Below, in pieces: positions 1 through 64,000 of a DNA stretch of 64,000 nucleotides. This stretch comes from a virus: positions 32,001 to 96,000 of the IMG/VR virus record IMGVR_UViG_3300030107_005430; one strand, written 5' to 3'. The notes under the pieces are model-generated. The model did not search any database. It was not told the origin of the DNA and was given only the letters and a program-made list of their open reading frames with translations. A program made the translations under genes and the position numbers. Every line of letters begins with the position of its first letter. Positions within the stretch are counted from its first letter, which is position 1.

Positions 1-1015
1 CTGCAAGTCCTCGAAGTTCCTCTGCAATAGATTTAACATACTGATATGTGTTGATATTTCCACCATTCTTCAATCTCGCGGATGCACATATATTTAAATA
101 ATCTATAAAGATAATATCAGGTTTAAACTTTTTCTTGATATTTAGTTCATCAAGGAGAATTCTAAAATGATTTGAATTTGCTGTAGCAGTTGGATACTCT
201 TTAATGATAAGTTTACCGCTGATACCAGCAGTCATGGTGTTCAATTTACTGTCGTACATTTGCTTCGGAAGATCCTTAAGATCATCCATCGTAATGTCCA
301 TGAGGTTTGCATCAATTCTTTCTGCAATTCGTTCTTCTGCCATCTCACATGTAATATACAGAACATTTAGATTCTGTGAAAGGCAATTTGCTGCATGGTG
401 ACACATGAACAATGACTTACCAACACCCGTTCCCGCCATTACAATGTTTAATGTTTTTTGTGGTGTCCCACCATTTGTAATGGTATTAAAGAAGTCTAAA
501 TCGAAAGGGACTCGTTTTTCAACTCTATGATAGAACTCAAATCGTTCGTCCGAGTCTTCAATGTAATCATGTCCAATGTGAGTATCAAATGATACAGATA
601 AAGCATCAGATAAAATATTTGGTATAGCGTTTTCTGTCTGAGTATTTGATTTACCATCAATGATATGAATAGATTCCATAATGGCATTATAGATTGCTTT
701 GTCTTTACAAAATCTTTCTGTTTCTTCTGTTATCCAATTCAGATCAGGTTCTTTGTGGTCCTGTGATATATCTTCAACAAGAGAAATAGCATCCTTATAT
801 TCATCCTCATTTATAGTATTGTCCTTCTGTAAAGAAAGAACAATTGCTTCCTTTGTAGGAATACCATTATAAGAGATGATATATTCTCTTACGATTGAAA
901 ATACTTTCTTATCAATCTTGTTGTGAAAATATTCATCTTTGATGAATGGAATAACACGACGAGAGTATTCATCATTCGATATTAAATTTTGTAAAATAAC
1001 TTTTTCTTCAGTCAT
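1..1015 (-). CDS. gp41: Replicative DNA helicase gp41 (5' part; runs off the window's left edge)
   Basis: Not in the ORF track. Manual translation from ATG at 1015 gives [30 protein letters not shown]... and Walker A region KTLNIVMAGTGVGKSLFMCH; lies downstream of uvsX as in T4-like phages. Confidence 0.95.
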   Translation of the reverse strand, partial: MTEEKVILQNLISNDEYSRRVIPFIKDEYFHNKIDKKVFSIVREYIISYNGIPTKEAIVLSLQKDNTINEDEYKDAISLVEDISQDHKEPDLNWITEETERFCKDKAIYNAIMESIHIIDGKSNTQTENAIPNILSDALSVSFDTHIGHDYIEDSDERFEFYHRVEKRVPFDLDFFNTITNGGTPQKTLNIVMAGTGVGKSLFMCHHAANCLSQNLNVLYITCEMAEERIAERIDANLMDITMDDLKDLPKQMYDSKLNTMTAGISGKLIIKEYPTATANSNHFRILLDELNIKKKFKPDIIFIDYLNICASARLKNGGNINTYQYVKSIAEELRGLA

Positions 1016-1322
1016 TCGATTCTTCGTTCACGCTTCTTAGAAAATCCTGTTCGTTTTGTGTCAATTCTGATCCAATTATATCTACCAGAATGTCCCCAAT
1101 TTCACTATGAAACTTTTCACTCTTTTCCAATTCATCGGTAGAAAAGGAAGAAGGGTTTTCAATAATATCATAATCAAAAACTAACTTCATATGTTCTTGT
1201 TCTTCATCAAATCGAATAGAACCATATTGATATGAAATTCCTTCATAATCTCCTTCTGTGATTATGATAGGAACTGGTTCTGATCCAGAAGCATCGTCAA
1301 ATTTATAGTTCTTCGTTGTCAT
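1008..1322 (-). CDS. Hypothetical acidic protein between uvsX and gp41 (gp40 position)
   Basis: ORF track 1008..1343; AGGAG RBS favours ATG at 1322 (MTTKNYKF); syntenic with T4 gp40 but no recognisable similarity. Confidence 0.7.
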
Positions 1323-2364
1323 CGTTTTCTCCTTCGTTTTCATCTGTCATGTTACCATACTTGAATTCTTTTGCAACTGCCGATTCCAAAGCCCACATAA
1401 CTTCATCCGTAAAATATTTTTCAGGTTCGTTATTGATTGACTTTTCGAAAGCAGTCTTCCCATCAGGCAACTCGATGCGAGTAGAAACCTTTTTAAATAT
1501 TCCATGTTTAACTGCTAATGGAACAAGACCATAATAAGGATTCAATCCGGTATCATAATTCAACTGGACTTCGACTTCCTTGTTCTCTTTGGTGAATCTA
1601 CCCTTGAACAATTTACATTTAATAATATTACCAACAATGTCAGTTCCGTCTTTGTCCTTCTTCTTTGAAAGATAGACAATCGTAGAAGCAGCGTACTTCA
1701 AACCAGAACCACCACCCATCTCTTTCATTGGAACATAAGCACCAACAACTTGGTATGTGTGATTTGTCATGACAAGAGGGATTCCCGCTCTACCCAACTT
1801 AAGAGTAAGCACACGGAATGTTGCTTTGATGACCTGAGCCCGCGTCATGTCTCGGGTTGACTTACCTTCTGCGGTATCTGTCATTTCTTTTTCGGTTGAA
1901 AGCATACCAAGAGAATCAAGAACGATCAATACGGGCTTCTTCTCTCCAGACTCGATGTATTTGTCAACAATATTAATTGCTTGGTGTCTAAAATCTTCCA
2001 CTGTAGCAACAGGAAAAATTGCAACTCTAGAAGAATCCATTCCTCTCTCTTCAATCATTTGACTGGTTACTGCTTGTTCAGTATCAAAATATAAAATGAC
2101 ACCATCTGGATTATCATCAAGAAATTTATTACAAATTCCCATTGCAAAATATGTCTTGCCGGTTGAAGACTCACCTGCAATTGCTAGGATTTTATTATCT
2201 GGCATACCACCATAAAGTGAACCAGACAAAAGTGCATTAAACGCATAACTTCCAGTGTCAACAAAATCTGTTACGTCTGCACCTTCTATGCCGTCTGAAG
2301 CAATACCTGCATAATCATTACCAGATTCTTTAATTAAAGTATTAAGAAAATCGCTATTGCTCAT
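1303..2364 (-). CDS. uvsX: RecA-like recombinase UvsX
   Basis: AGESSTGKT Walker [21 protein letters not shown] motifs. Confidence 0.97.
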
Positions 2365-2521
2365 TACGCTTTACCTTCTTTCTTTTCTTTTTGTTTTTAC
2401 TCTTTGGTTTAGTTTCTTTCTTTTTATCTTCTTCAGTTTCTGTAAAACCAAGAATTTTCGCCCAACCATCTACAGTCCTATCAATTAATGCTTCTAAATT
2501 TGTACCTTTAATATAACTCAT
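2354..2521 (-). CDS. 55-aa Lys-rich hypothetical protein (below ORF-track cutoff)
   Basis: Manual translation [55 protein letters not shown]; ATGA overlap with the upstream stop and fills the gap to uvsX. Confidence 0.7.
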
Positions 2522-2712
2522 CTTAATCTCTCCATTTGCTTTATAGAATACTCTAATTCATCACATATGTCTAGAGTTTTCTCATAGGTTTCTACCGGAC
2601 AATCTTTATCTTTTTGTTGTTCCTTGAGTATTGATCTATATTTTTCTAATTGTTTTTGTAAAACTTCCTTTATAAACAATACTGTTTTATATTCAATGTA
2701 TCCCTGATTCAT
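2518..2712 (-). CDS. Small helical hypothetical protein
   Basis: ORF track 2518..2754; likely start MNQGYIEYK at 2712 overlaps the gp43 stop (ATGA). Confidence 0.65.
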   Translation of the reverse strand: MNQGYIEYKTVLFIKEVLQKQLEKYRSILKEQQKDKDCPVETYEKTLDICDELEYSIKQMERLR

Positions 2713-5282
2713 GCAAAAAACTCCTCTAGAGTAGAAACGTGTTCGTGGTTCCACCCTATCTTCTCTAATATGTTCTTGATGGGTTCAAGGAATGATTTTT
2801 CAAATTGAGTATCATAATCTATAAACTCACTCAATCCAAATTCTTTTGGAAGGCTGTTTGGAAAAGCAACAACCTGATCCTGTCCTGCAACTCCACCCAA
2901 TGGATTTGGTTTTCTCAAATGCAGGAACTTGATCTTGTCTCCATCAATAATCTTTCTGTACTTCTTATTTAGATCCAGTTTGTCCAAGTAGTGATTATAA
3001 ATCAAAGAACCTTTTACTGCAATCGGTGTTGACTTTGTATAAATGCTCGTCATGTCACTATACTTGTTCATACCATTCACGCCGCGAGGAAAGGCAATCT
3101 CCTCTGGATCAAACGAATTGAACTTACTGCGAAAGTCTTCGATGAACTCGATCACCGTGTTCTCGTCTGTCGTTAGAATCAACTGAATCGCTTCCTTCAG
3201 TGAATCCCGAACAACCTGTGGTGTGGAACTACGAGTCGTTTCAATGCCCATGATCTTCAACTTAGGTTCATCGTAACGAATACCCTCTGAGTCATGTACA
3301 CGCATCATGTATCGTTTCTTTGCAGTCCACACTGCTTTGTCTGCAATACACTCACGATCCATAACCATTTTGTTTTCGTATGCGTTCATCATAGATGCAA
3401 GTTCATCGTACTGCTTCTTGATGAAGGGAAGAATTATTTCTTCCGACGCTTTGTCGAGGAATTCAACCACCTTCGATTTGGAGGTATCCCCACATACTTT
3501 GTCCACCAATAACCCAAGGCGAAGATACACAGAATCTGTATCACTTGCTGTAACATAATCGTAGTCCTCCGTACCGACTGTCTTATTTAGAAATTCGTTC
3601 AGTTTGTCGGCGATCCAACGAATGCTCAACTGTCCCGACAGAGTGATTGCTTCCGCCATGTCAACATTGAAATAACGAAACCATTCATTACCAATCGCAC
3701 CATAAGCAGAGTTCAATTGAATCTTACGAACCAACTGGAAGTTATTGTACTTCGCAATCTCTTTATCGAGTCTCGCACACGCAGCACCCTTACCCATCGC
3801 AGGTGCATTCAACTTCATCACTTTCTGCTTTTCCTTCTGACACTCAATCATCTTCTTCTTGTACATCTTTCGTTCTTTGTACAATTTCTCCATGAGTGCA
3901 GGAAGAAACCCCTGATGCTCTTTTGTGTAGCAGGTTCCGTTCGCTGCTATTGAATAATTATTATCTGTGTTCTGCTTTAGTGCTTTCTCAACCCATTCGC
4001 TCTGTTCGCCAAGAACACCATCGGGGGTTATCGTGTAATCCTTCTGTTGATTAATCATAGTCTCTGGACTAATGTTGTATTGCATAATCAAGTGAGGATA
4101 CAGACTGTTCAAGTCAAATGACACAACCCAGTCGTGCATACCGACAATCGGATCTTTTACATACGCACCCGCATACTGAGCATCCTTCTTGCTCGTTCGC
4201 TTTGGTGGAATGACAATGTTATGTTCCATTAGATAATGGTAGATGATGCTATCCCATGTTCTCACCTGTCCAAACACATCCATATAATTTACTTTGGCAG
4301 AATATGCGAGAGATACTGCAAGTTCAAGCAACTTCATTTTGTCTTCAAGTTTCTTGACGAGTTCAACATCTTTGACATTGTATTCTATAAATTTCTCAAA
4401 ATCATTTTTATAGAATGTTGCCATGCTATCGTACTCATCATACGACAACTTCTTCTCACCAAGTTCCACGAATGCAATATGATCCAGACGATATGATTCC
4501 TGATTCACATAGGTGAATGTCTGATACAATTCATAATAGTCAAGAGTCGAAACACCAGCGATTTCATAAGTCTGATTCTCACGATTCATTTTACGAATAC
4601 TACGTTCCTTGAGAAACTTCCAAGGCGACAATCGCTTTGCATCAGATTCACCAAGCACATTTGTAATTCTATTAACAAGATAAGGAATGTCAAAGAACCG
4701 AACATTCCAACCAGTGACAACATCAGGAGACTCCAACTCCCATGTGGACAAGAAAGAATCCAGAAGTTCTTCTTCAGTTTCAAACTTAAACTGTCTCAGT
4801 TTTCCATCATAGGGAGAGACTGCAAGATTAAAATCTCCCAAACCATAAACATAAATCCAACCATTGAAATCAACAGTAATTGCATTGATTCGTTCGTTTG
4901 CATTTTCTGGTTTGGGAAACCCATACTCCGATTCGCATTCAATATCAATCGTTGCAACTTTGATTTTCGAGAAGTCGTAATCAATCTCACCTTTATAGTT
5001 TTCCCCGATGAATTGATAAATGAAATCACTGTTACCATAAATGTCAAAACCTTTGACATCCTGATACTTGCTTATAAATTCACGGGTATCATGAATGTTA
5101 CCGGGTTGAATTGGTTCAACGTATAAACCATCGAGGGTTCTATATTCTGTCTTGTTCTGTGAAGGAACAAACATGGTAGGACGGAACTCCTCCCGTCTTT
5201 GGAAAGGAGTTCCGTCCTCCGAAACACCACGGGAAAGAATAAACTTTCCTCGTTGAGTTATGCTAGTGTAGAATTCACCCAT
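2709..5282 (-). CDS. gp43: Family B DNA polymerase gp43
   Basis: Exo I DIE, SFDLNSLYPH, KIQLNSAYG, ASDTDS, KKRY motifs; 857 aa, uninterrupted. Confidence 0.98.
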   Translation of the reverse strand: MGEFYTSITQRGKFILSRGVSEDGTPFQRREEFRPTMFVPSQNKTEYRTLDGLYVEPIQPGNIHDTREFISKYQDVKGFDIYGNSDFIYQFIGENYKGEIDYDFSKIKVATIDIECESEYGFPKPENANERINAITVDFNGWIYVYGLGDFNLAVSPYDGKLRQFKFETEEELLDSFLSTWELESPDVVTGWNVRFFDIPYLVNRITNVLGESDAKRLSPWKFLKERSIRKMNRENQTYEIAGVSTLDYYELYQTFTYVNQESYRLDHIAFVELGEKKLSYDEYDSMATFYKNDFEKFIEYNVKDVELVKKLEDKMKLLELAVSLAYSAKVNYMDVFGQVRTWDSIIYHYLMEHNIVIPPKRTSKKDAQYAGAYVKDPIVGMHDWVVSFDLNSLYPHLIMQYNISPETMINQQKDYTITPDGVLGEQSEWVEKALKQNTDNNYSIAANGTCYTKEHQGFLPALMEKLYKERKMYKKKMIECQKEKQKVMKLNAPAMGKGAACARLDKEIAKYNNFQLVRKIQLNSAYGAIGNEWFRYFNVDMAEAITLSGQLSIRWIADKLNEFLNKTVGTEDYDYVTASDTDSVYLRLGLLVDKVCGDTSKSKVVEFLDKASEEIILPFIKKQYDELASMMNAYENKMVMDRECIADKAVWTAKKRYMMRVHDSEGIRYDEPKLKIMGIETTRSSTPQVVRDSLKEAIQLILTTDENTVIEFIEDFRSKFNSFDPEEIAFPRGVNGMNKYSDMTSIYTKSTPIAVKGSLIYNHYLDKLDLNKKYRKIIDGDKIKFLHLRKPNPLGGVAGQDQVVAFPNSLPKEFGLSEFIDYDTQFEKSFLEPIKNILEKIGWNHEHVSTLEEFFA

Positions 5283-5601
5283 TCTTTTCTTCTATAATAC
5301 CATTCAAAAGAACACAATAATTAATAATATCAACAATAGCATCCTGATAACCTTCGTTATCAACTTTAAGTTTTCCCGCTTCAACAAACGTACTTAGTCG
5401 GGAGATCTTATCTACCATTCTAACAAGTACACCCGCTTCTGTCGAGCAAATTCCCATTGCTTCTGTTCTTTCAAAGTTGGCGAAAGGCGAATCTCCACCA
5501 CTTCCAGCATAGTCATGATTCTTCTTTTTCATGAGTTCTTTTGCTTCACTGCAAATTTTATCATGACTCATTAACAATTCTTCACGATTCATCTTTTTCA
5601 T
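5275..5601 (-). CDS. DUF1599 / nucleotide-modification-associated domain 1 (Nmad1)-like all-alpha protein
   Basis: KKNHDY...PFANF...VRMVDKISRL...DAIVDIINY pattern typical of this family. Confidence 0.75.
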   Translation of the reverse strand: MKKMNREELLMSHDKICSEAKELMKKKNHDYAGSGGDSPFANFERTEAMGICSTEAGVLVRMVDKISRLSTFVEAGKLKVDNEGYQDAIVDIINYCVLLNGIIEEKNG

Positions 5602-6185
5602 TATTTAACTCCTGTCGAACCAAATCCTCCAACTCGATTAGTTGTTTGTTCTGGAAGTATTGGTGTTTCTTCAAGAGAATATGAAAGGCGAGATACCAAT
5701 TCACCTTGACATATTCTTTCACCATGTTCGATTCTTACTGTGTCTGCACTAGCATTATAAAGCATTACAAAAACTTCATGGTAATAATCTGAATCAATAA
5801 TTCCTTCTCCGTTCGGCATTATAAGACCTCTCTTCAAAGAAACGCTTGATCTGGTGTGCAAACGAACGGAATGATTTTCTGGAATATTAAATATTAGTCC
5901 CGTAGGAACAAGGACTCGTTCAGCAGGTAAGATATCAATTCCCACAGCAAATGTGGAATTTGTTTTTGCTTTCATTGTACATTCTCGTTCTTCCTTTTTA
6001 TTCTCCATTGTATAAACAACAACTCTTGGAGCAGGAACACCGACTCTGATTGATTCAGAAAAATGAGCATGAAGATCGAAACATGCAGATTGATCCGTTG
6101 CAAAAATAGGATCCATTACTGTTTCGTGCTTCTTGTAATATTTTAAATCAGTTTCATGATACAACTGCTTGATCCTGACTGACAT
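5601..6185 (-). CDS. dut: Trimeric dUTPase
   Basis: SACFDL, VPTGL, RSS, GIIDSDY, RICQ, RVGGFGSTG motifs; start uncertain (6185 or 6212). Confidence 0.93.
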   Translation of the reverse strand: MSVRIKQLYHETDLKYYKKHETVMDPIFATDQSACFDLHAHFSESIRVGVPAPRVVVYTMENKKEERECTMKAKTNSTFAVGIDILPAERVLVPTGLIFNIPENHSVRLHTRSSVSLKRGLIMPNGEGIIDSDYYHEVFVMLYNASADTVRIEHGERICQGELVSRLSYSLEETPILPEQTTNRVGGFGSTGVK

Positions 6186-6399
6186 ATTCAAAAATCTCAG
6201 AAGCAGATTCAAAAATTTCTACCATTTCAGGAGGAGCAGGTGGTTCACCTTGTGGGGGGATGCCGGCTTGTCCTTGTGATGGAGGAGTACCTGTTCGCAT
6301 CCACTGTTGTGTGTCATATTGATGCTTCATTGAACTGACGTTCATTGCAATACCGATGCAACGAAGACGAATATCTTGATTTCGATTATTTTCATCCAT
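6154..6399 (-). CDS. 81-aa hypothetical protein with Pro/Gln-rich linker
   Basis: AAAGGA RBS; first gene after the sigma70 promoter and leader hairpin. Confidence 0.8.
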   Translation of the reverse strand: MDENNRNQDIRLRCIGIAMNVSSMKHQYDTQQWMRTGTPPSQGQAGIPPQGEPPAPPEMVEIFESASEIFEYVSQDQAVVS

Positions 6400-6423
6400 T
6401 TTATATTCCTTTCATAATAATGG

Positions 6424-6483
6424 ATTTTAGGTAGAGTAGGGGGGGAGGCAACGCACCTCCCTAACCATACCCCTACCTAAATT
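6424..6483 (-). other. Long imperfect stem-loop in the 5' leader (structured RNA element)
   Basis: Minus strand TTTAGGTAG-GGGTA-TGGTTA-GGGAGG-TGCGTTG-CCTCCC-CCCC-TACT-CTACCTAAA; nested complementary arms in a GC-rich island within AT-rich DNA. Confidence 0.8.
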
Positions 6484-6501
6484 TCTTAAGAGAACATATG
6501 T

Positions 6502-6529
6502 AATATACATTATTTTTAAACATTGTCAA
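6502..6529 (-). promoter_or_regulatory. Sigma70-type early promoter for the replication operon
   Basis: TTGACA-16 nt-TATATT; a late-type TCTAAATA lies just upstream (6536..6543). Confidence 0.7.
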
Positions 6530-6544
6530 CAGTAATATTTAGAA

Positions 6545-7285
6545 TCATCCAAATGCTTTTACAATAACTTTTCCATTTCCACCTGCACCGGGATCTCCTC
6601 CAGTTCCCTTTGCAGTACCACCACCACCTCCGCCGGGAACTGCTCCATCATCACCATCACGATTTCCTACAGTATTTACTCCACCATCGCCTCCTGCACC
6701 ACCATCTGGACCCCCTGCATCTCCACCATCACCACCAGCAACTGAGAAGTTTGAAACATTACCTCCTGCGGAACCACTGGTGTTTGTATCTCCGTTGGTT
6801 GAAGTTCCACCTGCACCTCCGTGGACTGGATTGGTGTTGTGACCACCTTCTCCACCATCTCCGCCGCCTGCTATAACATTAGTATATCCGTGAAGAGCGA
6901 AGCCTCCAGAAGTTTGTATTTGAATTAACTGGGTGTTTCCTCCATCTCCACCTGCACCTGCGACTTCACCATTACCATCTCCTGCCGCACCACCTGCACC
7001 GACAGTAAATTTTAGTTGATTGTTTTGTGCTACATGAGCATGTTGTATTTTGTATTTAAGATAGCCTCCACCACCACCACCTGCACCCGCCTGCGAAGCC
7101 GCACTTTTACCACTACCTTGGGAACCTCTATCACCACCACCTCCACCACCACCATACATCTCTACTTCAAGATACACTACACCTGCGGGTATAGAATAAG
7201 TCTGAGTACCAGTGCTTGTGATATTAGTGGTACTTAATACTTGATACTCTCTCGTACTCGCTGCTCTTGCTGCACCTAAACTCAT
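6545..7285 (-). CDS. Glycine-rich virion/fibre-associated protein
   Basis: TYSIPAGV...EMYGGGGGGG...FTVGAGG...GAGGNGKVIV is the common phage Gly-rich domain; ATGA-coupled to the fibre gene. Confidence 0.8.
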   Translation of the reverse strand: MSLGAARAASTREYQVLSTTNITSTGTQTYSIPAGVVYLEVEMYGGGGGGGDRGSQGSGKSAASQAGAGGGGGGYLKYKIQHAHVAQNNQLKFTVGAGGAAGDGNGEVAGAGGDGGNTQLIQIQTSGGFALHGYTNVIAGGGDGGEGGHNTNPVHGGAGGTSTNGDTNTSGSAGGNVSNFSVAGGDGGDAGGPDGGAGGDGGVNTVGNRDGDDGAVPGGGGGGTAKGTGGDPGAGGNGKVIVKAFG

Positions 7286-8883
7286 GCGAAGTTCAATCCA
7301 CCTACGAATCCGTAAATGTTAGTACCACCATCGGTAGTCAAGAATGAAAGTACGTCTGTACCTGATGATGATAGAGATGGTGCAGCACCACCCGGCCAAT
7401 CAACCGCTGAATGCCATGTTGTAGTATTTGCTCCACCGTTTGTGATGATGAGAGTAACCGTTCCTGCAAGTCCAGATGCGGGTGGATTTGTAAAAGTGAA
7501 TAGACAATCTCCATTTCCGGTTACTGTCTGAACAGTACCATCATTGAAATCAATACTGGTATTGGTAGTGATGGTTCCAATGTCATATACTGTTTCTCGA
7601 TATGGTTTTTCGAAGGTGACGCCAGCACCGCTAACATCTATCACATCCTGACGAGTACCACCAGTACTTGCTGATATAGTCAATCTTCCTGATTGCATGT
7701 CAATAGCAGTTGAACTGTCTCCGAAGTGTTGTATATAACGATCAACTGAAAGTTCATTTGCTCTGATGTTTATTTCTGCACCACCACCGTTGAATGCAAT
7801 ATGTTCAGTATCACCACCAATTGTAATAATCTGATCTTCTTGCATGATCAGATCACCACTAAGAGTTAATTTATCGAATGTAGCACCATCTGCGGATATT
7901 CCTCCGCCTTCAAGGTGTAATAAATGTTGAGGATTATTATTATTAATCCCAATATTACCATTTCCCAGAATTGTCATTCTGTCTTGATTGTCTGTTGCAA
8001 ATTGAATATATTGATTAGCAGATCCCGAAGATGACTCTGATTCAATATAGAATGCATTTCCTTGTGCGCCATCAAATTGATTATTCGATTCACCATTGAT
8101 TCCGATGTTACAACTGACTACTCCTCCGTCTTGTTCTAAACGAATGAGTGGGTTGTCGTTTTCACCAGAGTTGTCTGTATCTCCTTTAAGTGTAAGAGCA
8201 ACGTCACCTGCATTCTCGACCACCACATTACTACCGAATGTTGCTCCTTTACTGACATTTAGACCTCCAATAATATCCATTGTTGATCCGGGAGTATTGG
8301 TTCCAATTCCGACATTTCCAGAATCAAGAATTGTCATCTTCATATCACCATACACACCAAACTGTAAATCATTGTGACCCCATTTGGTATTTAAATACGC
8401 AGCATTACTTAATGAATTGGTAAATATCTGTCCAGCGTTACCTACAATACCCAGAGTGAAGTTACCTTCATCGCCATCTTGTCCCATTGATATGAGTGGA
8501 TTATCATTTTCACCGGAGTTGTCTGTGTCTGCGATTAGGTTGAGTGTTACATCACCCGTACTAATTGCTGTTATTTTTCCTCCAAATGTTGCTCCACCCT
8601 TTGCGTTAATTCCACCAGTCATTTCTAGTGTATGTTCGAGATTGGGACCAGTAATTCCTATTCCAACTCTGAGGTTGACAGCATCATAATAGAATGCAGT
8701 GGCACCCTGAATGATAGAACCAGTTGCATCATAGTATGCAATTTCTCCCGTGTTTCCCTGTTCGTTTCCAGTCTCTGTGGATGCACTTACTTCCCACGCA
8801 CCTTGAGCATTGTACTTCCAAGTTTTACCCTCGTAAGTATAGGTACTGTTTAATGATGCTGATGATGGGAAATTAATTGCCAT
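7282..8883 (-). CDS. Tail fibre-like protein with internal repeats
   Basis: N-terminal MAINFPS..Y.Y.GKTWKY...W module; three GN(V/I)GI...GATF repeats, two carrying DTDNSGENDNPLI; C-terminal FTFTNPP...VDWPGGAAPSLS..GTDVLSF fibre domain. Confidence 0.8.
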   Translation of the reverse strand: MAINFPSSASLNSTYTYEGKTWKYNAQGAWEVSASTETGNEQGNTGEIAYYDATGSIIQGATAFYYDAVNLRVGIGITGPNLEHTLEMTGGINAKGGATFGGKITAISTGDVTLNLIADTDNSGENDNPLISMGQDGDEGNFTLGIVGNAGQIFTNSLSNAAYLNTKWGHNDLQFGVYGDMKMTILDSGNVGIGTNTPGSTMDIIGGLNVSKGATFGSNVVVENAGDVALTLKGDTDNSGENDNPLIRLEQDGGVVSCNIGINGESNNQFDGAQGNAFYIESESSSGSANQYIQFATDNQDRMTILGNGNIGINNNNPQHLLHLEGGGISADGATFDKLTLSGDLIMQEDQIITIGGDTEHIAFNGGGAEINIRANELSVDRYIQHFGDSSTAIDMQSGRLTISASTGGTRQDVIDVSGAGVTFEKPYRETVYDIGTITTNTSIDFNDGTVQTVTGNGDCLFTFTNPPASGLAGTVTLIITNGGANTTTWHSAVDWPGGAAPSLSSSGTDVLSFLTTDGGTNIYGFVGGLNFA

Positions 8884-8901
8884 GTCTAATGTCCTTTACA
8901 C

Positions 8902-8909
8902 TATTTATC
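8902..8909 (-). promoter_or_regulatory. T4-type late promoter variant (GATAAATA)
   Basis: About 20 nt upstream of the fibre gene start. Confidence 0.6.
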
Positions 8910-10272
8910 AAAATTCTATCCAGTTACTTTGAGAAGAAACATATGTATATAATTTTGATCTGATGGGATCATACCAGCGATCACCGTCTTGGGGACCCGA
9001 TGGTGCTGATTCCGACTCAGTAAATTTTCCGGTGTCGCTGATTGTCATTTCTATGTCTTTTCCTTTTTGAGCCAAAGTTACCCCGGTTCCTCTGAATATT
9101 AGATCAGAAACAGATTTTATCATTTGTTTATCATTCACACCATCCGTCTTGTCACGAATACCAACAGCACCACCCGCTGCTGCTAACCAATCTCTTGTTC
9201 CTGCCCAATCAAAATCTTGTGATGACGGTTGAATGTTTAATATATTTGCAAGTGTTTTTGTGTCGAGATATACCTTGTCTTCCTCTTCATCTAATCGAAG
9301 AGGGAACTGAAATTTAGTTTTATCAAATGCATTCGTTCCATCTTGTCCGGGATCACCTTTGTCGCCTTTTATTCCTTTCTTTCCTTCTACTCCTCTTTCG
9401 CCCCGATCCCCCCTTTGTCCTTTTGCTCCTTGCTTTCCTTTTGTCCCTTGCTTTCCGGGATCGCCTTTGTCGCCTTTCGGACCTTTTAGTCCAATAGGTC
9501 CTTGAGGACCGACTTCACCCTGTATTCCTTGCTCGCCTTGAGGACCGACTTCACCCTGTATTCCTTGCTCACCTTGAGGACCGACTTCACCTCTTGGACC
9601 TATTTCTCCGGGAATTCCCTGTTCTCCGGGATCGCCTTTGTCGCCTTTATCTCCAATTTCTCCCCGAATTCCCTGTTTACCTTCAAACCCCTTCGGTCCT
9701 TTTGGTAACTTTACTTCAAACAGAGTTTTATCTGTCATATGGATCAATGCAGTTTCAGAATCTAAGTTTTCTACATAACGAACACCAACACCCCTCTCGC
9801 CGTGTTCTCCCTGTTCTCCTTTATCACCTTTCTCACCGGGAATTCCGGGAAGTCCGGGTTTACCGTCATCTCCTCTTTGACCTCTTTCTCCTTGGACACC
9901 TTGAATTGGTTGCTCTTTAATCTCTATTATCTTTTCAACCACCTCTGGTTCTTTTGGTTGTTCTTGTTTTGGTGTTATGAATTTATTGAAACTTTGATTT
10001 ATTTGTGTAAAGGAACCTTCAAGAAGGAAAGGACTTTCGTTCTCATCCACCACAAAAATTTCACTCACACCATTTCCAAAAGAAATTATGTTTGCATTAT
10101 CATTTTCTTCTGTAATGGTAAAAATATGTCCTGCTTCGAATAAATTTTCAATAGGACGAATCAAAACAAATTTATCACCAATACCATTCGAAGAACTTAA
10201 AATATTAAATTCGTCTTTGTTTGGTTCTGTGTTTGATTCAACTTTCAGAAAATTATTAAACGGGAGAGGCAT
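8908..10272 (-). CDS. Collagen-like (Gly-X-Y) fibre protein
   Basis: Two long G-X-Y tracts (GERGQRGDDG..., GPQGEQGIQG...); C-terminal GDRWYD...KLYTY...NWIEF module. Confidence 0.88.
   Translation of the reverse strand: MPLPFNNFLKVESNTEPNKDEFNILSSSNGIGDKFVLIRPIENLFEAGHIFTITEENDNANIISFGNGVSEIFVVDENESPFLLEGSFTQINQSFNKFITPKQEQPKEPEVVEKIIEIKEQPIQGVQGERGQRGDDGKPGLPGIPGEKGDKGEQGEHGERGVGVRYVENLDSETALIHMTDKTLFEVKLPKGPKGFEGKQGIRGEIGDKGDKGDPGEQGIPGEIGPRGEVGPQGEQGIQGEVGPQGEQGIQGEVGPQGPIGLKGPKGDKGDPGKQGTKGKQGAKGQRGDRGERGVEGKKGIKGDKGDPGQDGTNAFDKTKFQFPLRLDEEEDKVYLDTKTLANILNIQPSSQDFDWAGTRDWLAAAGGAVGIRDKTDGVNDKQMIKSVSDLIFRGTGVTLAQKGKDIEMTISDTGKFTESESAPSGPQDGDRWYDPIRSKLYTYVSSQSNWIEF
9500..9591. repeat. 36-bp tandem repeat (about 2.5 copies) within the collagen gene
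   Basis: ccttgaggaccgacttcaccctgtattccttgctc(g/a) x2 plus a 20-bp third copy; encodes GEVGPQGEQGIQ. Confidence 0.95.
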
Positions 10273-10274
10273 GA

Positions 10275-10403
10275 TTATCCTATAAATTTAGTTGTTTGTT
10301 CTTTCTTCGTTTTAACAACAACACTTAAAACTGTTCCAAGAGTTGTTCTTCTTTTTCTTGGCGTTTTCAATTCTAAAACTTTATGAGTTATCTTTACCTT
10401 CAT
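10275..10403 (-). CDS. 42-aa basic hypothetical protein (below ORF-track cutoff)
   Basis: MKVKITHKVLELKTPRKRRTTLGTVLSVVVKTKKEQTTKFIG; ATGA-coupled upstream, ends 2 nt before the collagen ATG. Confidence 0.6.
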   Translation of the reverse strand: MKVKITHKVLELKTPRKRRTTLGTVLSVVVKTKKEQTTKFIG

Positions 10404-10837
10404 CGGGTTATCTCCCCAACGCACTCAAATCTTCCTTGCAACAAACGAATACTTCCGCCCGTTGCTGTGATTTCTAAGTCGTATAAATGTCGGCCGGTTG
10501 GAACGTATCCCATTGCAGTAGCACCTGCAAATATATAAATTCCACCGTTTAAATCTCCGGTATCACCCTCTGATCTATTCATCACGATACCACCAGTACA
10601 GGAAGTCCTTGCCGTACCACCTCCGGTTATTCCTGCGGTGCATCCCAGAATAGAACTATATGGGTTGGATGTTAGATTTAGAAGAATTTTTGATGCATCC
10701 GTAGATCTTCTTACCTGCATATTTGCAGAATAAGTTGGTGATGGAACACTAATACTATTTCCATTTTCATCTTGATAATGAACATGGAGAATAAAATTAT
10801 CTCCCTGATATGCAACTATATCATGTTTTGCAGGCAT
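10400..10837 (-). CDS. Fibre-attachment beta-sandwich protein (LtfC/BppU-like)
   Basis: QGD.F...Y.D...YSANMQVR...YDLEI...RLLQGRF...EITR pattern; AAGGAG RBS; possible late promoter GATATATA at 10859..10866. Confidence 0.65.
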   Translation of the reverse strand: MPAKHDIVAYQGDNFILHVHYQDENGNSISVPSPTYSANMQVRRSTDASKILLNLTSNPYSSILGCTAGITGGGTARTSCTGGIVMNRSEGDTGDLNGGIYIFAGATAMGYVPTGRHLYDLEITATGGSIRLLQGRFECVGEITR

Positions 10838-10870
10838 GAAAAACTCCTTATATATTACTATATATCCCTA

Positions 10871-12220
10871 TTATCTCTTTCGTTTCTTACCTTTCTTTGG
10901 AGATTGAGTCTTTGTTCCTACCTTTACTTTATTTCTTTTAGCCTCTTTTTCTGCTTTTTTCTTTTCTTTTGCTTTAGCCTTTTCTTGCATTTCCTTTACA
11001 AGTTGTTCTTTTGCATTTTCTGTGTGCATCTTACCAAGCAATTGTTCATATTGAATGAGATTATTCGCTACCCTTTCTCGTTCAGATTCTGGGATTAAAT
11101 TTTCATCAATCAACCTCTTACATGCATGATATCCGACATGTGGTTTTCCTGCTGCCCATGCACTTGCACCAAGTTCGTCGAGAATTTGATACTTATAAAC
11201 TTCATCACTGATGAACAAAATATCGTCATGTGGATATGGTATCTCTATAGCCATTTTTGCAAAAATATAACCAAGTCGTGGCTTATCGTGCATTTGACGA
11301 TATATTCTTGCTAATTGATATAGAGGTTCTGCTCTGGTTGGTCTGGAATCATAACAATCTAAAAACTTTTGCTGAATCTCTTCCCAAGGCTTATTTAAAA
11401 TTGCAGTAATCAAAGCAACACGATAAAGAGAATAATAGACTTCCTCTTCCCATCCTCCCATTTCTGCTCGTCTTTGATACTGTTCTATTGATTTTTCGTA
11501 TTGCTGAGAATCAAAATAACTCTGTGCAAGGTAGAAAACATATCTAGAATTATCAGGATCATAGAATTGAGATTCTTCATTATATAATGCATCGTATAAT
11601 TTCTCTGCATCCTTTGAGTATTTTTCTTGTGTTGAAATTCCCACGTTTCTTGCACCCAAAGTTCTTGCAGTGATTTTATAATCACTCATCAATTTACCAA
11701 TTTTAGGTTGAGGATTTCCTTGACAGTTAGCATATTCATGAAGAACTCCAACATAGTGCCAGTCAGAATCTAGACGGAATATTTGATTTCTCCACCAAAG
11801 AAAATCTTCTCTTCCTAGACGAAGACTGTATGCATCTTCTTTCATTTCTTCAGGATAGATAAGATCACCTTCGATGTAATCGTCTGCATCAATCATCCAT
11901 GCATATTCTGCATTTCCTTTTGCATTTTGAAGTGCTTCTGTTCTTGAACCAATTCCCTGAGAACCATCACCGAATCCTTTCCAGTCGGAAAGATAAACTT
12001 CTCCGGGAATCCCATGTTCATCCATAAATTCCGTAATGAGTTCCGGTGTTCCATCGGTAGAACCAGTGTCTGTAATGTCATAACGATCAATGTATGGAAG
12101 CATTGATTTGAGACATTCTTTAATGATGTGGGATTCATCTTTCACAATCATACAAAGAGTTACAGTTGTTGGTTTTTTTACCTTCTTGACAGTTTTTACT
12201 GTTTTCATTTCACTATCCAT
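10871..12220 (-). CDS. GT2 glycosyltransferase with TPR repeats and Lys-rich tail
   Basis: TLCMIVKDE, DTGSTDGT, IDADD, YVGVLHEY; RYVFYLAQSYFD and PTRAEPLYQLA TPR helices. Confidence 0.9.
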   Translation of the reverse strand: MDSEMKTVKTVKKVKKPTTVTLCMIVKDESHIIKECLKSMLPYIDRYDITDTGSTDGTPELITEFMDEHGIPGEVYLSDWKGFGDGSQGIGSRTEALQNAKGNAEYAWMIDADDYIEGDLIYPEEMKEDAYSLRLGREDFLWWRNQIFRLDSDWHYVGVLHEYANCQGNPQPKIGKLMSDYKITARTLGARNVGISTQEKYSKDAEKLYDALYNEESQFYDPDNSRYVFYLAQSYFDSQQYEKSIEQYQRRAEMGGWEEEVYYSLYRVALITAILNKPWEEIQQKFLDCYDSRPTRAEPLYQLARIYRQMHDKPRLGYIFAKMAIEIPYPHDDILFISDEVYKYQILDELGASAWAAGKPHVGYHACKRLIDENLIPESERERVANNLIQYEQLLGKMHTENAKEQLVKEMQEKAKAKEKKKAEKEAKRNKVKVGTKTQSPKKGKKRKR

Positions 12221-12234
12221 TTATTATCACCTTT

Positions 12235-13152
12235 CTATGATGTCACTTCTTTATATGAAGAAATCCAATCTTGAAGTTTTACTTTGGGATTCCATCCTAA
12301 CATTATTTTAATCTTATTGATATTTGCTTTTGATATTCTAACCTCTGCAAGTCTGGGTGGGATATGTTGAAATTTTGCATCATCTCCCCCTATCATTCGA
12401 ATTAAATCAAATATATTCCAATTAACTCCAGTTCCAACATTGAAAATTTCCCCAAACACATCCTCATTCTTTGTTATTGCAGCATTAATATTCGCTTGTA
12501 CAACATCACTCACATGAGTAAAATCTCTTCGTTGCATTCCATCACCAACAACTGTCATTTCTTCATTATTTTCGTGTTGTCGGAGGAATAATCCAATCAC
12601 AGGAGCATACTGTCCTTTTACTGGTTGTCTTTCTCCATAAACATTGAAGTAACGGAATATGATGGTTTCCATCCCATACATGTCGTGGAACATCTTACAC
12701 AGATTTTCGCCCGATACCTTTGTGATAGAATATGCATTCAGACAATCTGGAATCATATCTTCAGTTACGGGTGCTTGATTATTCAAACCGTAAGAAGAAG
12801 AAGTAGAAGAATATACAAATCTCTTCACTCCATGTTCTCTTGCCGCTTGCAGAACATTGCATGTCCCATAAACATTTGTTTTTGCGGTGAGTGTTGGATT
12901 ATGAATTGCGGGTTGAATTCTTGCTTCTGCTGCCAGATGAAATACACAATCTACATCTTCAAATAAAGATTCTATCTTGTCATAATCACAAATGTCATAC
13001 TTGTAGTTATCTGCCTTATTGTTCCAATAAAAAGAATCATGACAATCAGTTGATTCGTTGTCTATAACGATAACAGAATGATCAAGTTCCAATAGTTCAT
13101 CTACTAAATTAGAACCAATAAATCCTGCTCCTCCTGTCACTAAATAACGCAT
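12235..13152 (-). CDS. NAD-dependent nucleotide-sugar 4-epimerase (GalE/WbpP-like)
   Basis: VTGGAGFIGS, YSITK, FRYFNVYG, RDFTHV. Confidence 0.92.
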   Translation of the reverse strand: MRYLVTGGAGFIGSNLVDELLELDHSVIVIDNESTDCHDSFYWNNKADNYKYDICDYDKIESLFEDVDCVFHLAAEARIQPAIHNPTLTAKTNVYGTCNVLQAAREHGVKRFVYSSTSSSYGLNNQAPVTEDMIPDCLNAYSITKVSGENLCKMFHDMYGMETIIFRYFNVYGERQPVKGQYAPVIGLFLRQHENNEEMTVVGDGMQRRDFTHVSDVVQANINAAITKNEDVFGEIFNVGTGVNWNIFDLIRMIGGDDAKFQHIPPRLAEVRISKANINKIKIMLGWNPKVKLQDWISSYKEVTS

Positions 13153-14126
13153 TTCAAAATCTCCACAATTTTTTCACTAGAAGTACCATCACCATAAGGG
13201 CACTCTTCATCTACTATATAGTCGTCTTTTATTCGATTGAATATTTCCTTCAAATCATTTGGTTCTTTGCATAGTATAGAAGACGTTCCTACAGAAGCAA
13301 GTCTCTCTGTTTTCTTTCGACAAACAATTATTTTCTTTTTAAAGAAAGATGCTTCCTCCTGTATGCCCCCACTATCTGAAATTATAAATCTGCATTTTGA
13401 AATCGCATTGATCATATCATCATATGATAAAGGTTCAATTACTGACACATCCTTCAACAGATCTCTATGTTTTCTTATCTCTGGGTTTGGATGTATGGGT
13501 AATACAAATTGTAAATCGGGATTGTTGGATGCAAGTTCTGATATTTTTTCAAAATATTCTGGTATTAATTTTAAATTCTCTCTTCTGTGTAGAGTTACCA
13601 AAACCACATTGTCATATGATATAGGAATTCCTTTTAAATTATCCAGCACAGTATTTCCTACGACATGAACATCTCCTACGACATGATCTTGACTCAAGAA
13701 TCCTGCTTCAAAGGCTGTTGGTGCTAGATGAATAGTCGCTATCTTTGATATACTTTGTCTATAAAATTCTTCTGGATATGGATTCTCGATGTCATATGTT
13801 CTCATTCCCGCTTCCAGATGTATCACAGGAATCTTATGATGGAAAGCAGACAGAGCAACAGCATAAGCAGTAGCAGTATCTCCTTGCACTAGAACATGAG
13901 AAACCCATTCTTCCTCAAAATCAAAAGAATTCATAACAGAAGAAACAATCGAATCTAATCTGTTTCTACCATCCGAGATTTTAATTAGATGATCATATTC
14001 ACCATCAACCATATCATTGTGTTGTGAAACTCTTAAAATTTCAAACGGAACAACCCCCGTCATTTTTTTAATGAGGGGTTTGACTTTAATATACTCTGGT
14101 CTTGTTCCGTAACAAACTAATATCAT
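13140..14126 (-). CDS. wecB: UDP-GlcNAc 2-epimerase, non-hydrolysing type
   Basis: GTRPE, VQGDT, HLEAGMRT, PYPEE, LHRREN, DSGGIQEEA. Confidence 0.92.
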   Translation of the reverse strand: MILVCYGTRPEYIKVKPLIKKMTGVVPFEILRVSQHNDMVDGEYDHLIKISDGRNRLDSIVSSVMNSFDFEEEWVSHVLVQGDTATAYAVALSAFHHKIPVIHLEAGMRTYDIENPYPEEFYRQSISKIATIHLAPTAFEAGFLSQDHVVGDVHVVGNTVLDNLKGIPISYDNVVLVTLHRRENLKLIPEYFEKISELASNNPDLQFVLPIHPNPEIRKHRDLLKDVSVIEPLSYDDMINAISKCRFIISDSGGIQEEASFFKKKIIVCRKKTERLASVGTSSILCKEPNDLKEIFNRIKDDYIVDEECPYGDGTSSEKIVEILKCVI

Positions 14127-14129
14127 AAT

Positions 14130-14444
14130 CTACTCATTTTCAAAAAATTCAGATGCGTTTATTGCTTTGTCGTCAATATAATGATCTGCTGCGTGTTTGG
14201 TTCCTGTTCGAAGGGTGTGATATTTTACACCCCAATTTCTCAATTGTCTTTCAGTAACTTCGTGCCAATCTTTTCCAGAAACTGATCCTCTCGCAGTCTC
14301 TATGATAATTTTGTTTCCTTTATCATAGAGAGAATTTACCTTTTCAATTCTCTTCAAAATGGGATATGATTTATCATACTGTTGACGATGCCATCCCTCA
14401 TCAAGTTTACAAAGAGTCCCGTCCAAGTCGAAACAATAAATCAT
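14130..14444 (-). CDS. Capless HAD phosphatase
   Basis: FDLDGTLC, TARG, YIDDKA; 104 aa. Confidence 0.85.
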   Translation of the reverse strand: MIYCFDLDGTLCKLDEGWHRQQYDKSYPILKRIEKVNSLYDKGNKIIIETARGSVSGKDWHEVTERQLRNWGVKYHTLRTGTKHAADHYIDDKAINASEFFENE

Positions 14445-15076
14445 AATAATCTCTCCACAAATTTCATGTCGTCATAAGTATCAATTTGAACACTATCCGC
14501 AAAAGGCATTTCTACTACTGCTATCTTCCCACTCACTCTTGTCTTGTTTGCGATTAAACTCTTTTTAGTTGTGGTGTATGCAGCACCATTCTCAACATAA
14601 ACTTCATTTCTATCCTGTCTTCTTGGACGTTTTTCATTTCTAAAACCAATGGGTTGAACATCTAATGTCCATCGAGGATACCAATGTTCCCTGTATGCAG
14701 TAAAAGAAGAATCGTATCCTTCTTTGATTCTTTCTAAACTCTCGTTTATATATTTTGGAGACAACAAAGGAGAAGTTGGTTGAATGGAAACCAGAATATC
14801 AAAATCAACATTGTCGCAAAAATGTAATAGTGATTCTTCGTTTGGAGAATTATCTTTGGCAAATTCCTCTGGTCTGTCGATTACTTTTGCTCCAAACTTC
14901 TTTGCTATTGTTTTTATGTTTGAAGAATCTGTGCTAACCCAAACTTCATCCACATCAGAATATTTTGCTGCGTTAATGGTATATGCAATCAAAGGTTCTC
15001 CTCCCAATAACTGAATATTCTTATTGGGTATTCCTTTGCTTCCACCTCTCGCAAGAATTAATGCAATTGATTTCAT
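14441..15076 (-). CDS. neuA: CMP-nonulosonic acid synthetase
   Basis: LARGGSKGIPNKN, VSTD, QPTSPL, ENGA, IDT..D. Confidence 0.95.
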   Translation of the reverse strand: MKSIALILARGGSKGIPNKNIQLLGGEPLIAYTINAAKYSDVDEVWVSTDSSNIKTIAKKFGAKVIDRPEEFAKDNSPNEESLLHFCDNVDFDILVSIQPTSPLLSPKYINESLERIKEGYDSSFTAYREHWYPRWTLDVQPIGFRNEKRPRRQDRNEVYVENGAAYTTTKKSLIANKTRVSGKIAVVEMPFADSVQIDTYDDMKFVERLL

Positions 15077-15897
15077 CCTCTGAGTGCCTTTCTCTTTTTC
15101 ATTTCAGAATCAAACAATTCTCTCGGTCCACCTTCGCCGAATGATTTTTCTATATCTCTTATTCCCTTCACCAGTTTAATCAGTCCCATTGGTTCTACCG
15201 AAGATACATGATCCGAACCCCACATGGTTCGATCTAATGTAATGTGTCGTTCTACCCAAGATGCTCCCATTGCTACAGCAGCAAATGTTGTAACTAATCC
15301 ATATTCATGTCCACTATATCCTATCTCCTTTGATGGATATTTTTCTTTCAACCAATTAATATAGTTCAGATTCAATTCTCCGATTGGAGATGGATATGTA
15401 GAATTAGTATGAAAGATTAGATCGGGGTTTGATATCATTGTAGCATTTTCAATTTCTTTTTCTTCACTCATTCCAGTAGAAATCATTAAATAATCTGATT
15501 TATCTCTTGCATAAAATAAAAGATTATTATTTGTAATAAGAGCAGATGGAACTTTCATTGTCCCTGTATATCTTCTCATGAAGTCAACAGAGTCTATGTC
15601 CCAAACAGATGCAAATATTCCTATTCCTTTTGATTCAGCATATGAAAATAACTCATCATATTGAGAATCATCAAACTCCATTTTATATTTGTATTCAATA
15701 TAGGACATCTCTCCCCAAGGAGTATCTCTTCTCTTATATTTTTGATCTTCTGGAACACAAACGTCTGGATTTCTTTTTTGAAACTTTACAAAATCACAAC
15801 CAGAGATTGATGCAACATCAATCAATTTCTTTGCTGTCTCAACACTACCATTATGATTAATGCCGATCTCTGCAATAATTTTTGTGGTCATAATCAT
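15073..15897 (-). CDS. neuB: Nonulosonic acid (sialic acid/KDN) synthase, short form without the C-terminal antifreeze-like domain
   Basis: IAEIGINHNG, VKFQKR, STGMS, GYSGHE, VERHITLDR; 274 aa. Confidence 0.95.
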   Translation of the reverse strand: MIMTTKIIAEIGINHNGSVETAKKLIDVASISGCDFVKFQKRNPDVCVPEDQKYKRRDTPWGEMSYIEYKYKMEFDDSQYDELFSYAESKGIGIFASVWDIDSVDFMRRYTGTMKVPSALITNNNLLFYARDKSDYLMISTGMSEEKEIENATMISNPDLIFHTNSTYPSPIGELNLNYINWLKEKYPSKEIGYSGHEYGLVTTFAAVAMGASWVERHITLDRTMWGSDHVSSVEPMGLIKLVKGIRDIEKSFGEGGPRELFDSEMKKRKALRG

Positions 15898-16553
15898 TCA
15901 GTCCTTTCAAAGACAACTGTAGTATTATTATAAATCCATTTATCATAAGCAGGTGGTTCCTTCATCCAATAAACTTTATGTTTAATTTCATCCCAAACTT
16001 CTGGAGTTATTGTATAGATTAATTTCCAATCTTCAAGATTTAAAGATTCAAAAAACTCCATCCACTTTTCATGTGTCCAACATGTTAAATGTAGAGGTCC
16101 AACTCCATATTTATTTCCTTCGAGTGTGTTTACTATTTTATGTGCAACATACTTCCTTGATGTTCTAAAACACTCTCTGTGTGCTTTTTCTTGATCTTCT
16201 GGTCGCAAATGCTCAATCACATCAGTTGAACATACCAAATCAAAAGAATTATCATCAAAAGGAATATCTGTAATAGAAGCAACCTGTGCAGATACACCAC
16301 GTTCTATTGCTCGATCTATAGCAGTTTTAGAAACATCTATACCTTTACACTCTTTATCCAATGGTTCAAAAAAAGATTTTATACCAATTCCTGTAGAGCA
16401 TCCAACATCCAAAACGGATTTATATTCTATTTGTGATGGATGTAAACAGCAATTCAAAAATGCATCATAATGTGTAGATTTCAATTCATTACTGGAATGA
16501 TACCCATGTTTACTATACAATTCTTCATACAATTCTTCATAAAATTTAGTCAT
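15894..16553 (-). CDS. Class I SAM methyltransferase
   Basis: VLDVGCSTG, GIDVS, FDLVCSTDVIEHL. Confidence 0.9.
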   Translation of the reverse strand: MTKFYEELYEELYSKHGYHSSNELKSTHYDAFLNCCLHPSQIEYKSVLDVGCSTGIGIKSFFEPLDKECKGIDVSKTAIDRAIERGVSAQVASITDIPFDDNSFDLVCSTDVIEHLRPEDQEKAHRECFRTSRKYVAHKIVNTLEGNKYGVGPLHLTCWTHEKWMEFFESLNLEDWKLIYTITPEVWDEIKHKVYWMKEPPAYDKWIYNNTTVVFERTE

Positions 16554-17194
16554 CGGTTTGCCTTTTCGTATATTGGAAACTCTGATAAATCCTTATGCAT
16601 ACCAGAAGTTTCCAAGTCCTCATTATAATCTTCAATATCTTTAAACAATTCCAAACCCTCTGCTGCTTGTTCAGGAGGCATATACATGTTCCAACCGATC
16701 ATATCAAAGGAATCGTCTTTGTATAGTTTATCCATATGTCTTCCTTCATAACGAGCAACCTTGAACCACTCATATGCATCCTTGTCGTTTGTCAGGATCA
16801 TTCCACCCTTGCCGATTGGGATGTGCTTTCTCCTGTGGAAAGACAAACAGTAATATGAATCTTGGACATACATTCCTCTACGCATTCTTGTAGCACCATC
16901 CCAAACAGGATATGGATTCAATTGGTATGCTCCGCTCCACTCAATGTCTTCAAACTTAACTTGGCAGCCTGCGTGTATCACTGTACATGGTACGGAGACA
17001 TATGTTCTTTTTGGTAGAGTAATCTCCCCGTCTGCTTTTAGATACTTCAAACACAAAAACATTGCATCTGTGCAATTGTCTATAGCGACAGCATACTTAC
17101 TGCCTGCATATTTTGCAAGGCTTTTCTCAAATAAATCTACCACATCCCAAGGATCAGATAGATTATAATCCATCATATATTTTTCTACTAACAT
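16550..17194 (-). CDS. Short DegT/DnrJ-family PLP sugar aminotransferase
   Basis: FEKSLAKYAGSKYAVA, SFHRRKHIPIGKGGMILTND; only 214 aa. Confidence 0.82.
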   Translation of the reverse strand: MLVEKYMMDYNLSDPWDVVDLFEKSLAKYAGSKYAVAIDNCTDAMFLCLKYLKADGEITLPKRTYVSVPCTVIHAGCQVKFEDIEWSGAYQLNPYPVWDGATRMRRGMYVQDSYYCLSFHRRKHIPIGKGGMILTNDKDAYEWFKVARYEGRHMDKLYKDDSFDMIGWNMYMPPEQAAEGLELFKDIEDYNEDLETSGMHKDLSEFPIYEKANR

Positions 17195-17898
17195 GCAGAA
17201 CCTAACTTTGCATTTTCAATTGGATCAAATGTATCTGGAGTTTCATCACGACTCATTTTATCATAATACCCACCAACTGTAAAGGGTTGTTTTGTTGTGC
17301 ATGTGACTTTATCACATTTATCATCATACGCGAAACCGGGCATAACTCTAAAATCAAAACTGACTCTTGTTTTACCAGTTTCATTGTCTTTATTTCCATG
17401 ACGGCATTGATTTAAATAACCAATCATAAACTGACCATATTCTAAATTAACCGGAGAGAAATCTCCAAGTCCCGGAAGACTCTCTACCCAAACAGTATTT
17501 GTGTCAAAGGATTTTGTAAGTGGCAAAAATACATTCAACTCGCCGAGAGGATGCTTATGGTGAGAGTCACCATCTGAGTGCCACCTGTAAACTGCCTTTG
17601 CTCCGGGTCTGTTGAAACGAATACCGGGAGTCTTCTGGTAGATCAACTCGTCATCCTCAAACAACGGAAAGATAACTTCTCTAACGAATGCTTTGTATAA
17701 GTTATCAAATTCTGGCCATCCTCCATCAGCATCTATCTTTCCATAATAAATTTTATGAAGAGATGTGTGGGTGTCTTTACCAAGTGTCAAGTTTGTTTTT
17801 TGATCTTCACTGTCTAACTCTGATAGATCTATATTATAAAGACTTCCTACCAACTCAGCAAAGTAGTATTTCTTTGTATCATAATTTATTATTTTCAT
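17188..17898 (-). CDS. StrG-like 2OG-Fe(II) oxygenase-fold protein
   Basis: WHSD (HxD), NVFLPLT...NTVWVES, HGNKDNETGKTRVSFDFRV. Confidence 0.75.
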   Translation of the reverse strand: MKIINYDTKKYYFAELVGSLYNIDLSELDSEDQKTNLTLGKDTHTSLHKIYYGKIDADGGWPEFDNLYKAFVREVIFPLFEDDELIYQKTPGIRFNRPGAKAVYRWHSDGDSHHKHPLGELNVFLPLTKSFDTNTVWVESLPGLGDFSPVNLEYGQFMIGYLNQCRHGNKDNETGKTRVSFDFRVMPGFAYDDKCDKVTCTTKQPFTVGGYYDKMSRDETPDTFDPIENAKLGSAC

Positions 17899-18628
17899 TA
17901 TCGTTTCCTAATAAAAATGTATAGTTATCTCTGTCCTGATGCAAAAGAGTATATTCTGAAAATAATAAATTACCCAACTCGTTTTGTAATTTTTCATTCT
18001 CGACGGAACGCTTATCTCTCATCAACTCAAATTTTACAGAAATTAAACTGGGACGAATCTTAGTCTCCTTCATCATGTACAGAAGTGATGCAACCTCTGC
18101 TCCTTCGATGTTCAACTTTATAGCATCAACATGATCATGATTTAAAGTTTCCATAATAGAATCTATTTTCATTACTTTTAATGTTGTGAATCTATCCGTC
18201 CCTTGAAGATTATCAATACTCATACTAACATGATCTTCGTTTTGTGGATGGAAAAATTTAATATCAGTATCTTCACTATAAATACCGTAATCATGAAAGA
18301 ACATTCGATTAATGTCTGCTTTTGATTCTCGAATATACCTTGTATAATTTACATCTCCTCCTCCGAAACTAGAATCGTATGGAGGATCTATTTCTTTACC
18401 AACAAGATCGCAGCAAAAATCAAAATGTGGTTTGGATCTGGGAGTCGGATCAAAAATATGAATTTCAGATGATGTTAATCCCGACAGTAAAAACTCATAA
18501 CATAGATCTTCCCCCGCACCAAAAGAATACACCACTGATTCTTTTTTGATGTGATCTATCGGTAGATTAGACCAACAACCATACTGAGTTCCTTTAATTG
18601 TATTTAATGTTTTCATACAAATCTCCAT
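17879..18628 (-). CDS. FkbM-like O-methyltransferase
   Basis: VYSFGAGED, IFDPTP, IKLNIEGAE. Confidence 0.82.
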   Translation of the reverse strand: MEICMKTLNTIKGTQYGCWSNLPIDHIKKESVVYSFGAGEDLCYEFLLSGLTSSEIHIFDPTPRSKPHFDFCCDLVGKEIDPPYDSSFGGGDVNYTRYIRESKADINRMFFHDYGIYSEDTDIKFFHPQNEDHVSMSIDNLQGTDRFTTLKVMKIDSIMETLNHDHVDAIKLNIEGAEVASLLYMMKETKIRPSLISVKFELMRDKRSVENEKLQNELGNLLFSEYTLLHQDRDNYTFLLGNDNENNKL

Positions 18629-19455
18629 ACATTGTAATATTCATTTCCACCTTTATACAAATCTGTCCAGAAATTATCATATGACAACTGCCATTTTCTA
18701 ACATGTTCTGGATCTTCTGTGAGATGCCATGGTGTGTGATTTAAATTCTTTTCTATCCATTCTAATGAATGTATTATCTTTTTATCATTTTTCCCAACAA
18801 AACCAGCACAAACAACAAAAGTGCTTGACGATGCAATCAGAACATCACATTCAGTTAATGTAGAAAAATCTTTAAAATGATCTGGACTTCCCAATTCGAA
18901 GTTCAACCCGCGTTCTTTCAAATATTCTACAGTCCTCACATAACTCTCAAATGATTTATCATCTGTACAAACATAATAAAATGTATTATCAAACTCATCT
19001 TCTACAGTATTTATTGCAGTTCTGTAATACTCAGGACTGTGAATCTCTCTTCCATTATTTCCATCTCTTCCAAGAATATCATCACCACGAATATGTATCC
19101 CCACATTCGTTTTATCTTCTGGTAAGTTTCTCTTATACTTGTCATTTATTTGAATGAATTTTCTTGGATCTGTTTTAGTTACTTTCCAAAAAACATTATG
19201 AATAGAATTAGGACAAATACAATAATCTTTATCAGAATCTAAATGTAAATCTTCTAGTAAATCACTCCATATTATAGATGACTTTTCCGAATTACCACCA
19301 CTCTTTCTATTAACTAGATTTGAGAAAATGTCATGCCCTTCCCATCGAACACAAGATGCATCATTATTTGTAGTGAAAGATAATTGCATTAATGTGTTGT
19401 ATTGAAGGATTCTATTCCCAAATCTACCTCTAGTAATTTCATCTATTCTTATCAT
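18613..19455 (-). CDS. GT11 (alpha-1,2-fucosyltransferase-like) glycosyltransferase
   Basis: GRFGN, GIHIRGDD, YY..AI, TDD, DF..L..CD, SSTF. Confidence 0.85.
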   Translation of the reverse strand: MIRIDEITRGRFGNRILQYNTLMQLSFTTNNDASCVRWEGHDIFSNLVNRKSGGNSEKSSIIWSDLLEDLHLDSDKDYCICPNSIHNVFWKVTKTDPRKFIQINDKYKRNLPEDKTNVGIHIRGDDILGRDGNNGREIHSPEYYRTAINTVEDEFDNTFYYVCTDDKSFESYVRTVEYLKERGLNFELGSPDHFKDFSTLTECDVLIASSSTFVVCAGFVGKNDKKIIHSLEWIEKNLNHTPWHLTEDPEHVRKWQLSYDNFWTDLYKGGNEYYNVWRFV

Positions 19456-20215
19456 TGCTATAATTCCAAATCCAGTCTGGATTTATTTTTTCTAAAGTTA
19501 AAGTTTCTTCTGACCTACAACCTTCATGGTGCTTTATTCTTTCCTGAATACTACCTCCCAAAGTATGAGATCTCATTATAGAATAATGATGATCTTTTTC
19601 TCCCGACTTAAAATGATCAGAGAGTTTTCCATAATGTAAAATGCCTGTTTCATGTGTAGTCTGATGAGGTTCTGGTACGTTGTATGGTTCCATAGGTAAA
19701 AGATGTTTATCTAAACGGTATTTATAGTCAAAACCATTTATCCATTTAAAAAGAGAACCTTTAATCGGACCATTATTAAAAGCATTCCAGTTTATATTCG
19801 TTCCTTCTTCCGTCCTAAAACTGTCAGTCCTATGATGAAATTCATCTCCCCACAATTGCACGAAGGGAAGTTTCCATAAATTGATAGAATCGTCTAAATC
19901 ATCTATAAACTCAGGCATATTTCTAAACGGAATCTCATCAGCGTCTAATGATAAAACATAATCTGGATTGTGGGGTTTGATCGCTTCAATTGCTATCATG
20001 TGCTGATGGCCATCACATCTAACTCTCCAATCATGTTCGATATTTTTGTGCCACTCAACTTTCTCATAACCTCTGCAAATTTCTTCTGTTCCATCTGTGC
20101 TTCCATCATCGACTATGATGATCTTTTCACAAAACTGATCAAGAGCAGAAAGCAACCTGTCTATAATTACTTCTTCATCTTTAACTCCTACTTTTGCGAT
20201 CACAGATTTTTTCAT
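19439..20215 (-). CDS. GT2 glycosyltransferase
   Basis: VKDEE, VDDGSTDGT, LDADE, ILHYG. Confidence 0.87.
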   Translation of the reverse strand: MKKSVIAKVGVKDEEVIIDRLLSALDQFCEKIIIVDDGSTDGTEEICRGYEKVEWHKNIEHDWRVRCDGHQHMIAIEAIKPHNPDYVLSLDADEIPFRNMPEFIDDLDDSINLWKLPFVQLWGDEFHHRTDSFRTEEGTNINWNAFNNGPIKGSLFKWINGFDYKYRLDKHLLPMEPYNVPEPHQTTHETGILHYGKLSDHFKSGEKDHHYSIMRSHTLGGSIQERIKHHEGCRSEETLTLEKINPDWIWNYSNDKNR

Positions 20216-20216
20216 T

Positions 20217-22778
20217 CTATCTCTCCATCAATTCATTCATGTTTATAAATTTACAACCTGCATCAATCAAATCTTGATTCTGCTCTTTTATATAATCAAA
20301 GAAATTCCAAGCCAATACTATGATAACATCTGGTAAATTTTCCTTACAATATTTTTTGTCTTTGATAGGAATATTAACGCAAGGGATAAACTTTTCATGT
20401 TTTAATGAATTATCTTCTACGACATATTCAATGTCATTACTGTCAATTCCAAAAAAGTTTAACGCAGTGGTTGCTTTCGCAGGAGCAGCATAACCAGCAA
20501 TTCTGTTATATTTCTTTTTTAAATCGTCTATATTTTTCCTAACATTCAACTTCATTTTATACACTTCTTCAGCAAATTGTTTATATGTGGAAAATTCTGT
20601 TACACCGTATTCCTTTTCATCTGATAGAAAATTTTCCACACTAGAATCTATGTCTGACTTACCATTTCTTTTTACATATACTCGAATAGAACCACCATGT
20701 GTATCAACGTATTCAACTTTATATACAGAAAGTCCCATATTATTAAAGAAATTGTTTATAGATGTTACAGACCAATAATTGGTATGTTCGTGATAAATGT
20801 TATCAAAGGTTAAATCCTTTAAAGTAGATAACAAGTATTGCACCTCAACAACAAACGCACCATCTTCATCTAAAAGATTAAAAGCATTTACCGCCATTTC
20901 ATATAATTTATCAGAGTGAGCAAACACATTTGATGCAGTTACTAAATCTGCCTTTCCATACTTGGAAATTAAATCATCAACTATATCTTTATCAAAATAT
21001 TCATTGTATGTCGGGATTCCATTTTCATTTGCTAAACTTGAAATGTTTTTAGCAGGATCAACTCCAAGAATTTTAATTCCTTTTTCTTTCAAAGGCTTCA
21101 ATCCAACACCATCATTACTGCCAACATCAACTACAAAACTATCTTCATTTAAATCAAACTCTTCAATTAACCTTTCAGAGGCTTCCTTGAAATGTTTAAC
21201 AAACTTTGAAGAGGTAGAAGAAACATAAAGATAATTTTCAAACATATCCTCTGGGGGGACCACAACCGACAATTGACAATTATTACACTTAGAACAATAG
21301 TTCATTTCTAATGGATATGTAATAACCTTTTCATCTTTTGAGTCAACAAGATTGTTTGCAAGAGGAGAAGATCCCAAAGATACACAACGATCAAGATGAA
21401 TATTACCACAAGAACGACAAGAAATTTTATATGTCTCTAGAAGTCTGTCTCTCATTTCATCGTCAACTAATTTGTAAGGAATGGTGTGTGTTATTCCATA
21501 ATTTTCGTGTTCTCTTTCTCCTCTGACTAAATTTAAAAACACAGAATCTTCCGTGAACACCATAGTATGTGCAACATTAGGTTTTATGATAGCAATATCA
21601 CCCTTATTGATAACTCTAGTTTCAATAGGTGCATTCGGAACAGACAAGTCTTTAATTACACTTATATATTGACCTTCAACTAAAAGACATTTTTGTTCTT
21701 GAATTGGATGGTAGTGATTTGCTCTTACGGTTCCTTTCTTGGAATCAATCATCCCAATCAAATTAATAGGTTCTGTTAATTCGTAATTAATGATTCTTCC
21801 ACGATCATCAACATATTCCTTACCACCTTTATCAATGTATTCTAAATCAGGATTAATATTTTTATCTGACCAATTCTCTATCATCTCTCGAATACAATCT
21901 TTAACATTATATCTAAATTCAAATCCTGTAGATAAGAGTTTGTCGTTAGAGATAGAATATCCAAGATTAGGAATTTCATCATCAGTTTCTATGATATTCA
22001 ATTTAGGATTTATATCCTTACACATTTCGGCAACTTCCTTTACCGTCATGTTTTCTTTGGATAGATGAAATATATCTCTACTGATATCCTTTTTTTCTGC
22101 CATAAATTTCATACATCTGGCGACATCCACAACTGGAACAACACTTTTCAGTTGAACACCTCCTGAAAATAATTTAATAGTTCCATTTAGAGACGATATC
22201 TTAGAAAACAAATTGGGCATGATATTTATTCGCATTGTATCTGATGAATAACCACATACACTTGCTAATCTTAAAATGACATAATTTTTATTTGATTCTA
22301 TTAAATCATTTTCTGATTGAAACTTTCCTTTAGCATAGGATAGAACCGGACATGGTTTTTCAGATTCATTTATGTTGAGTTTTGTTTCTTCAAATCCTTC
22401 AAATACAACATGAGTAGAAGGAAAAATTAATTTACAATCATCTTTGATGTTGTTGATAATGTTTCTTGTACCAACAATTGCAGTATCCTTAATTAACTTA
22501 TCTTGTTCTGGATTAGATTCAGTCTTAGTGTATGCAACATCTGTTATACCTGCAAGGTGGATTACAATGTCTGCATCAGAAACTATGTCCTTTATAGTTT
22601 CTTCTAGGATTGAACATTGAATAAAATTAATACCCCAATCTCGAAGTTGTTTTACTCTTCCAGAAACAAATCTAGCATCAACTGCAATGATATTATCAAA
22701 ACGTGATTGACCGGAATATAATTTACAAAGTTCTGTTCCAATATATCCCAATGCACCTGTAATTACAATTTTTTTCAT
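20217..22778 (-). CDS. Three-domain NDP-sugar enzyme: SDR reductase/epimerase + cupin ketoisomerase + C-methyltransferase
   Basis: ITGALGYIG...YAKGK; DDRG...RANHYH...AHTM; CRSCG...PLAN...CSKC...DVGSNDG...YHEH...HGGSIR...LAWNF. Confidence 0.88.
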   Translation of the reverse strand: MKKIVITGALGYIGTELCKLYSGQSRFDNIIAVDARFVSGRVKQLRDWGINFIQCSILEETIKDIVSDADIVIHLAGITDVAYTKTESNPEQDKLIKDTAIVGTRNIINNIKDDCKLIFPSTHVVFEGFEETKLNINESEKPCPVLSYAKGKFQSENDLIESNKNYVILRLASVCGYSSDTMRINIMPNLFSKISSLNGTIKLFSGGVQLKSVVPVVDVARCMKFMAEKKDISRDIFHLSKENMTVKEVAEMCKDINPKLNIIETDDEIPNLGYSISNDKLLSTGFEFRYNVKDCIREMIENWSDKNINPDLEYIDKGGKEYVDDRGRIINYELTEPINLIGMIDSKKGTVRANHYHPIQEQKCLLVEGQYISVIKDLSVPNAPIETRVINKGDIAIIKPNVAHTMVFTEDSVFLNLVRGEREHENYGITHTIPYKLVDDEMRDRLLETYKISCRSCGNIHLDRCVSLGSSPLANNLVDSKDEKVITYPLEMNYCSKCNNCQLSVVVPPEDMFENYLYVSSTSSKFVKHFKEASERLIEEFDLNEDSFVVDVGSNDGVGLKPLKEKGIKILGVDPAKNISSLANENGIPTYNEYFDKDIVDDLISKYGKADLVTASNVFAHSDKLYEMAVNAFNLLDEDGAFVVEVQYLLSTLKDLTFDNIYHEHTNYWSVTSINNFFNNMGLSVYKVEYVDTHGGSIRVYVKRNGKSDIDSSVENFLSDEKEYGVTEFSTYKQFAEEVYKMKLNVRKNIDDLKKKYNRIAGYAAPAKATTALNFFGIDSNDIEYVVEDNSLKHEKFIPCVNIPIKDKKYCKENLPDVIIVLAWNFFDYIKEQNQDLIDAGCKFINMNELMER

Positions 22779-23731
22779 ATTAAATGCCTCAACGAATCAA
22801 ATTCTTCAAATAATTTCACACCATATGTATTTTGAATTTCTTTCACTTCATTTCTCCAATCTTCTACAAATCGAATTCTAGTTTCTGGTTGAGGTTCTTC
22901 TTCTCTTTTTTTAACAACAAATCCATGTGTAAATTTACAATCTAAAAATTCATTTGAGCGAAACAATCCATGTGTTCCTCCCCATTTGTGATATGGAAGC
23001 CATGGTCTAGACAATAAGAAATGAACAAAATTAATTTCTTTCTTAAGAGTATTATAATCTTTTCGAATAAACTTGTCAAGATCTTTATTATCTGGAATGC
23101 TATTGAATTGATAATTCCAAGTCATGTCAAGATTTTTCAAATCGAAGATTCCATCACAACCAAGAAACTCAGAGTAATTATTATTCTTTCCCATTGCACA
23201 TAGAACTTGTTGATCGTGGACTCTTCCTCCATGCCATTGAATATATTCTGGAGTTGCCATCTTTTGATATGCTTTCATAAACTCTTCATTCAAATTCATA
23301 TCTACCATCTTTTCATTATTGAAAAGGATGACTCCAGAATTAAATTTATTTTCAATATCTCCTGCTCTAGCAGCAATCTCTAAATCGTCATTGAAAAATG
23401 ATGTGTCTATTTTTCTTATACAATAAACATCTGCATCTATAAAGATACTATATTTGTATCCCTTTTCATGTAGCATTTTAGGTCCAATGTGCCACCAGAA
23501 ACTATGAGAAGGCCACTGATCATTTATATAACCATTAATATCATCTTTAAGATCTACCTTTAAAGAACTAATTCCTAATCTTTCGAACTTCTCAACCCCC
23601 TCTTCTGATGCATCAGTAATTATCCACGGATCAAAATTTGAATTATACTTACACGCAATCAATAAAGCAGAGATCATGTTTGGAATATATCCTTCGTCTC
23701 CTGAGCAAAATATAGCAATCTTATCTTTCAT
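22775..23731 (-). CDS. GT8 glycosyltransferase
   Basis: FIDADV, FNSGVILFN, DQQVL, WNYQ, VHFL..RPW. Confidence 0.85.
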   Translation of the reverse strand: MKDKIAIFCSGDEGYIPNMISALLIACKYNSNFDPWIITDASEEGVEKFERLGISSLKVDLKDDINGYINDQWPSHSFWWHIGPKMLHEKGYKYSIFIDADVYCIRKIDTSFFNDDLEIAARAGDIENKFNSGVILFNNEKMVDMNLNEEFMKAYQKMATPEYIQWHGGRVHDQQVLCAMGKNNNYSEFLGCDGIFDLKNLDMTWNYQFNSIPDNKDLDKFIRKDYNTLKKEINFVHFLLSRPWLPYHKWGGTHGLFRSNEFLDCKFTHGFVVKKREEEPQPETRIRFVEDWRNEVKEIQNTYGVKLFEEFDSLRHLI

Positions 23732-24834
23732 TATAAAATCTCCATTACATCATTTTTATCAATTGTATATCTAACTAACTTTCCTTTATGGGTAAAATAG
23801 TTTTCATTTACATATAAAGCAAATTTATCATTCTCTTCTCTAAAAGTGCATACATGGGGTTGATGTAAATGTTTACCTGTATTTGCTTCAAAAATTCTTG
23901 CTTTCGTTTCCCAATTGATACCATCAGAAGAAATCATTACGGGTGTATGTTCGTCATGATAAGTTCTACGATTACCGTTAGGATCATGAATTTTATTAAT
24001 AAAGTGTGGTGGGAATGCGATATATTTGTCACCTAATGGATAGATACCAGAATAGTAAAAATTTTTCTTGATCTCTGTATCAAATTCTGGATTGTGTTTT
24101 ATTAATTTGGGTTTCGTCCAATTAATCAAATCTTTGGATCTACTATACATTATATTCCTACAACCCAATCCAATATTTGCTCTGAGATAAATTACATATT
24201 CATTGATGTTATGATCAAAGAAAATACTAGGCATCCAATCTAAACCCAATGTACCTAATTGTAGGTTCTCACACTCAGTGAGAATACTAAACACTGGTTT
24301 ATCGTGATACTCCTCCCAGTTTATTCCATCGGGGGAAACAAAAACATAAAGACCATTTGCGTGCCTTGGATGGTGAAAGTCATCTTTAAATATTAATTTT
24401 ACAGAATCAGGCCACACAGGATCAATAACCTTTACTACTTCTAAATCTTTACTAATTGGACAGTCTATTAAACTGGAGTATAATTTTTCTTGAAATTTTC
24501 CGGTTGCAGAAGAAGTGATCGCTACTGATCCTCTACCAACATGATAACCTCCAACTGCTTTGTATTTTTCTTCGGATGGTGTATTTGGATTATCATCAAC
24601 GAAAACTTTCCAGTTATGTACAGAGAGTGAGTTTCTGATGATAATATTGTCTTTTGGTTTATTGTAATTTTCACCATCCCAGATAGCATAAGCAATTTCA
24701 GTGGGTTCTGCTAGTTGCCAATAAATTTTATCTTCTACCACATGAGGATACGTTCCCGAAAGAATTCCCATTCTTTCTCTATCAGTTTCTCTGAAATTTA
24801 AAATTTCCTTATCTCTTTGAATATTCATTGTCAC
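23731..24834 (-). CDS. Beta-propeller glycoside hydrolase-like protein
   Basis: Repeated blade motifs SPDGINW, SKDLINW, SSDGINW (GH32/43/130-type). Confidence 0.65.
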   Translation of the reverse strand: MTMNIQRDKEILNFRETDRERMGILSGTYPHVVEDKIYWQLAEPTEIAYAIWDGENYNKPKDNIIIRNSLSVHNWKVFVDDNPNTPSEEKYKAVGGYHVGRGSVAITSSATGKFQEKLYSSLIDCPISKDLEVVKVIDPVWPDSVKLIFKDDFHHPRHANGLYVFVSPDGINWEEYHDKPVFSILTECENLQLGTLGLDWMPSIFFDHNINEYVIYLRANIGLGCRNIMYSRSKDLINWTKPKLIKHNPEFDTEIKKNFYYSGIYPLGDKYIAFPPHFINKIHDPNGNRRTYHDEHTPVMISSDGINWETKARIFEANTGKHLHQPHVCTFREENDKFALYVNENYFTHKGKLVRYTIDKNDVMEIL

Positions 24835-25663
24835 CCTTTACAAATTTTGCAAATAATGTATCGCATGATCCAACTTTAGATAACGCAGAAGAATAAGCAG
24901 CATTCAGTTCTTGATCATTAAGAAAATCATATTTCACCTGTCCGAGTGGTTTACTATCTTGAAGCCATACAATGTGATTTGAAAGCGGATATCTTTGAAT
25001 CTGTTTCACATAACCAACCTCTAATCCAGCCTTGTTCGCAATGCATTTTAAATTTTCTGAATTGAATGTATAAAGGTGTTCTTCATTTGCATTAAATATT
25101 TTAAAGTCTTCTGATTTATAAATTGTCAACAATGCATCATTTGCATTTGGTACTTCAATATAAATAGAACCACCCGGTTTTAATAGTGTTTTCAATTCTA
25201 TTAATTGTTGTATTGGATCTTCAATGTGTTCCAATACATGAAACATAACAATAGAGTCAAAAGAATCATTTTTCAAATCATCTATATCATGGAAAAATGG
25301 AATATTGTTTTTATCATAAACATTTTTTGCTTGGGAATCCAAATCAACACCAACTATTTTATTTACATACTTTTTAATTCCACAGCAAAAACTTCCTAAA
25401 CCGGAACCAAATTCTAATACATCCTTTTGTAATAATACTTCCTTTAACTGATCAATTCTTCTCTCTTCATCTAACAAACACTTGAGAGGATATGTCATGG
25501 TTGATTCTTCATAATATTTTTCCGACATGTGCTGAAATGAATCTAATTGTTCCAGACCACAACGGGAACATTTAAGTATGTTTACTTTTGGATTAGTTCT
25601 TGTACCTTCCTTTAATAATTTCAAATCATCAGAGGAACACAAATAGCAATTATTATTCTTCAT
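24809..25663 (-). CDS. Zn-ribbon + class I SAM methyltransferase
   Basis: CYLC...CSRCG, VLEFGSGLG, FHVLEHIEDP, LKPGG, EVPN. Confidence 0.88.
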   Translation of the reverse strand: MKNNNCYLCSSDDLKLLKEGTRTNPKVNILKCSRCGLEQLDSFQHMSEKYYEESTMTYPLKCLLDEERRIDQLKEVLLQKDVLEFGSGLGSFCCGIKKYVNKIVGVDLDSQAKNVYDKNNIPFFHDIDDLKNDSFDSIVMFHVLEHIEDPIQQLIELKTLLKPGGSIYIEVPNANDALLTIYKSEDFKIFNANEEHLYTFNSENLKCIANKAGLEVGYVKQIQRYPLSNHIVWLQDSKPLGQVKYDFLNDQELNAAYSSALSKVGSCDTLFAKFVKGDNEYSKR

Positions 25664-25664
25664 A

Positions 25665-26447
25665 CTATAATCTCTTAATTCTGTAAATAATTTCTGCGCC
25701 TGAACTTTCTGTTCTTGCGTAATAATTGTTTGATTCTTTCAACCACTTTAATAGTTTATCAACATTGTTGTTTGGTAGTCCAGCATCTCTTAATGCGTTC
25801 ACTAATCTTTTCTTAAAATCTTCTATTAAACCGTCTCCTGATGCCCAGTCGTGATGAATAGATCTCCATTCGAGAGAGAGTTTATTTTTGGAACAGAATT
25901 TTTTAAAATCCTCCACATCAAGAAAATGTAAATCAGTGAGAGACATCGGAACATCGAATAATAATGATAGGGTCATCCACACATATCCTCTAGGATTATA
26001 AAAGGCAGGACAACTGTTTATTATTAATCCATCATCCTTTAAAAACTTTTCAATAATTTGTGTAAGAGATGAAAATGGATTGTCAAAATGTTCCAAAGTT
26101 CCTTGCATAATAACAATATCAAATTTTTCATTGAAGTTTAAATTATGAGAATCATCACAAATAAATTCCAAGTTCTCTATATTTTGATATGAATTGTTTG
26201 CTTTATCTATTGATTCCTTTGAATAGTCACATGCAGTAACATTTTTTGCACCAGACTCTGCAATCATTGCTGCTAAGTCTCCCACCCCGCAACCAATTTC
26301 CAATACATTCATACCTGACCAATCAGAAATTTCTTTAAATATTTCAATTGATTCGATTATGGGTGGTACGGTAAAAAACTGTTCTTCAGCAGCATGTACA
26401 GAATCATATATCTTTTTTAAATCATAGTTAGTTTTATCTGCAATCAT
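25665..26447 (-). CDS. Class I SAM methyltransferase
   Basis: VLEIGCGVG, FDIVIMQGTLEHF. Confidence 0.88.
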   Translation of the reverse strand: MIADKTNYDLKKIYDSVHAAEEQFFTVPPIIESIEIFKEISDWSGMNVLEIGCGVGDLAAMIAESGAKNVTACDYSKESIDKANNSYQNIENLEFICDDSHNLNFNEKFDIVIMQGTLEHFDNPFSSLTQIIEKFLKDDGLIINSCPAFYNPRGYVWMTLSLLFDVPMSLTDLHFLDVEDFKKFCSKNKLSLEWRSIHHDWASGDGLIEDFKKRLVNALRDAGLPNNNVDKLLKWLKESNNYYARTESSGAEIIYRIKRL

Positions 26448-27088
26448 TCTGGTTTCCTTATTGTAACATTATAAAGTTCACTAGTCTCTTTGATATAATT
26501 TTCCATCAACTCTGTAGATCCATGTAATGTCGGTGTTCTTCTAACGCCGTCCTTAGTATATGGAGTGTCTCCATCTGTATACAAATATTTTAATGTGGGT
26601 TGAACTTCATCTACCGAATAATAGTAAGCCTTCTCCCCCACTTTAAAATTATCAAAACCAACCAATCCTATGGTATCATATTCTGGATTCTTAACGAAAA
26701 AGTTAAATGCTTGGATTCCTGTTGATGGATCAAAACCATATTTTGTTTTAATTTCCTCTATTGTAGTGGTTCCATAATCTGGAGTATATTTCATGTCAGG
26801 ATTACTAAACAACCTAACTATAATTGGATTCTCCATAATGTTATCATATGGTTTGATGTGTGTGTTTAACAAATGTTTAATTTGTATTTTTTCAAAAACG
26901 AACTGTTGATATGGATTTGGATCCCACATATTTGCAAACATCCAATCACAACGAGTCCCAATGTATTTTTCATATCCCTCTATTGGAGGGAAATTGCAAA
27001 AAGCAACCTCGTCAAAAGAATTCATAAATTCTCTTGTAGATTTTAAAACACCAATTCCCTTACCAACTATTACAACAGATTTACTCAC
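26444..27088 (-). CDS. GT29-like sialyltransferase
   Basis: Sialylmotif-L-like VVIVGKG...FDEVAFCNFPPIEGYEKYIGTR and sialylmotif-S-like PSTG...IGLVGFD, plus a downstream His. Confidence 0.75.
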   Translation of the reverse strand: MSKSVVIVGKGIGVLKSTREFMNSFDEVAFCNFPPIEGYEKYIGTRCDWMFANMWDPNPYQQFVFEKIQIKHLLNTHIKPYDNIMENPIIVRLFSNPDMKYTPDYGTTTIEEIKTKYGFDPSTGIQAFNFFVKNPEYDTIGLVGFDNFKVGEKAYYYSVDEVQPTLKYLYTDGDTPYTKDGVRRTPTLHGSTELMENYIKETSELYNVTIRKPE

Positions 27089-27870
27089 ACAAATGCTCCA
27101 TTTTGCATTGACTTTGGAATTATAGGATCGTCTTCTTCTAATTCTTGAATTCTAAAATCTGTATCAGGATCGAATGGATATTCCTTATTTTCAATAGCAT
27201 TCTCTAATAGTTCTTTATTTGCACAGAACCTATATCTAGGATGACTGTATGTGTGTAATTTATGAACCATTTCTTCTGGTGTCATACACCATGAAAAATG
27301 ACATCCCATATATTCCTCTGTCACTTTTCCGATATCTCTCCAATTGTATGGATACTTTACTGGTATTGCCCCATAGTATGTTGCAATTGGGGATATAAAA
27401 TCTTTATCTTTCCAAAGATAAGTTTTTTTATAAAAGAATTGTCTGAGTTTAAGTGCGACAATTCCATGTTTTTGGACTTCGGTTACAAGATAATCTATCT
27501 TATCTCCATAAATTATTTCATCAGCATCTATTGATATGATGATATCATCATCATTAAAATCATATAGTTTTGTAAAATAACTTCTCATCACTGGTTCATT
27601 TATATTGTGGATTGCATCCTCGTCCTCATATGCTCTTGCAGTTTCATTAAAAACTTCACATGAATGATAATCTAATTTATCACGAAGATGTTCTGGAATC
27701 CTATCCTTTAAATTTGTATATTCAAAATCTCTTTTCACTCCAGTGTGATTGATATCAAATTCACACACAATCATTTTCTCAATATGATCGTAACATTCAC
27801 TTAAATTCGCAACAATGAAATCAATTTCATGTGGTGCGTAACAATACGTTTTTAAATATATTTTACTCAT
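27085..27870 (-). CDS. GT17 (MGAT3-like) glycosyltransferase
   Basis: IVCE...HTG, IISIDADEI, LRQFFY, GCHFSWC..PE....KL..YSH; start at 27870 inferred from ATGA coupling. Confidence 0.8.
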   Translation of the reverse strand: MSKIYLKTYCYAPHEIDFIVANLSECYDHIEKMIVCEFDINHTGVKRDFEYTNLKDRIPEHLRDKLDYHSCEVFNETARAYEDEDAIHNINEPVMRSYFTKLYDFNDDDIIISIDADEIIYGDKIDYLVTEVQKHGIVALKLRQFFYKKTYLWKDKDFISPIATYYGAIPVKYPYNWRDIGKVTEEYMGCHFSWCMTPEEMVHKLHTYSHPRYRFCANKELLENAIENKEYPFDPDTDFRIQELEEDDPIIPKSMQNGAFV

Positions 27871-28508
27871 TGCATTACCCTCAATATAGATTCTCCTAAA
27901 ACCCAAGGTTGAATTATATCTTTACTTAAATCATATTCCTTTTCTTCGTAAAAATATTTTTCATCTCCCATTTCAAAATCTATAGAATCTTCCCAATATA
28001 GTTCTAAGACAAAACTAGATCGGAAGAAAGGATATAGTTTATTTAATTCGGGTATATCTAAAGTCCTATGAACTATATGTCTTCTTGGCCTTAGAATTAA
28101 TTTACCCTCAAAATCATTGAAAAAACACCACCACTTATGTCCATTAGGATCAGTTCGATCATTACCAGAAACTAAATTATCAATCAGTGCAGTGGGAACT
28201 TCTATATAACCAGACTTGGATATTCGTACAACTTCTTTCAAAAAAGGAATTGGTTCTTTAATATGTTCCAGAATATGACTCGTAAAGGAAAAGTCAAATT
28301 CATTATCCCCAAACGGAAAAGGTGTATCATTTAAGTCATGGACAACAAATTTCTTACCTTCAAATTTAGATGAATGATCATATAGATCAACTAGAACATC
28401 TGCGAACGGACATGCTCCAGCAGCACCACACCCTAAATCCACAACATTCAATTCGGGATTTACTTCCAAGTGATCTAAAACATCATACCTACTTCTTCTC
28501 TTAATCAT
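27867..28508 (-). CDS. Class I SAM methyltransferase
   Basis: VDLGCG, PFPFGDNEFDF..SHILEH, GYIEVP. Confidence 0.87.
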   Translation of the reverse strand: MIKRRSRYDVLDHLEVNPELNVVDLGCGAAGACPFADVLVDLYDHSSKFEGKKFVVHDLNDTPFPFGDNEFDFSFTSHILEHIKEPIPFLKEVVRISKSGYIEVPTALIDNLVSGNDRTDPNGHKWWCFFNDFEGKLILRPRRHIVHRTLDIPELNKLYPFFRSSFVLELYWEDSIDFEMGDEKYFYEEKEYDLSKDIIQPWVLGESILRVMQ

Positions 28509-29140
28509 GATTGTACCTCCATGATTGCATAATTAAATAAAGGATGCACAGTAGAATCTTTCTCATGGATTATTACCTCTGCATCTAAAACCTGCTTACA
28601 TCTTTCTATGAAATCATGATGATCGGAATCATCTATAACTATAAAACTTTTTTCTGATAATTTATTTTGAAGATGTAAAAATGAAATACTTCTTCCGTTT
28701 CCATTTGGACCATCCAAAACAACTAAATCTATGTTCTCTGGTAAATCATCAGATGTAATATCATAAAAAGAGTTTTTAACCCTGAAGTTATTTTTTTCAT
28801 ATTGACAATTTACAAATTTTTCTTTGTTATATGTTTTTGTTTCAAACATTTCTTCAAAATTTTCGTCGTTGCATTTGGTTATTTCAACGATATTCAAATT
28901 TAAAAAATCATGCGTCTTGGGGTATGAATATTCTTCATTGTGATCGAAAGAATGAATAGAGTAATTTAGATTTTTCTCTTGTCTGAGATCTACAAAAAAC
29001 TTAGTAGACTTACCAGAACCAAATTCTACTATTGTTTTGATACCATTCTCTATTATTATTTTTTCTAGATGTTTTAATTGTGATGAGTATAACCCCATTC
29101 CACCTAACCAATAACTTTCATAATTCATATCAATCTCCAC
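28505..29140 (-). CDS. O-methyltransferase-like protein
   Basis: IVEFGSGKST, DLVVLDGP, IVIDD. Confidence 0.8.
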   Translation of the reverse strand: MEIDMNYESYWLGGMGLYSSQLKHLEKIIIENGIKTIVEFGSGKSTKFFVDLRQEKNLNYSIHSFDHNEEYSYPKTHDFLNLNIVEITKCNDENFEEMFETKTYNKEKFVNCQYEKNNFRVKNSFYDITSDDLPENIDLVVLDGPNGNGRSISFLHLQNKLSEKSFIVIDDSDHHDFIERCKQVLDAEVIIHEKDSTVHPLFNYAIMEVQS

Positions 29141-29841
29141 AGGGAATAATCTTCATTCCCACCATTAAGTAAATCTACCCAAAATTTATCTTCTTTATTT
29201 ACTCTATCATCTATCCAGTTTTTGGAATGGATAATTTTCTTTTTCTTTCCAATAAACCCTGCACATATACAATATGTAGACGGACTAGAGATGATATAAT
29301 CACATTCACTTATGGTAGAAAAATCTTGAATGTAATTCGTTCTGTCTGGTGTATTCATACCGAATTTAATATTCTTTGATCTTTTCTCTAAACATTCTAC
29401 CACGGATTGGTATGATTTCAAATTTTTATCGTCAGTAAATATATAAAATGTTTCTGCGGTAACTTCATCTATTGCGTTCAAATAATACTCTTCATCTAAA
29501 ACCGCATCAGCATTCCATTGAAAAAAATCAGTTCCTCGAAAATGAATAGCAACTGAATTTTCCTCTACCTTTGGTTTTGTTTTCAATTCAAATATTGATC
29601 GTGTTGAAATAGAATTCCATTCAAAAAATTTCTCACCCAAGCAAAGACGTAATTCTTGATTCGCTATCTGAGAACCGTTTAGCATATCACCTTTGAAGAA
29701 TTGAAACCCATCCCAAGGAACACAAGACCACGTTTCCCCTTCTTTCTCTGCTAGTTGTCGTAGATTGTTGTAATATAAAATTCTATTACCGAATCCACCA
29801 CTCGTCATATTATTGATTGAAATCACGGATTTGTCTCCCAA
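29125..29841 (-). CDS. GT11 glycosyltransferase (paralogue of 18613..19455)
   Basis: GGFGN, AIHFRGTD, YY.NAI, DFSTISECD, STY; shares the C-terminal KKIIHS..W...FW.DL..GGNE.Y..WR. Confidence 0.85.
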   Translation of the reverse strand: MGDKSVISINNMTSGGFGNRILYYNNLRQLAEKEGETWSCVPWDGFQFFKGDMLNGSQIANQELRLCLGEKFFEWNSISTRSIFELKTKPKVEENSVAIHFRGTDFFQWNADAVLDEEYYLNAIDEVTAETFYIFTDDKNLKSYQSVVECLEKRSKNIKFGMNTPDRTNYIQDFSTISECDYIISSPSTYCICAGFIGKKKKIIHSKNWIDDRVNKEDKFWVDLLNGGNEDYSLWRLI

Positions 29842-30521
29842 CCTTTATCAATCCAATAATCATAAAGAGACCATCGAAAGTCATCGTGGTTTGATTTTCT
29901 CCATGTTGCATGTTCATCTGAACCAAGATATGTTAAAGTGTCTCCCCAAACTTCAGGTCTGTCCATCGGTTGAGATGGGAAATAAGAATCTATATTTCCA
30001 TGTATTTTGCAAGAGGCACAGAAATGAATATCTTCACCATTGTCATATGTGGGAGGATTTTCTTTCCACATATAATGAATCCACTCTGTCTTAAAGAACC
30101 AACAATGTCCAACTATATCACATTTAATATGCTCTGTGTTTCCGTCACCGCAGCCATATCCTGTTCGATTGTAATTTCTACAATTACCTCCTACAATGCA
30201 ATTTTTCTCATCGCATAAATTCTTACAGTGTTCCAACCATTTTGGATTTGGAATTGTGTCGTCATCAAAAATAACAGTATATTCAGTATCGAATAGTAAA
30301 GGTAGAGTGAATCTTCCGTGGAATTTAAAATTAACATCCTTAGAATGAATATGATTGAATTTATATTTTTCTTTTAGGTATTCAATATCAACATGAGATT
30401 CATTTTGATAGACATAGATTTCATTTATATTTGCAGTTTGTTGTTGAATAGCCTTTAATTGTAATTCTAAATTATTTCTTTTCCAAACTGTTAGTATCAC
30501 ATTTATCATTTCATACTCCAA
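29823..30521 (-). CDS. GT2/GT-A glycosyltransferase
   Basis: VILTVWKR, IFDDDTIP, DIVGH.W, GEDI. Confidence 0.8.
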   Translation of the reverse strand: MEYEMINVILTVWKRNNLELQLKAIQQQTANINEIYVYQNESHVDIEYLKEKYKFNHIHSKDVNFKFHGRFTLPLLFDTEYTVIFDDDTIPNPKWLEHCKNLCDEKNCIVGGNCRNYNRTGYGCGDGNTEHIKCDIVGHCWFFKTEWIHYMWKENPPTYDNGEDIHFCASCKIHGNIDSYFPSQPMDRPEVWGDTLTYLGSDEHATWRKSNHDDFRWSLYDYWIDKGWETNP

Positions 30522-31338
30522 TATTATTCTTTTCTAATATTTCCATAGTGGTATTAAACGAACCCTCAATGGAAGAATTCTTTTCAAACCAACGAATGCA
30601 ATTATTCGACAAAGTTTCCCAGTCTTCTTTGGAACAATTGTTGACAAGTTCGATTGCTTCCTCTGGTGAATTCGCTTTCAGATAATGGACGTTCTCTTCA
30701 ATTTGATTGTAGTGAGCAACAGAACACCCCGGAGTTATTATAGGAACAACTCCGAGTCCCATATACTCAATATCTCTTAAACATTTAGGTCCAACACCCG
30801 GTAAGCAAAGTCCGAATTTCATTTTAGATAATACTTTTAAATATTCAGCAGGTGAATATGCATCTCCGCCCGTAGTTAATATAAAAAAGTCACAACACTG
30901 TTTCCAATTTAAAGTTCTCATTGGAGTTGTCTTGCTCCCAACAAAACCCAATAAAACTTCTCTATCATCGTATGAAAGTCTGTTACTTATTTTAAAGTCT
31001 TCGTATAGTTTCGAATGTTTGGGCCAGAAAGACCAAGGACTTGATCTTTCCCCTTCTAGAATACTGTTTGCCCATAGAGAAAACTTCCAATTCTGATCTG
31101 GAGGTATTCTATCCAACAAAGCAAAATCATATAACATGATGTTACCAACTTCACCTATCCAACATTTTGCTTCTGGTAAATTTAGCACATCTGTATTAAA
31201 ATTGTAAGTGGGAACCGGACAAGGTTTCACTTCACAAAAACCCCTCTCTTCCCAAGCATCAACCAAACCACGAAACGAATCAGTGTTGTGTTCACAGAAA
31301 TATGGTTTTAATATAGTAATCTTATTTGGAATTTTCAT
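30511..31338 (-). CDS. Exostosin (GT47)-like glycosyltransferase
   Basis: GFVG, EY...L...KFGLCLPGVG...RDIE....GVVPI. Confidence 0.65.
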   Translation of the reverse strand: MKIPNKITILKPYFCEHNTDSFRGLVDAWEERGFCEVKPCPVPTYNFNTDVLNLPEAKCWIGEVGNIMLYDFALLDRIPPDQNWKFSLWANSILEGERSSPWSFWPKHSKLYEDFKISNRLSYDDREVLLGFVGSKTTPMRTLNWKQCCDFFILTTGGDAYSPAEYLKVLSKMKFGLCLPGVGPKCLRDIEYMGLGVVPIITPGCSVAHYNQIEENVHYLKANSPEEAIELVNNCSKEDWETLSNNCIRWFEKNSSIEGSFNTTMEILEKNNIGV

Positions 31339-32110
31339 ATTCTTTAGTATCCACTCCGCTCAAAACTAAATTAACTAACTTATCAATTTCATCTTTATGA
31401 TCCTGATATGGTCGAAGAGAATGTGAATCGTAATAATAATCATTCGGAACCAATGCTTCGTCGTATCCCCAATTAGGTCTATCTATTCTAAATCCATTCT
31501 GTCCACCATTACGTTTAATTAACACCACATCACCTACAGTGTGCATTCTTTCTATAACTTTTTTGCTTCCCCAATATTCATCTGCAAACCAATGATTTTT
31601 TCCTGCAAGATGTCCACCGGGATCATTACCCATATTCAATCCGAATAAAAATTTTATAGAGTCTTCCCAATTATCATGTAGATCTAAAACTTCTTTGTAT
31701 TTGGAACCCTTTGCTATGTGATAGCAACTTGGTATTATTCCATATGTCTCTATACAGGGATTAATATGAACGTAAGAATTATCATCTATATCAGCAATAG
31801 TATCTACAAAGTATTTCTTGGATAATGGTAACATATCAATATCACTTATGATGTTTACTGAATCTGGTTTCTGTGAAGTGTACCAATACCTCACCCATAG
31901 ATTTTGTAAATATAAAGGTATACCTTCTATGGGTTTCATTTTTACAACTTCCCCATAAGTATCATCTATGTTTATACTATGATCTTCGTCTATGTAAATT
32001 AACAATGGAGTTACATTGAATTTTAATTTCCATATTTTACTTACTATAGGCCAAAAATCCAAATACATTGGATTTGAATCGGAACTGTGTATTGCATAAT
32101 CTATTTTCAT
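31322..32110 (-). CDS. Putative GT-A glycosyltransferase
   Basis: SDIDMLP DxD motif, W..DE, terminal H..RP; island context. Confidence 0.55.
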   Translation of the reverse strand: MKIDYAIHSSDSNPMYLDFWPIVSKIWKLKFNVTPLLIYIDEDHSINIDDTYGEVVKMKPIEGIPLYLQNLWVRYWYTSQKPDSVNIISDIDMLPLSKKYFVDTIADIDDNSYVHINPCIETYGIIPSCYHIAKGSKYKEVLDLHDNWEDSIKFLFGLNMGNDPGGHLAGKNHWFADEYWGSKKVIERMHTVGDVVLIKRNGGQNGFRIDRPNWGYDEALVPNDYYYDSHSLRPYQDHKDEIDKLVNLVLSGVDTKEYENSK

Positions 32111-32790
32111 TCTGATGGGTCCTTTTCTATTTCTTCGCTTGGATCAAGAAACGCATATCCAACATGTTGTCTTGGTCTGGGACTCGTTGGGAATGGAACT
32201 GTATTTTGTTTATCGGTATGTCTTAGCCAATCATCGTGGGCTAATACATCCTTTGCATGTATACCCGGACTACACAACATACTTAAAAAGTCTTGATCTT
32301 CCCATGTATAGCCGCTTACATGCCAATAATCTCTTCGCAACGCTCCCGATTGAGTTAACCATTCTGTCAAAGAAAATTTCTTCTTCTTTGGTTTACATCC
32401 CCACATTCCAGTTTGAAACAGCATATTATGTGCATCATGATCTCTCATAGAATGAAGGGTTTCTTCACTTTCTAACCATTCGTTTACTGCTTCTCTTTCT
32501 CTGAAGGTTAAACAAGAATCTGCATCACGAACAATGACAGCATCATAATTTTCATCATCAACTGCTAGACATCTCCAAATGACTCCATGAAATTCACTTT
32601 CAGTCATATCTATCGTTTCACAACCTTGATCTTTGAGAATATCGACTGTCTCTTCTGGGACTGTTTTATCGTAATAAAACCGAACGTCCCATCCGGGATA
32701 ATACTTATCTGCAAGAGGTTTGTTCTTGATACAATTTTTGGTGTATCTCGGATCATCTCCATATAAACTAAATGAAATTAATCCCTTCAT
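32107..32790 (-). CDS. Putative glycosyltransferase, tandem paralogue B
   Basis: ISFSLYG, YPGW..RFY, WR.L, VRDADS, HSMRD, GMWG, DQ.FL. Confidence 0.65.
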   Translation of the reverse strand: MKGLISFSLYGDDPRYTKNCIKNKPLADKYYPGWDVRFYYDKTVPEETVDILKDQGCETIDMTESEFHGVIWRCLAVDDENYDAVIVRDADSCLTFREREAVNEWLESEETLHSMRDHDAHNMLFQTGMWGCKPKKKKFSLTEWLTQSGALRRDYWHVSGYTWEDQDFLSMLCSPGIHAKDVLAHDDWLRHTDKQNTVPFPTSPRPRQHVGYAFLDPSEEIEKDPSE

Positions 32791-33476
32791 TCCGATGGAT
32801 CCCTATCTGATTGTTCGTTTGGATCTAAAAACGCATATCCAACATGTTGCCTAGGTCTAGGATTTGTTGGAAACGGAAGAGTTCTCTGTCTATCTGTGTG
32901 TCTCAACCAATCATCGTGTGCAAGTACATCATTGATATGTGAATCTTCGCTCGATAAAAGTATACCTAAAAATAACTGATCTTCCCAAGTGACTCCACTA
33001 ACATGTTCATATTTTCCTTTCTTTAGTGGTTCTGCTATACCCAACCACTCTTCCATAGAAAATTTTCTCTTCTTTGGTTTACATCCCCACATTCCAGTTT
33101 GAAACAGCATAGTGTGTTGTTCTGCATCTCTCATAGAATGTAAAGTCTCCTCATTATTCAACCATTCCTTTACCGCTTGTGATTCTCTATAGTTCAGGCG
33201 GGAATCTACATCACGAACAATGACAGCATCATAATTTTCATCATCAACTGCGAGACATCTCCAAAGAACACCATGAATATCACTCTCTGTCATATCAACT
33301 AATTCACATTTCTGTTCTTGTAATATAGATAAAGTCTGAGAAGGAACTGTGTCATCATGATAAAATCTAAGAACCCAACCCGGATAATACTTATCTGCTA
33401 AAGGTTTGTTCTTTATGCAATTTTCTGTGTATCTCGGATCATCTCCATATAAACTAAATGAGATCAATCCTCTCAT
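32787..33476 (-). CDS. Putative glycosyltransferase, tandem paralogue A
   Basis: Same motifs as 32107..32790 with long identical stretches. Confidence 0.65.
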   Translation of the reverse strand: MRGLISFSLYGDDPRYTENCIKNKPLADKYYPGWVLRFYHDDTVPSQTLSILQEQKCELVDMTESDIHGVLWRCLAVDDENYDAVIVRDVDSRLNYRESQAVKEWLNNEETLHSMRDAEQHTMLFQTGMWGCKPKKRKFSMEEWLGIAEPLKKGKYEHVSGVTWEDQLFLGILLSSEDSHINDVLAHDDWLRHTDRQRTLPFPTNPRPRQHVGYAFLDPNEQSDRDPSE

Positions 33477-34909
33477 TGTTCTTTTACCTCATTAATATAA
33501 TGACATATCAATTCCCAAAGAATATCATCTGAAAGTTTCATTGTTCGTACTCTTTCAAAATTATCTTTAATCGCTTCCATTTTACTTTCATATAGTTCTC
33601 CAGTCAAGTCATTAATATCAAAAGATTCATCAAGAAGAATTATACCATCTGTATTGAAATAGTCTCCAATGTTTGGACATCCCCAGTAAACTGGTATTGT
33701 TCCATTTACGAAACAGTCCGTTATTTTTTCAGTGAAGTAATGTCTATATGAAGCATTTTCAATTGTTATTGAAAATCTATAATCTTTTAATGCTTCGCTC
33801 TTTGGTGGATGAGAAGCAGAAGCGTATCCAGCAGTTCCTATTTTAGAAGATCCACCAACACCTCCATAAACATCAATTTCATTCTTAAGTTTCTCTGCCC
33901 ATTGATGTCTCAACCTATGTCCATTCGTCATCAACTTTGGAGACGCCAATAAAGAACACATTTTAGTTTTTTCATGTATACCATAATCCTCTGCTGGTGT
34001 CCAAGGAAGATTGCTTCCAGATAATGCAAATCGGAATCTAGGATCTAGTCCTAATAAATCCTCATCGCATGTGAAGATTGCATCAAAGTGTTGGAAATAT
34101 TTTTCATAATCAACACGCAATGATTGGTATATTTCTTTGACTATCTCTTTGGATTCACACAACCAACCAAATCTATGAGTTCCATCTTTTCTTTCGTGTA
34201 AAGGACCTCCACGCATACCATTGTCAATGAAAACTTCAATGTCAGAATATCCTTCTGTCCAATGAAAGAAACGAGGTTTCAGTTTACCAGATGATGATCC
34301 ATCTTGTAAACTAAATGGTGGATAAAATACTTTAATCTTATTGCACTCATTTTCTCCATAACTTAAACCTATACTCACCTTTGTTACATCATTTTCGACT
34401 GCACACATTGAGGGGGGGAATAAAGTAAATGATGCATTTGGTTTATTTTCCTTTGCAGAAAGAATTAATTGTTCATGATCACCCAAAGTATATTTTCCAG
34501 ATATGGCATCTTTTATTTTACTTTCACACCGATCAATCCATGATTGTAGAAATTCTTTACTCTTATCAGAGGTATCAAAATACAACAAAGCACTATGTGG
34601 GGTTTTTAAATCATGTTCTCGTATAACACAACCCACATCTGTTTCTACTTCATCAAACTCTATTGGTATTTCATTAATAGTGCAATCAATATCAATCCAC
34701 AAAAGGGGTTCATCTAATTCATTTAGCATATCAAGAATGAATTGAGGTTTTCCTAAACAATTTAACATATAATGTTCTTTGCTTGGAATTTCTCTTATAT
34801 CATAAATAGCACCCAACTCATCTAGTCGGGTTTTAATCTTTTCTGCACAAGAAGAATAATATTTTCCACCGTCACGATCACAATAAAAACTAATGAACTT
34901 TGTTTTCAT
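33473..34909 (-). CDS. Bifunctional glycosyltransferase: GT-A domain + GT10 (alpha-1,3-fucosyltransferase-like) domain
   Basis: N-terminal KPQFIL...LLWIDID; C-terminal YRFSITIEN...YFTEKI.DCF..GTIPVYWG. Confidence 0.85.
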   Translation of the reverse strand: MKTKFISFYCDRDGGKYYSSCAEKIKTRLDELGAIYDIREIPSKEHYMLNCLGKPQFILDMLNELDEPLLWIDIDCTINEIPIEFDEVETDVGCVIREHDLKTPHSALLYFDTSDKSKEFLQSWIDRCESKIKDAISGKYTLGDHEQLILSAKENKPNASFTLFPPSMCAVENDVTKVSIGLSYGENECNKIKVFYPPFSLQDGSSSGKLKPRFFHWTEGYSDIEVFIDNGMRGGPLHERKDGTHRFGWLCESKEIVKEIYQSLRVDYEKYFQHFDAIFTCDEDLLGLDPRFRFALSGSNLPWTPAEDYGIHEKTKMCSLLASPKLMTNGHRLRHQWAEKLKNEIDVYGGVGGSSKIGTAGYASASHPPKSEALKDYRFSITIENASYRHYFTEKITDCFVNGTIPVYWGCPNIGDYFNTDGIILLDESFDINDLTGELYESKMEAIKDNFERVRTMKLSDDILWELICHYINEVKEQ

Positions 34910-35546
34910 AATTATTTCCCGGAGACTGCCATTCGATTTTATCTTCCGACAGTCCCATCTTTCTTAGGTTTTCTTTTTTGGATTCTGCATCTGCAAGTCC
35001 CATTGTAATGATTGTATTTTCGTTCGTGTGTCCCGGCCAGATGCAATATTCCGGTCCGACGAAACCTACATTTATAAGATTTAAATAACCAGCAACCACA
35101 CCAAATAGTGGTTCGTGATCAAAATCATTTGTATTTTCTTTTTTGATTTTTTTTGTGGTTTCAATCCATGTGTTTAAAAACTTTCTAGCATTATCATTAT
35201 TGTTAAAATAAATTGGAGATGCTTTCATTCCAGATAGCATACCATTTGCAGTTGATAACACTACATCGGATTTATCTTCAAATTCATCAAATGCATCTAA
35301 TGATTTATGAACCAATGAATCAACATCCAACCATAAAATTGGCTGTTGCTTTTCATCTAAAATATCTAAAATATACTGTGGTTTACTTAAACAGTTATCT
35401 TGGTATGATCCCAATGACTTTTTTTCTTGTATGTCGTAAGGCATATCAAGAGACGTACATCTCTCAATTAATCTATTCCCATGATCGCTGTAATATGTTT
35501 TATCTTCTATATCACTATAGAAACTCACAATTAATGTTTTCATCAT
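34890..35546 (-). CDS. GT-A glycosyltransferase, paralogue of the N-terminal domain of 33473..34909
   Basis: SFY.D...YYS, NCL.KPQ.IL, LWLDVD, FL..WI, DHE. Confidence 0.7.
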   Translation of the reverse strand: MMKTLIVSFYSDIEDKTYYSDHGNRLIERCTSLDMPYDIQEKKSLGSYQDNCLSKPQYILDILDEKQQPILWLDVDSLVHKSLDAFDEFEDKSDVVLSTANGMLSGMKASPIYFNNNDNARKFLNTWIETTKKIKKENTNDFDHEPLFGVVAGYLNLINVGFVGPEYCIWPGHTNENTIITMGLADAESKKENLRKMGLSEDKIEWQSPGNNYENKVH

Positions 35547-35552
35547 TTAATC

Positions 35553-36200
35553 CTAAATAATATGTTTATATAAATCGCTCAAAACATACCAATCTTCCCA
35601 ATGAACTTGAACAAATTTTTCATATCCTTTTGATTGTAGGAAATTTTGAATTTCTTCTTTTTGGATTTCATTATCATTATGTTCTATAGTAAAAGCACCA
35701 ATAGTGAAAGATGAAAAATCAATCCCCTTCAATACTTCAAGTTCTGAACCTTCCGTGTCAATAGAAATATATTCAATGAAAAGAGGTGCGTTATTTTCTC
35801 TCAAAACTTGATCAAGTGTTACTGTAGTCAGAGTGATAGTCTTTTCATAATCAACATTACCATCTCCATTAGGATAATCTTTTTTCTCTGTGTACATTTC
35901 AATACCACTATAGCAAGACTGAACTAGAAAGGAAACTTCTTCTCCGCTCTTTGACGAAATACAAGAATCCAAAACAATACAATCTCTATTTTTCCTTAAC
36001 TCTTCGGTATCATTTGGATTTGCATCAATACAAATACCACCCCAATCATATCCTTTTTCTAAAAGATAAGTATTACTCAGATTTGTTCCGGTAGTTGAAC
36101 CAACCTCAACGAAATATCCTTCTCTCTTTTCTCCGTACAAAAGAAGAATCCATATATCTTGATTTAGTTGACTCTTTTTAAATCTTGTATCTATTTTCAT
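35553..36200 (-). CDS. FkbM-family methyltransferase
   Basis: SQ..QD, FVEVG, SNTY.LE, SIDTEGSE, IEHN. Confidence 0.9.
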   Translation of the reverse strand: MKIDTRFKKSQLNQDIWILLLYGEKREGYFVEVGSTTGTNLSNTYLLEKGYDWGGICIDANPNDTEELRKNRDCIVLDSCISSKSGEEVSFLVQSCYSGIEMYTEKKDYPNGDGNVDYEKTITLTTVTLDQVLRENNAPLFIEYISIDTEGSELEVLKGIDFSSFTIGAFTIEHNDNEIQKEEIQNFLQSKGYEKFVQVHWEDWYVLSDLYKHII

Positions 36201-36215
36201 AATATAAAATATTCT

Positions 36216-36626
36216 CTAATTTCTTTTTCCAATATGGTATTTGGGAATCAATTCCCAATCATTCTTTTCCTTGTGCGGGATTATCTTTAATTTTGCCACA
36301 CTTGCTTGAGGTTCTGCATACTCTTCTGGATCTGGAACCGTAAGAAGTCCCCACTCCACAAGCAGTTTAACTATGGTATTTCTCCTAGCAATATCACCAT
36401 CAGACAACGTACTTTCAAGTCCATCTAAAATAAACAATTCTTTAAAATGCATAATAGCATATCTTCCACGCTTGTGTAAGATATGGCAGGATTGATATAA
36501 TTTCTTTTCTTGTCGTGACGAAACCCCAATTCGAGTCAATGTTTCACGAACTTTCAAAAAATCATCATCATCCTTCAACTCGATTTCTACACCGAGTCCA
36601 TCAAAAATATCTTCAATTTCTTCCAT
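36216..36626 (-). CDS. regA: Translational repressor RegA
   Basis: DDFLKVRETLTRIG, LYQSCHILHKRGRY.I.HFKELF, RRNTI. Confidence 0.97.
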   Translation of the reverse strand: MEEIEDIFDGLGVEIELKDDDDFLKVRETLTRIGVSSRQEKKLYQSCHILHKRGRYAIMHFKELFILDGLESTLSDGDIARRNTIVKLLVEWGLLTVPDPEEYAEPQASVAKLKIIPHKEKNDWELIPKYHIGKRN

Positions 36627-36662
36627 TTATAAATTCCTTCAAATGTCCATTATTAACATCAA

Positions 36663-36670
36663 TATTTAGG
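36663..36670 (-). promoter_or_regulatory. Late-promoter variant CCTAAATA upstream of regA and the glycan island
   Basis: In the gp62-regA gap; CTAAATA is a known variant of the T4 TATAAATA box. Confidence 0.55.
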
Positions 36671-36675
36671 AGTTG

Positions 36676-37062
36676 TTACTTTTTGCCACCTTTAAACATT
36701 GATTCACGCATATCTTCGATGTTGGAATCTGAAATGAGATCTTCTACTTCTTTTGCTTTTTGATTTGAATAACCAAAATACTCTTTGATTGTGTCAATTT
36801 TTTCCGACTCTTCTTGTTTAAGCCATTTACTAAATCTCTTTCTCTTCCTTATCGAAGCAAGATAATAATCATATTGCATCTTCTTATCTATATGACAATT
36901 CTCATTGATGATATTAGAATGAATAATTGTATCGGGAAAATAAGAAAGACACCTATTCACCACAAAGGGTGTATATTGCTTCTCTACTAATTCATCCTCT
37001 GTGTCTAGAAGATTTTCCTTAGTGTAATTAATAGAATTTAAATAATCAGTTAGTTTCATCAC
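36676..37062 (-). CDS. gp62: Clamp loader small subunit gp62
   Basis: Y.PFVVNRCLS.F.D, KRKRFSKW.K, YFGYS..KA. Confidence 0.93.
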   Translation of the reverse strand: MMKLTDYLNSINYTKENLLDTEDELVEKQYTPFVVNRCLSYFPDTIIHSNIINENCHIDKKMQYDYYLASIRKRKRFSKWLKQEESEKIDTIKEYFGYSNQKAKEVEDLISDSNIEDMRESMFKGGKK

Positions 37063-37342
37063 GATCTACCACTAGAATATTATCAGCAGTCACCATGTCA
37101 AGTGTTATATCATCAGTTTTATAATATGCTCCCTGATTGGATCCCAACTTCCAATATACCATATCTCCCGGAATAATATCTTCCTTTACTTCATTTCCTA
37201 CTGAATGGACTCTACTCCAAACATGCATTCCGGGAGAAAGTTGATTATCTGTATAAATGATACCTGCTTCTGATTCTTTTTCTTCTTTGATTGTTGTTTC
37301 AACAGCAACCCAGTTACCAATTGGTTTAAATTTTTCTGTCAT
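37046..37342 (-). CDS. groES: GroES/Cpn10-like co-chaperonin
   Basis: FKPIGNWVAVE...E..GII mobile loop, VHSVG...PGD.V, NILVV; 98 aa. Confidence 0.75.
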   Translation of the reverse strand: MTEKFKPIGNWVAVETTIKEEKESEAGIIYTDNQLSPGMHVWSRVHSVGNEVKEDIIPGDMVYWKLGSNQGAYYKTDDITLDMVTADNILVVDRDETN

Positions 37343-38274
37343 TTGAATTCACATCCCATCATAAGTTCGACGATACACGCCACTAAATTAATTTCCTGAT
37401 CTGCAACAAACGCAGACTTATATTGATACTCAGCAATAATCAAAACCGCTTGAGGAATTGAGGAAGGTGTTAGATTCTCGTAAAAGGAATCATACATCTT
37501 TCTCATCAAATCACTTGGTGCATTGTCTAGATTTTCCACCACCCATTTTCTAGCGGAAGTGAAATCTTTATTTTTCATAAACTCAACTAAGTCCTTTACC
37601 TGAACATTTCCAACATCAGATAAAATTCCAATATCAATAGTTCCTGCAACCGAATATCTCTGAACTTCATTGATCACTCTTCTGAAGTCCGGGAAGTGCT
37701 TCATAATCAATTGTGCAAGCACTTTTTCTTCGTATGGGATACTCTCCTCATTCAAAATGAACTTGAGTCTCTCCATAAAGTTTGCAGCAAGTTTTGGTTT
37801 CTCGCTGTTGGGAATATTGAAACTTATATTCGTACATCGAGAATGAATAGGCTCAATGATTCGATTCTTAAAATTACAAGTTAAAATAAACCTACAGTTA
37901 TTTGAAAACTCCTCAATGAATCCACGAAGAGCAGGCTGCATACTCTGAGCGTTTGAATAATCAAACTCATCGAGAATTACAATTTTCTTACCACCAGAGA
38001 TTGAGACTGTACTTGCGAAATTACGAATCTTTGTTCGTAGTGTGTCAATGTTTCCATCTTCTGAACAGTTGATCATAATATAATCAGAATTTAATTCGTT
38101 GCAAAGTGCCTTTGCAATCGTGGTTTTACCACAACCTGCACTTCCCGAGAGAAGCAAGTTTTGAGATTCTCCAGAACTCACGATGTCCGAAAATGATTTC
38201 TTAATTGACTCTGGTAATATACAATCTTCTATCGTTGATGGACGATACTTTTCTACCCACAGGTAATTTTCCAT
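37339..38274 (-). CDS. gp44: Clamp loader AAA+ subunit gp44
   Basis: LWVEKYRP, GSAGCGKTT, ILDEFD, SRC. Confidence 0.97.
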   Translation of the reverse strand: MENYLWVEKYRPSTIEDCILPESIKKSFSDIVSSGESQNLLLSGSAGCGKTTIAKALCNELNSDYIMINCSEDGNIDTLRTKIRNFASTVSISGGKKIVILDEFDYSNAQSMQPALRGFIEEFSNNCRFILTCNFKNRIIEPIHSRCTNISFNIPNSEKPKLAANFMERLKFILNEESIPYEEKVLAQLIMKHFPDFRRVINEVQRYSVAGTIDIGILSDVGNVQVKDLVEFMKNKDFTSARKWVVENLDNAPSDLMRKMYDSFYENLTPSSIPQAVLIIAEYQYKSAFVADQEINLVACIVELMMGCEFK

Positions 38275-38282
38275 GATTTAAT

Positions 38283-38981
38283 TCAGTCCCTATAGTAAGA
38301 GTCTGACTCCAAAGCAATCCAGTATGTTAGATCCAAATTCTTATTTTTGAATTGACTAATTACCTTATCACTAATTGAAACATCGTAGTCTCCCGGTAAC
38401 AACTTTAGATTCTCTGCTTTGAAGTAGAAACAAAAGTCATTATCACTCGTTGGAAGATCCCCCAACTCGATAGAATAATTATTTGTAGTCACATCAGACT
38501 TATCCATCACATCAATCACCAATGAATCCCCTTCACTATGAACGGAAATATCGGATACTTGAAGAACAGACGAAGCCTTTTGAAGATCAATGAAATCATT
38601 ATTCTTCCATTCAAAATCAACAACACTCTCCGGCATATTGATTTTCTTGGTAGGGGAAGTCAGAAGTCTAGGATCACTGTAATAATATCGAACACTATTA
38701 CCCTTTCCTGATTCACTGATTACCATGTGATTATCTTCAAACATGAAATTAGGAGAGTCGAAAAGAGACACGACACCTAAAAACTTGTTCAAATCCCAAA
38801 GTCCAAATTCTACGTCAAAGGTTTCCTCCACAGTTGCTTCAGCCATTACATTCTTAACTGGGGAAATTGTTGAAATTGTATTTCCCGGTTGAATGAGAAT
38901 GTTCGAATTGATTGTGGAAAAATTCTTAAGAATCTCCAACGTCTTCTTAGATAGAGTTACTTCACTCATTGTTGCTTCCAT
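38283..38981 (-). CDS. gp45: Sliding clamp gp45
   Basis: LKNFSTINSNI, DL..FL, ENLKLLPGDY.V, YWIALE. Confidence 0.95.
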   Translation of the reverse strand: MEATMSEVTLSKKTLEILKNFSTINSNILIQPGNTISTISPVKNVMAEATVEETFDVEFGLWDLNKFLGVVSLFDSPNFMFEDNHMVISESGKGNSVRYYYSDPRLLTSPTKKINMPESVVDFEWKNNDFIDLQKASSVLQVSDISVHSEGDSLVIDVMDKSDVTTNNYSIELGDLPTSDNDFCFYFKAENLKLLPGDYDVSISDKVISQFKNKNLDLTYWIALESDSYYRD

Positions 38982-38995
38982 TATATAATCCTTGT

Positions 38996-39187
38996 TTAAT
39001 TAATATCATAGTGATCGGCATAATCATCCCAATCAAAATCACCATCAGCAATGCTTTTAAGGTTTAACTTATCATTCCTTCGTTTTGATTTTCTTTTTTC
39101 TTTTTTGAGTCCTCTGTCCTTTTTCAACTCAAAATCACTTTGAAAATCAGTTTCCTTTTGATCATTTTTATTATTATTAGTTTCCAT
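38996..39187 (-). CDS. Small basic/acidic hypothetical protein
   Basis: GGAG RBS; fills the rnh-gp45 gap. Confidence 0.65.
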   Translation of the reverse strand: METNNNKNDQKETDFQSDFELKKDRGLKKEKRKSKRRNDKLNLKSIADGDFDWDDYADHYDIN

Positions 39188-39210
39188 GAAAAATCTCCAA
39201 CAATCTCCTT

Positions 39211-40053
39211 TTAAAAATCCTCAATGTAATTTATTAAATTTTTAAGACGATACTGTATGAAATATGGCAGAATCTTAGATTTATTTCCTTTTGGTTCTTT
39301 TTTGAACTGATGAGTTATATCTTCAACTATGTTATCAGGAATATAATTCAAATCAATCAATACTTTATTTCTTTCCCAATTAGGATATTCATCTAAATAA
39401 GATCCTTGCTCTATACTAGAATTAATCGCCTCTAGTTTCTTCTTTGTGACACTTTTTTGTCTCTTGTTTTCATTAACGAAAGAATCATCATCGGATAATA
39501 TGTTTGGAATACCATCCGATGAATCTCCTCTAATTATATGTTCAATGAGAAAAGATTTAGGATTTTCACATTCTAAAAATTTCTTCTTGAGGGGACTGTA
39601 TTGTTTAATATTCGGAAAAATTTGCAACTGTTGAAAATCTTTATCGTCCGAAACTATAACAATATCTTCCTTATGATAATTTTCCTTGCATAAAGATGCA
39701 ATTATATCATCTGCTTCTGCACCCTCTACTCGAATACTTTTGTATGGGAAAATCTCCTCTATTTCCGTTCTAATTCTTTCCATTATTGAATGAATTTCAT
39801 CCCAATCCAGATCAGATTCTTTTCTTTTCTTTCTTCTATTTGCTTTATATTGTGGAAAGAATTTCTTTCTCCAAGACTTTCCACCTTCATTGCAAATAAC
39901 AAATTCACCATAAGAATTAAACTTTTTTCTGTACATTCTGTATGTGTTGAGAATTAGATGACGAAGTAAATCTTCATCGACTTTGTTTGAATTATTATTT
40001 AGTATCTGAAATAGATTTGATATTATTATTTGATTGTTGTCAATTAAAATCAT
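39211..40053 (-). CDS. rnh: T4-type RNase H (5'-3' exonuclease)
   Basis: MILID, SWRK..FP.YKANR, EADDII, SDDKDF.QL, GDSSDGIPN. Confidence 0.95.
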   Translation of the reverse strand: MILIDNNQIIISNLFQILNNNSNKVDEDLLRHLILNTYRMYRKKFNSYGEFVICNEGGKSWRKKFFPQYKANRRKKRKESDLDWDEIHSIMERIRTEIEEIFPYKSIRVEGAEADDIIASLCKENYHKEDIVIVSDDKDFQQLQIFPNIKQYSPLKKKFLECENPKSFLIEHIIRGDSSDGIPNILSDDDSFVNENKRQKSVTKKKLEAINSSIEQGSYLDEYPNWERNKVLIDLNYIPDNIVEDITHQFKKEPKGNKSKILPYFIQYRLKNLINYIEDF

Positions 40054-40058
40054 TGTAA

Positions 40059-40346
40059 TTAAATTTCCACCCATTGATTGCTTGTTCCAGCATCAATATA
40101 TGTATAAAGTTTACCAGACGAAGTATCGAACCACTTATCTCCCACTTGGGGGGTTGAATGTGGATTCGTACCAGAAGTATATTTTACACTATAAGCAAGT
40201 TCCTCCCAAAACTCAGTTTGTGTTGGAAGTTCTCCTGTGCTATCTTTTTTTGCTTCGAAAGATCTTCCTTTATAGCGAACAATATCACCTTCATGATAAG
40301 AAGATGGAAGTCCTTCTGGAGTATATGCTTTATAGTTACTTTTCAT
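40059..40346 (-). CDS. Small virion-type protein: CBM5/12-like motif + GDxW..KLYTY..QWVE module
   Basis: YHEGDIVRYKG..F.A...W; late-like AATAAATA at 40352..40359. Confidence 0.6.
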   Translation of the reverse strand: MKSNYKAYTPEGLPSSYHEGDIVRYKGRSFEAKKDSTGELPTQTEFWEELAYSVKYTSGTNPHSTPQVGDKWFDTSSGKLYTYIDAGTSNQWVEI

Positions 40347-40350
40347 ATTA

Positions 40351-40761
40351 CTATTTATTATTTTTCATTTTATCGAAGACAGACTGAGTGGAACCAACTT
40401 TACCAATCTTCTTTTTTCTTGTCTTCTTTTTGGGTTTTCTTGAAACAGCATCATTGAAAATTTTAACATGAGTATCAGCGTGTTGTCTCATCCACTCCCT
40501 GTCTTCTTTATTTCTATTTGATTGTCGAAAGAAAACCTTTTCAACAATAAATTCATATTTGGATTCCTTATCCCAATATACCTGAACACGAAGATCTTTC
40601 CCTCTCTCAAAAGAAGGATATTCCAATCTAGGTGCAAGTTTATAAACACGAACAGACAGTTTAGGACATATCATTTCAAGTGCTGTTTTCAAATATTGTT
40701 CGTAGGACATATTTGATTTGGGACTAATTCCACTTGACCATTTTTTTTCTTTTTTAATCAT
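40351..40761 (-). CDS. Hypothetical basic protein
   Basis: 136-aa ORF, ATGA-coupled to the methyltransferase; Lys-rich end. Confidence 0.7.
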   Translation of the reverse strand: MIKKEKKWSSGISPKSNMSYEQYLKTALEMICPKLSVRVYKLAPRLEYPSFERGKDLRVQVYWDKESKYEFIVEKVFFRQSNRNKEDREWMRQHADTHVKIFNDAVSRKPKKKTRKKKIGKVGSTQSVFDKMKNNK

Positions 40762-42365
40762 GGTTTCCTGAAAACGAATATGGGTTCATACTTCATGTAT
40801 TTACCGTTTACTTGACAGAAATTTTTACATTTAGGCTTCCCGTCTTCACCTACTCTATTTTGTCCGGGCATTCCCTCTAATGCCATCTTCAATGTGTATT
40901 CATATATCATACCTAAAGATTTGAGAATGTCAATACTGTCCTGTTCTATTGGTAGATATTTCCCACTCACTAATACATCTGCCACATTCCATAATAGATA
41001 CCTATCCTTTCCTAACCACTTCACACATGTCTCTAATGTTGGTCGGAGGAATCCGTCTCGCCATGATTCATACGACGAGCCATACTTCTTGTAAGATTGG
41101 TTCTCGTCCTCCGAATATGCCTCTCTGTTGAAGTAAGGTGGTGAAGTAAAAATGAGATCCGTGCTTCCTCGATACTGCTGGAAATCTGGGTGTTTACCAA
41201 TTTCTTCTGAGCCTTCTTGGAATTGGTGGAAAGTATTCGTTTCGGAAAAGAATGGATTTCCACGATAAGTCTTGGTATTGTAAAAATCAGCGAGAGACTC
41301 ATACTTGCTGCCATTACCATCGTCGAGAAAATTATCAGGATTAGGGTCAGTCCCAACATAGTGAATCCGGCGATCATCCCGACAACCCATAGCACCAAGT
41401 ATGCGACCACCCCACCCACTAGACGGATCATATATGACAATGCGTTCTTGGTCTTTGATGTGTTCTGTGAATCTTTCATAAAGATACTTCGATGTCATTG
41501 GTGGGAAATTCACTGCGGGTTGAATATACCCAATTCTAAATGATTTAAATCCCGCTGGGAAAACTTTTCTTCCCTTCTTATATATGCGAATTGCGTAAAC
41601 TTTATCATCCGGCATATCACCAATATCAAAAGTAGAGTGGTGTCGGTATGACATCTTTTCTCTCCACTTCTCTACCTGTTCCTTCGTGAGTTGCAGAACA
41701 TCATCCTGCTCTAACTGAAAGTAACCGGAGTTTGCACCTTCACGAATCTTAATTTGTTCAAGAAGAAAATCATGTCCTTTGAAGATTGATGGATTGTTGA
41801 AGAATGTTTCCATCCATTCATCTCCACTGTTAACAGAAACAATTGCATACTTTTTGCTTCTCTTGATTGCGGACAGTGCATGTGTATAAAATGAATCACG
41901 ACGAAGGTGACGCATTGCTCCTTTTATAACTCTCTCAAGTTTATCATCGTCTGCAACCAAATCATAGATGGAGTATCCATTATCCTTTTCAGTGTAGTTG
42001 ATTCTCGTCTTAAACATATTTGAGAACCACTGATCCACCTCTACTCCCATACGAGACTTGTTGATGATTACATCGTCTTCCATATCGGATAGTTCATCTG
42101 TATGTGTAAACTGATGAACGGGATACTCTGCAATCTTATTGAATGCGTCAATGATTTCATCTTCGTTCTTACCTGTTCGTGGAGGACAACCATAGGTGTC
42201 CCATGCATCCTTGACTACCTTACGCATTTCAATCACCCACTCACGAAACTCGTCGGGTGTCATCTCAAGTAAGTCTTCAAAGTTACAATTCACATGTGAG
42301 TTTATCACATGTTCATTGCGTTCATAGTACGGCTTCAACATTAATTTCTGATTCAAATTCATCAT
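40758..42365 (-). CDS. Amino (N4-C/N6-A) DNA methyltransferase-like protein
   Basis: YDPSSGWGGR SAM motif followed by FTSPPYF catalytic motif; start probably 42341. Confidence 0.82.
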   Translation of the reverse strand: MMNLNQKLMLKPYYERNEHVINSHVNCNFEDLLEMTPDEFREWVIEMRKVVKDAWDTYGCPPRTGKNEDEIIDAFNKIAEYPVHQFTHTDELSDMEDDVIINKSRMGVEVDQWFSNMFKTRINYTEKDNGYSIYDLVADDDKLERVIKGAMRHLRRDSFYTHALSAIKRSKKYAIVSVNSGDEWMETFFNNPSIFKGHDFLLEQIKIREGANSGYFQLEQDDVLQLTKEQVEKWREKMSYRHHSTFDIGDMPDDKVYAIRIYKKGRKVFPAGFKSFRIGYIQPAVNFPPMTSKYLYERFTEHIKDQERIVIYDPSSGWGGRILGAMGCRDDRRIHYVGTDPNPDNFLDDGNGSKYESLADFYNTKTYRGNPFFSETNTFHQFQEGSEEIGKHPDFQQYRGSTDLIFTSPPYFNREAYSEDENQSYKKYGSSYESWRDGFLRPTLETCVKWLGKDRYLLWNVADVLVSGKYLPIEQDSIDILKSLGMIYEYTLKMALEGMPGQNRVGEDGKPKCKNFCQVNGKYMKYEPIFVFRKP

Positions 42366-43038
42366 ATGAAATACACTTTACATTTGTCAAATCATTCCAC
42401 TCTTCTGGATTCTCTTTGCAATCATCCACCCTTCGATATGAAACATTAGGATTATTTTTCATAACAAATTTAATTTCATCAATCCATTTTGAAATGCTAT
42501 GCATTTCTGATTCTGATGAAGAATATGCGTTAGTATCTTTATAGATGTTATTATTTTTTCCATCTTCAGTTTTTCTAAGATCAAACCCCAAAAGATAAAC
42601 CAAACCATCACTCTCTGATGCAATATTGATTGCATTGCTTCCTGTATCAAATGGATGTTTGTTTATTATTGGTTTTATTTTTTCTTCTGAAGTCCATATA
42701 ATGTATGTCACATCAAATCCACCAGAACCTTGTCCTATTACAGTAAATCCTTTTGCAGATTCCTTTTCACCTATATGAATTACTGGTCCCATGCTCTCTT
42801 CAAATATTTCATACATTTCCGAAGGAATAATGTCCCAATCGGTAAAACAACATTCATTTTCTAAACAATATTTTTCTTGGATAATTTCAAGGATAATATC
42901 CTGATCGGTTGCAACAAGAATGTCTGGTGTAAAATCTCTATAAAGAGCATTACACCCATATATTTTACCTTTTCCCCGAAGAGATTCTAAATCAAAATCT
43001 TTTCTGCTTTCGCCGTTTCCTATAATAAATGTATTCAT
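42322..43038 (-). CDS. Maf/DUF115/MptE-like Rossmann protein (sialyltransferase-related fold)
   Basis: FIIGNGES, YGCNA.YRDF.PD.LV..D, TG..A..IA, VYLLGFD. Confidence 0.6.
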   Translation of the reverse strand: MNTFIIGNGESRKDFDLESLRGKGKIYGCNALYRDFTPDILVATDQDIILEIIQEKYCLENECCFTDWDIIPSEMYEIFEESMGPVIHIGEKESAKGFTVIGQGSGGFDVTYIIWTSEEKIKPIINKHPFDTGSNAINIASESDGLVYLLGFDLRKTEDGKNNNIYKDTNAYSSSESEMHSISKWIDEIKFVMKNNPNVSYRRVDDCKENPEEWNDLTNVKCISYDEFESEINVEAVL

Positions 43039-43370
43039 TTCATAGTCCTTTCCCTTAGTCTTTTGTGAAATTGTTCTTTGGTTTCAAAAATTGGAACATT
43101 ACCCATCAATATTTTCTTTACATGAATAACTTCAATTGCGGTGCATATGAAACAAACAAGAACTGCAATTATAGCAAGATACTTTGGGAATCCCATAAGC
43201 AAATCCATCACAATCAGAACCGCTGCACAAACATTCTGTGCGGTTATCATACCCAACATAGTGTAACCAAACTGCGCCTTCGATTCATTGGATAGATCTA
43301 AAATTGTACCGCAAGCAAATTTATAACACGCATACGTTATAAGAGGAATTCCAATTATAGCAAACATCAT
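43035..43370 (-). CDS. Small membrane protein (about 3 TM helices)
   Basis: Three hydrophobic segments; translationally coupled to gp46. Confidence 0.7.
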   Translation of the reverse strand: MMFAIIGIPLITYACYKFACGTILDLSNESKAQFGYTMLGMITAQNVCAAVLIVMDLLMGFPKYLAIIAVLVCFICTAIEVIHVKKILMGNVPIFETKEQFHKRLRERTMK

Positions 43371-45079
43371 TTTATCCTACTGAAGTTATTCTTCTTTTCA
43401 AAGACGATATGATTCTGGAACTTGTCCGTCATCGTATCAGACTTATGACTTATTACAAATATATTAGCACGGCTTCCGAAGGATGTCAAGAGTTTTAAGA
43501 ACTCTTCAGTGCCAACTGCATCGAGACTTGAATCGAATACCTCATCAAGAATCAATAGGTTACAGTTTACACTGTTCTTCAGTCGTGCAATCTCACGCCA
43601 TGCAAGAAGCAAAGATAGGTCGATACGCAATCGTTCACCCTCGCTGAAACTGTGGTAGGAAAACTCATCACGATGGCGACTCTTGATTGTCTCATTAAAG
43701 TTTTCATCAAGATTAAACTGACAGAAGAAGTCCATATCAGAAAGATACTTGTTGATTAACTTGTTCATAATTGGCAAGTAATGCTTAATAATCTTTGCTT
43801 TGATTCCACTGTCCTTTAAAAGAGTAGAAGCAATAGCAAGATAATGTTTGTCTTCGACAAGTTCTTTTCTTCTTTCAACATGATTCTTTCCTTCACCAAT
43901 CAACTGGTTGAGTTCGTCCTTTGTTTCTTGGACTTCCGTTCCTTCAACTAAGACAGACTCAATACTCTTTTGCATCTTATCAATGTATTGAGAAGATGCA
44001 CTAATTTCACTTTGCTTTTTTGTTATTTGTTTTTCTATATTCTGTATAGAATCAAGAATAGCGTTGATGTCTCCCATTCTTTTCTCTGTGTATTCTATAC
44101 TTTCTGAGAGAGAATTGAGTTGGTTTTCAATAGATTCCTGTTCTTTCTCTTTTTCTTCAAACACACAATCTTTATGGTGCTGTTGAATATCCTGCTTACA
44201 TGAAGGACATGTATCATTCTCTTGATAAAACTTTATATTCTTTTGTATTGTTTTTATCTTATTCTTTAATTCTTTTTCATTCGACTCCATCCTCAACAAA
44301 GACTTTGGAATCGTATCTTTATCATTGATTTGAGACATCATATTGTCAATACTACGTTGTTGGTTTTGAATATCTTCTTGAAGTTCCTCTATTTGCTTAC
44401 GAGACTCTTCAATTTCCTTTTGATATTCATCGACAGAATCGTTTGATTTCTTCTCAAGTGTTTGAATCAACTTCTGTTTATCTTCAACTTTACTTTTCGC
44501 AATTTCAATCTTCGTGTCCATATCTTTGATATATTCTTTTGCAACCTGAAGTCTTGCACGAACCAAAGTGTTCATCACAGAGAATACATCAATGTCCAAT
44601 AGATTCTCAACGACTGCTCTTCTGTCTGCTGCACTCAATTGCATAAACGGAACATAGTTCGATGAACCAAGAATCACAACCTGACAGAATGATTTGTAAG
44701 TCATCTTCAGAATCTGTTCCTCAAGAATCTTCTGATAGTCTTTTGCTTTTGCATCCTGATCTAGTAGTTCGCCGTTCTTGTATATCTCAAACTTCTTTGG
44801 TTTCAGACTACGAAATACACGATACTCTTCATTGCCAATTGTAAATGTTATCTCGACTTCGCAATTCTTTTCGTTGATTGAATTGGGGAGTTGAGGAATA
44901 TTGATTCCACGGAACGACTTTCCAAACAAAGCAAATGTCAAAGCATCAAGCATTGTTGACTTTCCTGCACCGTTCTCACCAGAGATGAGTGTGTTGTGGT
45001 GTCTCGTCAAGTCAACGGTTGTCTTGTAGTTGCCAGTTGAAAGAAAATTCTTCCAACTCAATGTTTGGAATAGTATCAA
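43367..45079 (-). CDS. gp46: Recombination endonuclease ATPase subunit gp46 (Rad50-like)
   Basis: GENGAGKST, CPSC zinc hook, FSEGE, LILDEVFD. Confidence 0.97.
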   Translation of the reverse strand: MILFQTLSWKNFLSTGNYKTTVDLTRHHNTLISGENGAGKSTMLDALTFALFGKSFRGINIPQLPNSINEKNCEVEITFTIGNEEYRVFRSLKPKKFEIYKNGELLDQDAKAKDYQKILEEQILKMTYKSFCQVVILGSSNYVPFMQLSAADRRAVVENLLDIDVFSVMNTLVRARLQVAKEYIKDMDTKIEIAKSKVEDKQKLIQTLEKKSNDSVDEYQKEIEESRKQIEELQEDIQNQQRSIDNMMSQINDKDTIPKSLLRMESNEKELKNKIKTIQKNIKFYQENDTCPSCKQDIQQHHKDCVFEEKEKEQESIENQLNSLSESIEYTEKRMGDINAILDSIQNIEKQITKKQSEISASSQYIDKMQKSIESVLVEGTEVQETKDELNQLIGEGKNHVERRKELVEDKHYLAIASTLLKDSGIKAKIIKHYLPIMNKLINKYLSDMDFFCQFNLDENFNETIKSRHRDEFSYHSFSEGERLRIDLSLLLAWREIARLKNSVNCNLLILDEVFDSSLDAVGTEEFLKLLTSFGSRANIFVISHKSDTMTDKFQNHIVFEKKNNFSRIK

Positions 45080-45627
45080 ACTAACGCCTCCTCATACCAA
45101 CTTGGAGTCTCTGCATTCTTCCATTCTGCGAACCCGGTTTTCTCTCCAAGATAATATGCACGGTATGCTTTCACCGCATCTTCATTCTTATATTCATCAG
45201 GCATTGCTTGTGCAAATGGAGTCATAGAATCTGCTTCTTTGATGTTTGCAGGTTTACGATAACGCATATAAGAAATCATATCTTCTGCTTTGTGAGTCTT
45301 TTTATATCGACGAGTATATTCTTTACACAACGAGTATCCGTGTTCCGCTAACCAGTAGTAGTTTTTCTGGTTTTCCATTGCCCACTGGGTGCATGGATGT
45401 CCCACAAAAGAGGCTTTGTATAGCATCTCCTCGAATAACTCGTATGGAAGTTTCCATCTTTTAATACGACGATTGTTCGCAGACAATTCTGTATATTCCT
45501 CACCGTCCAGAACACGCCATACGGTTGAGAGCATCTGTCCTGACTCTACAATCATTTTTACTACATGCTTATCACACATCATTCTAGCAGCAGTATCTGG
45601 ATCATTATCTAAAACAAAAATATTCAC
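45076..45627 (-). CDS. Pyrimidine-dimer DNA glycosylase (DenV-family)-like protein
   Basis: MNIFVLD.DP..AA...CDKHVVKM..E..QMLST, HPC..W, EYT.RY.K.H, QAMPD.YK, AYR.YY. Confidence 0.8.
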   Translation of the reverse strand: MNIFVLDNDPDTAARMMCDKHVVKMIVESGQMLSTVWRVLDGEEYTELSANNRRIKRWKLPYELFEEMLYKASFVGHPCTQWAMENQKNYYWLAEHGYSLCKEYTRRYKKTHKAEDMISYMRYRKPANIKEADSMTPFAQAMPDEYKNEDAVKAYRAYYLGEKTGFAEWKNAETPSWYEEALV

Positions 45628-46667
45628 AGTGACAAACTCTCCATGTATAAATCTTTGATGAGTTTCTTCATACGAGGCTTATCGTCCACCTCTTCAATTG
45701 CGTCTATTTCATTATTGATTAGTGTAACAGTATCTTGTGCTAAGTCAACTATTTCTTCTTTAGTCCACTCAGAATCAATAATATCTTCTACGATTGTGAT
45801 CTTTGCCACTCCCGCTTCATATAATTTGTCCATGAAGCGATCAAAACTATAGGGATGTTTTTTGTTCTCCACGAACAATTTAATATATGAATCCTTCAGG
45901 TGCGTTGGTAAAGAATCCATTTCAACAGGACCATCTGTGTCATCATATGTGAGAGTATGAAACATCTTGAGAGGATTCTCAATAAATTCAACCTCCCGTG
46001 TCTCTGTGTCGAGAACATGGAAACCTTTTGTTTCGTTTAGATCAGCGAAGGTGATTTGATATTGTGTTCCGAGATAATATACATTTCCTTCTTCCTGTCT
46101 ACAATGAAAATGTCCCGACAACACCTTTTCGTATCTATCGAATATTTCAGGATTCATCCCACCATCAAACTTGACACCACGCATCACATCATATCCTCGA
46201 AGTTCAAGATGTCCAATGAGAACAGGCGCTGGTGCAGTCTTAATAAATTCAACTGATTCGTCATAGTTCTCTTTGTTTACCCAAGGAAGAAGTGCGATGT
46301 CTAAACCACCCATATTAATCACCTCTGGTGTTTCATATAACTTTAAATCATTATTAAACAACTCACGAAGAGAATTTACCATATTAGTATTTCGATAATA
46401 CACATCATGGTTTCCAAGAATACAATGCAACTCGATTCCTTGATCATGAACGTGATCTAGAAATCTTGTCCTTACTTGATTTAAAATATTGAAGTTTACA
46501 AACTTTCTTCGATCCATGAAGTCGCCTGCATGGATGATTGTTTTTATGTTGTTTTTCTTTATATAAGGAAAGAACACCTCATCAAAAAACTTCATGAAGT
46601 AATCAAAGAATAGTTGAGAGTCCCCTCTTGCTCCGAAGTGGGTATCATTTATTAATGCAATTCGCAT
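45624..46667 (-). CDS. gp47: Recombination endonuclease subunit gp47 (Mre11-like)
   Basis: DTHFG, GDFMD, GNHD, GHLE, SGHFH. Confidence 0.97.
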   Translation of the reverse strand: MRIALINDTHFGARGDSQLFFDYFMKFFDEVFFPYIKKNNIKTIIHAGDFMDRRKFVNFNILNQVRTRFLDHVHDQGIELHCILGNHDVYYRNTNMVNSLRELFNNDLKLYETPEVINMGGLDIALLPWVNKENYDESVEFIKTAPAPVLIGHLELRGYDVMRGVKFDGGMNPEIFDRYEKVLSGHFHCRQEEGNVYYLGTQYQITFADLNETKGFHVLDTETREVEFIENPLKMFHTLTYDDTDGPVEMDSLPTHLKDSYIKLFVENKKHPYSFDRFMDKLYEAGVAKITIVEDIIDSEWTKEEIVDLAQDTVTLINNEIDAIEEVDDKPRMKKLIKDLYMESLSL

Positions 46668-46669
46668 AA

Positions 46670-47263
46670 TTAATCATCCATGAATTCGTCAAGAACACCC
46701 TTTTGTGTTTTCTTTTTCTTCTTGGTAGTTTTCTTTTTCTTCTTCTTCTTTTTTGGTTTAAATTTATCTAAATCTGAATCTGTTAAATTGAAATGATCCC
46801 TTAAAGCAGAATCAAAGGTTTTATTGGAATCCTTTTCAAAGTAATTTTCTTTAAACCACCTTTTAATATTATCATCTTCAGACATCTCTGTGAGTCTGTA
46901 TTTAATATATGATTGTTTCTTTTCTTTTTCAATTCTTCTTAAAAAAGCATAGTATATGATTTGAGTAAAATATGAAAAAGGATTCTTGGATTTCTCTGGA
47001 TCGAAATTATGAGCATACATCAAACAATTCTCAATACCATCTGATATCATCTCTTCTCTATATGGATAGTTGATAAAATTAGGTCTGTATGAAAGATGTT
47101 CTGCGATATCCATAAAACATTTTCCAATATAATCAGTAACAGGGGGTTTATCTTCTCCGCTGTCTTCTGCTTCAATTACTTCTTTTTTCCATTCAGACAT
47201 TGCTTGGAAAAACTCTTTATTATCAATATAATTGTTTGTTGCTTTTTTTTCTTTTTCACTCAC
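46670..47263 (-). CDS. gp55: Late-transcription sigma factor gp55
   Basis: YIDNKEF, RPNF.NY, MISDGIENC, NPFSYFTQI.YYAF.RRI. Confidence 0.97.
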   Translation of the reverse strand: MSEKEKKATNNYIDNKEFFQAMSEWKKEVIEAEDSGEDKPPVTDYIGKCFMDIAEHLSYRPNFINYPYREEMISDGIENCLMYAHNFDPEKSKNPFSYFTQIIYYAFLRRIEKEKKQSYIKYRLTEMSEDDNIKRWFKENYFEKDSNKTFDSALRDHFNLTDSDLDKFKPKKKKKKKKTTKKKKKTQKGVLDEFMDD

Positions 47264-47288
47264 ATATAAAGTCCTTGTGTTATATCGT

Positions 47289-47297
47289 AGTATAACA
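47289..47297 (-). promoter_or_regulatory. Extended -10 promoter for gp55
   Basis: TGTTATACT (TGnTATACT) about 25 nt before the GTG start, which has an AAGGA RBS. Confidence 0.6.
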
Positions 47298-47324
47298 GTT
47301 TTTTTTGTTTTTGAAAGAAAGATG

Positions 47325-47353
47325 TTGACAATTCTTCAAATCTATTTTACAAT
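47325..47353 (+). promoter_or_regulatory. Near-consensus sigma70 promoter on the non-coding strand
   Basis: TTGACA (47325-30), 17-nt spacer, TACAAT (47348-53). Confidence 0.7.
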
Positions 47354-47382
47354 CATCTGTGCCAACAGACAAAGGATACATC

Positions 47383-48126
47383 TTATTCTTCTTCATCATC
47401 ATTGAAGTAATCATCAAGATCTACTGGCCAGTCTGTCCAGCGATTTCCAAAATTGGGGTTGTCTTTTTCGTTTCCGGTGTACGGAGTATTTTTACCTTTA
47501 AGGTAATTCATCAACTCCAAGACATCCATCTTATCAACGATCCCATCTTCCACTAAAGTTAAAAGAACTTCGGGTGGGAAAAATAATGTCATGGAAACAA
47601 AATTTTTCATCATACCTTCTTCTTTTTCTTCCTCAGAATCAAAATCTTGAAGAGGATCAAAACCTTCTTCTAAATCTTCATCGTTTAGATTTACTGGTTC
47701 TTGACTTCCATCTTTTAAATTCTTGTTTAATTTGTTAAACAATTCAATCATTTTCAATTCTTCTTCAAGTCTTGGATCAGAACTTTTATTTGGATTCATG
47801 TTATACTTATTAATCTTCGTTGGCGTCGGAAAAACATCTTGCTTTTCTTTTTCTATCTCATAAAGATCAATTGCTTCTTCTGCTGGTGTTAAAAAAGACG
47901 CAACATGATCCTTTGGAATTTTAGTCTGTATTTCGTTTGTGAACGACAACCAATCTTTAAGAACGGTAACTTCTTTCTGGTGTCCAAATCCATCATAAAC
48001 ACTCATTGTCTTAAAAATCATTGGTCTTTCGAGAACGTATTTATTACCACTCTGTCCTTTAATTGCAGTTATTAACTGTTCTCCGCTTCTCAACTTTAGA
48101 ATTCGATATGAATCATTCTTACCCAT
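47383..48126 (-). CDS. Conserved hypothetical protein downstream of uvsW (Sm-like N-terminal domain, acidic tail)
   Basis: ILKLRSGEQLI...L..P...W pattern seen at this position in marine T4-like phages. Confidence 0.7.
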   Translation of the reverse strand: MGKNDSYRILKLRSGEQLITAIKGQSGNKYVLERPMIFKTMSVYDGFGHQKEVTVLKDWLSFTNEIQTKIPKDHVASFLTPAEEAIDLYEIEKEKQDVFPTPTKINKYNMNPNKSSDPRLEEELKMIELFNKLNKNLKDGSQEPVNLNDEDLEEGFDPLQDFDSEEEKEEGMMKNFVSMTLFFPPEVLLTLVEDGIVDKMDVLELMNYLKGKNTPYTGNEKDNPNFGNRWTDWPVDLDDYFNDDEEE

Positions 48127-48135
48127 ATTACTCCC

Positions 48136-49620
48136 CTATAGTCGTATATTTGTCGTTTTAAACTTAAACTTCTCATTAGTATATATCTTTATTCTTTCAT
48201 TCATATGCTTGAATGTGTGGTTAACATATTTCTTATAACACAAATCATCACATATATCATATAATTTTACTTTTTCTTTTTCAGTAGATTTTCTCAATCC
48301 TCTACCAATCGACTGCAAAACACGAATCACAGATTTAGAAGGAGAAGCAAAAATAATGTTATGAATATTACGAATGTTAATTCCTGTAGAACAAGTTCCA
48401 TAAGAAGCAACAAGTATTGCATCTTTCTCAGAATCTACAATCTTTCTTATTTCTTCTCTCAATCCCACTTCGGTTCCTCCGTGTATTAGAAACACTTTTC
48501 TATCTGGACATGTTTTTTTTATAAGTTCGTATAGTGGTTTTCCATGAGAGTCAACATAATTAAAAAGAAGTAGAGTATTTCCATTTATATTTCCACATAG
48601 ATTGGAAATAAATTCGTTTCTTTTTTGATTCTCCACAATCCATTTGATTTCTTCTTGATATGTTACTCGTTTCACTTCCTGAACATCATTCATTTTATAT
48701 TTTAAAAGTAAACAACTAATTTCTAAGTCCGATAGAACATCACTGTCCATTAGTTCCTTTGTTGTAGTAACATTATACACTTTGCCGAACAAACCTTCAA
48801 TTACTAATTTATGAGTTTGTGTTCCGTCTAATGTTCCTGTAGTACCAATTCTATACGGACAATCTTTCAATTTAGTCATGAGAGTTGTTAGAGATTTAGA
48901 CTTAAAGAAATGACATTCATCTCCAAAAGCAGCACCAAAGGAATCAAAATATTCATCCTTCATTTTGTATATTGATTGCCATGTTGATATTACTATTCTT
49001 TTGTTCGTTACTTTATCCTGTCCTGAAAATATCACATGACATTCCTTTTCTATATCCCAGTTGTCCTTCGAAGAATAATCTTTAAAGTCATTATACATCT
49101 GTGATACAAGTCCTGTTGTTGGGACAATGATTAATATTTTTTTCTCTGGTGAAAGAAGTTTATCATATAAACGAACGAGAGAATATATGATCATAGATTT
49201 CCCACTTCCGGTGGGAGATAGAAGCAGACACCTTTCATTATTTACTGCATGTTCAATTGCTTTAATTTGATAATCGTATGGTTTTATTTTATTACCATGA
49301 GCATGTAAATATAATGAATCAATAAATTGTTGTATTTGAGAAGATGGTATTTTACTTGGAGATGAACTAGAGTCTGCTATCGTGTAGTTTCTATCTTGTG
49401 CAAATTTGTGAACGTAATCTACCAATCCTCTATAGAGGGTTCTTGTATAAAGATTGAATAATCTTATTTGTCCATCCCACATCTTATTTCGGTATGCAGG
49501 AGTATATTGATGATTTGGTACAGTAAAGGTAAAGAAGTCGGAAAGTTCCTTTGCAATTCCCTTTTCCGAGTCTATTCTAATATAAACAGAATCTATTGGT
49601 GTTATACTTAAATCTGTCAT
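48136..49620 (-). CDS. uvsW: SF2 helicase UvsW
   Basis: SPTGSGKS, DECH, GTTGT, QSIGRGLR. Confidence 0.97.
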   Translation of the reverse strand: MTDLSITPIDSVYIRIDSEKGIAKELSDFFTFTVPNHQYTPAYRNKMWDGQIRLFNLYTRTLYRGLVDYVHKFAQDRNYTIADSSSSPSKIPSSQIQQFIDSLYLHAHGNKIKPYDYQIKAIEHAVNNERCLLLSPTGSGKSMIIYSLVRLYDKLLSPEKKILIIVPTTGLVSQMYNDFKDYSSKDNWDIEKECHVIFSGQDKVTNKRIVISTWQSIYKMKDEYFDSFGAAFGDECHFFKSKSLTTLMTKLKDCPYRIGTTGTLDGTQTHKLVIEGLFGKVYNVTTTKELMDSDVLSDLEISCLLLKYKMNDVQEVKRVTYQEEIKWIVENQKRNEFISNLCGNINGNTLLLFNYVDSHGKPLYELIKKTCPDRKVFLIHGGTEVGLREEIRKIVDSEKDAILVASYGTCSTGINIRNIHNIIFASPSKSVIRVLQSIGRGLRKSTEKEKVKLYDICDDLCYKKYVNHTFKHMNERIKIYTNEKFKFKTTNIRL

Positions 49621-50051
49621 ATACCCTGTGTAAACTTAATCCAGTCAATTGCGGAACGAATGTACCATTGTCGGTTGTTTATTATCTTTATGATATTTTC
49701 TAGATAGTTTACCTTTTCCTTTTGTAAAGTAACTCTATGTTGTAGAAGAATCATATCTTCATCAGAAGTTAAAAATTTATCAATATCTGTTTTGAGAATA
49801 TTCAAATCGAATGGTTCCCAACCATATGTATCCAATTCTTCTTTACTCAGTTTTCCTGTATAGTATAGCCACTTATTCTTTTTTAGAATTGCAAGATCAC
49901 TTTCCATTTTTTGTAGAATAAGTTTTTCATCTGTAAACATTATAAGATATTTATTGTGAATTTGAGGAGTCTTAAGAGACTCGACATCCAATTGTGTTTC
50001 ATCAATCTTCAGATCAATAGAAGATATTTTTCGTATTTCATCTAGTGTCAT
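49617..50051 (-). CDS. uvsY: Recombination mediator UvsY
   Basis: ID...LD.ESL..P..H.KY, YY.GK, R...I..AI.W.KF..G; AGGAG RBS supports ATG at 50051. Confidence 0.92.
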   Translation of the reverse strand: MTLDEIRKISSIDLKIDETQLDVESLKTPQIHNKYLIMFTDEKLILQKMESDLAILKKNKWLYYTGKLSKEELDTYGWEPFDLNILKTDIDKFLTSDEDMILLQHRVTLQKEKVNYLENIIKIINNRQWYIRSAIDWIKFTQGI

Positions 50052-50072
50052 TGTATAATGCTCCTTGTCTAG

Positions 50073-50100
50073 ATTATACAACGAATATATTAAAAGTCAA
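50073..50100 (-). promoter_or_regulatory. Sigma70-type promoter for uvsY-uvsW
   Basis: TTGACT-16 nt-TATAAT. Confidence 0.75.
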
Positions 50101-50103
50101 TTT

Positions 50104-50655
50104 CTACATATTTTCTATTTCATAATAAGTAAATGCAAACGAAGCAGATGCTATTACTGGTTCTGTTTCTGGTAAAGTTACATCAAAATCAATACCACTT
50201 AATGAAACAGGGAATGCTTGACGTATCTTAATTACTTTTTTCTCTTTGTATGCACTGTTTAAAACTGTAATTCTTGCATCAGAATATTTGTCATGATGAG
50301 GTGTAACATGTTTTGTTATATCATCTAAATTACCTATAGATCTCATCCATTCATAAATTTCTATCCAGTTTTTCATATCTTCATCAACAATGAATGATAC
50401 GGTCAAATCTTCAAAGTCATATCTACCACCGGGAACTTTTCCAACAACACCAAAGGCAGTTCCTTGCTCTGCTCTAGTGAAAGATATAGAAGGAAGATTT
50501 ACTCTCTGACAGAAATATGTAACCGTTGGGAGTCTTGTAAATTCAAACTTAAAGTAATTGCTTGCAAGATAATTATTCGTGTCCGGTTGTCTTGGATTGG
50601 ACACTCGATATATGTCAGGTATTCCCGCTGTTGATCCGGTGACGCCGATTGCCAT
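50104..50655 (-). CDS. gp3: Tail completion/tube terminator gp3
   Basis: NYL...FKF...RLP...YFCQ.VNLP, F.VDEDM.NW.EIY.W, FPVSLS; follows gp23. Confidence 0.88.
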   Translation of the reverse strand: MAIGVTGSTAGIPDIYRVSNPRQPDTNNYLASNYFKFEFTRLPTVTYFCQRVNLPSISFTRAEQGTAFGVVGKVPGGRYDFEDLTVSFIVDEDMKNWIEIYEWMRSIGNLDDITKHVTPHHDKYSDARITVLNSAYKEKKVIKIRQAFPVSLSGIDFDVTLPETEPVIASASFAFTYYEIENM

Positions 50656-50679
50656 GAAAATACTCCTTATGGTATACTA

Positions 50680-50687
50680 TATTTATA
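50680..50687 (-). promoter_or_regulatory. T4 late promoter TATAAATA (gp3)
   Basis: Exact consensus immediately after the gp23 terminator. Confidence 0.85.
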
Positions 50688-50688
50688 T

Positions 50689-50720
50689 AAAAAAAGAGGG
50701 GAGTCCGAAGACTCCCCTCT
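50689..50720 (-). terminator. Rho-independent terminator after gp23
   Basis: AGAGGGGAGTC-TTCG-GACTCCCCTCT then T-run; cUUCGg tetraloop. Confidence 0.95.
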
Positions 50721-50747
50721 CTCTTAGATCACTTTAGGTGTCAGTTA

Positions 50748-52112
50748 TCAGTGTAACTGTCCACCAGTGTTACCGTGGATATTGGTAACTGCGAATAATC
50801 TGTAGTACAGGTTATTGGCATCACCAAGAAGTCCATCTCCGGCTGCTGAACCCTTTGCGAATGGGTTTGCAACCATTCCGTAACGAGTCTTGAAGCCAAT
50901 CTTAGGCTGGAAGGTGTCCTCACCAACCGCACGCACCATCTGGAGTGGGACGTATGGGCAGTAGAAAATACCAGCATCATAAGGATTGCTACCTCTATAA
51001 CCTACAGTTACAAAGTTTACGTCAGCGTTAGCATAAGGATCAATGTAAACCTTCATCTTACCGTTGAGTGTACCGACGAAAGTGTTGCCGGTGTCATCAA
51101 CGTCTAGGTTGACATTGAGTGCGGGTGAGATGTTAAGGAATCCACCCATTGCTAATGCAGATGCAACATCTGCGGAGCAGATAATGAAGTTACCCTTACC
51201 ACGACGAGTATCCTTAGCAATTCTGTTTGCTTCTCTTTCGATCTGGTACATTAGACCGCGGAAGCGTTCTGCACTCCAACGACCGTCTGAGTCAGCAATC
51301 ATATTGTAAGTACCAGCAAGAAGCAGATCACTCTGCTGTGCGCCAGCAGTTGCACTACTGTAGATAGCACGAAGGAGTTCACGGTTGATTTCAGCGAGAA
51401 TTTCGGTGCTAAGAATATTAGCAAGTTCAGTCTCTGCATCGAGTCCGTGGACAGCCTTGAGGTCCTGAGCGAGTTCAGTGGTGTACTCTGCTTTGAGGGC
51501 GCGAGTTCTTGCTTCCACAGCGACTCTCTCGATTGTGAATGCCATCTGTTTGAATCCGGCAGCAGCCGAACCATCTAATGCTTCAGCAGATGCGGTAAGC
51601 AAACCACGGAACGTATCATACTCTAGTGTTCCTGTGGGATCTACACCACCAGTTGCAGTACCTGCATTTCCGGTACTTGATCTTTCTGCACCAGAGAATT
51701 TAACCTGTGCTTCCTGATAAAGAGCCTCTTGCCCACTCTGAGAATCATATCTTGCACGCATTGCGAAGATAAGTCCGGTTGGTGCGCTCATGGGCTGAAC
51801 ACCAGCAATGTCGTATGCCATTAGGTTAGGCATTGAACGACGAACGAGGCTGATTAGGATTGGATCATAACCAGCGAGGTTGCCAGTAGCGGAGGCGGCA
51901 GCAGAAACGCTGAAACCACCACCCATGTTGTTAGTGGGCTGTTCTGTGATATATTGCTCACGAAGGGCACGCTCTTGGTTCTCAAGAAGACATGCTGTTA
52001 CTTTCTTTTTATATGAATCTTCGATGGCAGGAAGATCACCGTGTCCGAGGACTGGGTTCCACTTCTCTACCAACTGATCATATGGTGTTCCTGTGTTGTG
52101 TAATTCTGACAT
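50748..52112 (-). CDS. gp23: Major capsid protein gp23
   Basis: KW.PVL, DPILISLVRR, GVQPM..PTGLIFAMR, ELAQDLKAVHGLDAE, FQPKIGFKTRYG. Confidence 0.99.
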   Translation of the reverse strand: MSELHNTGTPYDQLVEKWNPVLGHGDLPAIEDSYKKKVTACLLENQERALREQYITEQPTNNMGGGFSVSAAASATGNLAGYDPILISLVRRSMPNLMAYDIAGVQPMSAPTGLIFAMRARYDSQSGQEALYQEAQVKFSGAERSSTGNAGTATGGVDPTGTLEYDTFRGLLTASAEALDGSAAAGFKQMAFTIERVAVEARTRALKAEYTTELAQDLKAVHGLDAETELANILSTEILAEINRELLRAIYSSATAGAQQSDLLLAGTYNMIADSDGRWSAERFRGLMYQIEREANRIAKDTRRGKGNFIICSADVASALAMGGFLNISPALNVNLDVDDTGNTFVGTLNGKMKVYIDPYANADVNFVTVGYRGSNPYDAGIFYCPYVPLQMVRAVGEDTFQPKIGFKTRYGMVANPFAKGSAAGDGLLGDANNLYYRLFAVTNIHGNTGGQLH

Positions 52113-52135
52113 TGTTGTTTTCTCCTGTTAGAATG

Positions 52136-53176
52136 TCAAATTTTTCTGTTATGTCTTGCTATCGTAGAAACATACGAACCCATCGGGGTGTTAGTTTCTT
52201 CTGATAACATTTGTTGGGTATCAGTTGAACCCTCTTCTACATCATCGGATGTATGCGATTCTACTACTGGAGCGTTATTAAAATAACTTTCCTTTAGTAC
52301 TTGTAGTTTATCTCTATACTGATCTTCATTTTCAAACTCAACGCCTTCTGCTAATGAAGCGAGTCTTTCAATCTCAGTATCTGCTAGACCATGTGCCTCT
52401 TCCATGAAGATTTCACCACAACGATGTGCAATGACTTCTTTATGGAGTTCCATGTTCTTGTGCATTTCTTCGTTTAATTTCTGAGTTAAGGTTTCTTGAT
52501 TTTCAAAGAGTCCATCAAGAAGTTCGTACTTCTCTTGTGGGATATCAATATATGAACTTTCAAATAGTTGCTTTAAACCACTTATAAAGTTCTCAGTGAC
52601 ATCTGCTTTAATTCCTCTTTCAATAGCAAGTTCATTTTCTTTCATCCATTCATCAACAACATATCCGAGATAGTCATCGAGTTTTTCGGATAATTCAGAA
52701 ACTGCACCTTCTACCTGAGTAGCAAGTTCAGCCTCATAATGTTCACGAATTTCTGTTTCGATCTCTGTGATTCTTTCATTAATAGCAGCCTCAAAAATAG
52801 TAGACGCTTTGTTCATGAAAGACTCGGAAAGATCTTCACCATCAAAGAGAGCAGCGAGTGCTTGTTCTTGCTTTGCGGAAGCAGCAGATGGTTTGGGTGC
52901 GATGGTAGCCTTGTTCTTTTTATCGTTACCTTCGGTGCCCTTATCTGTGTCAATTTTAGCGTGCTTGCCTTCTGCGTCCTGATAAAGATCAGGATCTTCT
53001 TCAGTTTTAGCATTGACTACACCACGTTCTGCTTCGTTGATAGTATATGTTTTATTCATTTCTTCTGTCCCATATTTGTTAGAGATGAAATCGGCAATAG
53101 AATCCACGAATGAAGACTCGTCATTAGAGTTTTCTGTATTTTCTACTACCTGATCTAATGTGTTGTTATCTTCCAT
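52136..53176 (-). CDS. gp22: Prohead core scaffold gp22
   Basis: LSE.F..KA.TIFEAA, D.YL.YVV.EW..EN..AI, KESYF. Confidence 0.95.
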   Translation of the reverse strand: MEDNNTLDQVVENTENSNDESSFVDSIADFISNKYGTEEMNKTYTINEAERGVVNAKTEEDPDLYQDAEGKHAKIDTDKGTEGNDKKNKATIAPKPSAASAKQEQALAALFDGEDLSESFMNKASTIFEAAINERITEIETEIREHYEAELATQVEGAVSELSEKLDDYLGYVVDEWMKENELAIERGIKADVTENFISGLKQLFESSYIDIPQEKYELLDGLFENQETLTQKLNEEMHKNMELHKEVIAHRCGEIFMEEAHGLADTEIERLASLAEGVEFENEDQYRDKLQVLKESYFNNAPVVESHTSDDVEEGSTDTQQMLSEETNTPMGSYVSTIARHNRKI

Positions 53177-53217
53177 TGTGGAAATTCTCCTTTGTTAGAT
53201 TACATCTAATCATAATT

Positions 53218-53225
53218 TATTTATA
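53218..53225 (-). promoter_or_regulatory. T4 late promoter TATAAATA (gp22-gp23)
   Basis: Exact consensus in the gp21-gp22 gap. Confidence 0.85.
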
Positions 53226-53229
53226 AATG

Positions 53230-53877
53230 TCAAAGTTTTGACAAGAAATTTTCGAATAGTTTTATTGCGTTTTCTTCAAGTTGTCTACTTGAAGTATTTT
53301 TGATTTGTTTATAGTACTCATTGATATCTTTTTCATGAAGAACACCGTTGTCCCAGATCCATTCTTTCCCTTCCATAATACCATTTACAAAAGCACTAGG
53401 AGCAGAGGGATCAGCAACAATGTCTACAGCGGAAAGCATGAAGTCATCCTTTACATACTTTACGCCATTCTTTTCTTCAAGAGAACCCATACCGCGAGAA
53501 GACACACCAAGTTGTGCGCCTTCACTTACGAGATTCTTTGCGATGTTGCCCATTGGAGTATCGAGAAGTTTAGCCTTACCGACTACATCATTATTCTCAA
53601 ACTTGAGATCTTTGATCATATGTGAAACACGATCAAGATTTACTGTTGGACCTTCTGGATGATTCAATTCACCTAAAGCACGATTCTTATTTACAAATGC
53701 TTTATTGTATCTTCCTACTTCATTTTCAAGAATTTTCTTTTCGTAGATTCTACCATTTCGGTTCTTCTGCTCTGCCTGCATAAAGATACCTTGAATGAAA
53801 TGGTTCTTTTTACCAGTACTCTCATCCTCTTCGACGAGATACTGAATGTCTTCGTTCATTTCTGTGATAAGTTTCAT
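53230..53877 (-). CDS. gp21: Prohead protease gp21
   Basis: NRNGR.Y, ALGELNHP, GVSSRG.GS, DIVADPSAP. Confidence 0.97.
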   Translation of the reverse strand: MKLITEMNEDIQYLVEEDESTGKKNHFIQGIFMQAEQKNRNGRIYEKKILENEVGRYNKAFVNKNRALGELNHPEGPTVNLDRVSHMIKDLKFENNDVVGKAKLLDTPMGNIAKNLVSEGAQLGVSSRGMGSLEEKNGVKYVKDDFMLSAVDIVADPSAPSAFVNGIMEGKEWIWDNGVLHEKDINEYYKQIKNTSSRQLEENAIKLFENFLSKL

Positions 53878-54587
53878 TTTCTGGTGTTCTCCATTTCTCG
53901 TTTTTCTCGATGGTATTTTGCTTTGATCTTATCTTTTTGTTCATCGGTGAGTTTCATGTACTTATCTTTTTCCATACCATATATCATATCTGGACCACTC
54001 TCAGCGTCTTCGTGTGTGTGGGTTACTCCTCCCCCACCTCCAGCCATTGCTGACTTTACTGCACCACCAACGAGTTGTCTACCTTTACCCATCAAACCTT
54101 TCAGTCCACCACCTAATTTCTTCATCAAACCACCACCCATTTTCTTAAGCATACCTCCACCCAATTTTCGCAGTAAACCACCACCAACTGCTTTGGCAGC
54201 CATTCCTGCTAATGGTGCAAGGAAAGGTATTTCGTCTAATTGCTGTGCTTCTCTAATCTGAAGAAATTTCTCTTCTATCTTTTTTTTTATATCTTCTTTT
54301 ACTTCGTCGTCGTCTTTCTTCACTGCTTTCTTTACAGTCTTTCGACGATTCTTAAGATACTCATCAGATTCATCAGAGTCACCGTCATTGTCTACATCAT
54401 CATCTTCTGCGTCAACAGGATCAAGTCCTTCGCCATCATCATCCTTATCGGTTGCTTTTGCATACTTTGTTTTTTTCTTTTCGTCCAAGGCAGCAGCAAC
54501 CTTCTCGTAAAGATTTTCTACGATTGCTTCTTTAGCACCAAAAAGATTTTCATCTAATATGTTGGTAATGATATTTCTAGTAGACAT
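53874..54587 (-). CDS. Prohead core/internal protein with acidic DxDxDGD tract and Gly/Lys repeats
   Basis: Between gp20 and gp21; LDPVDAEDDDVDNDGDSDESDEYLKNRR; L-x-E protease-type sites. Confidence 0.7.
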   Translation of the reverse strand: MSTRNIITNILDENLFGAKEAIVENLYEKVAAALDEKKKTKYAKATDKDDDGEGLDPVDAEDDDVDNDGDSDESDEYLKNRRKTVKKAVKKDDDEVKEDIKKKIEEKFLQIREAQQLDEIPFLAPLAGMAAKAVGGGLLRKLGGGMLKKMGGGLMKKLGGGLKGLMGKGRQLVGGAVKSAMAGGGGGVTHTHEDAESGPDMIYGMEKDKYMKLTDEQKDKIKAKYHREKREMENTRK

Positions 54588-55221
54588 TAGGAGATTCCCC
54601 TATTTTATTATTCTTAGAAAAATTCATTATTTTATCAAAACTTTCTTTTGATTCCATTAGTGAATTTCTCATTATTCTTTGATTATTTATATTTAGGTTA
54701 TCGTGTGCTTTGACTAGGCCTTTTGCTTCTGCCAGAGATATTTTAACCGAACAGTTATCATTCAATGTTACCTTTATTGGTTCTTCAGACATGATAATGT
54801 TTTGTAGAGTTTTAATTATTACAGAATCTTCTGTATTTTCTTTTATTTCAGCCTTCATATCTTTTGCAATGAAGTAAAGCATTTCTTCCACATCACTATC
54901 TGCAATATCTCCAATTGTTACTTCTTTACCTTTAACAGTAACAATTCTTCTGTTAGCACCAGCATTCATTGCTGCTTTCTGAAACTTTTTAGCGTCCATT
55001 GGACTTTTAAAGATATATGAACTTGCCCCACTTCTTCCATATGCTTCATCTACATTTTCTTCACTGTCACTGGGACTAAGTAAACCCTTAGAAATCTCTT
55101 TGGTTGTATCTGAAAACCTGTCTGCAATTTTTGTTTTAATTGCAACATCAAATGCATCTTTAAAGCCATTTGCATCATCATCCATAAGAGATGAAAACAT
55201 GTTTTTTGCATTATCGTCCAT
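54577..55221 (-). CDS. Prohead core protein (gp67/gp68 position)
   Basis: Synteny; C-terminal L...NQ..M...L..S...F.K...F pattern. Confidence 0.65.
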   Translation of the reverse strand: MDDNAKNMFSSLMDDDANGFKDAFDVAIKTKIADRFSDTTKEISKGLLSPSDSEENVDEAYGRSGASSYIFKSPMDAKKFQKAAMNAGANRRIVTVKGKEVTIGDIADSDVEEMLYFIAKDMKAEIKENTEDSVIIKTLQNIIMSEEPIKVTLNDNCSVKISLAEAKGLVKAHDNLNINNQRIMRNSLMESKESFDKIMNFSKNNKIGESPNVY

Positions 55222-56756
55222 TAGTATTCTTCTCCTGTTCCCATCATATCATCTTCCGATGGTATTTCGCCTGTTTGTTTTTCATTATCTATTTGAGATT
55301 GCATTTCGTCTATTTCCTTTTGTGACTGACGCAATATATTTTTTTTGATCCATTCTGTGGAATAGTACCTACCTATATAGTCTTCCATCTGGCTTAACAG
55401 GTCTAATCTTTCTTTCATTATCTCTGTTTCTTTAAGTTCGCTAAAATAAGAATCCTGAGTCCAAGTAAAATCAATATCTTGGGATATATTCTTCCAATCG
55501 TCCTCAGTCAAAATACCTTTAAGTACTAACTGGGTCTTTAGAAGAGATACAAAAATGTTCGAGAATCTAGTTCTTAATTGCTCAATGAATTTGAAAAATT
55601 TAACTTCATCTCTTGTAATTTCAGCAGATCTTCCCATGTTGAAACCACTATCCGGCTCCATTCTACTAATGGGAACATTTAGAGATCGGTATACCTTTCG
55701 AAGAAGGTAATCTACATCTTCCATTTCACCAAGATTTTGACCACCATCTAGTGTAGAGATTTCAGTTCCCCTACCACCTTCTCTTCTTGGTAGCCAATAA
55801 TCCTCTAACATATGCATATGGTTTCTATCGTCTCTTGTTTCACCAGTAGATGGATCATATACCATCTTTGTTCGATAGCGATTCATGATGCTACGAAGAT
55901 ACTGTTCTGCCTTTTGCTTTGGAAGGTTTCCAACATCAACATAAAATATTCTTCGTTCTGGCGCTCTTGAAATCCTATAAATTACAACTGCATCTTCGAT
56001 CTGACGAAGCATGTTCATTGGTCGAATTGCTTTTTGTAAATAACCAACAACTCTCTTCGATGCAGTGTCAACCATACCTGAATGTACATAACAAATCGAA
56101 TCAGGATGAATCTTTACACCCTGAGTTGTTGTTTGATATATTGAATCTTTATCGGTATTTTTATAGATGAAAAACTCTTCTACATTTTTTACCATAGGAA
56201 CTGCATTATGTCCCATTGTTTGTTGTTGTTTATTTACTTTTCTTATCTTTTTAATCATTGTTGGATTAATTGGACGAAGTTCTTGTATTCCCTTCGAAGG
56301 ATCTGACTCATTGATTAAAATATGATAATAGAGTTTGCTGTCAACATACCACCTTCTAAAAATTTCATGTGCTTTATTTTTGAAATCTAATAATTTCAAA
56401 ACATTATCAAACTCACCATATATTTTATTTTTAATGTTATCTGATAGATTTATTGTATTTAAATTTAGAGAAACACATTTTTTAGAATCATCTAGAACAA
56501 CAGATTCGTTTATAATATCTGAGATTGCCTGATCACATTCTGGGTATAGTGCAAGTCCTCGATATTTGTTTATTAATTCGTTTTCACCACGAATAGAACC
56601 AGCAAAATCAACATAGGTTCCAAGGATACCACCTGCTTCTACTGTGTGAGTTCCATCATAACTCTCGGGGGCAACAAATGACTTCAAAGACTCTGATTGT
56701 TTATCAGAATTCTTTTGTTTCTTTCCAATTTGAAAACCAAAAAAGTCTATTGGCAT
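55221..56756 (-). CDS. gp20: Portal protein gp20
   Basis: IYRISRAPERRIFYVDVGN, EDYWLPRREGGRGTEI.TL.GG, ITRDE.KF. Confidence 0.99.
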   Translation of the reverse strand: MPIDFFGFQIGKKQKNSDKQSESLKSFVAPESYDGTHTVEAGGILGTYVDFAGSIRGENELINKYRGLALYPECDQAISDIINESVVLDDSKKCVSLNLNTINLSDNIKNKIYGEFDNVLKLLDFKNKAHEIFRRWYVDSKLYYHILINESDPSKGIQELRPINPTMIKKIRKVNKQQQTMGHNAVPMVKNVEEFFIYKNTDKDSIYQTTTQGVKIHPDSICYVHSGMVDTASKRVVGYLQKAIRPMNMLRQIEDAVVIYRISRAPERRIFYVDVGNLPKQKAEQYLRSIMNRYRTKMVYDPSTGETRDDRNHMHMLEDYWLPRREGGRGTEISTLDGGQNLGEMEDVDYLLRKVYRSLNVPISRMEPDSGFNMGRSAEITRDEVKFFKFIEQLRTRFSNIFVSLLKTQLVLKGILTEDDWKNISQDIDFTWTQDSYFSELKETEIMKERLDLLSQMEDYIGRYYSTEWIKKNILRQSQKEIDEMQSQIDNEKQTGEIPSEDDMMGTGEEY

Positions 56757-56791
56757 GATATATTTCCCTTTGTGTTATTACCTTCACATAG

Positions 56792-56799
56792 TATTTATA
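56792..56799 (-). promoter_or_regulatory. T4 late promoter TATAAATA (gp20)
   Basis: Exact consensus upstream of the portal gene. Confidence 0.85.
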
Positions 56800-56806
56800 A
56801 TGATTA

Positions 56807-57382
56807 TTATGCCATGGGCCCGGGATCAAATCCACCATCTTCTTCACCCTCAACTCCTTTAGCCCCACTACCAGTCCAAAAATCATATGCAAGAGTACAT
56901 GAAAACTCACTCAAAGAATCTGCAACATCCATTGATAAATCAATAGGACTTATTGAGAGAGGCCAACAATTATGAAGAGTAACAGTTCTTATCGGAGAAT
57001 CTGCTTTGGTTCCCATATGTTCCACCATCTCAACAGTCCATTGAACTTGATCATCATTTTGACTTGGATCTTTAGTCAAATTTTCAACATGACTGTTAAT
57101 TTTATCTCCCCAAGTGATTAATTTTTCACGAAGGGATGGATTATCATCTAACATTGTAAATGTCCAAGGTTCAAAAATTCTATCACCGGGAATTCTTAAA
57201 CCTCTTCCTCTATATGGAATTACAATTTCACCCATTGTGGCAGCAGGCATAGATGCTGCTTTCACTAAAAAAGATTGATCAGAAATGTCTCCAGAACCGG
57301 GAATATTTCCAGTGACTCTGAATCTATTCGGTCTTGTTCCGCCCTTAAACTTTGCTCTAAAATCAGCAATATTAGAAGACAT
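56807..57382 (-). CDS. gp19: Tail tube protein gp19, copy 2
   Basis: GGTRPNRF, KAAS.P, PYRGR...IPGDR.F..W..T..D, WP..I..I.LS, F..TLAYD.W. Confidence 0.93.
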   Translation of the reverse strand: MSSNIADFRAKFKGGTRPNRFRVTGNIPGSGDISDQSFLVKAASMPAATMGEIVIPYRGRGLRIPGDRIFEPWTFTMLDDNPSLREKLITWGDKINSHVENLTKDPSQNDDQVQWTVEMVEHMGTKADSPIRTVTLHNCWPLSISPIDLSMDVADSLSEFSCTLAYDFWTGSGAKGVEGEEDGGFDPGPMA

Positions 57383-57396
57383 TTACTATCTCCAAA

Positions 57397-57948
57397 TTAT
57401 ACTGAGTCTGTTGCGCCGTCTTCTGTCCAGTAATCGTATGCGAGAGTGCAGGGGAAGTCTGTAATAACATCAGCAGTTTCATATGACAATTCAATTGCTC
57501 CAACCTCTACAGGCCAGCAATTGTGTAATGTGATTGTTCTTACAGGTTCATTGTCTGCAATATTAAGCATCTCTACAGTCCATTGAGCAGTGCTATCTGA
57601 TACATTTGGATCTTGAGTTAAGTTGGCAACATGGGAGTTGATTGTATTGCTCCATGCAACCATCTTTGATCGAATATCTTCACCTTCATGAGCATCGTCA
57701 AGAACGGTGAATGACCACTCTGCGAAAAGACGATCTCCGGGAATCTTAAGAACACGACCTCGATATGGCACTGAAATGATACCAAGAGTGGAAGGTGGAA
57801 CTGAAGCGGCTTTAATTAGAAAATGACTTTCTACGTCTCCTACACCAGCAGCACCGGGTATCTGTGCAGTAACTCTGAATCTATTTGGTCGAGTACCCCC
57901 GAAAAAAGCATTACGGAAGTCTGAAATATTTGATGATCTTGCATCCAT
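57397..57948 (-). CDS. gp19: Tail tube protein gp19, copy 1
   Basis: Same motifs; late-like GATACATA at 57973..57980 and AAGGAG RBS. Confidence 0.93.
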   Translation of the reverse strand: MDARSSNISDFRNAFFGGTRPNRFRVTAQIPGAAGVGDVESHFLIKAASVPPSTLGIISVPYRGRVLKIPGDRLFAEWSFTVLDDAHEGEDIRSKMVAWSNTINSHVANLTQDPNVSDSTAQWTVEMLNIADNEPVRTITLHNCWPVEVGAIELSYETADVITDFPCTLAYDYWTEDGATDSV

Positions 57949-57978
57949 TTGTTAGTCTCCTTGGTGATACTATATGTA

Positions 57979-59304
57979 TCAGCCTAAACTATCCTGAGTG
58001 TTTTTATTTGTAAATTGAATCTGAATAAAGTTAATACTCTTTGCAGGCTTAACGAATACATCTGCTACAAATTGATTCGAATCAATAATATTTGATGTAT
58101 TATTGGTTTCATCACAAACTACTCTAAAGTCATAGATTCCATCCCTTGATTTAATTTGAGTCAAGAAAGGTTCAATTGCATTTTTAAATGATGATCTTGT
58201 ATCCGCATCATTAATCTCAAACAATTTACTACGAGCAGCAGCACCGATTGTCTTCTTAAGATGAATGAACAATCTTGAAACATTAATTCTACTTAATGTG
58301 CTAGTAGCAACTGTAGTTGTCTTATCTCCGAACAACATAATTCCATTGTCTGGATCATTAATGATTGGATTGACTGCACCATCATAAAGAGTATCTTGCT
58401 CACCCTTTGTTGGATTGTATGCAAGTTTAATTGCATCAATGAGAGTTCCTCTTCTTGCTCCAGCAGGAGAAATCCAAGGATCTGCAACTTGATCTGTTCT
58501 TGCCATGATTCCTGCAACATCGGGGGCGCAGTGAATGTTTATTAGTCCTGTTTCATTTTCATTAGCATTTCTGTTGATATTAGTTTGGTATTTTTGTCCA
58601 AAAACTTCAACAACATATTCGGATGCTTGTGAACCAGAAACTCTACCAACACCACTAACATCAGCGAGAACACCAGCATCTCCCGCAGTTCCTCCATTTG
58701 GAACAACCGCAATACAATCCTTTCTGGTTGTTGCTACATTTACTGCTGTGGTGACTTGAGTTGGGTTTGGAAGATATCTATTGTTAGCATAATCCGCTCC
58801 ACCAGTAGATGCTCCTACAAAAACAACATCTATATTGAGAGATTTGTCCTGTAAAGCACTTTCTGAACCAGCAACTATGCACCTACCACCATATTGAAGG
58901 AAATTGTGAACAGCCCACCAATCACCTTTCCATCCACCTGTTGGACCTTGCGGCCATCTTCCATAAGTGTTTCCGCCTGCAAACGCATCACCTGCTCGAT
59001 GTCCTGTCCCATCATCTGTTGCATGACGAAATGGTACTTCAGTAGAATCATATAACCCTGCTGTTGTACCATCAACTCCGGTTGGTTCTCTTGATGATAA
59101 TCTGTTCATCCAATCACCGACGTTTTCTATCGTCATATAACCATTTGCTCGTTCAGCAGTATTACCAAGAACTGTTAATAAACCATGATGGTGTTCGGTG
59201 TGTGCAACAGATACCATTCCACCAACAGTCTGCGAATCACCACCACGGAATGGAATTACAAAACTGTCATCTGTTATTTGGACGTTTACTTGGGCTCTAG
59301 CCAT
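57979..59304 (-). CDS. gp18: Tail sheath protein gp18, copy 2 (441 aa)
   Basis: NFLQYG, RKDC, PW.SPAG..RG, LY...VNP, GDKT, RINVSRLF, CDETNNT, KPAKSINFI. Confidence 0.93.
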   Translation of the reverse strand: MARAQVNVQITDDSFVIPFRGGDSQTVGGMVSVAHTEHHHGLLTVLGNTAERANGYMTIENVGDWMNRLSSREPTGVDGTTAGLYDSTEVPFRHATDDGTGHRAGDAFAGGNTYGRWPQGPTGGWKGDWWAVHNFLQYGGRCIVAGSESALQDKSLNIDVVFVGASTGGADYANNRYLPNPTQVTTAVNVATTRKDCIAVVPNGGTAGDAGVLADVSGVGRVSGSQASEYVVEVFGQKYQTNINRNANENETGLINIHCAPDVAGIMARTDQVADPWISPAGARRGTLIDAIKLAYNPTKGEQDTLYDGAVNPIINDPDNGIMLFGDKTTTVATSTLSRINVSRLFIHLKKTIGAAARSKLFEINDADTRSSFKNAIEPFLTQIKSRDGIYDFRVVCDETNNTSNIIDSNQFVADVFVKPAKSINFIQIQFTNKNTQDSLG

Positions 59305-59328
59305 TTGTGATTACTCCTGTAGAACCAA

Positions 59329-60669
59329 TCAATCTAGCGTGTCTGCTGTGTTCTTGTTGGTAAATGTTAGTTTTATGAAGTTGATACTCTTTGCAGGTTT
59401 AATAAACACATCTGCTACGAATTGATTTGAATCAATTATCGAACCAGTATTGTTTGTTTCATCACAAACTACTCTATAATCAATGATGCCTCTTCTTGAC
59501 TTGATTGTAGACAGGAAGGGTTCAACTGCATTTTTAAATGATGATCTTGCATCTGCATTATTAATCTCAAAGAGATAATTTCGTGCAGCAGCACCGATTG
59601 TTTTCTTAAGATAGATGAACAATCTTGAAACATTGATTCTGCTTAGTGTGCTTGTTGAAATTGCAGTAGTTTTATCTCCCCAAAGAACCGTTCCTTCTCC
59701 GGGGAAAGTTACTACGGGATTGAGTTTAGCATTATAGAGTCTATCTTGTTCTACATCTGTTGGATTGTGAACAAGTCGAACAACATCTTGAATTCTTCCT
59801 CTGGTAAATCCAGCAGGTGACCACCAAGGATCATTTAATTCATCTGTTCGTGCCATACATCCTGCAACATCTGGTGCAAGGTGGAAAGATAAGAGTGAAG
59901 AATCACCAAGAATTTCACCTGTTCGGGAAATTCCTAGATGTTTCTTGTCACCCCAAACTACGACTTGATATTCACTTGCTGCTACACCAGAAGGTAAACC
60001 GGGTGATGCTGCAACCGAACTATGTCCTGTTGTTACTGCTGGGAACACACCAATGCAGTCTCTTCTATTAGTAACAACATTTGCTACGTCTACTAATTCC
60101 GTAACAGAACCCAGAGAGGCAGTAGAGTCGCCAGTATTGGGTGCTTCTCCACCTCTTGTTGCAGTAAATGTATCGTTACTGGAACCACCAGTTCCTCCTC
60201 CAACGAAAACAAAGTCAAGAGGAATTGAAGTATCTTTTAATGTTTCTCTGCCAGAATTTAATGCAGTACCAGTGTGTGTTTCACTTCCAGTTCCGCCGAC
60301 TACAAGTTCTCCTCCATACTGGAGGAAGTTGTGACCGGCCCACCATTCACCTCTCCATCCTCCAGTTGGTCCATAAGGCCATCTGCCTGCACCAGTGGTT
60401 CCTGCGGTAGCATGAGTTCCTGTATTCGTCACATGATTTTTACCATCAGCACCGTCAGTACCAGCAATTGGATCTGTGGTTGTTAATCTTTGAATCCAAT
60501 CCGCAACAGATCCAATTTGCATTATTCCTGATTTTCTTTCTGCTGTGGTCCCGAGTGCAAGAACCAATCCACCATATGAAATTAAACCACCCCTAGATGT
60601 TCCTGTGAAACTTCCCGGAATTACAAAACTATCGTCATTTATGTAAACGCTGACATTAGGTCTGGCCAT
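59329..60669 (-). CDS. gp18: Tail sheath protein gp18, copy 1 (446 aa)
   Basis: Same sheath motifs, including NPVVTFPGEGTVLWGDKT. Confidence 0.93.
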   Translation of the reverse strand: MARPNVSVYINDDSFVIPGSFTGTSRGGLISYGGLVLALGTTAERKSGIMQIGSVADWIQRLTTTDPIAGTDGADGKNHVTNTGTHATAGTTGAGRWPYGPTGGWRGEWWAGHNFLQYGGELVVGGTGSETHTGTALNSGRETLKDTSIPLDFVFVGGGTGGSSNDTFTATRGGEAPNTGDSTASLGSVTELVDVANVVTNRRDCIGVFPAVTTGHSSVAASPGLPSGVAASEYQVVVWGDKKHLGISRTGEILGDSSLLSFHLAPDVAGCMARTDELNDPWWSPAGFTRGRIQDVVRLVHNPTDVEQDRLYNAKLNPVVTFPGEGTVLWGDKTTAISTSTLSRINVSRLFIYLKKTIGAAARNYLFEINNADARSSFKNAVEPFLSTIKSRRGIIDYRVVCDETNNTGSIIDSNQFVADVFIKPAKSINFIKLTFTNKNTADTLD

Positions 60670-60732
60670 CGTGATTCTCCGTGATTAAAAATCATTTCTT
60701 TGAATTTTACTCTTTTATGTATAATTTTGGGA

Positions 60733-60740
60733 TATTTATA
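60733..60740 (-). promoter_or_regulatory. T4 late promoter TATAAATA (gp18)
   Basis: Exact consensus; a second variant TATACATA lies just downstream. Confidence 0.85.
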
Positions 60741-60744
60741 CTTA

Positions 60745-62421
60745 TCACAACCAAGAATTATTCGAATCATTTTTCCATCTGTCTTCTCCATCCCAGACAC
60801 CTTCATCTTCCGCATCACTATTTTCTATAAATCCGAACGGACACATATCCTCTTCTAATGATTCAATTTCGTCTTTATAAATTCCTGTTCTTACATCAGT
60901 TTCTGTCAATTCTTTGAAATATTCTTGTCTTGTCAACCATGCAAAAAGAACCAAAGACATAACTAAATCATCCGTATGTCCATCATCTGCTTCGAATGAA
61001 TTTCTTTTTGCAACAAATGTAATGAGTTCGTTGATTATGTCAACATCATCTATTAGTAACTTATCTTCTTCAATTAGGCTTTTAAGAACGGAACATCCTA
61101 ATTTTTTCACAGGAGCGGTTGTTCGGACACCCAATTGACTCTGGGATCTACCACCACCGAAACCACCATTAATTGTTTGTCCCGCTCTTCCTCTGTAAAT
61201 TGTCATTAAAATATTTTCATATTCTAGATCTTGATGTAAAATATCAGCCACTTGACCACCAATATCATTTATCTCTACCAGAACATATGCATTATTGTAT
61301 TGTTTTCCGACAGTTGAAATCACTGTAGGATATACCATTGGTGATATTGTATTATTTCTATATCTTGCAACAATTTTATATGGCATTTCTGTTGTATCAA
61401 TCACCACAAAAGCACTATAGTCTTTTCCTTGTCCTCTGGACGTATCTACAGTGATAAAATAATTACGATCTTTGTGAGGCTTTTCGTAAATCCACAACCC
61501 ATCCGCATTTTTAATTTCGGGTGCAGTCCAATTTAAAGATCTTAATTTATGAGATTCTATAAGTGTGTTCTGACTACCAACAAAGTCACACTCAAATTCT
61601 GTCTGAAATTGTTGCTCACTTGTATTTGCTATCGTCTCCTGTCTCCATTGTTCATCTCGAAGAGGTCCTCCCGGATATTTGGGAACTTGCGACCAATGCA
61701 CCTCCACAGGAACATATTCATTTTTTCCTTCCTCTCCTAATTTTCTTGTAGCACCTTTCCAGTAGTAATAAAACATATTCAAACCGTTGGGTGTAGATAC
61801 CATGAAGACTTTTGTACTTTGTCCCGATGTAATTGTGGGATAAACCGAACTGAAGAAATCTTCTGCTATGTTTGTCGGAACGTGAGCAAATTCGTCAAGA
61901 AAAATACAGTTATAAGATCCACCACGAATTGCAGAAGCAGAAGTTGAAGAAGCAAGTATTTTAGATCCATTTTCTAATTGAATGCTTCCTTTGTTCCATT
62001 CAACAATTCCCTGCTGTAACCAAAGAGGAAGATATTCATAGGTTAATTTCAATCTACTTAGAATATCTCTCGATGTGGATTGTTTATTTGCAAGAACAGC
62101 GACACTCATACTTTGATTGAATAAAATATAATGGAGAAGATATGAAATAATTGTTGTGGACTTACCAGACTGTCTTGGAAGTTTTGCAATCACAAAACGA
62201 TTGTTGTGTACCTTGTCCACAATTTCTTTCTGATAATCATACAAATCAAAAGGAACCAGACCCTCGTCAAGTGAAACAACTTTAATATATTTTTCAATAA
62301 AATAAATAGGATCCTGAGAACACTTAATATATTCTTTTACCTGATCCTCTGTAAATTGAATGTTAACACCGGCTTCTTTTAGATTTATATTTCCTAAGTA
62401 GCCTTTTTTCTTACTGCTCAT
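60745..62421 (-). CDS. gp17: Terminase large subunit gp17
   Basis: YLGN.NLK, PRQSGKST, FLDEFA, STPNG, VDTSRG, HTDDLVM. Confidence 0.98.
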   Translation of the reverse strand: MSSKKKGYLGNINLKEAGVNIQFTEDQVKEYIKCSQDPIYFIEKYIKVVSLDEGLVPFDLYDYQKEIVDKVHNNRFVIAKLPRQSGKSTTIISYLLHYILFNQSMSVAVLANKQSTSRDILSRLKLTYEYLPLWLQQGIVEWNKGSIQLENGSKILASSTSASAIRGGSYNCIFLDEFAHVPTNIAEDFFSSVYPTITSGQSTKVFMVSTPNGLNMFYYYWKGATRKLGEEGKNEYVPVEVHWSQVPKYPGGPLRDEQWRQETIANTSEQQFQTEFECDFVGSQNTLIESHKLRSLNWTAPEIKNADGLWIYEKPHKDRNYFITVDTSRGQGKDYSAFVVIDTTEMPYKIVARYRNNTISPMVYPTVISTVGKQYNNAYVLVEINDIGGQVADILHQDLEYENILMTIYRGRAGQTINGGFGGGRSQSQLGVRTTAPVKKLGCSVLKSLIEEDKLLIDDVDIINELITFVAKRNSFEADDGHTDDLVMSLVLFAWLTRQEYFKELTETDVRTGIYKDEIESLEEDMCPFGFIENSDAEDEGVWDGEDRWKNDSNNSWL

Positions 62422-62902
62422 CCACAATTTCCGTATCTATAATAATATTCTCAGTAAGTGACTTCTTTGCACTTCTGGATTGATTTATCAAATCTTGTAA
62501 ATCTGTCGTTGAACCAACATAAATTGAATTATTCGTAGTATTGTTTTGATTAAGAGTTATATCTTCTCTCTTGATTTCTTTCATTTTCTTATGAAGATCA
62601 ATTAAGTCTTTATTTGCTTCTGCTACTGTTTTGATCATTTGTGCTGCAACTTCATATGCTCTGGGAGAATCTCCCTCTGTTGCAACTTTTAATATACCTT
62701 CAATTGCCACTTCACCTGTTTCAATAAGACCTTTTATGTTATGACGAACAAGATTATAATCTTTCATCATATCTTTATTTTGAACAGAAGGTGCAGAAAT
62801 TTCTTTCTTCTTTATTTCTTTTGTTTCTTCTTTCTCAAACTCTACACCCATTGCTTCAGACAATTTATCATTCACATCTTTTTTGTTATCATGAATAGTC
62901 AT
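62411..62902 (-). CDS. gp16: Terminase small subunit gp16
   Basis: DY...R, PRAYEV, NNSIYVGSTTDLQ. Confidence 0.95.
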   Translation of the reverse strand: MTIHDNKKDVNDKLSEAMGVEFEKEETKEIKKKEISAPSVQNKDMMKDYNLVRHNIKGLIETGEVAIEGILKVATEGDSPRAYEVAAQMIKTVAEANKDLIDLHKKMKEIKREDITLNQNNTTNNSIYVGSTTDLQDLINQSRSAKKSLTENIIIDTEIVDEQ

Positions 62903-63641
62903 ACGTTACTCCACCATATACATTTGCACCTGCGGTTGCTCCAGTAGTTCCAGTCGCTCCTGCTCGTATCAATTGAGCATCACCTATAAGAGCGTCGAGA
63001 CTACCATGAATATCCGCATAAGAATCTAAAATAATCGAGGATGTCTTGACTGGAGAATAAACATAAGTTTTTGCTGTAAACTCAAAAGAAGTTGTAATGT
63101 TTCTTCTTGTATCAAAATCACCTTCATACTCTTCCACTGTATCTATACCGTTCAATACAATCGGAATATCTACTTTCGAATTTATATTATTTTGTTTTAC
63201 TGTTACAATAAATTCTGGTGAAAAGTAAGGAGTAATTTGCTCAATAATTTGTAGATTATCATCCATATTTCTTGAAAATGCATACAAACCAAAAGATATA
63301 TTATATGGAGTCTCATTATAGTTATATTCAACATTACCATCAGATTTCTGATATCTTGTTTGTCTCAACTTATTTGTTTTTCTAGCAGGATCATATGCAA
63401 TACCAGTAATGTTGAATCCCATTGTAGGTAAAGTAATTTGAACCTTTGTTGTGTCTGAGATTGAACTCATTTGTTGTATTCGTCGAATATACTTTTCCTT
63501 CGGTCCATATGAAAGTGGAACACGAATACTTTCCTTCGTAGAACCATCAGAATTCTTACGAATGATTTTTATATCATTGAACAATGAACCAAATCCAATG
63601 ACAACTTTACGAATCGCCTCGTTGTAAAATGAAGTAAACAT
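62889..63641 (-). CDS. gp15: Tail sheath stabiliser/terminator gp15
   Basis: FG.LFN.I, VPL.YGPKEK, LP.M.F, LQIIEQI.PYF.P, DIPI.L. Confidence 0.95.
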   Translation of the reverse strand: MFTSFYNEAIRKVVIGFGSLFNDIKIIRKNSDGSTKESIRVPLSYGPKEKYIRRIQQMSSISDTTKVQITLPTMGFNITGIAYDPARKTNKLRQTRYQKSDGNVEYNYNETPYNISFGLYAFSRNMDDNLQIIEQITPYFSPEFIVTVKQNNINSKVDIPIVLNGIDTVEEYEGDFDTRRNITTSFEFTAKTYVYSPVKTSSIILDSYADIHGSLDALIGDAQLIRAGATGTTGATAGANVYGGVTYDYS

Positions 63642-64000
63642 TAATAATTACCCTCCGAGAACGGATCTGTGTCCGTGAAGTCAAAGATATCATCTTGATC
63701 TCTAAACAATTCAATATCTTCATTGTCACCCATTGGTTTGTTATCTTCAGTTTCTTGTGGAATAATTATTGTTGTAGTAGTCTTACTACTAATTTCATAT
63801 TCTGCACCAGATACTGCACCCTTAAGGGTAGGTATACCAGAATCTGCCACTTCTGTAGTGGAAAGAGTTCCCACAACATTAGTAATTGTCAGTTTAGTAG
63901 TCGCAGAGTCCCAATCTGTTGCAACAGCAGTTGCAGTTGCATTTCCAAGTGTTGCACTTGAACCTGTTGTTCCACTAACTTGATATACTGTTTCTCCCTC
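63641..64000 (-). CDS. gp14: Neck protein gp14 (3' part; begins outside the window)
   Basis: Frame stays open to the window edge (EGETVYQVSGTTG...); ends DFTDTDPFSE as gp14 does; upstream of gp15. Confidence 0.85.
   Translation of the reverse strand, partial: EGETVYQVSGTTGSSATLGNATATAVATDWDSATTKLTITNVVGTLSTTEVADSGIPTLKGAVSGAEYEISSKTTTTIIIPQETEDNKPMGDNEDIELFRDQDDIFDFTDTDPFSEGNY

Follow-up and report, generated by a model that had tools for sequence, protein, structure and literature searches.

The gene content, the solubility of the encoded proteins, the synteny and the homology of the terminal gene of a 25.3-kb island in an uncultured marine T4-like phage point to a phage-encoded glycosylation system that would operate in the cytoplasm, independently of a lipid carrier, on the phage's own fibres, a reading to which we give, on homology and gene order, slightly more than even weight. 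Its products are soluble, and it ends in a relative of enzymes that add sugars to collagen-like and flagellar proteins, so that the phage's own fibres are the molecules most likely to be sugar-coated. It was analysed within a window of 64,000 nucleotides, i.e. the whole stretch of DNA studied, which derives from a contig of 157 kb that is 87% complete (13% of the genome is missing).

Positions 10871-36200 hold exactly 30 ORFs, numbered here I30 to I01 from regA onwards; all lie on the minus strand, as do all features for which coordinates are given below, and neighbours overlap or are separated by at most 14 nt. The gene order is regA, island, fibre block, gp43, with the gene for the translational repressor RegA (36216..36626; Pfam Translat_reg 1.3e-39) 15 nt ahead of the first island gene. 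ORF count and spacing, as well as the identity of both flanks, agree with a preliminary description of this DNA, which had also presented the island as an insertion between regA and gp43; the placement stands, but the island is no particular insertion, being conserved in a large uncultured lineage whose members swap cassettes within it. Among the relatives, which are not independent of one another, I29 and I28 form the island start right after regA in 56 of 60 cases, and there is a conserved frame, namely regA, I28/I29, a variable middle, I01, fibres and gp43, of which the middle is exchanged between relatives, close ones included. Gene blocks like the island are already known in marine phages, and in cyanophage Syn30 the regA-gp43 interval is likewise variable, the accessory genes that occupy it being unrelated. 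For gp43 and gp44 the identity to cyano-, pelagi- and OM43 myophages is just 51-58% in all three cases; judged by sequence, the phage belongs to a lineage distinct from them all, and a search of the phage collection found no homologue of I01 (SgtA-like) among its cyanophage or Pelagibacter phage entries.

The last island gene, I01 (10871..12220), encodes a protein of 449 aa with a GT2 (GT-A) domain, TPR repeats and a Lys-rich tail, and is a candidate initiating protein O-glycosyltransferase. Its DXD motif (DADD) is invariant. When its profile was compared with solved structures the best matches were GmaR (2e-14), SunS (4e-12) and a related chain, 7msk (8e-10), whereas the next solved GT2, 5tze, reached just 4e-4. 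The likeness to characterised enzymes lies mainly in the GT-A domain, and by this homology I01 appears to belong with GmaR, SunS and SgtA-type enzymes, i.e. with direct polypeptide glycosylation. GmaR (the Listeria flagellin O-GlcNAc transferase) and SunS/ThuS (peptide S-glycosyltransferases) are the closest solved sequence relatives and also combine GT2 with helical or TPR repeats, acting in the cytoplasm directly on the polypeptide; they differ in their acceptors, flagellin and a Cys of a bacteriocin peptide, and in adding a single sugar with no extension enzymes alongside.

The genome context of bacterial I01 relatives points in the same direction. A collagen-like Gly-X-Thr/Ser run lies within 1.5 kb of the relative in 30 of 80 bacterial loci (232 kb examined), against 4 of 80 for runs of the same type more than 4 kb away (492 kb examined), which makes collagen-like Gly-X-Thr genes about 16 times commoner beside these genes than at a distance. 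The Bacillus marasmi locus has two collagen genes directly upstream of the relative on the same strand, and three Peptostreptococcaceae genomes each have an ORF of 365 aa (I01 profile ~1e-17) directly ahead of a long GPT/GAT collagen gene. The same layout has been published for sgtA-bclA3, and by family and gene order the ORF would be sgtA itself. In Clostridioides difficile, SgtA (GT-A plus four TPR) is the initiating O-GlcNAc transferase of the collagen-like spore-surface protein BclA3 and places O-GlcNAc on Thr/Ser of collagen repeats in vitro (PMC7157674). I01 resembles it in being soluble, in having TPR repeats after an N-terminal GT-A/GT2 domain, in adjoining a collagen-like structural gene and in belonging to a lineage whose fibres have Gly-X-Thr runs; it differs in its length and Lys-rich tail, in homology detectable mainly in the GT-A domain, and in closing a 30-gene glycan operon where sgtA stands alone. 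A further parallel is offered by FlmG, which transfers a nonulosonic acid and binds its protein substrate through the TPR part; its domain order is opposite to that of I01 and its catalytic fold is different. FlmG of Caulobacter is outlined as a modular soluble flagellin glycosyltransferase (TPR plus glycosyltransferase) of a cytoplasmic O-glycosylation pathway, putting pseudaminic acid onto flagellins (PMC7591256).

Downstream of I01 follow p145 (10400..10837), a small protein of 145 aa (phrog_1084) that is also found just after I01 in G001 and G002, a collagen-like fibre protein (8908..10272; PF01391 6.7e-27; PHROG tail fibre families), a 533-aa tail-fibre-family protein rich in Ser, Thr, Gly and Asn (7282..8883; phrog_9017 8.9e-11) and a glycine-rich protein (6545..7285; Gly_rich_2, PF21722 7.4e-17; tail-fibre-assembly-like phrog_863 1.5e-14). 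Pfam and PHROG thus bear out the last three as first described, whereas p145, described as a fibre adaptor, emerges solely as an all-beta protein. In complex prediction the pair I01-p145 scored 0.37, with 0.02 for the best of three controls. It thereby passed a mark that 58 of 80 solved complexes and 2 of 110 mismatched pairs also pass, although in its range (up to 0.60) a pass is wrong more often than right; at least 21% of contacts agreed between runs and the partner pLDDT was at least 70, so that a contact receives weak support from modelling. The Gly-X-Y runs of the adjoining collagen-like protein are rich in Lys, Gln and Glu and have no Thr at Y, unlike the neighbour of sgtA, and this protein is therefore not an obvious acceptor. 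Gly-X-Thr runs do occur in the fibre genes immediately after I01 in five relatives. In this genome a tail-fibre-like protein of 1016 aa, encoded ~70 kb from the island, has them at its N-terminus, and in Tunturiibacter phage Tunturi_5 they are found in a tail fibre close to the I01 homologue.

About 14 glycosyltransferases had been proposed for the island; seven are firm and some five more are probable, while I09, I15, I24 and I25 are left without assignment. Six exceed the Pfam cut-offs, namely I01, I12 (GT2) and I11 (GT11; the two together at 18613..20215), I19 (27085..27906; GT17, PF04724 1.3e-13), I22 (29125..29841; GT11, the alpha-1,2-fucosyltransferase family, PF01531 2.8e-5) and I28 (33473..34909). 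The last has two domains, an I29-like N-domain and a GT10 fucosyltransferase-like C-domain (PF00852 9.2e-10; H. pylori FucT 3.9e-10). The seventh, I29 (34890..35546), leads the island in relatives, has a predicted GT-A fold (AF2 pLDDT 88) and cross-matches I28 in tblastn. Weak Pfam matches were obtained for I14 (22775..23731; GT8, PF01501 E 0.0068), I23 (29823..30521; GT2, PF00535 7.2e-4, below cut-off; homologues in relatives at 69-71%) and I18 (26444..27088; GT29, PF00777 E 0.0073, below cut-off); for I18 the PDB search gave no relative, and its designation as a sialyltransferase is unsupported. The tandem paralogues I27 and I26 (32107..33476; 73% identity in alignment) carry an RDxDSR motif and are probable GT-A enzymes by a protein atlas lead to GT8/Nucleotid_trans at 0.92, Pfam and PDB searches giving no match. 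Family searches gave no match for I25 and I24 (30511..32110), which have homologues at 37-39% in five relatives (L008, L011, L042, L056 and L061), and the nearest atlas clusters of I15 (23731..24834) are hypothetical proteins of Planctomycetota and Lentisphaerota.

Of the eight methyltransferase domains reported, seven are firm: I30 (35553..36200; FkbM-type, PF05050 6.7e-16), I21 and I20 (27867..29140; PF13578 2.7e-8, PF08241 1e-7), I17 and I16 (24809..26447; SAM-dependent, PF13649 1.5e-18, PF13489 2.2e-22), I07 (15894..16553; SAM-dependent, PF08241 2.2e-17) and I13 (20217..22778). The latter fuses an SDR sugar reductase/epimerase to a zinc-finger C-methyltransferase (PF01370, PF08421, PF08484 2.3e-45), has homologues at 68-71% in L007 and L016 and by its domains would provide a branched deoxysugar step. 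The eighth, I10, is a weak FkbM-type match that adjoins I09, itself with a weak 2OG-Fe(II) oxygenase hint (17188..18628).

Family searches confirmed the nucleotide-sugar enzymes as well. I02 (12235..13152) is an NAD-dependent sugar epimerase/dehydratase (PF01370 3.5e-59) and I03 (13140..14126) a UDP-GlcNAc 2-epimerase of the non-hydrolysing WecB type (TIGR00236, 225 bits against a cut-off of 210); as NeuC it was rejected (59 against 236). I06 (NeuB-like synthase lacking the C-terminal domain; PF03102 9.1e-63), I05 (CMP-ulosonic acid cytidylyltransferase; PF02348 2.7e-28) and I04 (small HAD phosphatase; 5.7e-5), together at 14130..15897, all fall under the NCBIfam equivalog cut-offs and by family constitute a nonulosonic-acid-type branch. 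I08 (16550..17194) is a short (214 aa) DegT/LegC/PseC-like aminotransferase (PF01041 6.1e-23), far under the cut-offs of the NCBIfam models. The suggestion of a possibly sialylated glycan accordingly keeps just the synthase and the cytidylyltransferase in its favour; the epimerase is of the WecB type and the sialyltransferase unsupported.

In the scheme that we infer for acceptor, order of steps, timing and a single product of all 30 genes, I01 would attach the first sugar to Ser/Thr of phage fibre proteins, most likely in collagen-like Gly-X-Thr runs and other Ser/Thr-rich stretches. The other ~10-13 soluble glycosyltransferases would then lengthen the glycan from island-made sugars (UDP-ManNAc, a CMP-activated nonulosonic-type acid, a C-methyl-branched deoxysugar and an amino sugar), and the seven or eight methyltransferases would cap or decorate it. 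If so, the exchanged middle would give rise to strain-specific fibre glycans. That structural proteins are glycosylated in the cytoplasm had been proposed at the outset; the kinship of I01, the collagen-like Gly-X-Thr genes beside its bacterial relatives, the conserved island-fibre order and the lack of carrier and export functions speak for it indirectly, the adjoining collagen without Thr at Y against it.

With respect to timing, the late-type box first noted before regA, TATAAATG (36624..36631), overlaps the regA ATG and is conserved in L002 and L003 only. At most 60 nt before regA, 41 of 80 relatives have an exact TATAAATA (expected 0.006 per 60-nt window), and the phage has at this position a 6/8 variant, CCTAAATA (36663..36670), 44 nt upstream of regA. 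An exact TATAAATA also occurs inside I12 (19726-19719), and the late-promoter variant GATAAATA (8902..8909) precedes a fibre gene by 26 nt and, at identical spacing, three other genes. The island belongs to the replication module, follows regA without a gap and has a perfect sigma70-type box inside I14 (23079-23051; promoter scan 12/12), which makes early expression likely too. At the unit end (6427..6529) a sigma70-type box, TTGACA-16-TATATT (6529-6502), is followed by a strong hairpin (-29.3 kcal/mol, z -3.3) before the next gene.

The most serious competitor, though we think it unlikely, is that the soluble enzymes assemble a new glycan on undecaprenyl-phosphate, the carrier of the host, by means of the host's initiating transferase and flippase/polymerase or ABC exporter, altering LPS or capsule during infection, for instance to block superinfection or prevent re-adsorption of progeny. 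The enzyme families (GT2, GT8, GT10, GT11, WecB, NeuB-like, cytidylyltransferase, SDR and DegT-like) are typical of O-antigen/capsule loci, the same soluble glycosyltransferase families also build O-antigens on undecaprenyl carriers, most O-antigen glycosyltransferases likewise being without TM segments, and the early/middle setting with its sigma70 box fits as well. What speaks against it is that a hydropathy scan found no TM segments in the island and no polytopic protein above 200 aa across the 157-kb contig, in which PF02397 and PF00953 are absent, a flippase-size protein, polymerase, ligase or ABC transporter is missing, and PF00005 gives just sub-threshold P-loop matches, including one in gp44, which encodes the clamp loader. 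The absence of an initiating transferase, Wzx/Wzy, exporter or membrane anchor noted earlier for the island hence extends to the whole contig; it is not decisive, as the host's initiating enzyme, flippase and ligase could be borrowed. The glycosyltransferase kept at the fibre end, however, resembles polypeptide-glycosylating rather than lipid-linked enzymes, half of the relatives have a late promoter ahead of regA, and host export would have to accept very different glycans because the island middle swaps between close relatives. A host-surface reading has been published for the clusters of glycosyltransferases that marine T4-like phages, both cyanomyophages and pelagimyophages (P-SSM2, S-SCSM1, S-SCSM2R and pelagimyophages), carry where their host-recognition genes lie, and for which host-surface or DNA modification, not virion glycosylation, is proposed (PMC7029224, PMC12801897). 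These clusters also combine many glycosyltransferases and sugar epimerases with tail-fibre genes in a hypervariable region; the present array is larger than that of S-SCSM2R (13 glycosyltransferases, called a possible record) and differs from them in its fixed frame I29/I28 ... I01.

It is rather improbable that I01 alone adds a single sugar to the fibres, as SgtA and GmaR do, and that the remaining 29 serve another end (a glycan that is soluble or placed on the host surface, or a change to some other virion protein, e.g. capsid or sheath), lying near the fibre genes only because both occupy one hyperplastic region. The unrelated accessory genes of Syn30, the independence of the variable middle from I01 and the fact that no extending enzyme is identifiable for SgtA (PMC7157674) would fit such a division, but the gapless, translationally coupled array I30-I01 with first and last genes constant in many relatives argues for one unit. 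Hypermodification of DNA against restriction, in the manner of the glycosylated hydroxymethyl-pyrimidines of T4 and other phages, we regard as very improbable: the island does lie among replication and nucleotide genes, with a dCTP deaminase/dUTPase-like gene and DUF1599 ('nucleotide modification associated domain 1') just ahead of gp43, and diverse DNA glycans from phage glycosyltransferases are cited in the literature, but the thymidylate-synthase/dCMP-hydroxymethylase family (PF00303) is absent from the contig, DNA glycans are not known to involve nonulosonic acid, C-branched deoxysugar or eight methyltransferases, and I01 clusters with polypeptide glycosyltransferases.

Glycosylation of the phage's own fibres would have counterparts among other viruses. 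In giant viruses (chlorovirus PBCV-1 A064R; Mimivirus fibril clusters), which differ in having eukaryotic hosts, soluble viral glycosyltransferases and methyltransferases with their own sugar-nucleotides produce methylated glycans on virion proteins. By Foldseek the best match of the I29 model is domain 1 of the PBCV-1 capsid-glycan enzyme A64R (2p6w; E 8e-9), followed by GT6, a likeness at the general GT-A level (TM 0.62-0.65, 12% identity) that implies no specific kinship. Mycobacteriophages with glycosylated virions reportedly have one to few glycosyltransferases and no sugar-nucleotide pathways, unlike the 30 genes found here, and the suspected target here is the fibres. As summarised in papers citing the work, their glycosyltransferase genes also lie next to structural genes and modify virion proteins in the cytoplasm, the glycans being located at the C-termini of capsid and tail-tube subunits (Freeman et al. 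2023, cited in PMC12619734 and PMC12801897).

The window is a section of a 157,073-bp virus contig in IMG/VR, 87% complete and derived from a T4-like myovirus, whose gp43 and gp44 show only 51-58% identity to their counterparts in cyanomyophages, pelagimyophages and OM43 myophages alike and which, being equally distant from all three, represents a separate lineage. No cultured member of this lineage was found in the phage collection searched, and a megablast comparison of 19 kb of the island with GenBank phages yielded zero matches. In the order of transcription on the minus strand, gp45, gp44, orf98 and gp62 are followed by regA (36216-36626), by the 30 island ORFs (I30 to I01, 36200-10871), and then by the genes for a 145-aa protein (p145), a collagen-like protein, a 533-aa tail-fibre-family protein and a Gly_rich_2 protein. 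After the latter come a sigma70-type box with a strong hairpin (6427-6529) and, still on the minus strand, orf81, a dCTP deaminase/dUTPase-like gene, a DUF1599 gene and gp43. The island ORFs are indeed co-oriented, as described before, and either overlap or are separated by no more than 14 nt. The hairpin, located in front of orf81 and preceded by a TTGACA-16-TATATT box, measures 50 nt (-29.3 kcal/mol, z -3.3) and could either terminate the island/fibre unit or act as a leader structure for the unit that follows.

To delineate the conservation of this arrangement, 80 of the 366 IMG/VR stretches with regA relatives were fetched. A homologue of I28/I29 opens the island in 56 of the 60 loci that have at least 1.5 kb after regA, and the remaining four open with other island-type genes. 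In the five longer contigs (G001-G005) the island measures 8-16 kb and its middle differs from one contig to the next, and in all five it is closed by a homologue of I01 (51-55% identity), the terminal gene with a GT2 and a TPR part (10871-12220). Fibre or virion genes follow that homologue in all four contigs with enough sequence beyond it; the dCTP deaminase/dUTPase gene is next in both contigs that reach that far, and one of these (G001) also has DUF1599 and gp43. Even close relatives, with 89-96% identical regA, still differ in the island middle or in the duplication of I26/I27, and in cyanophage Syn30 the regA-gp43 interval is likewise a variable accessory region. The island is thus a feature of the lineage with a fixed frame. 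Its placement between regA and the fibre/gp43 side, as first proposed, stands, but it is not a lone insertion, since the frame recurs in relatives. At 5275-6212, immediately before gp43, the dCTP deaminase/dUTPase-like gene is accompanied by DUF1599 ('nucleotide modification associated domain 1'); at the same position DUF1599 is kept in G001 and the former gene in both G001 and G002.

Elsewhere in the genome, canonical TATAAATA boxes sit before structural genes. The one exact copy in the region of interest, inside I12 (19726-19719), could be fortuitous; a GATAAATA variant lies 26 nt ahead of the 533-aa fibre gene and also 24-26 nt ahead of three other genes. The late-type box that had been assigned to regA, TATAAATG, overlaps the regA start codon. 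Of the 80 loci of relatives, 41 have an exact TATAAATA and 62 an ATAAATA no further than 60 nt upstream of regA (0.006 and 0.021 expected per 60-nt window, respectively). At the homologous place the present phage carries CCTAAATA, 44 nt upstream of regA. No published T4 late promoter for regA was found in the one review examined. The interior of I14 (23051-23079, minus strand) contains a perfect 12/12 sigma70 consensus (TTGACA-17-TATAAT) some 270 nt ahead of the I13 start; this internal box may serve as an early promoter from which the distal half of the island is read. Since boxes of both kinds are present, the island is, judged by these sequence elements, probably open to early/middle as well as late transcription.

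The preliminary description counted about 14 glycosyltransferase genes in the island. Six of these exceed the Pfam cut-offs, i.e. I01 and I12 (GT2), I11 and I22 (GT11), I19 (GT17) and I28 (GT10), the last being an I29-like domain joined to a fucosyltransferase-like domain. I29 itself matches no family, but is supported by its fold: an AlphaFold model built from 17 homologues (pLDDT 88) shows a GT-A fold, with the PBCV-1 capsid-glycan enzyme A64R as top Foldseek match (E 8e-9, TM 0.62-0.65) and GT6 enzymes next. The count is less secure for I14, I18 and I23, with sub-threshold Pfam matches throughout, and for the tandem paralogues I26 and I27, which have a DXD-like motif and a protein-atlas lead to GT8/Nucleotid_trans. 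Family profiles of I26/I27 and of I29 matched no PDB sequence. Even with relaxed Pfam settings, I09, I15 and I24-I27 gave no usable match, and I09, I15, I24 and I25 carry no assignment. I26 and I27 (32107-33476) are 73% identical, and a single copy is found in the near-identical relative L003 and in L004. Seven of the eight methyltransferases initially listed are firm and one is weak.

The sugar genes comprise an SDR epimerase/dehydratase, a WecB-type 2-epimerase, a small HAD phosphatase, a short-form DegT-like aminotransferase and an SDR-C-methyltransferase fusion, next to a NeuB-like synthase (PF03102, 9.1e-63) and a cytidylyltransferase (PF02348, 2.7e-28). The latter two imply that a nonulosonic-type branch is present, and as both score under every NCBIfam equivalog cut-off the sugar cannot be named. 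Neither NeuC (the hydrolysing UDP-GlcNAc 2-epimerase) nor the upstream Pse/Leg enzymes were found in these searches; I03 fails the NeuC model (59 versus 236) and passes the WecB non-hydrolysing model (225 versus a cut-off of 210). I18 was rejected as a GT29 'sialyltransferase', its match (E 0.0073) lying under the cut-off and a PDB relative being absent. The sialylation that had been envisaged therefore retains its synthase and its CMP-activating enzyme, but not NeuC or a supported sialyltransferase.

The functional clue is provided by I01. Its N-terminal GT2/GT-A domain scores above the cut-off (PF00535, 4.2e-8) and carries a DXD motif, DADD, that is invariant across six homologues; residues 203-252 match TPR_17, TPR_2 and ANAPC3, each under its own cut-off. 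A profile made of the six homologues also matches designed TPR proteins and MamA, and precomputed TPR families are found on several homologues. The best solved relatives of this profile are GmaR (2e-14), SunS (4e-12) and 7msk, a related peptide glycosyltransferase (8e-10), whereas the next solved GT2, 5tze, reaches only 4e-4. Against the NCBIfam SunS equivalog model I01 scores 18.9, far under the cut-off of 350, and it is therefore not a SunS orthologue. By its profile, I01 thus appears nearer to the polypeptide-directed GmaR/SunS/SgtA enzymes than to lipid- or polymer-directed GT2. Its metagenomic relatives number more than 5,000, many of them marine and many from Tara Oceans.

Among bacteria, sampled at one genome per species, 584 stretches encode I01 relatives, 80 of which were fetched and screened for collagen-like runs of at least 8 Gly-X-Thr/Ser triplets. 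Such a run lies within 1.5 kb of the gene in 30 of the 80 loci, at 1.5-4 kb in six and further out in four; per sequence examined, runs are about 16 times denser adjoining the gene than beyond 4 kb. In Bacillus marasmi, two Pfam-collagen genes are situated directly upstream of the I01 relative on the same strand, and no flagellin gene adjoins the I01 relative in any of five genomes checked. In three Peptostreptococcaceae genomes (4.1-4.3 Mb) the profile matches, at about 1e-17, an ORF of some 365 aa immediately upstream of a long GPT/GAT collagen gene. This is the glycosyltransferase-collagen arrangement published for C. difficile sgtA-bclA3 (PMC7157674), and we infer that these ORFs are sgtA. 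SgtA consists of a GT-A part (residues 1-260) and four TPR (262-358), and in vitro adds beta-O-GlcNAc to Thr and Ser of collagen repeats (PMC7157674). The link between GT2-TPR enzymes and Gly-X-Thr collagens spans Bacillota, Actinomycetota, Pseudomonadota and Chloroflexota, and is of use for bacterial surface glycoproteins.

As for acceptors within the phage, the product of the collagen gene beside the island never has Thr at Y (Lys 15-27%) and is accordingly no BclA-type acceptor, Gly-X-Thr sites being absent. Gly-X-Thr runs do occur in the fibre genes after I01 in five relatives (G001-G004 and locus L030), and in the present genome a 1016-aa tail-fibre-like ORF (minus strand, genome positions 112067-115117, equivalent to 80067-83117 and thus outside the window) begins with a BclA-type run at its N-terminus; this ORF shares its gene run with a 723-aa tail-fibre protein. 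More runs, Gly-X-Thr-like, lie at genome positions 111906-112013 and 106138-106200. These runs, in the 1016-aa ORF and nearby, are candidate acceptor sites for an SgtA-like enzyme. In Tunturiibacter phage Tunturi_5, the tail fibre encoded some 4 kb away from the I01 homologue contains a Gly-X-Thr run. A complex of I01 with p145 was predicted with a score of 0.37 (best of three controls 0.02). Among solved complexes 58 of 80 attain this mark, among mismatched pairs 2 of 110, and in the range up to 0.60 passes are wrong more often than right. Contact agreement between runs is at least 21% and the partner pLDDT at least 70; the prediction lends weak support to such a complex. The role of 'fibre adaptor' earlier given to p145 finds no backing in its AF2 model, which is poor (pLDDT 58) and yields weak, jelly-roll/CBM-like Foldseek rows only. 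Searches of cultured phages and IMG/VR (tblastn, pattern search) found no p145 beyond two relatives recovered by synteny. In G004 and G005, where a 1271-1281-aa protein is encoded on the far side, its place after the GT2-TPR gene is taken by three paralogues of about 105-114 aa (L085:6118-7133, L086:5870-6889), none of which has a PHROG match.

The co-occurrence of soluble glycosyltransferases and nucleotide-sugar genes in one operon is a trait shared with O-antigen and capsule loci. Wzx/Wzy, an ABC exporter and an initiating transferase, not seen in the island at first sight, were not found in the contig either. A Kyte-Doolittle scan revealed no TM segment in the island, and the whole 157-kb contig, at 87% completeness, encodes no polytopic protein (i.e. 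no ORF of more than 200 aa with several hydrophobic segments) and matches neither family of initiating polyprenyl-phosphate sugar transferases (PF00953 WecA/MraY, PF02397 WbaP/PglC), which control genomes do match; for ABC exporters (PF00005) it gives sub-threshold P-loop matches only, in the clamp-loader gp44 and a second large ORF. The most economical explanation, to which we give slightly better than even chances, is that the island constitutes a cytoplasmic O-glycosylation system for the phage's own fibres, in which an SgtA/GmaR-type enzyme would prime the fibre protein and swappable soluble transferases and methyltransferases would lengthen the glycan. The published view of such genes, namely that they remodel the host envelope via borrowed host machinery (PMC7029224, PMC12801897), seems unlikely to us in this case but stays plausible, because soluble transferases of these families act on lipid-linked acceptors too. 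A split function, in which I01 modifies the fibres while the other island genes work elsewhere, is decidedly improbable, and glycosylation of DNA is scarcely credible: a PF00303 gene is absent from the contig, which argues against glycosylated hydroxymethyl bases.

Giant viruses have glycosylation machineries. In marine T4-like phages, glycosyltransferase clusters have been seen from the earliest cyanophage genomes onwards; as a rule they are designated 'LPS' or host-surface genes, to our knowledge without any test. Their presence beside fibre genes has already been described (PMC7029224, PMC12801897), and virion glycosylation is known for mycobacteriophages according to citations in PMC12801897 and PMC12619734. 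The present analysis adds how large the array is, a quantified frame, a late box that recurs across the clade, and a link that ties the I01 family to SgtA and to collagen-like genes with Gly-X-Thr. That link reduces the question to a simple enzyme assay with one soluble enzyme and Gly-X-Thr fibre peptides, as for SgtA. In a wider reading, which we advance tentatively as somewhat less than evenly probable, fibre glycosylation by the island would make it the largest known phage-encoded protein glycosylation machine, in an abundant uncultured marine T4-like lineage: acting in the cytoplasm, the SgtA-like enzyme would prime fibre segments of the Gly-X-Thr type or rich in Ser/Thr, and up to about 28 further enzymes in a swappable cassette would build a strain-specific, methylated, nonulosonic-acid-bearing oligosaccharide. 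If this is true, adsorption, host range or evasion of recognition by hosts and grazers is determined by a variable fibre glycan as well as by the fibre protein, and the 'LPS genes' of at least this marine myophage lineage are virion-glycosylation genes. If fibres are glycosylated by such a cassette, their sequence would not by itself suffice to predict host range, and virion glycans would form a new axis of marine phage-host and phage-grazer interaction.

In X3 and X4, runs on two additional samples from the same study, contigs link position 15803 to 20290, omitting 4486 bp (I07-I12), and further contigs link 14807 to 17347. These junctions hint at cassette-level deletions in co-occurring variants, although, with flanks of only 25-45 nt and a likeness threshold of 85%, the contigs may derive from other relatives. 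The nearest atlas clusters of I15 (367 aa, 23731-24834) consist of hypothetical proteins of Planctomycetota/Lentisphaerota (0.92-0.93, 197-207 shared features), a lead that may bear on host identity, and a beta-propeller fold (GH32/GH43/BNR) is distantly suggested for this protein. The C-terminus of I01 (10871-10960) ends in a conserved Lys/Arg-rich tail, e.g. KKGKKRKR, which is also present in homologues and might be a membrane-binding, nucleic-acid-binding or targeting signal.

Follow-up and report, generated by a model that had tools for sequence, protein, structure and literature searches.

Does the tetrapeptide G-x-T-(G/A) mark sites of O-glycosylation in the virion proteins of this T4-like phage genome? 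The first-pass annotation of the window (the whole stretch of DNA that was analysed, 64,000 nucleotides) had listed instances of this motif, written GxT[GA] below, and proposed a shared Thr acceptor on unrelated virion proteins. Every listed example was found in the sequence, and the signal was stronger than first claimed. The virion proteins on which the question turns are the following.

7282..8883, minus strand: 533-aa fibre protein (PHROG tail fibre families); 3 motifs vs 1.9 expected
8908..10272, minus strand: 454-aa collagen-like fibre (PHROG collagen-like tail fibre families); 0 motifs
50104..50655, minus strand: gp3-like tube-fold protein (PHROG 45); 2 motifs vs 0.09 expected
50748..52112, minus strand: major capsid protein, gp23-like (PHROG 138); 1 motif vs 0.69 expected
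57979..59304, minus strand: tail sheath copy 2, 441 aa (PHROG tail sheath); 4 motifs vs 0.80 expected
59329..60669, minus strand: tail sheath copy 1, 446 aa (PHROG tail sheath); 5 motifs vs 1.18 expected
62889..63641, minus strand: gp15-like tail sheath stabiliser (PHROG 227); 3 motifs vs 0.21 expected
63641..64000, minus strand: gp14-like neck protein, truncated by the window end (PHROG 460); 1 motif (GTTG)

The proteins of the window were divided into 17 virion proteins and 59 others. The former hold 25 GxT[GA], compared with 9.2 ± 2.9 after whole-protein shuffling and 11.0 ± 3.1 after shuffling within 12-residue blocks, and 25 was attained in none of 300 shuffles; the latter hold 4, against 4.0-4.5 expected. 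The enrichment survives control for Gly, Thr and Ala content and for local composition. Over the whole genome we counted 98 instances versus 36.7 expected by composition and 42 ± 5 by local shuffles (about 37-43 overall), or 82 clusters versus 41.5 expected once overlapping instances were merged; true collagen-like (G-x-T)n runs, outside the window, supply part of this signal. To allow for the post-hoc choice of motif, we ranked all 70,484 a-x-b-[c/d] motifs of the genome: GxT[AG] came 7th (z = 10), and the ranks above it were GxC[C/.] variants only. The DNA pattern under the motif occurs 98 times in frame 0, and 2 and 11 times in the other frames, and the codons of the instances follow background usage, indicating that the signal acts at the protein level.

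For comparison across genomes, we took as positives this genome (G000) and four other long T4-like contigs (G001, G002, G003 and G005), all with a GT2 glycosyltransferase of ~450 aa, and as negatives five complete T4-like phage genomes with no match to the GT2 profile. With collagen-like runs masked, the GxT[GA] ratio was 2.45-2.87 in all five carriers and 0.84-1.19 in the five genomes without GT2, so the excess is absent in relatives that lack the enzyme and its island. The distance of G003 and G005 from G000 is nearly that of Melnitz (gp23 identity 66% vs 61%, portal 59-60% vs 51%). As the five positive genomes are one clade, the five-versus-five contrast may represent a single evolutionary event, and shared ancestry confounds the cross-genome association of the motif with GT2. 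Exposed tail, neck and fibre proteins reached 3.2-5.5x in 5/5 positive genomes, while non-virion proteins stood at 1.05-1.4x in four of the five (2.4x in G002, from 6 matches) and head-internal proteins at about 1x in four of the five (3.1x in G003, its four matches all in gp23). Tail tube proteins of the five genomes contained no GxT[GA]. The excess is restricted to proteins of the sheath, neck, baseplate and fibres, and in one clade of uncultured marine T4-like phages GxT[GA] is a genuine signature at the protein level.

The motif is also narrow in sequence. Pooled over the five GT2-carrying genomes, GxTG stood at 4.06x and GxTA at 2.42x expectation, compared with 1.23x for GxSG, 1.35x for AxTG and 1.06x for GxTS; among 7,870 a-x-b-c motifs, GxTG ranked 1st (505 vs 124, z = 34) and GxTA 3rd. 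In the window virion proteins, GxSG was observed once where 5 were expected. That Ser does not replace Thr, nor Ala or Ser the first Gly, goes beyond the specificity of a general preference for turns and argues against an alternative that we consider unlikely, in which G-x-T-G would be a favoured turn or strand-cap in fibre and tail domains rich in beta structure, and duplication and the exchange of modules would have spread it through the clade. GT2 would then co-occur through shared ancestry, and the island would modify host surface glycans or a few fibres, for example. An excess is lacking in five other T4-like phages whose fibres are comparable, and the motif is carried by at least 10 protein families of unrelated folds (sheath, gp15, gp3, Ig-like, baseplate wedge, fibres and a 474-aa orphan among them), including unstructured terminal tails and loops of low model confidence. 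The same alternative draws support from the single clade of the positive genomes and from the share of the count that falls in homologous proteins: a 2052-aa and a 1920-aa protein have every motif at a similar position in the N-terminal 260 residues, and motif positions are in common between the sheath paralogues. It is further favoured by the surroundings of isolated motifs, about 13% of which have Asn at -1; counted from Gly, V(-5), S(-3), a hydrophobic residue at -2, A(+4) and V(+5) are separately enriched. The Asn and the extended flanking context, which takes the form V..S[FV]N-G-x-T-G-A-V in a subset, suggest a fibre repeat module.

Sheath copy 1 carries GTTA, GTTG, GPTG and two GGTG, at residues 40, 90, 100, 125 and 158, and its N-terminal 160 residues, which hold all of them, had no tblastn match in cultured phages. 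Across the clade, G40 and T42 of this protein are invariant and GPTG is nearly so. Copy 2 has GNTA, GTTA, GPTG and GGTA (residues 47, 79, 120 and 204). The sheath GPTGGW, nearly invariant in the clade and placed within a Trp-rich segment, is probably structural rather than a modification site, as are the NG-x-TG-x-V modules of fibres. In the 533-aa fibre, GNTG, GATA and GITG lie near the N-terminus, and the enrichment of this protein alone is not significant. A single GTTG occurs in the protein at 48136-49620, labelled UvsW in the first-pass annotation; the Melnitz and S-TIM4 orthologues have one motif each, a match in number.

Terminal extensions provide a different kind of evidence. The C-terminus of gp15, GATGTTGATAG, comprises residues 228-238, and its C-terminal tail AGATGTTGATAGA contains three overlapping GxT[GA]. 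These tails are unalignable across the clade, yet GxT[GA] is found in those of G001-G003 too; the one motif of the G005 protein lies outside the tail, giving at least one motif in 5/5 genomes and a motif-bearing C-terminal tail in 4/5. The gp15 orthologues of Melnitz, S-TIM4 and RB10 have zero GxT[GA]. Likewise, the gp3-like protein begins MAIGVTGSTAG, with two motifs, and its N-termini are unalignable across the clade; N-terminal motifs recur in G001 and G005 (GTTGGYTG and GFTG) and are missing from G002 and G003, a total of 3/5 genomes. Short linear motifs recur in this way, in segments that cannot be aligned, and it is difficult to account for the pattern unless the short motif itself is under selection.

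Such behaviour in exposed termini would also suit a recognition site of another kind, namely a different Thr modification (e.g. phosphorylation), a site of processing, or one where the Ig-like adaptor or a chaperone of fibre assembly docks. We regard this as very improbable: no candidate kinase, protease or chaperone was found that co-varies with the motif, while a protein-type glycosyltransferase and a 25-kb sugar island do. For the processing version, the T4-type prohead protease cuts after Glu in L/I-x-E motifs, a specificity that differs from G-x-T-G.

The glycosyltransferase, its neighbour and the island occupy a continuous part of the window.

10400..10837, minus strand: 145-aa Ig-like beta-sandwich protein; 5 motifs vs 0.39 expected
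10871..12220, minus strand: 449-aa GT2 glycosyltransferase (Pfam Glycos_transf_2, 33.7 bits vs cut-off 23.3)
12235..36200, minus strand: island of about 29 genes (~25 kb) for soluble sugar-nucleotide, glycosyltransferase and methyltransferase enzymes (Pfam)

The C-terminal half of GT2 is helical and TPR-like, with TPR families under the Pfam cut-offs, and its DTGSTD and DADD motifs are invariant in five homologues. Its best solved relative is GmaR, a flagellin O-GlcNAc transferase (E 2.5e-10 with a profile, 2.6e-07 with the single sequence), the match covering the GT domain only (profile positions 17-206, or residues 19-119 with the single sequence); the peptide glycosyltransferase SunS is also among the best. 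In Listeria monocytogenes, GmaR puts GlcNAc on flagellin, and its GT domain is followed by a helical TPR-type region to which recognition of the protein substrate is ascribed (PMC9638930; PDB 22ao). GT2 has the same order of domains, and the DTGSTD and DxD motifs align; unlike GT2, GmaR has 637 residues and an anti-repressor domain, and its substrate is flagellin. Judged by homology, GT2 is a candidate protein O-glycosyltransferase and priming enzyme.

More than 532 IMG/VR loci contain a relative of GT2, whose gene usually lies directly upstream of a gene for a G-x-T-rich protein. The downstream protein is of two types: one is small and Ig-like, with G[IV]TGGGT as a conserved loop, and the other is a collagen-like fibre of the G-x-T kind. 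Directly after GT2, G002 encodes a protein of 940 aa in which (G-x-T)n spans 270 residues, and loci L106-L109 encode one of 591 aa that holds 60 motifs. The 145-aa protein, whose gene directly follows GT2 in 6/6 metagenome contexts and 42/80 IMG/VR loci, carries GCTAGITGGGTA, GDTG and GATA, that is, a GCTA-GITG-GGTA tandem followed by GDTG and GATA. In its 19 homologues, the most divergent of which share 37% identity, G69 never varies, and conservation at T71, G72 and G73 is 90% or higher. Its model is usable (pLDDT 78), and in it the motifs lie in low-confidence loops (72-76 and 92-96, below 50) outside the strands. The best fold matches were small baseplate or collar proteins of T5 and DT57C (TM about 0.57), and the protein is a candidate acceptor or fibre adaptor. 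The canonical T4 late promoter (TATAAATA) was not found immediately upstream of either the GT2 or the Ig-like gene, which leaves their late expression together with virion proteins unsupported.

This adjacency is strongest for exactly the Ig-like loop protein and the (G-x-T)n fibres, which raises a possibility that we hold to be rather unlikely: GT2 might modify only such linked substrates, the G[IV]TGGGT loop and the (G-x-T)n runs at fibre N-termini, and the isolated motifs of sheath, gp15, gp3 and baseplate would have no connection with it, being features of structure or composition in the clade. Tunturi_5, an unrelated jumbo phage, fits this view, as its GT2 (37% identical) is encoded ~3.7 kb from the one large G-x-T collagen-like tail fibre of that phage, and isolated motifs are not in excess (ratio 0.83). 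The experimental precedent, SgtA-BclA3, likewise concerns collagen-like repeats only (PMC7157674); BclA-type proteins are collagen-like glycoproteins of the exosporium. In Clostridioides difficile, sgtA, encoding a GT-A-type enzyme, adjoins bclA3, and within Gly-Pro-Thr repeats the enzyme attaches O-GlcNAc to Thr; in vitro it accepts Ser as well (PMC7157674). The likeness to our locus lies in gene arrangement (a soluble glycosyltransferase gene beside a G-x-T-rich gene) and acceptor motif, and clade fibres begin with GPTGPTG runs that resemble the GPT triplets of BclA3, in which Thr of Gly-x-Thr is followed by Gly. Unlike that system, the clade has mostly isolated tetrapeptides in at least 10 unrelated virion proteins instead of long collagen repeats, its enzyme is phage-encoded and tied to a 25-kb variable sugar island, and Ser variants of its motif are not enriched. 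The 2.45-2.87x that remains in 5/5 genomes after masking collagen-like runs, and the recurrence in gp15 and gp3 extensions, argue against restriction to the linked substrates.

Among the sugar enzymes of the island, Pfam identified NeuB, UDP-GlcNAc 2-epimerase, a CMP-type cytidylyltransferase, an aminotransferase and epimerases, and among its transferases two GT11, GT10, GT17, two GT2 and weak GT8 and GT29, with at least 8 methyltransferases. In a 19-residue Kyte-Doolittle scan with a threshold of 1.6, no island protein scored above except, marginally, that of 18613-19455 (1.68), and no island protein matched lipid-carrier enzyme families. This near-absence of membrane-type segments, with no hit to lipid-carrier families, fits direct cytoplasmic protein glycosylation. 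In relatives the island content varies and GT2 is kept; the island enzymes presumably extend and decorate a glycan.

Because the motif is packed in exposed proteins and all carriers have an enzyme related to protein glycosylation, it probably marks sugar sites. We give a probability of about 0.5 to the reading that the Thr of GxT[GA] is O-glycosylated by GT2, with the glycan extended by the island, on exposed tail, neck, sheath, baseplate and fibre proteins. The motif Thr would be modified in the cytoplasm of the infected cell; the conserved, soluble, GmaR-like GT2 (10871-12220) would add the first sugar, and the strain-variable island (12235-36200) would extend and methylate it. If so, the particle would have a variable glycan coat on tail and fibres.

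Several observations weigh against this glycosylation reading. Enrichment is absent from the major capsid protein, which is the most exposed of the virion proteins; gp23 includes STGNAGTATGG and a GNTG 8 residues from its C-terminus. Non-virion proteins carry the motif at chance, with no avoidance, so a soluble enzyme would need determinants beyond the four residues. Tunturi_5 has the homologous GT2 and lacks the isolated-motif excess. The 454-aa collagen-like fibre, which adjoins the GT2 region, is built of charged G-X-Y triplets with a Thr fraction at Y of 0.00 over 162 collagen-like residues. The probably structural sites, the single clade of the positive genomes, the sub-threshold TPR assignment and the missing late promoter count against the reading as well. 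The original proposal of a shared Thr acceptor is partly supported: the analysis shows the excess and its residue specificity, its restriction to exposed virion proteins, its co-occurrence with GT2, the homology of GT2 and the adjacency of its gene to G-x-T-rich genes. The sequon reading is well motivated, and its support is correlative. The 'priming transferase' that it attributed to the island now has a concrete candidate, GmaR-homologous and genetically coupled to G-x-T-rich proteins, whose action on these Thr we infer.

Some viruses are known to glycosylate their particles. Chloroviruses and mimivirus decorate virion proteins or fibrils through a cytoplasmic glycan pathway of several enzymes, encoded by the virus, whose sugars include methylated and rare ones (PMC9614988). 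Unlike the clade phages, these are eukaryotic giant viruses, and chlorovirus glycans are N-linked at atypical sites without a G-x-T-G sequon (PMC9614988); the likeness is a virus-encoded multi-enzyme glycan gene set with methylation, here predicted from the genes. In mycobacteriophages, as far as Freeman et al. 2023 is described in PMC12619734, phage glycosyltransferases modify the C-termini of capsid and tail-tube subunits. On that description, their hosts, enzymes and glycan gene sets differ from those of the clade, and it is sheath, neck, baseplate and fibres that are enriched here, not capsid and tube; the placement of the motif on terminal extensions, at the gp15 C-terminus and the gp3 N-terminus, is similar.

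By PHROG and Pfam searches, the phage is assigned to the T4-like myoviruses, and all long open reading frames (ORFs) in the window lie on the minus strand. The regions considered here are as follows.

50-64 kb, minus strand: gp14 (neck), gp15 (sheath stabiliser), small and large terminase, two sheath and two tube proteins, portal, prohead protease, scaffold, major capsid protein and a gp3-like tube-fold protein (PHROG, Pfam)
10.9-36.2 kb, minus strand: sugar-nucleotide/glycosyltransferase/methyltransferase block of ~30 genes (Pfam), the island
6.5-10.8 kb, minus strand: a 145-aa protein, a collagen-like fibre, a second fibre and a Gly-rich protein, between the sugar block and the replication genes

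The window corresponds to bases 32001-96000 of a 157-kb parent record, and a baseplate and fibre module sits just past its right end. When the island and the structural region were compared with cultured phages by megablast, only short matches in gp23 (major capsid protein) came back, indicating that the phage has no close cultured relative; its portal is ~50% identical to cyanophage and pelagimyophage portals. We also noticed tandem pairs of sheath genes (58% identical to each other) and of tube genes at 56807-60669. Paired sheaths also occur in the close IMG/VR relatives L001 and L002, paired tube genes were seen in L001 only, and the long contigs G001-G005 each gave a single best sheath match. 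The sheaths here are short, 376-446 aa versus 660-750 aa in cultured T4-like phages.

The first-pass annotation had proposed that G-x-T-[G/A] (GxT[GA]) recurs in virion proteins as a Thr O-glycosylation acceptor motif. All of its listed examples were found in the window proteins, and the implied excess held up against shuffled sequences: the 17 window virion proteins carry 25 motifs, versus 9.2 ± 2.9 after whole-protein shuffling and 10.3-11.0 ± 3 after shuffling within blocks of 30 or 12 residues, and 0 of 300 shuffles reached 25. Composition or low complexity alone is excluded by the local shuffles. The 59 other window proteins contain 4 motifs versus 4.0-4.5 expected. Genome-wide, we counted 98 motifs, where composition predicts 36.7 and local shuffling 42 ± 5, or, with overlapping matches merged, 82 clusters versus 41.5 expected. 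Because the motif had been picked post hoc, from the data, it was ranked in this genome among every motif of that form, 70,484 in total; GxT[AG] came seventh (z = 10), behind six GxC[C/.] variants from Cys-rich modules of tail proteins. Counted by frame, the DNA pattern of the motif gives 98 occurrences in the coding one versus 2 and 11 in the others, and the codons inside it mirror genome usage. These results indicate that the signal acts at the protein level, and exclude a nucleotide motif or codon artefact as its cause. The motif excess is a real observation.

The signal is partly collagen-like. Three giant tail proteins outside the window (2052, 1920 and 1016 aa) start with Gly-x-Thr-rich collagen-like runs, e.g., GNTGPTGPTGPTGPTGSTGPTG, and Gly-Pro-Thr repeats of the collagen type were found at the N-termini of these fibres. 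Collagen repeats as the sole cause were excluded by masking runs of ≥4 G-X-Y triplets, outside which 84 of the 98 motifs fall, versus 34.2 expected after masking. The isolated motifs do not lie in uninterrupted G-X-Y triplets long enough for a triple helix: the clusters in gp15, gp3 and the Ig-like 145-aa protein comprise 2-3 units only, with a period of 4 in the last. The window also encodes a 449-aa family 2 glycosyltransferase, GT2 (10871-12220, minus strand), and in the collagen-like fibre adjoining it the triplets are charged, with Thr at no Y position.

We compared ORF sets from five complete T4-like phages (Melnitz, HTVC008M, S-TIM4, P-TIM40 and RB10) and four long IMG/VR contigs (G001, G002, G003 and G005) picked via their GT2 gene. 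A GT2 profile search of the five cultured phages gave zero matches; GT2 and the 145-aa family are both present in all four contigs. After masking, the observed/expected ratio was 2.45 in the genome of this phage (G000) and 2.87, 2.78, 2.85 and 2.75 in G001, G002, G003 and G005, respectively, versus 0.84, 1.10, 1.12, 1.14 and 1.19 in the cultured phages. The excess that had been tied to the island is absent from these relatives without enzyme or island. The distance of G003 and G005 to G000 is almost as large as that of Melnitz. The five positive genomes form one clade, so they do not represent five independent events.

Pooled over these five GT2-carrying genomes, GxTG was the first of 7,870 a-x-b-c motifs (505 versus 124 expected, 4.06-fold) and GxTA the third (183 versus 76, 2.42-fold). 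One-position variants gave ratios near 1 (GxSG 1.23, GxAG 1.36, AxTG 1.35, SxTG 1.10, GxTS 1.06 and GxTD 0.91), implying that all three defined positions matter; in the window virion proteins GxSG is depleted (1 versus 5 expected). Exposed tail, neck, sheath, baseplate and fibre proteins reached 3.2-5.5-fold in all five genomes. Non-virion proteins stayed at 1.05-1.4-fold in four, with 2.4-fold in G002 from 6 matches only, and head-internal proteins at ~1-fold in four, with 3.1-fold in G003, where the four matches are all in gp23. The tail tube contains zero motifs across the five genomes, including both window copies, and window gp23 has 1 versus 0.69 expected. This differs from mycobacteriophage virion glycosylation, which is known at the C-termini of capsid and tail tube (as cited in PMC12619734).

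Separately, of all gapped motifs in this genome, GxCC shows the strongest enrichment (GxC[C/.], ~30 versus 5 expected; GxCC pooled over the five genomes, 115 versus 17). It comes from Cys-rich modules of tail and baseplate proteins, e.g., GITGACCGGDGNC, GGTGACCGGTECN and GVTGCCCSCSG, often straight after a GxTG, and these modules may be metal-binding or disulfide-rich knots. GxCC-bearing regions outside the window are the following.

Genome 112067-115117 (L005:16067-19117)
Genome 119820-123109 (L006:3820-7109)
Genome 99050-100075

An ancestral conserved T4 motif was excluded for the core proteins by outgroup orthologues: gp15 of Melnitz, S-TIM4 and RB10 has 0 motifs, as has the sheath of Melnitz and RB10, and the longer S-TIM4 sheath (750 aa) has four. 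Across the clade, the sheath keeps three motif positions, LGxT[A/G/S]E, GPTG[G/A]W and GGTGS, and its N-terminal segment holding motifs has no counterpart in cultured phages. The AlphaFold model of sheath copy 1 (10-row alignment) had a mean pLDDT of 50.5, too low for reading motif exposure. The C-terminal tails of gp15 cannot be aligned between clade members, and gp15 carries at least one motif in five of five genomes, located in that tail in four; gp3 N-termini show similar retention in three of the five. Such retention of four residues, in termini with no other conservation, is how short linear motifs typically behave. Asn precedes ~13% of the isolated motifs (−1), and V(−5), S(−3), a hydrophobic residue at −2, A(+4) and V(+5), counted from Gly, are separately enriched. 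These flanks look like a structural fibre repeat and count against a sequon, as would suit a clade-specific structural signature unrelated to sugar, a reading that we consider improbable.

GT2 is the first gene of the island. It matches Pfam PF00535 over residues 22-122 (33.7 bits versus a cut-off of 23.3), and its D51-T-G-S-T-D56 and D111-A-D-D114 are invariant in five homologues and align with the corresponding residues of Listeria GmaR. GmaR (PDB 22ao_A) is also the closest solved relative (profile E 2.5e-10 over 190 positions; single sequence E 2.6e-07), followed by SunS. In GmaR, an N-terminal GT domain puts GlcNAc on flagellin, and recognition of the protein substrate has been proposed for the TPR domain that comes after it (PMC9638930). 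The C-terminal half of GT2 is helical, TPR_17, TPR_2 and TPR_16 match residues 203-252, all below Pfam cut-offs, and the match to the designed TPR protein CTPR390 has an E value of 0.01. Membership in the SunS family of peptide S-glycosyltransferases (TIGR04195) was excluded (18.9 bits versus a 350-bit equivalog threshold), and kinship with SunS is confined to the GT domain. The reading that we consider likeliest, with about an even chance (roughly 0.5), is that Thr in G-x-T-[G/A] is O-glycosylated by this candidate GmaR-like enzyme, with the island extending the glycan. Our literature search found no paper on a G-x-T sequon in T4-like phages.

The 145-aa gene (10400-10837, minus strand) starts 33 nt past the GT2 stop codon and encodes a protein carrying GCTAGITGGGTA. 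This gene order is repeated in loci L042-L047, and in six of six metagenome contexts a 145-aa-type gene follows a 48-74%-identical GT2, with varying sugar genes upstream. The Ig-like gene lies ≤3 kb downstream on the same strand in 42 of 80 IMG/VR loci. For eight of the other 38, the stretch retrieved shows either no ORF downstream or no ORF that could be identified as GT2. Among the remaining 30, the next gene is fibre-like in roughly a dozen, including L106-L109 with a 591-aa protein carrying 60 motifs, and starts like dUTPase in at least four. In G002, a 940-aa protein containing 270 residues of (G-x-T)n comes after the Ig-like gene. Among 19 homologues of the 145-aa protein (down to 37% identity), G69 is invariant and T71, G72 and G73 are kept in ≥90% (G[IV]TGGGT loop), and a second G-x-T/S-G is also kept. 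Its AlphaFold model (pLDDT 78) is an Ig-like sandwich in which the two motif loops are the least confident parts. The top fold matches are small baseplate or collar proteins of T5 and DT57C, which makes the earlier label of "adaptor" reasonable; tblastn against cultured phages gave zero matches.

A 37%-identical GT2 was also found in Tunturi_5, an unrelated 309-kb soil jumbo phage of Tunturiibacter (L158, PP885688.1 28905-38126). It lies ~3.7 kb from the only large collagen-like protein of that phage, a 1469-aa tail fibre in which Thr-rich collagen-like repeats make up 330 residues (Thr at 60% of Y positions), and four paralogous ~285-aa genes stand between the two. This locus looks like an independent instance of enzyme-substrate pairing. 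A known precedent is Clostridioides difficile SgtA, a GT-A-type enzyme encoded immediately upstream of bclA3, which attaches beta-O-GlcNAc to Thr of Gly-Pro-Thr repeats (PMC7157674). Here too, GT2 adjoins genes for G-x-T-rich proteins (window, L042-L047, G002 and L106-L109). GT2 might accordingly act on its linked substrates only, namely the Ig-like loop and collagen-like G-x-T runs. Isolated motifs are not in excess in Tunturi_5, as this would have it, whereas in the present genome, unlike the collagen-like acceptor of SgtA, 84 of 98 motifs lie outside such runs; we regard restriction to linked substrates as rather unlikely.

If G-x-T-[G/A] is an acceptor site, the remaining island genes would extend the sugar. 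Island Pfam searches gave zero lipid-carrier, flippase or polymerase families, and the island proteins have no membrane-type hydrophobic segments save one marginal hydropathy window (gene 18613-19455). Such a soluble gene set is consistent with sugars being added step by step, in the cytoplasm, to an acceptor that is itself soluble. The T4 late promoter (TATAAATA) was present upstream of gp3, gp22, gp20 and sheath, and not directly upstream of GT2 or the Ig-like gene. Two tandem island paralogues at 32107-33476 (227 and 229 aa) share near-identical N-termini, M[KR]GLISFSLYGDDPRYT.NCIKNKPLADKY; a Pfam scan of the one at 32107-32790 gave zero matches.

Upstream of the conserved GT2, relatives carry wholly different sets of sugar genes (window 12235-36200 versus L042-L047). 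The window island has NeuB and many methyltransferases, L043 a TPP enzyme and a DHQ-synthase-like gene, L044 a formyltransferase and UDP-glucose dehydrogenase, and L046 heptose-type kinase and cytidylyltransferase genes. The flanks are kept, with GT2 on one side and, where the far side is seen, the Ig-like gene, dUTPase and DNA polymerase. This arrangement resembles an O-antigen-like hypervariable locus.

A broader reading, offered as a tentative possibility, is that a widespread marine T4-like clade has its own general O-glycosylation system with a minimal sequon. One conserved GmaR-like GT2 would prime dozens of sites on sheath, neck, baseplate and fibres, and the hypervariable island, which in this phage spans 25 kb and encodes a nonulosonic-acid pathway as well as many methyltransferases, would then build strain-specific glycans, giving virion "glycan serotypes" analogous to bacterial O-antigens. 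If so, glycosylation of tailed-phage particles would have its first defined acceptor motif outside mycobacteriophages, in an abundant marine group (GT2 relatives occur in >532 IMG/VR loci). It would explain why 15-20% of the genome is given to sugar genes that differ between close relatives, and a glycan coat on tail and fibres would vary where the virion meets hosts, proteases, grazers or particles. A four-residue sequon would allow glycosylated virion proteins to be predicted from sequence, and the idea is directly testable without culturing the phage.

Outside the window and away from the tail module, a 474-aa orphan (genome 136388-137812, plus strand; L007:388-1812) carries 6 motifs versus 1.2 expected and is kept in G001-G003 with 5-8 motifs each. 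PHROG and Pfam searches gave no family for it, and Pfam, PHROG and NCBIfam searches of the 145-aa, 474-aa and 2052-aa proteins returned nothing or a family of unknown function only. The orphan is probably an unrecognised exposed virion protein. Finally, fibre genes adjoining GT2 (window 7282-8883; L071, L078, L080, L083, L091, L095, L104, L106 and L116) have an N-terminal signature in common, M-x-x-x-FP-x-x-P-x-x-G-x-x-[YH]-x-x-x-x-x-x-W-x-[YF]-N-G-x-x-W, behind which the shafts diverge widely; the signature probably represents a shared attachment domain.
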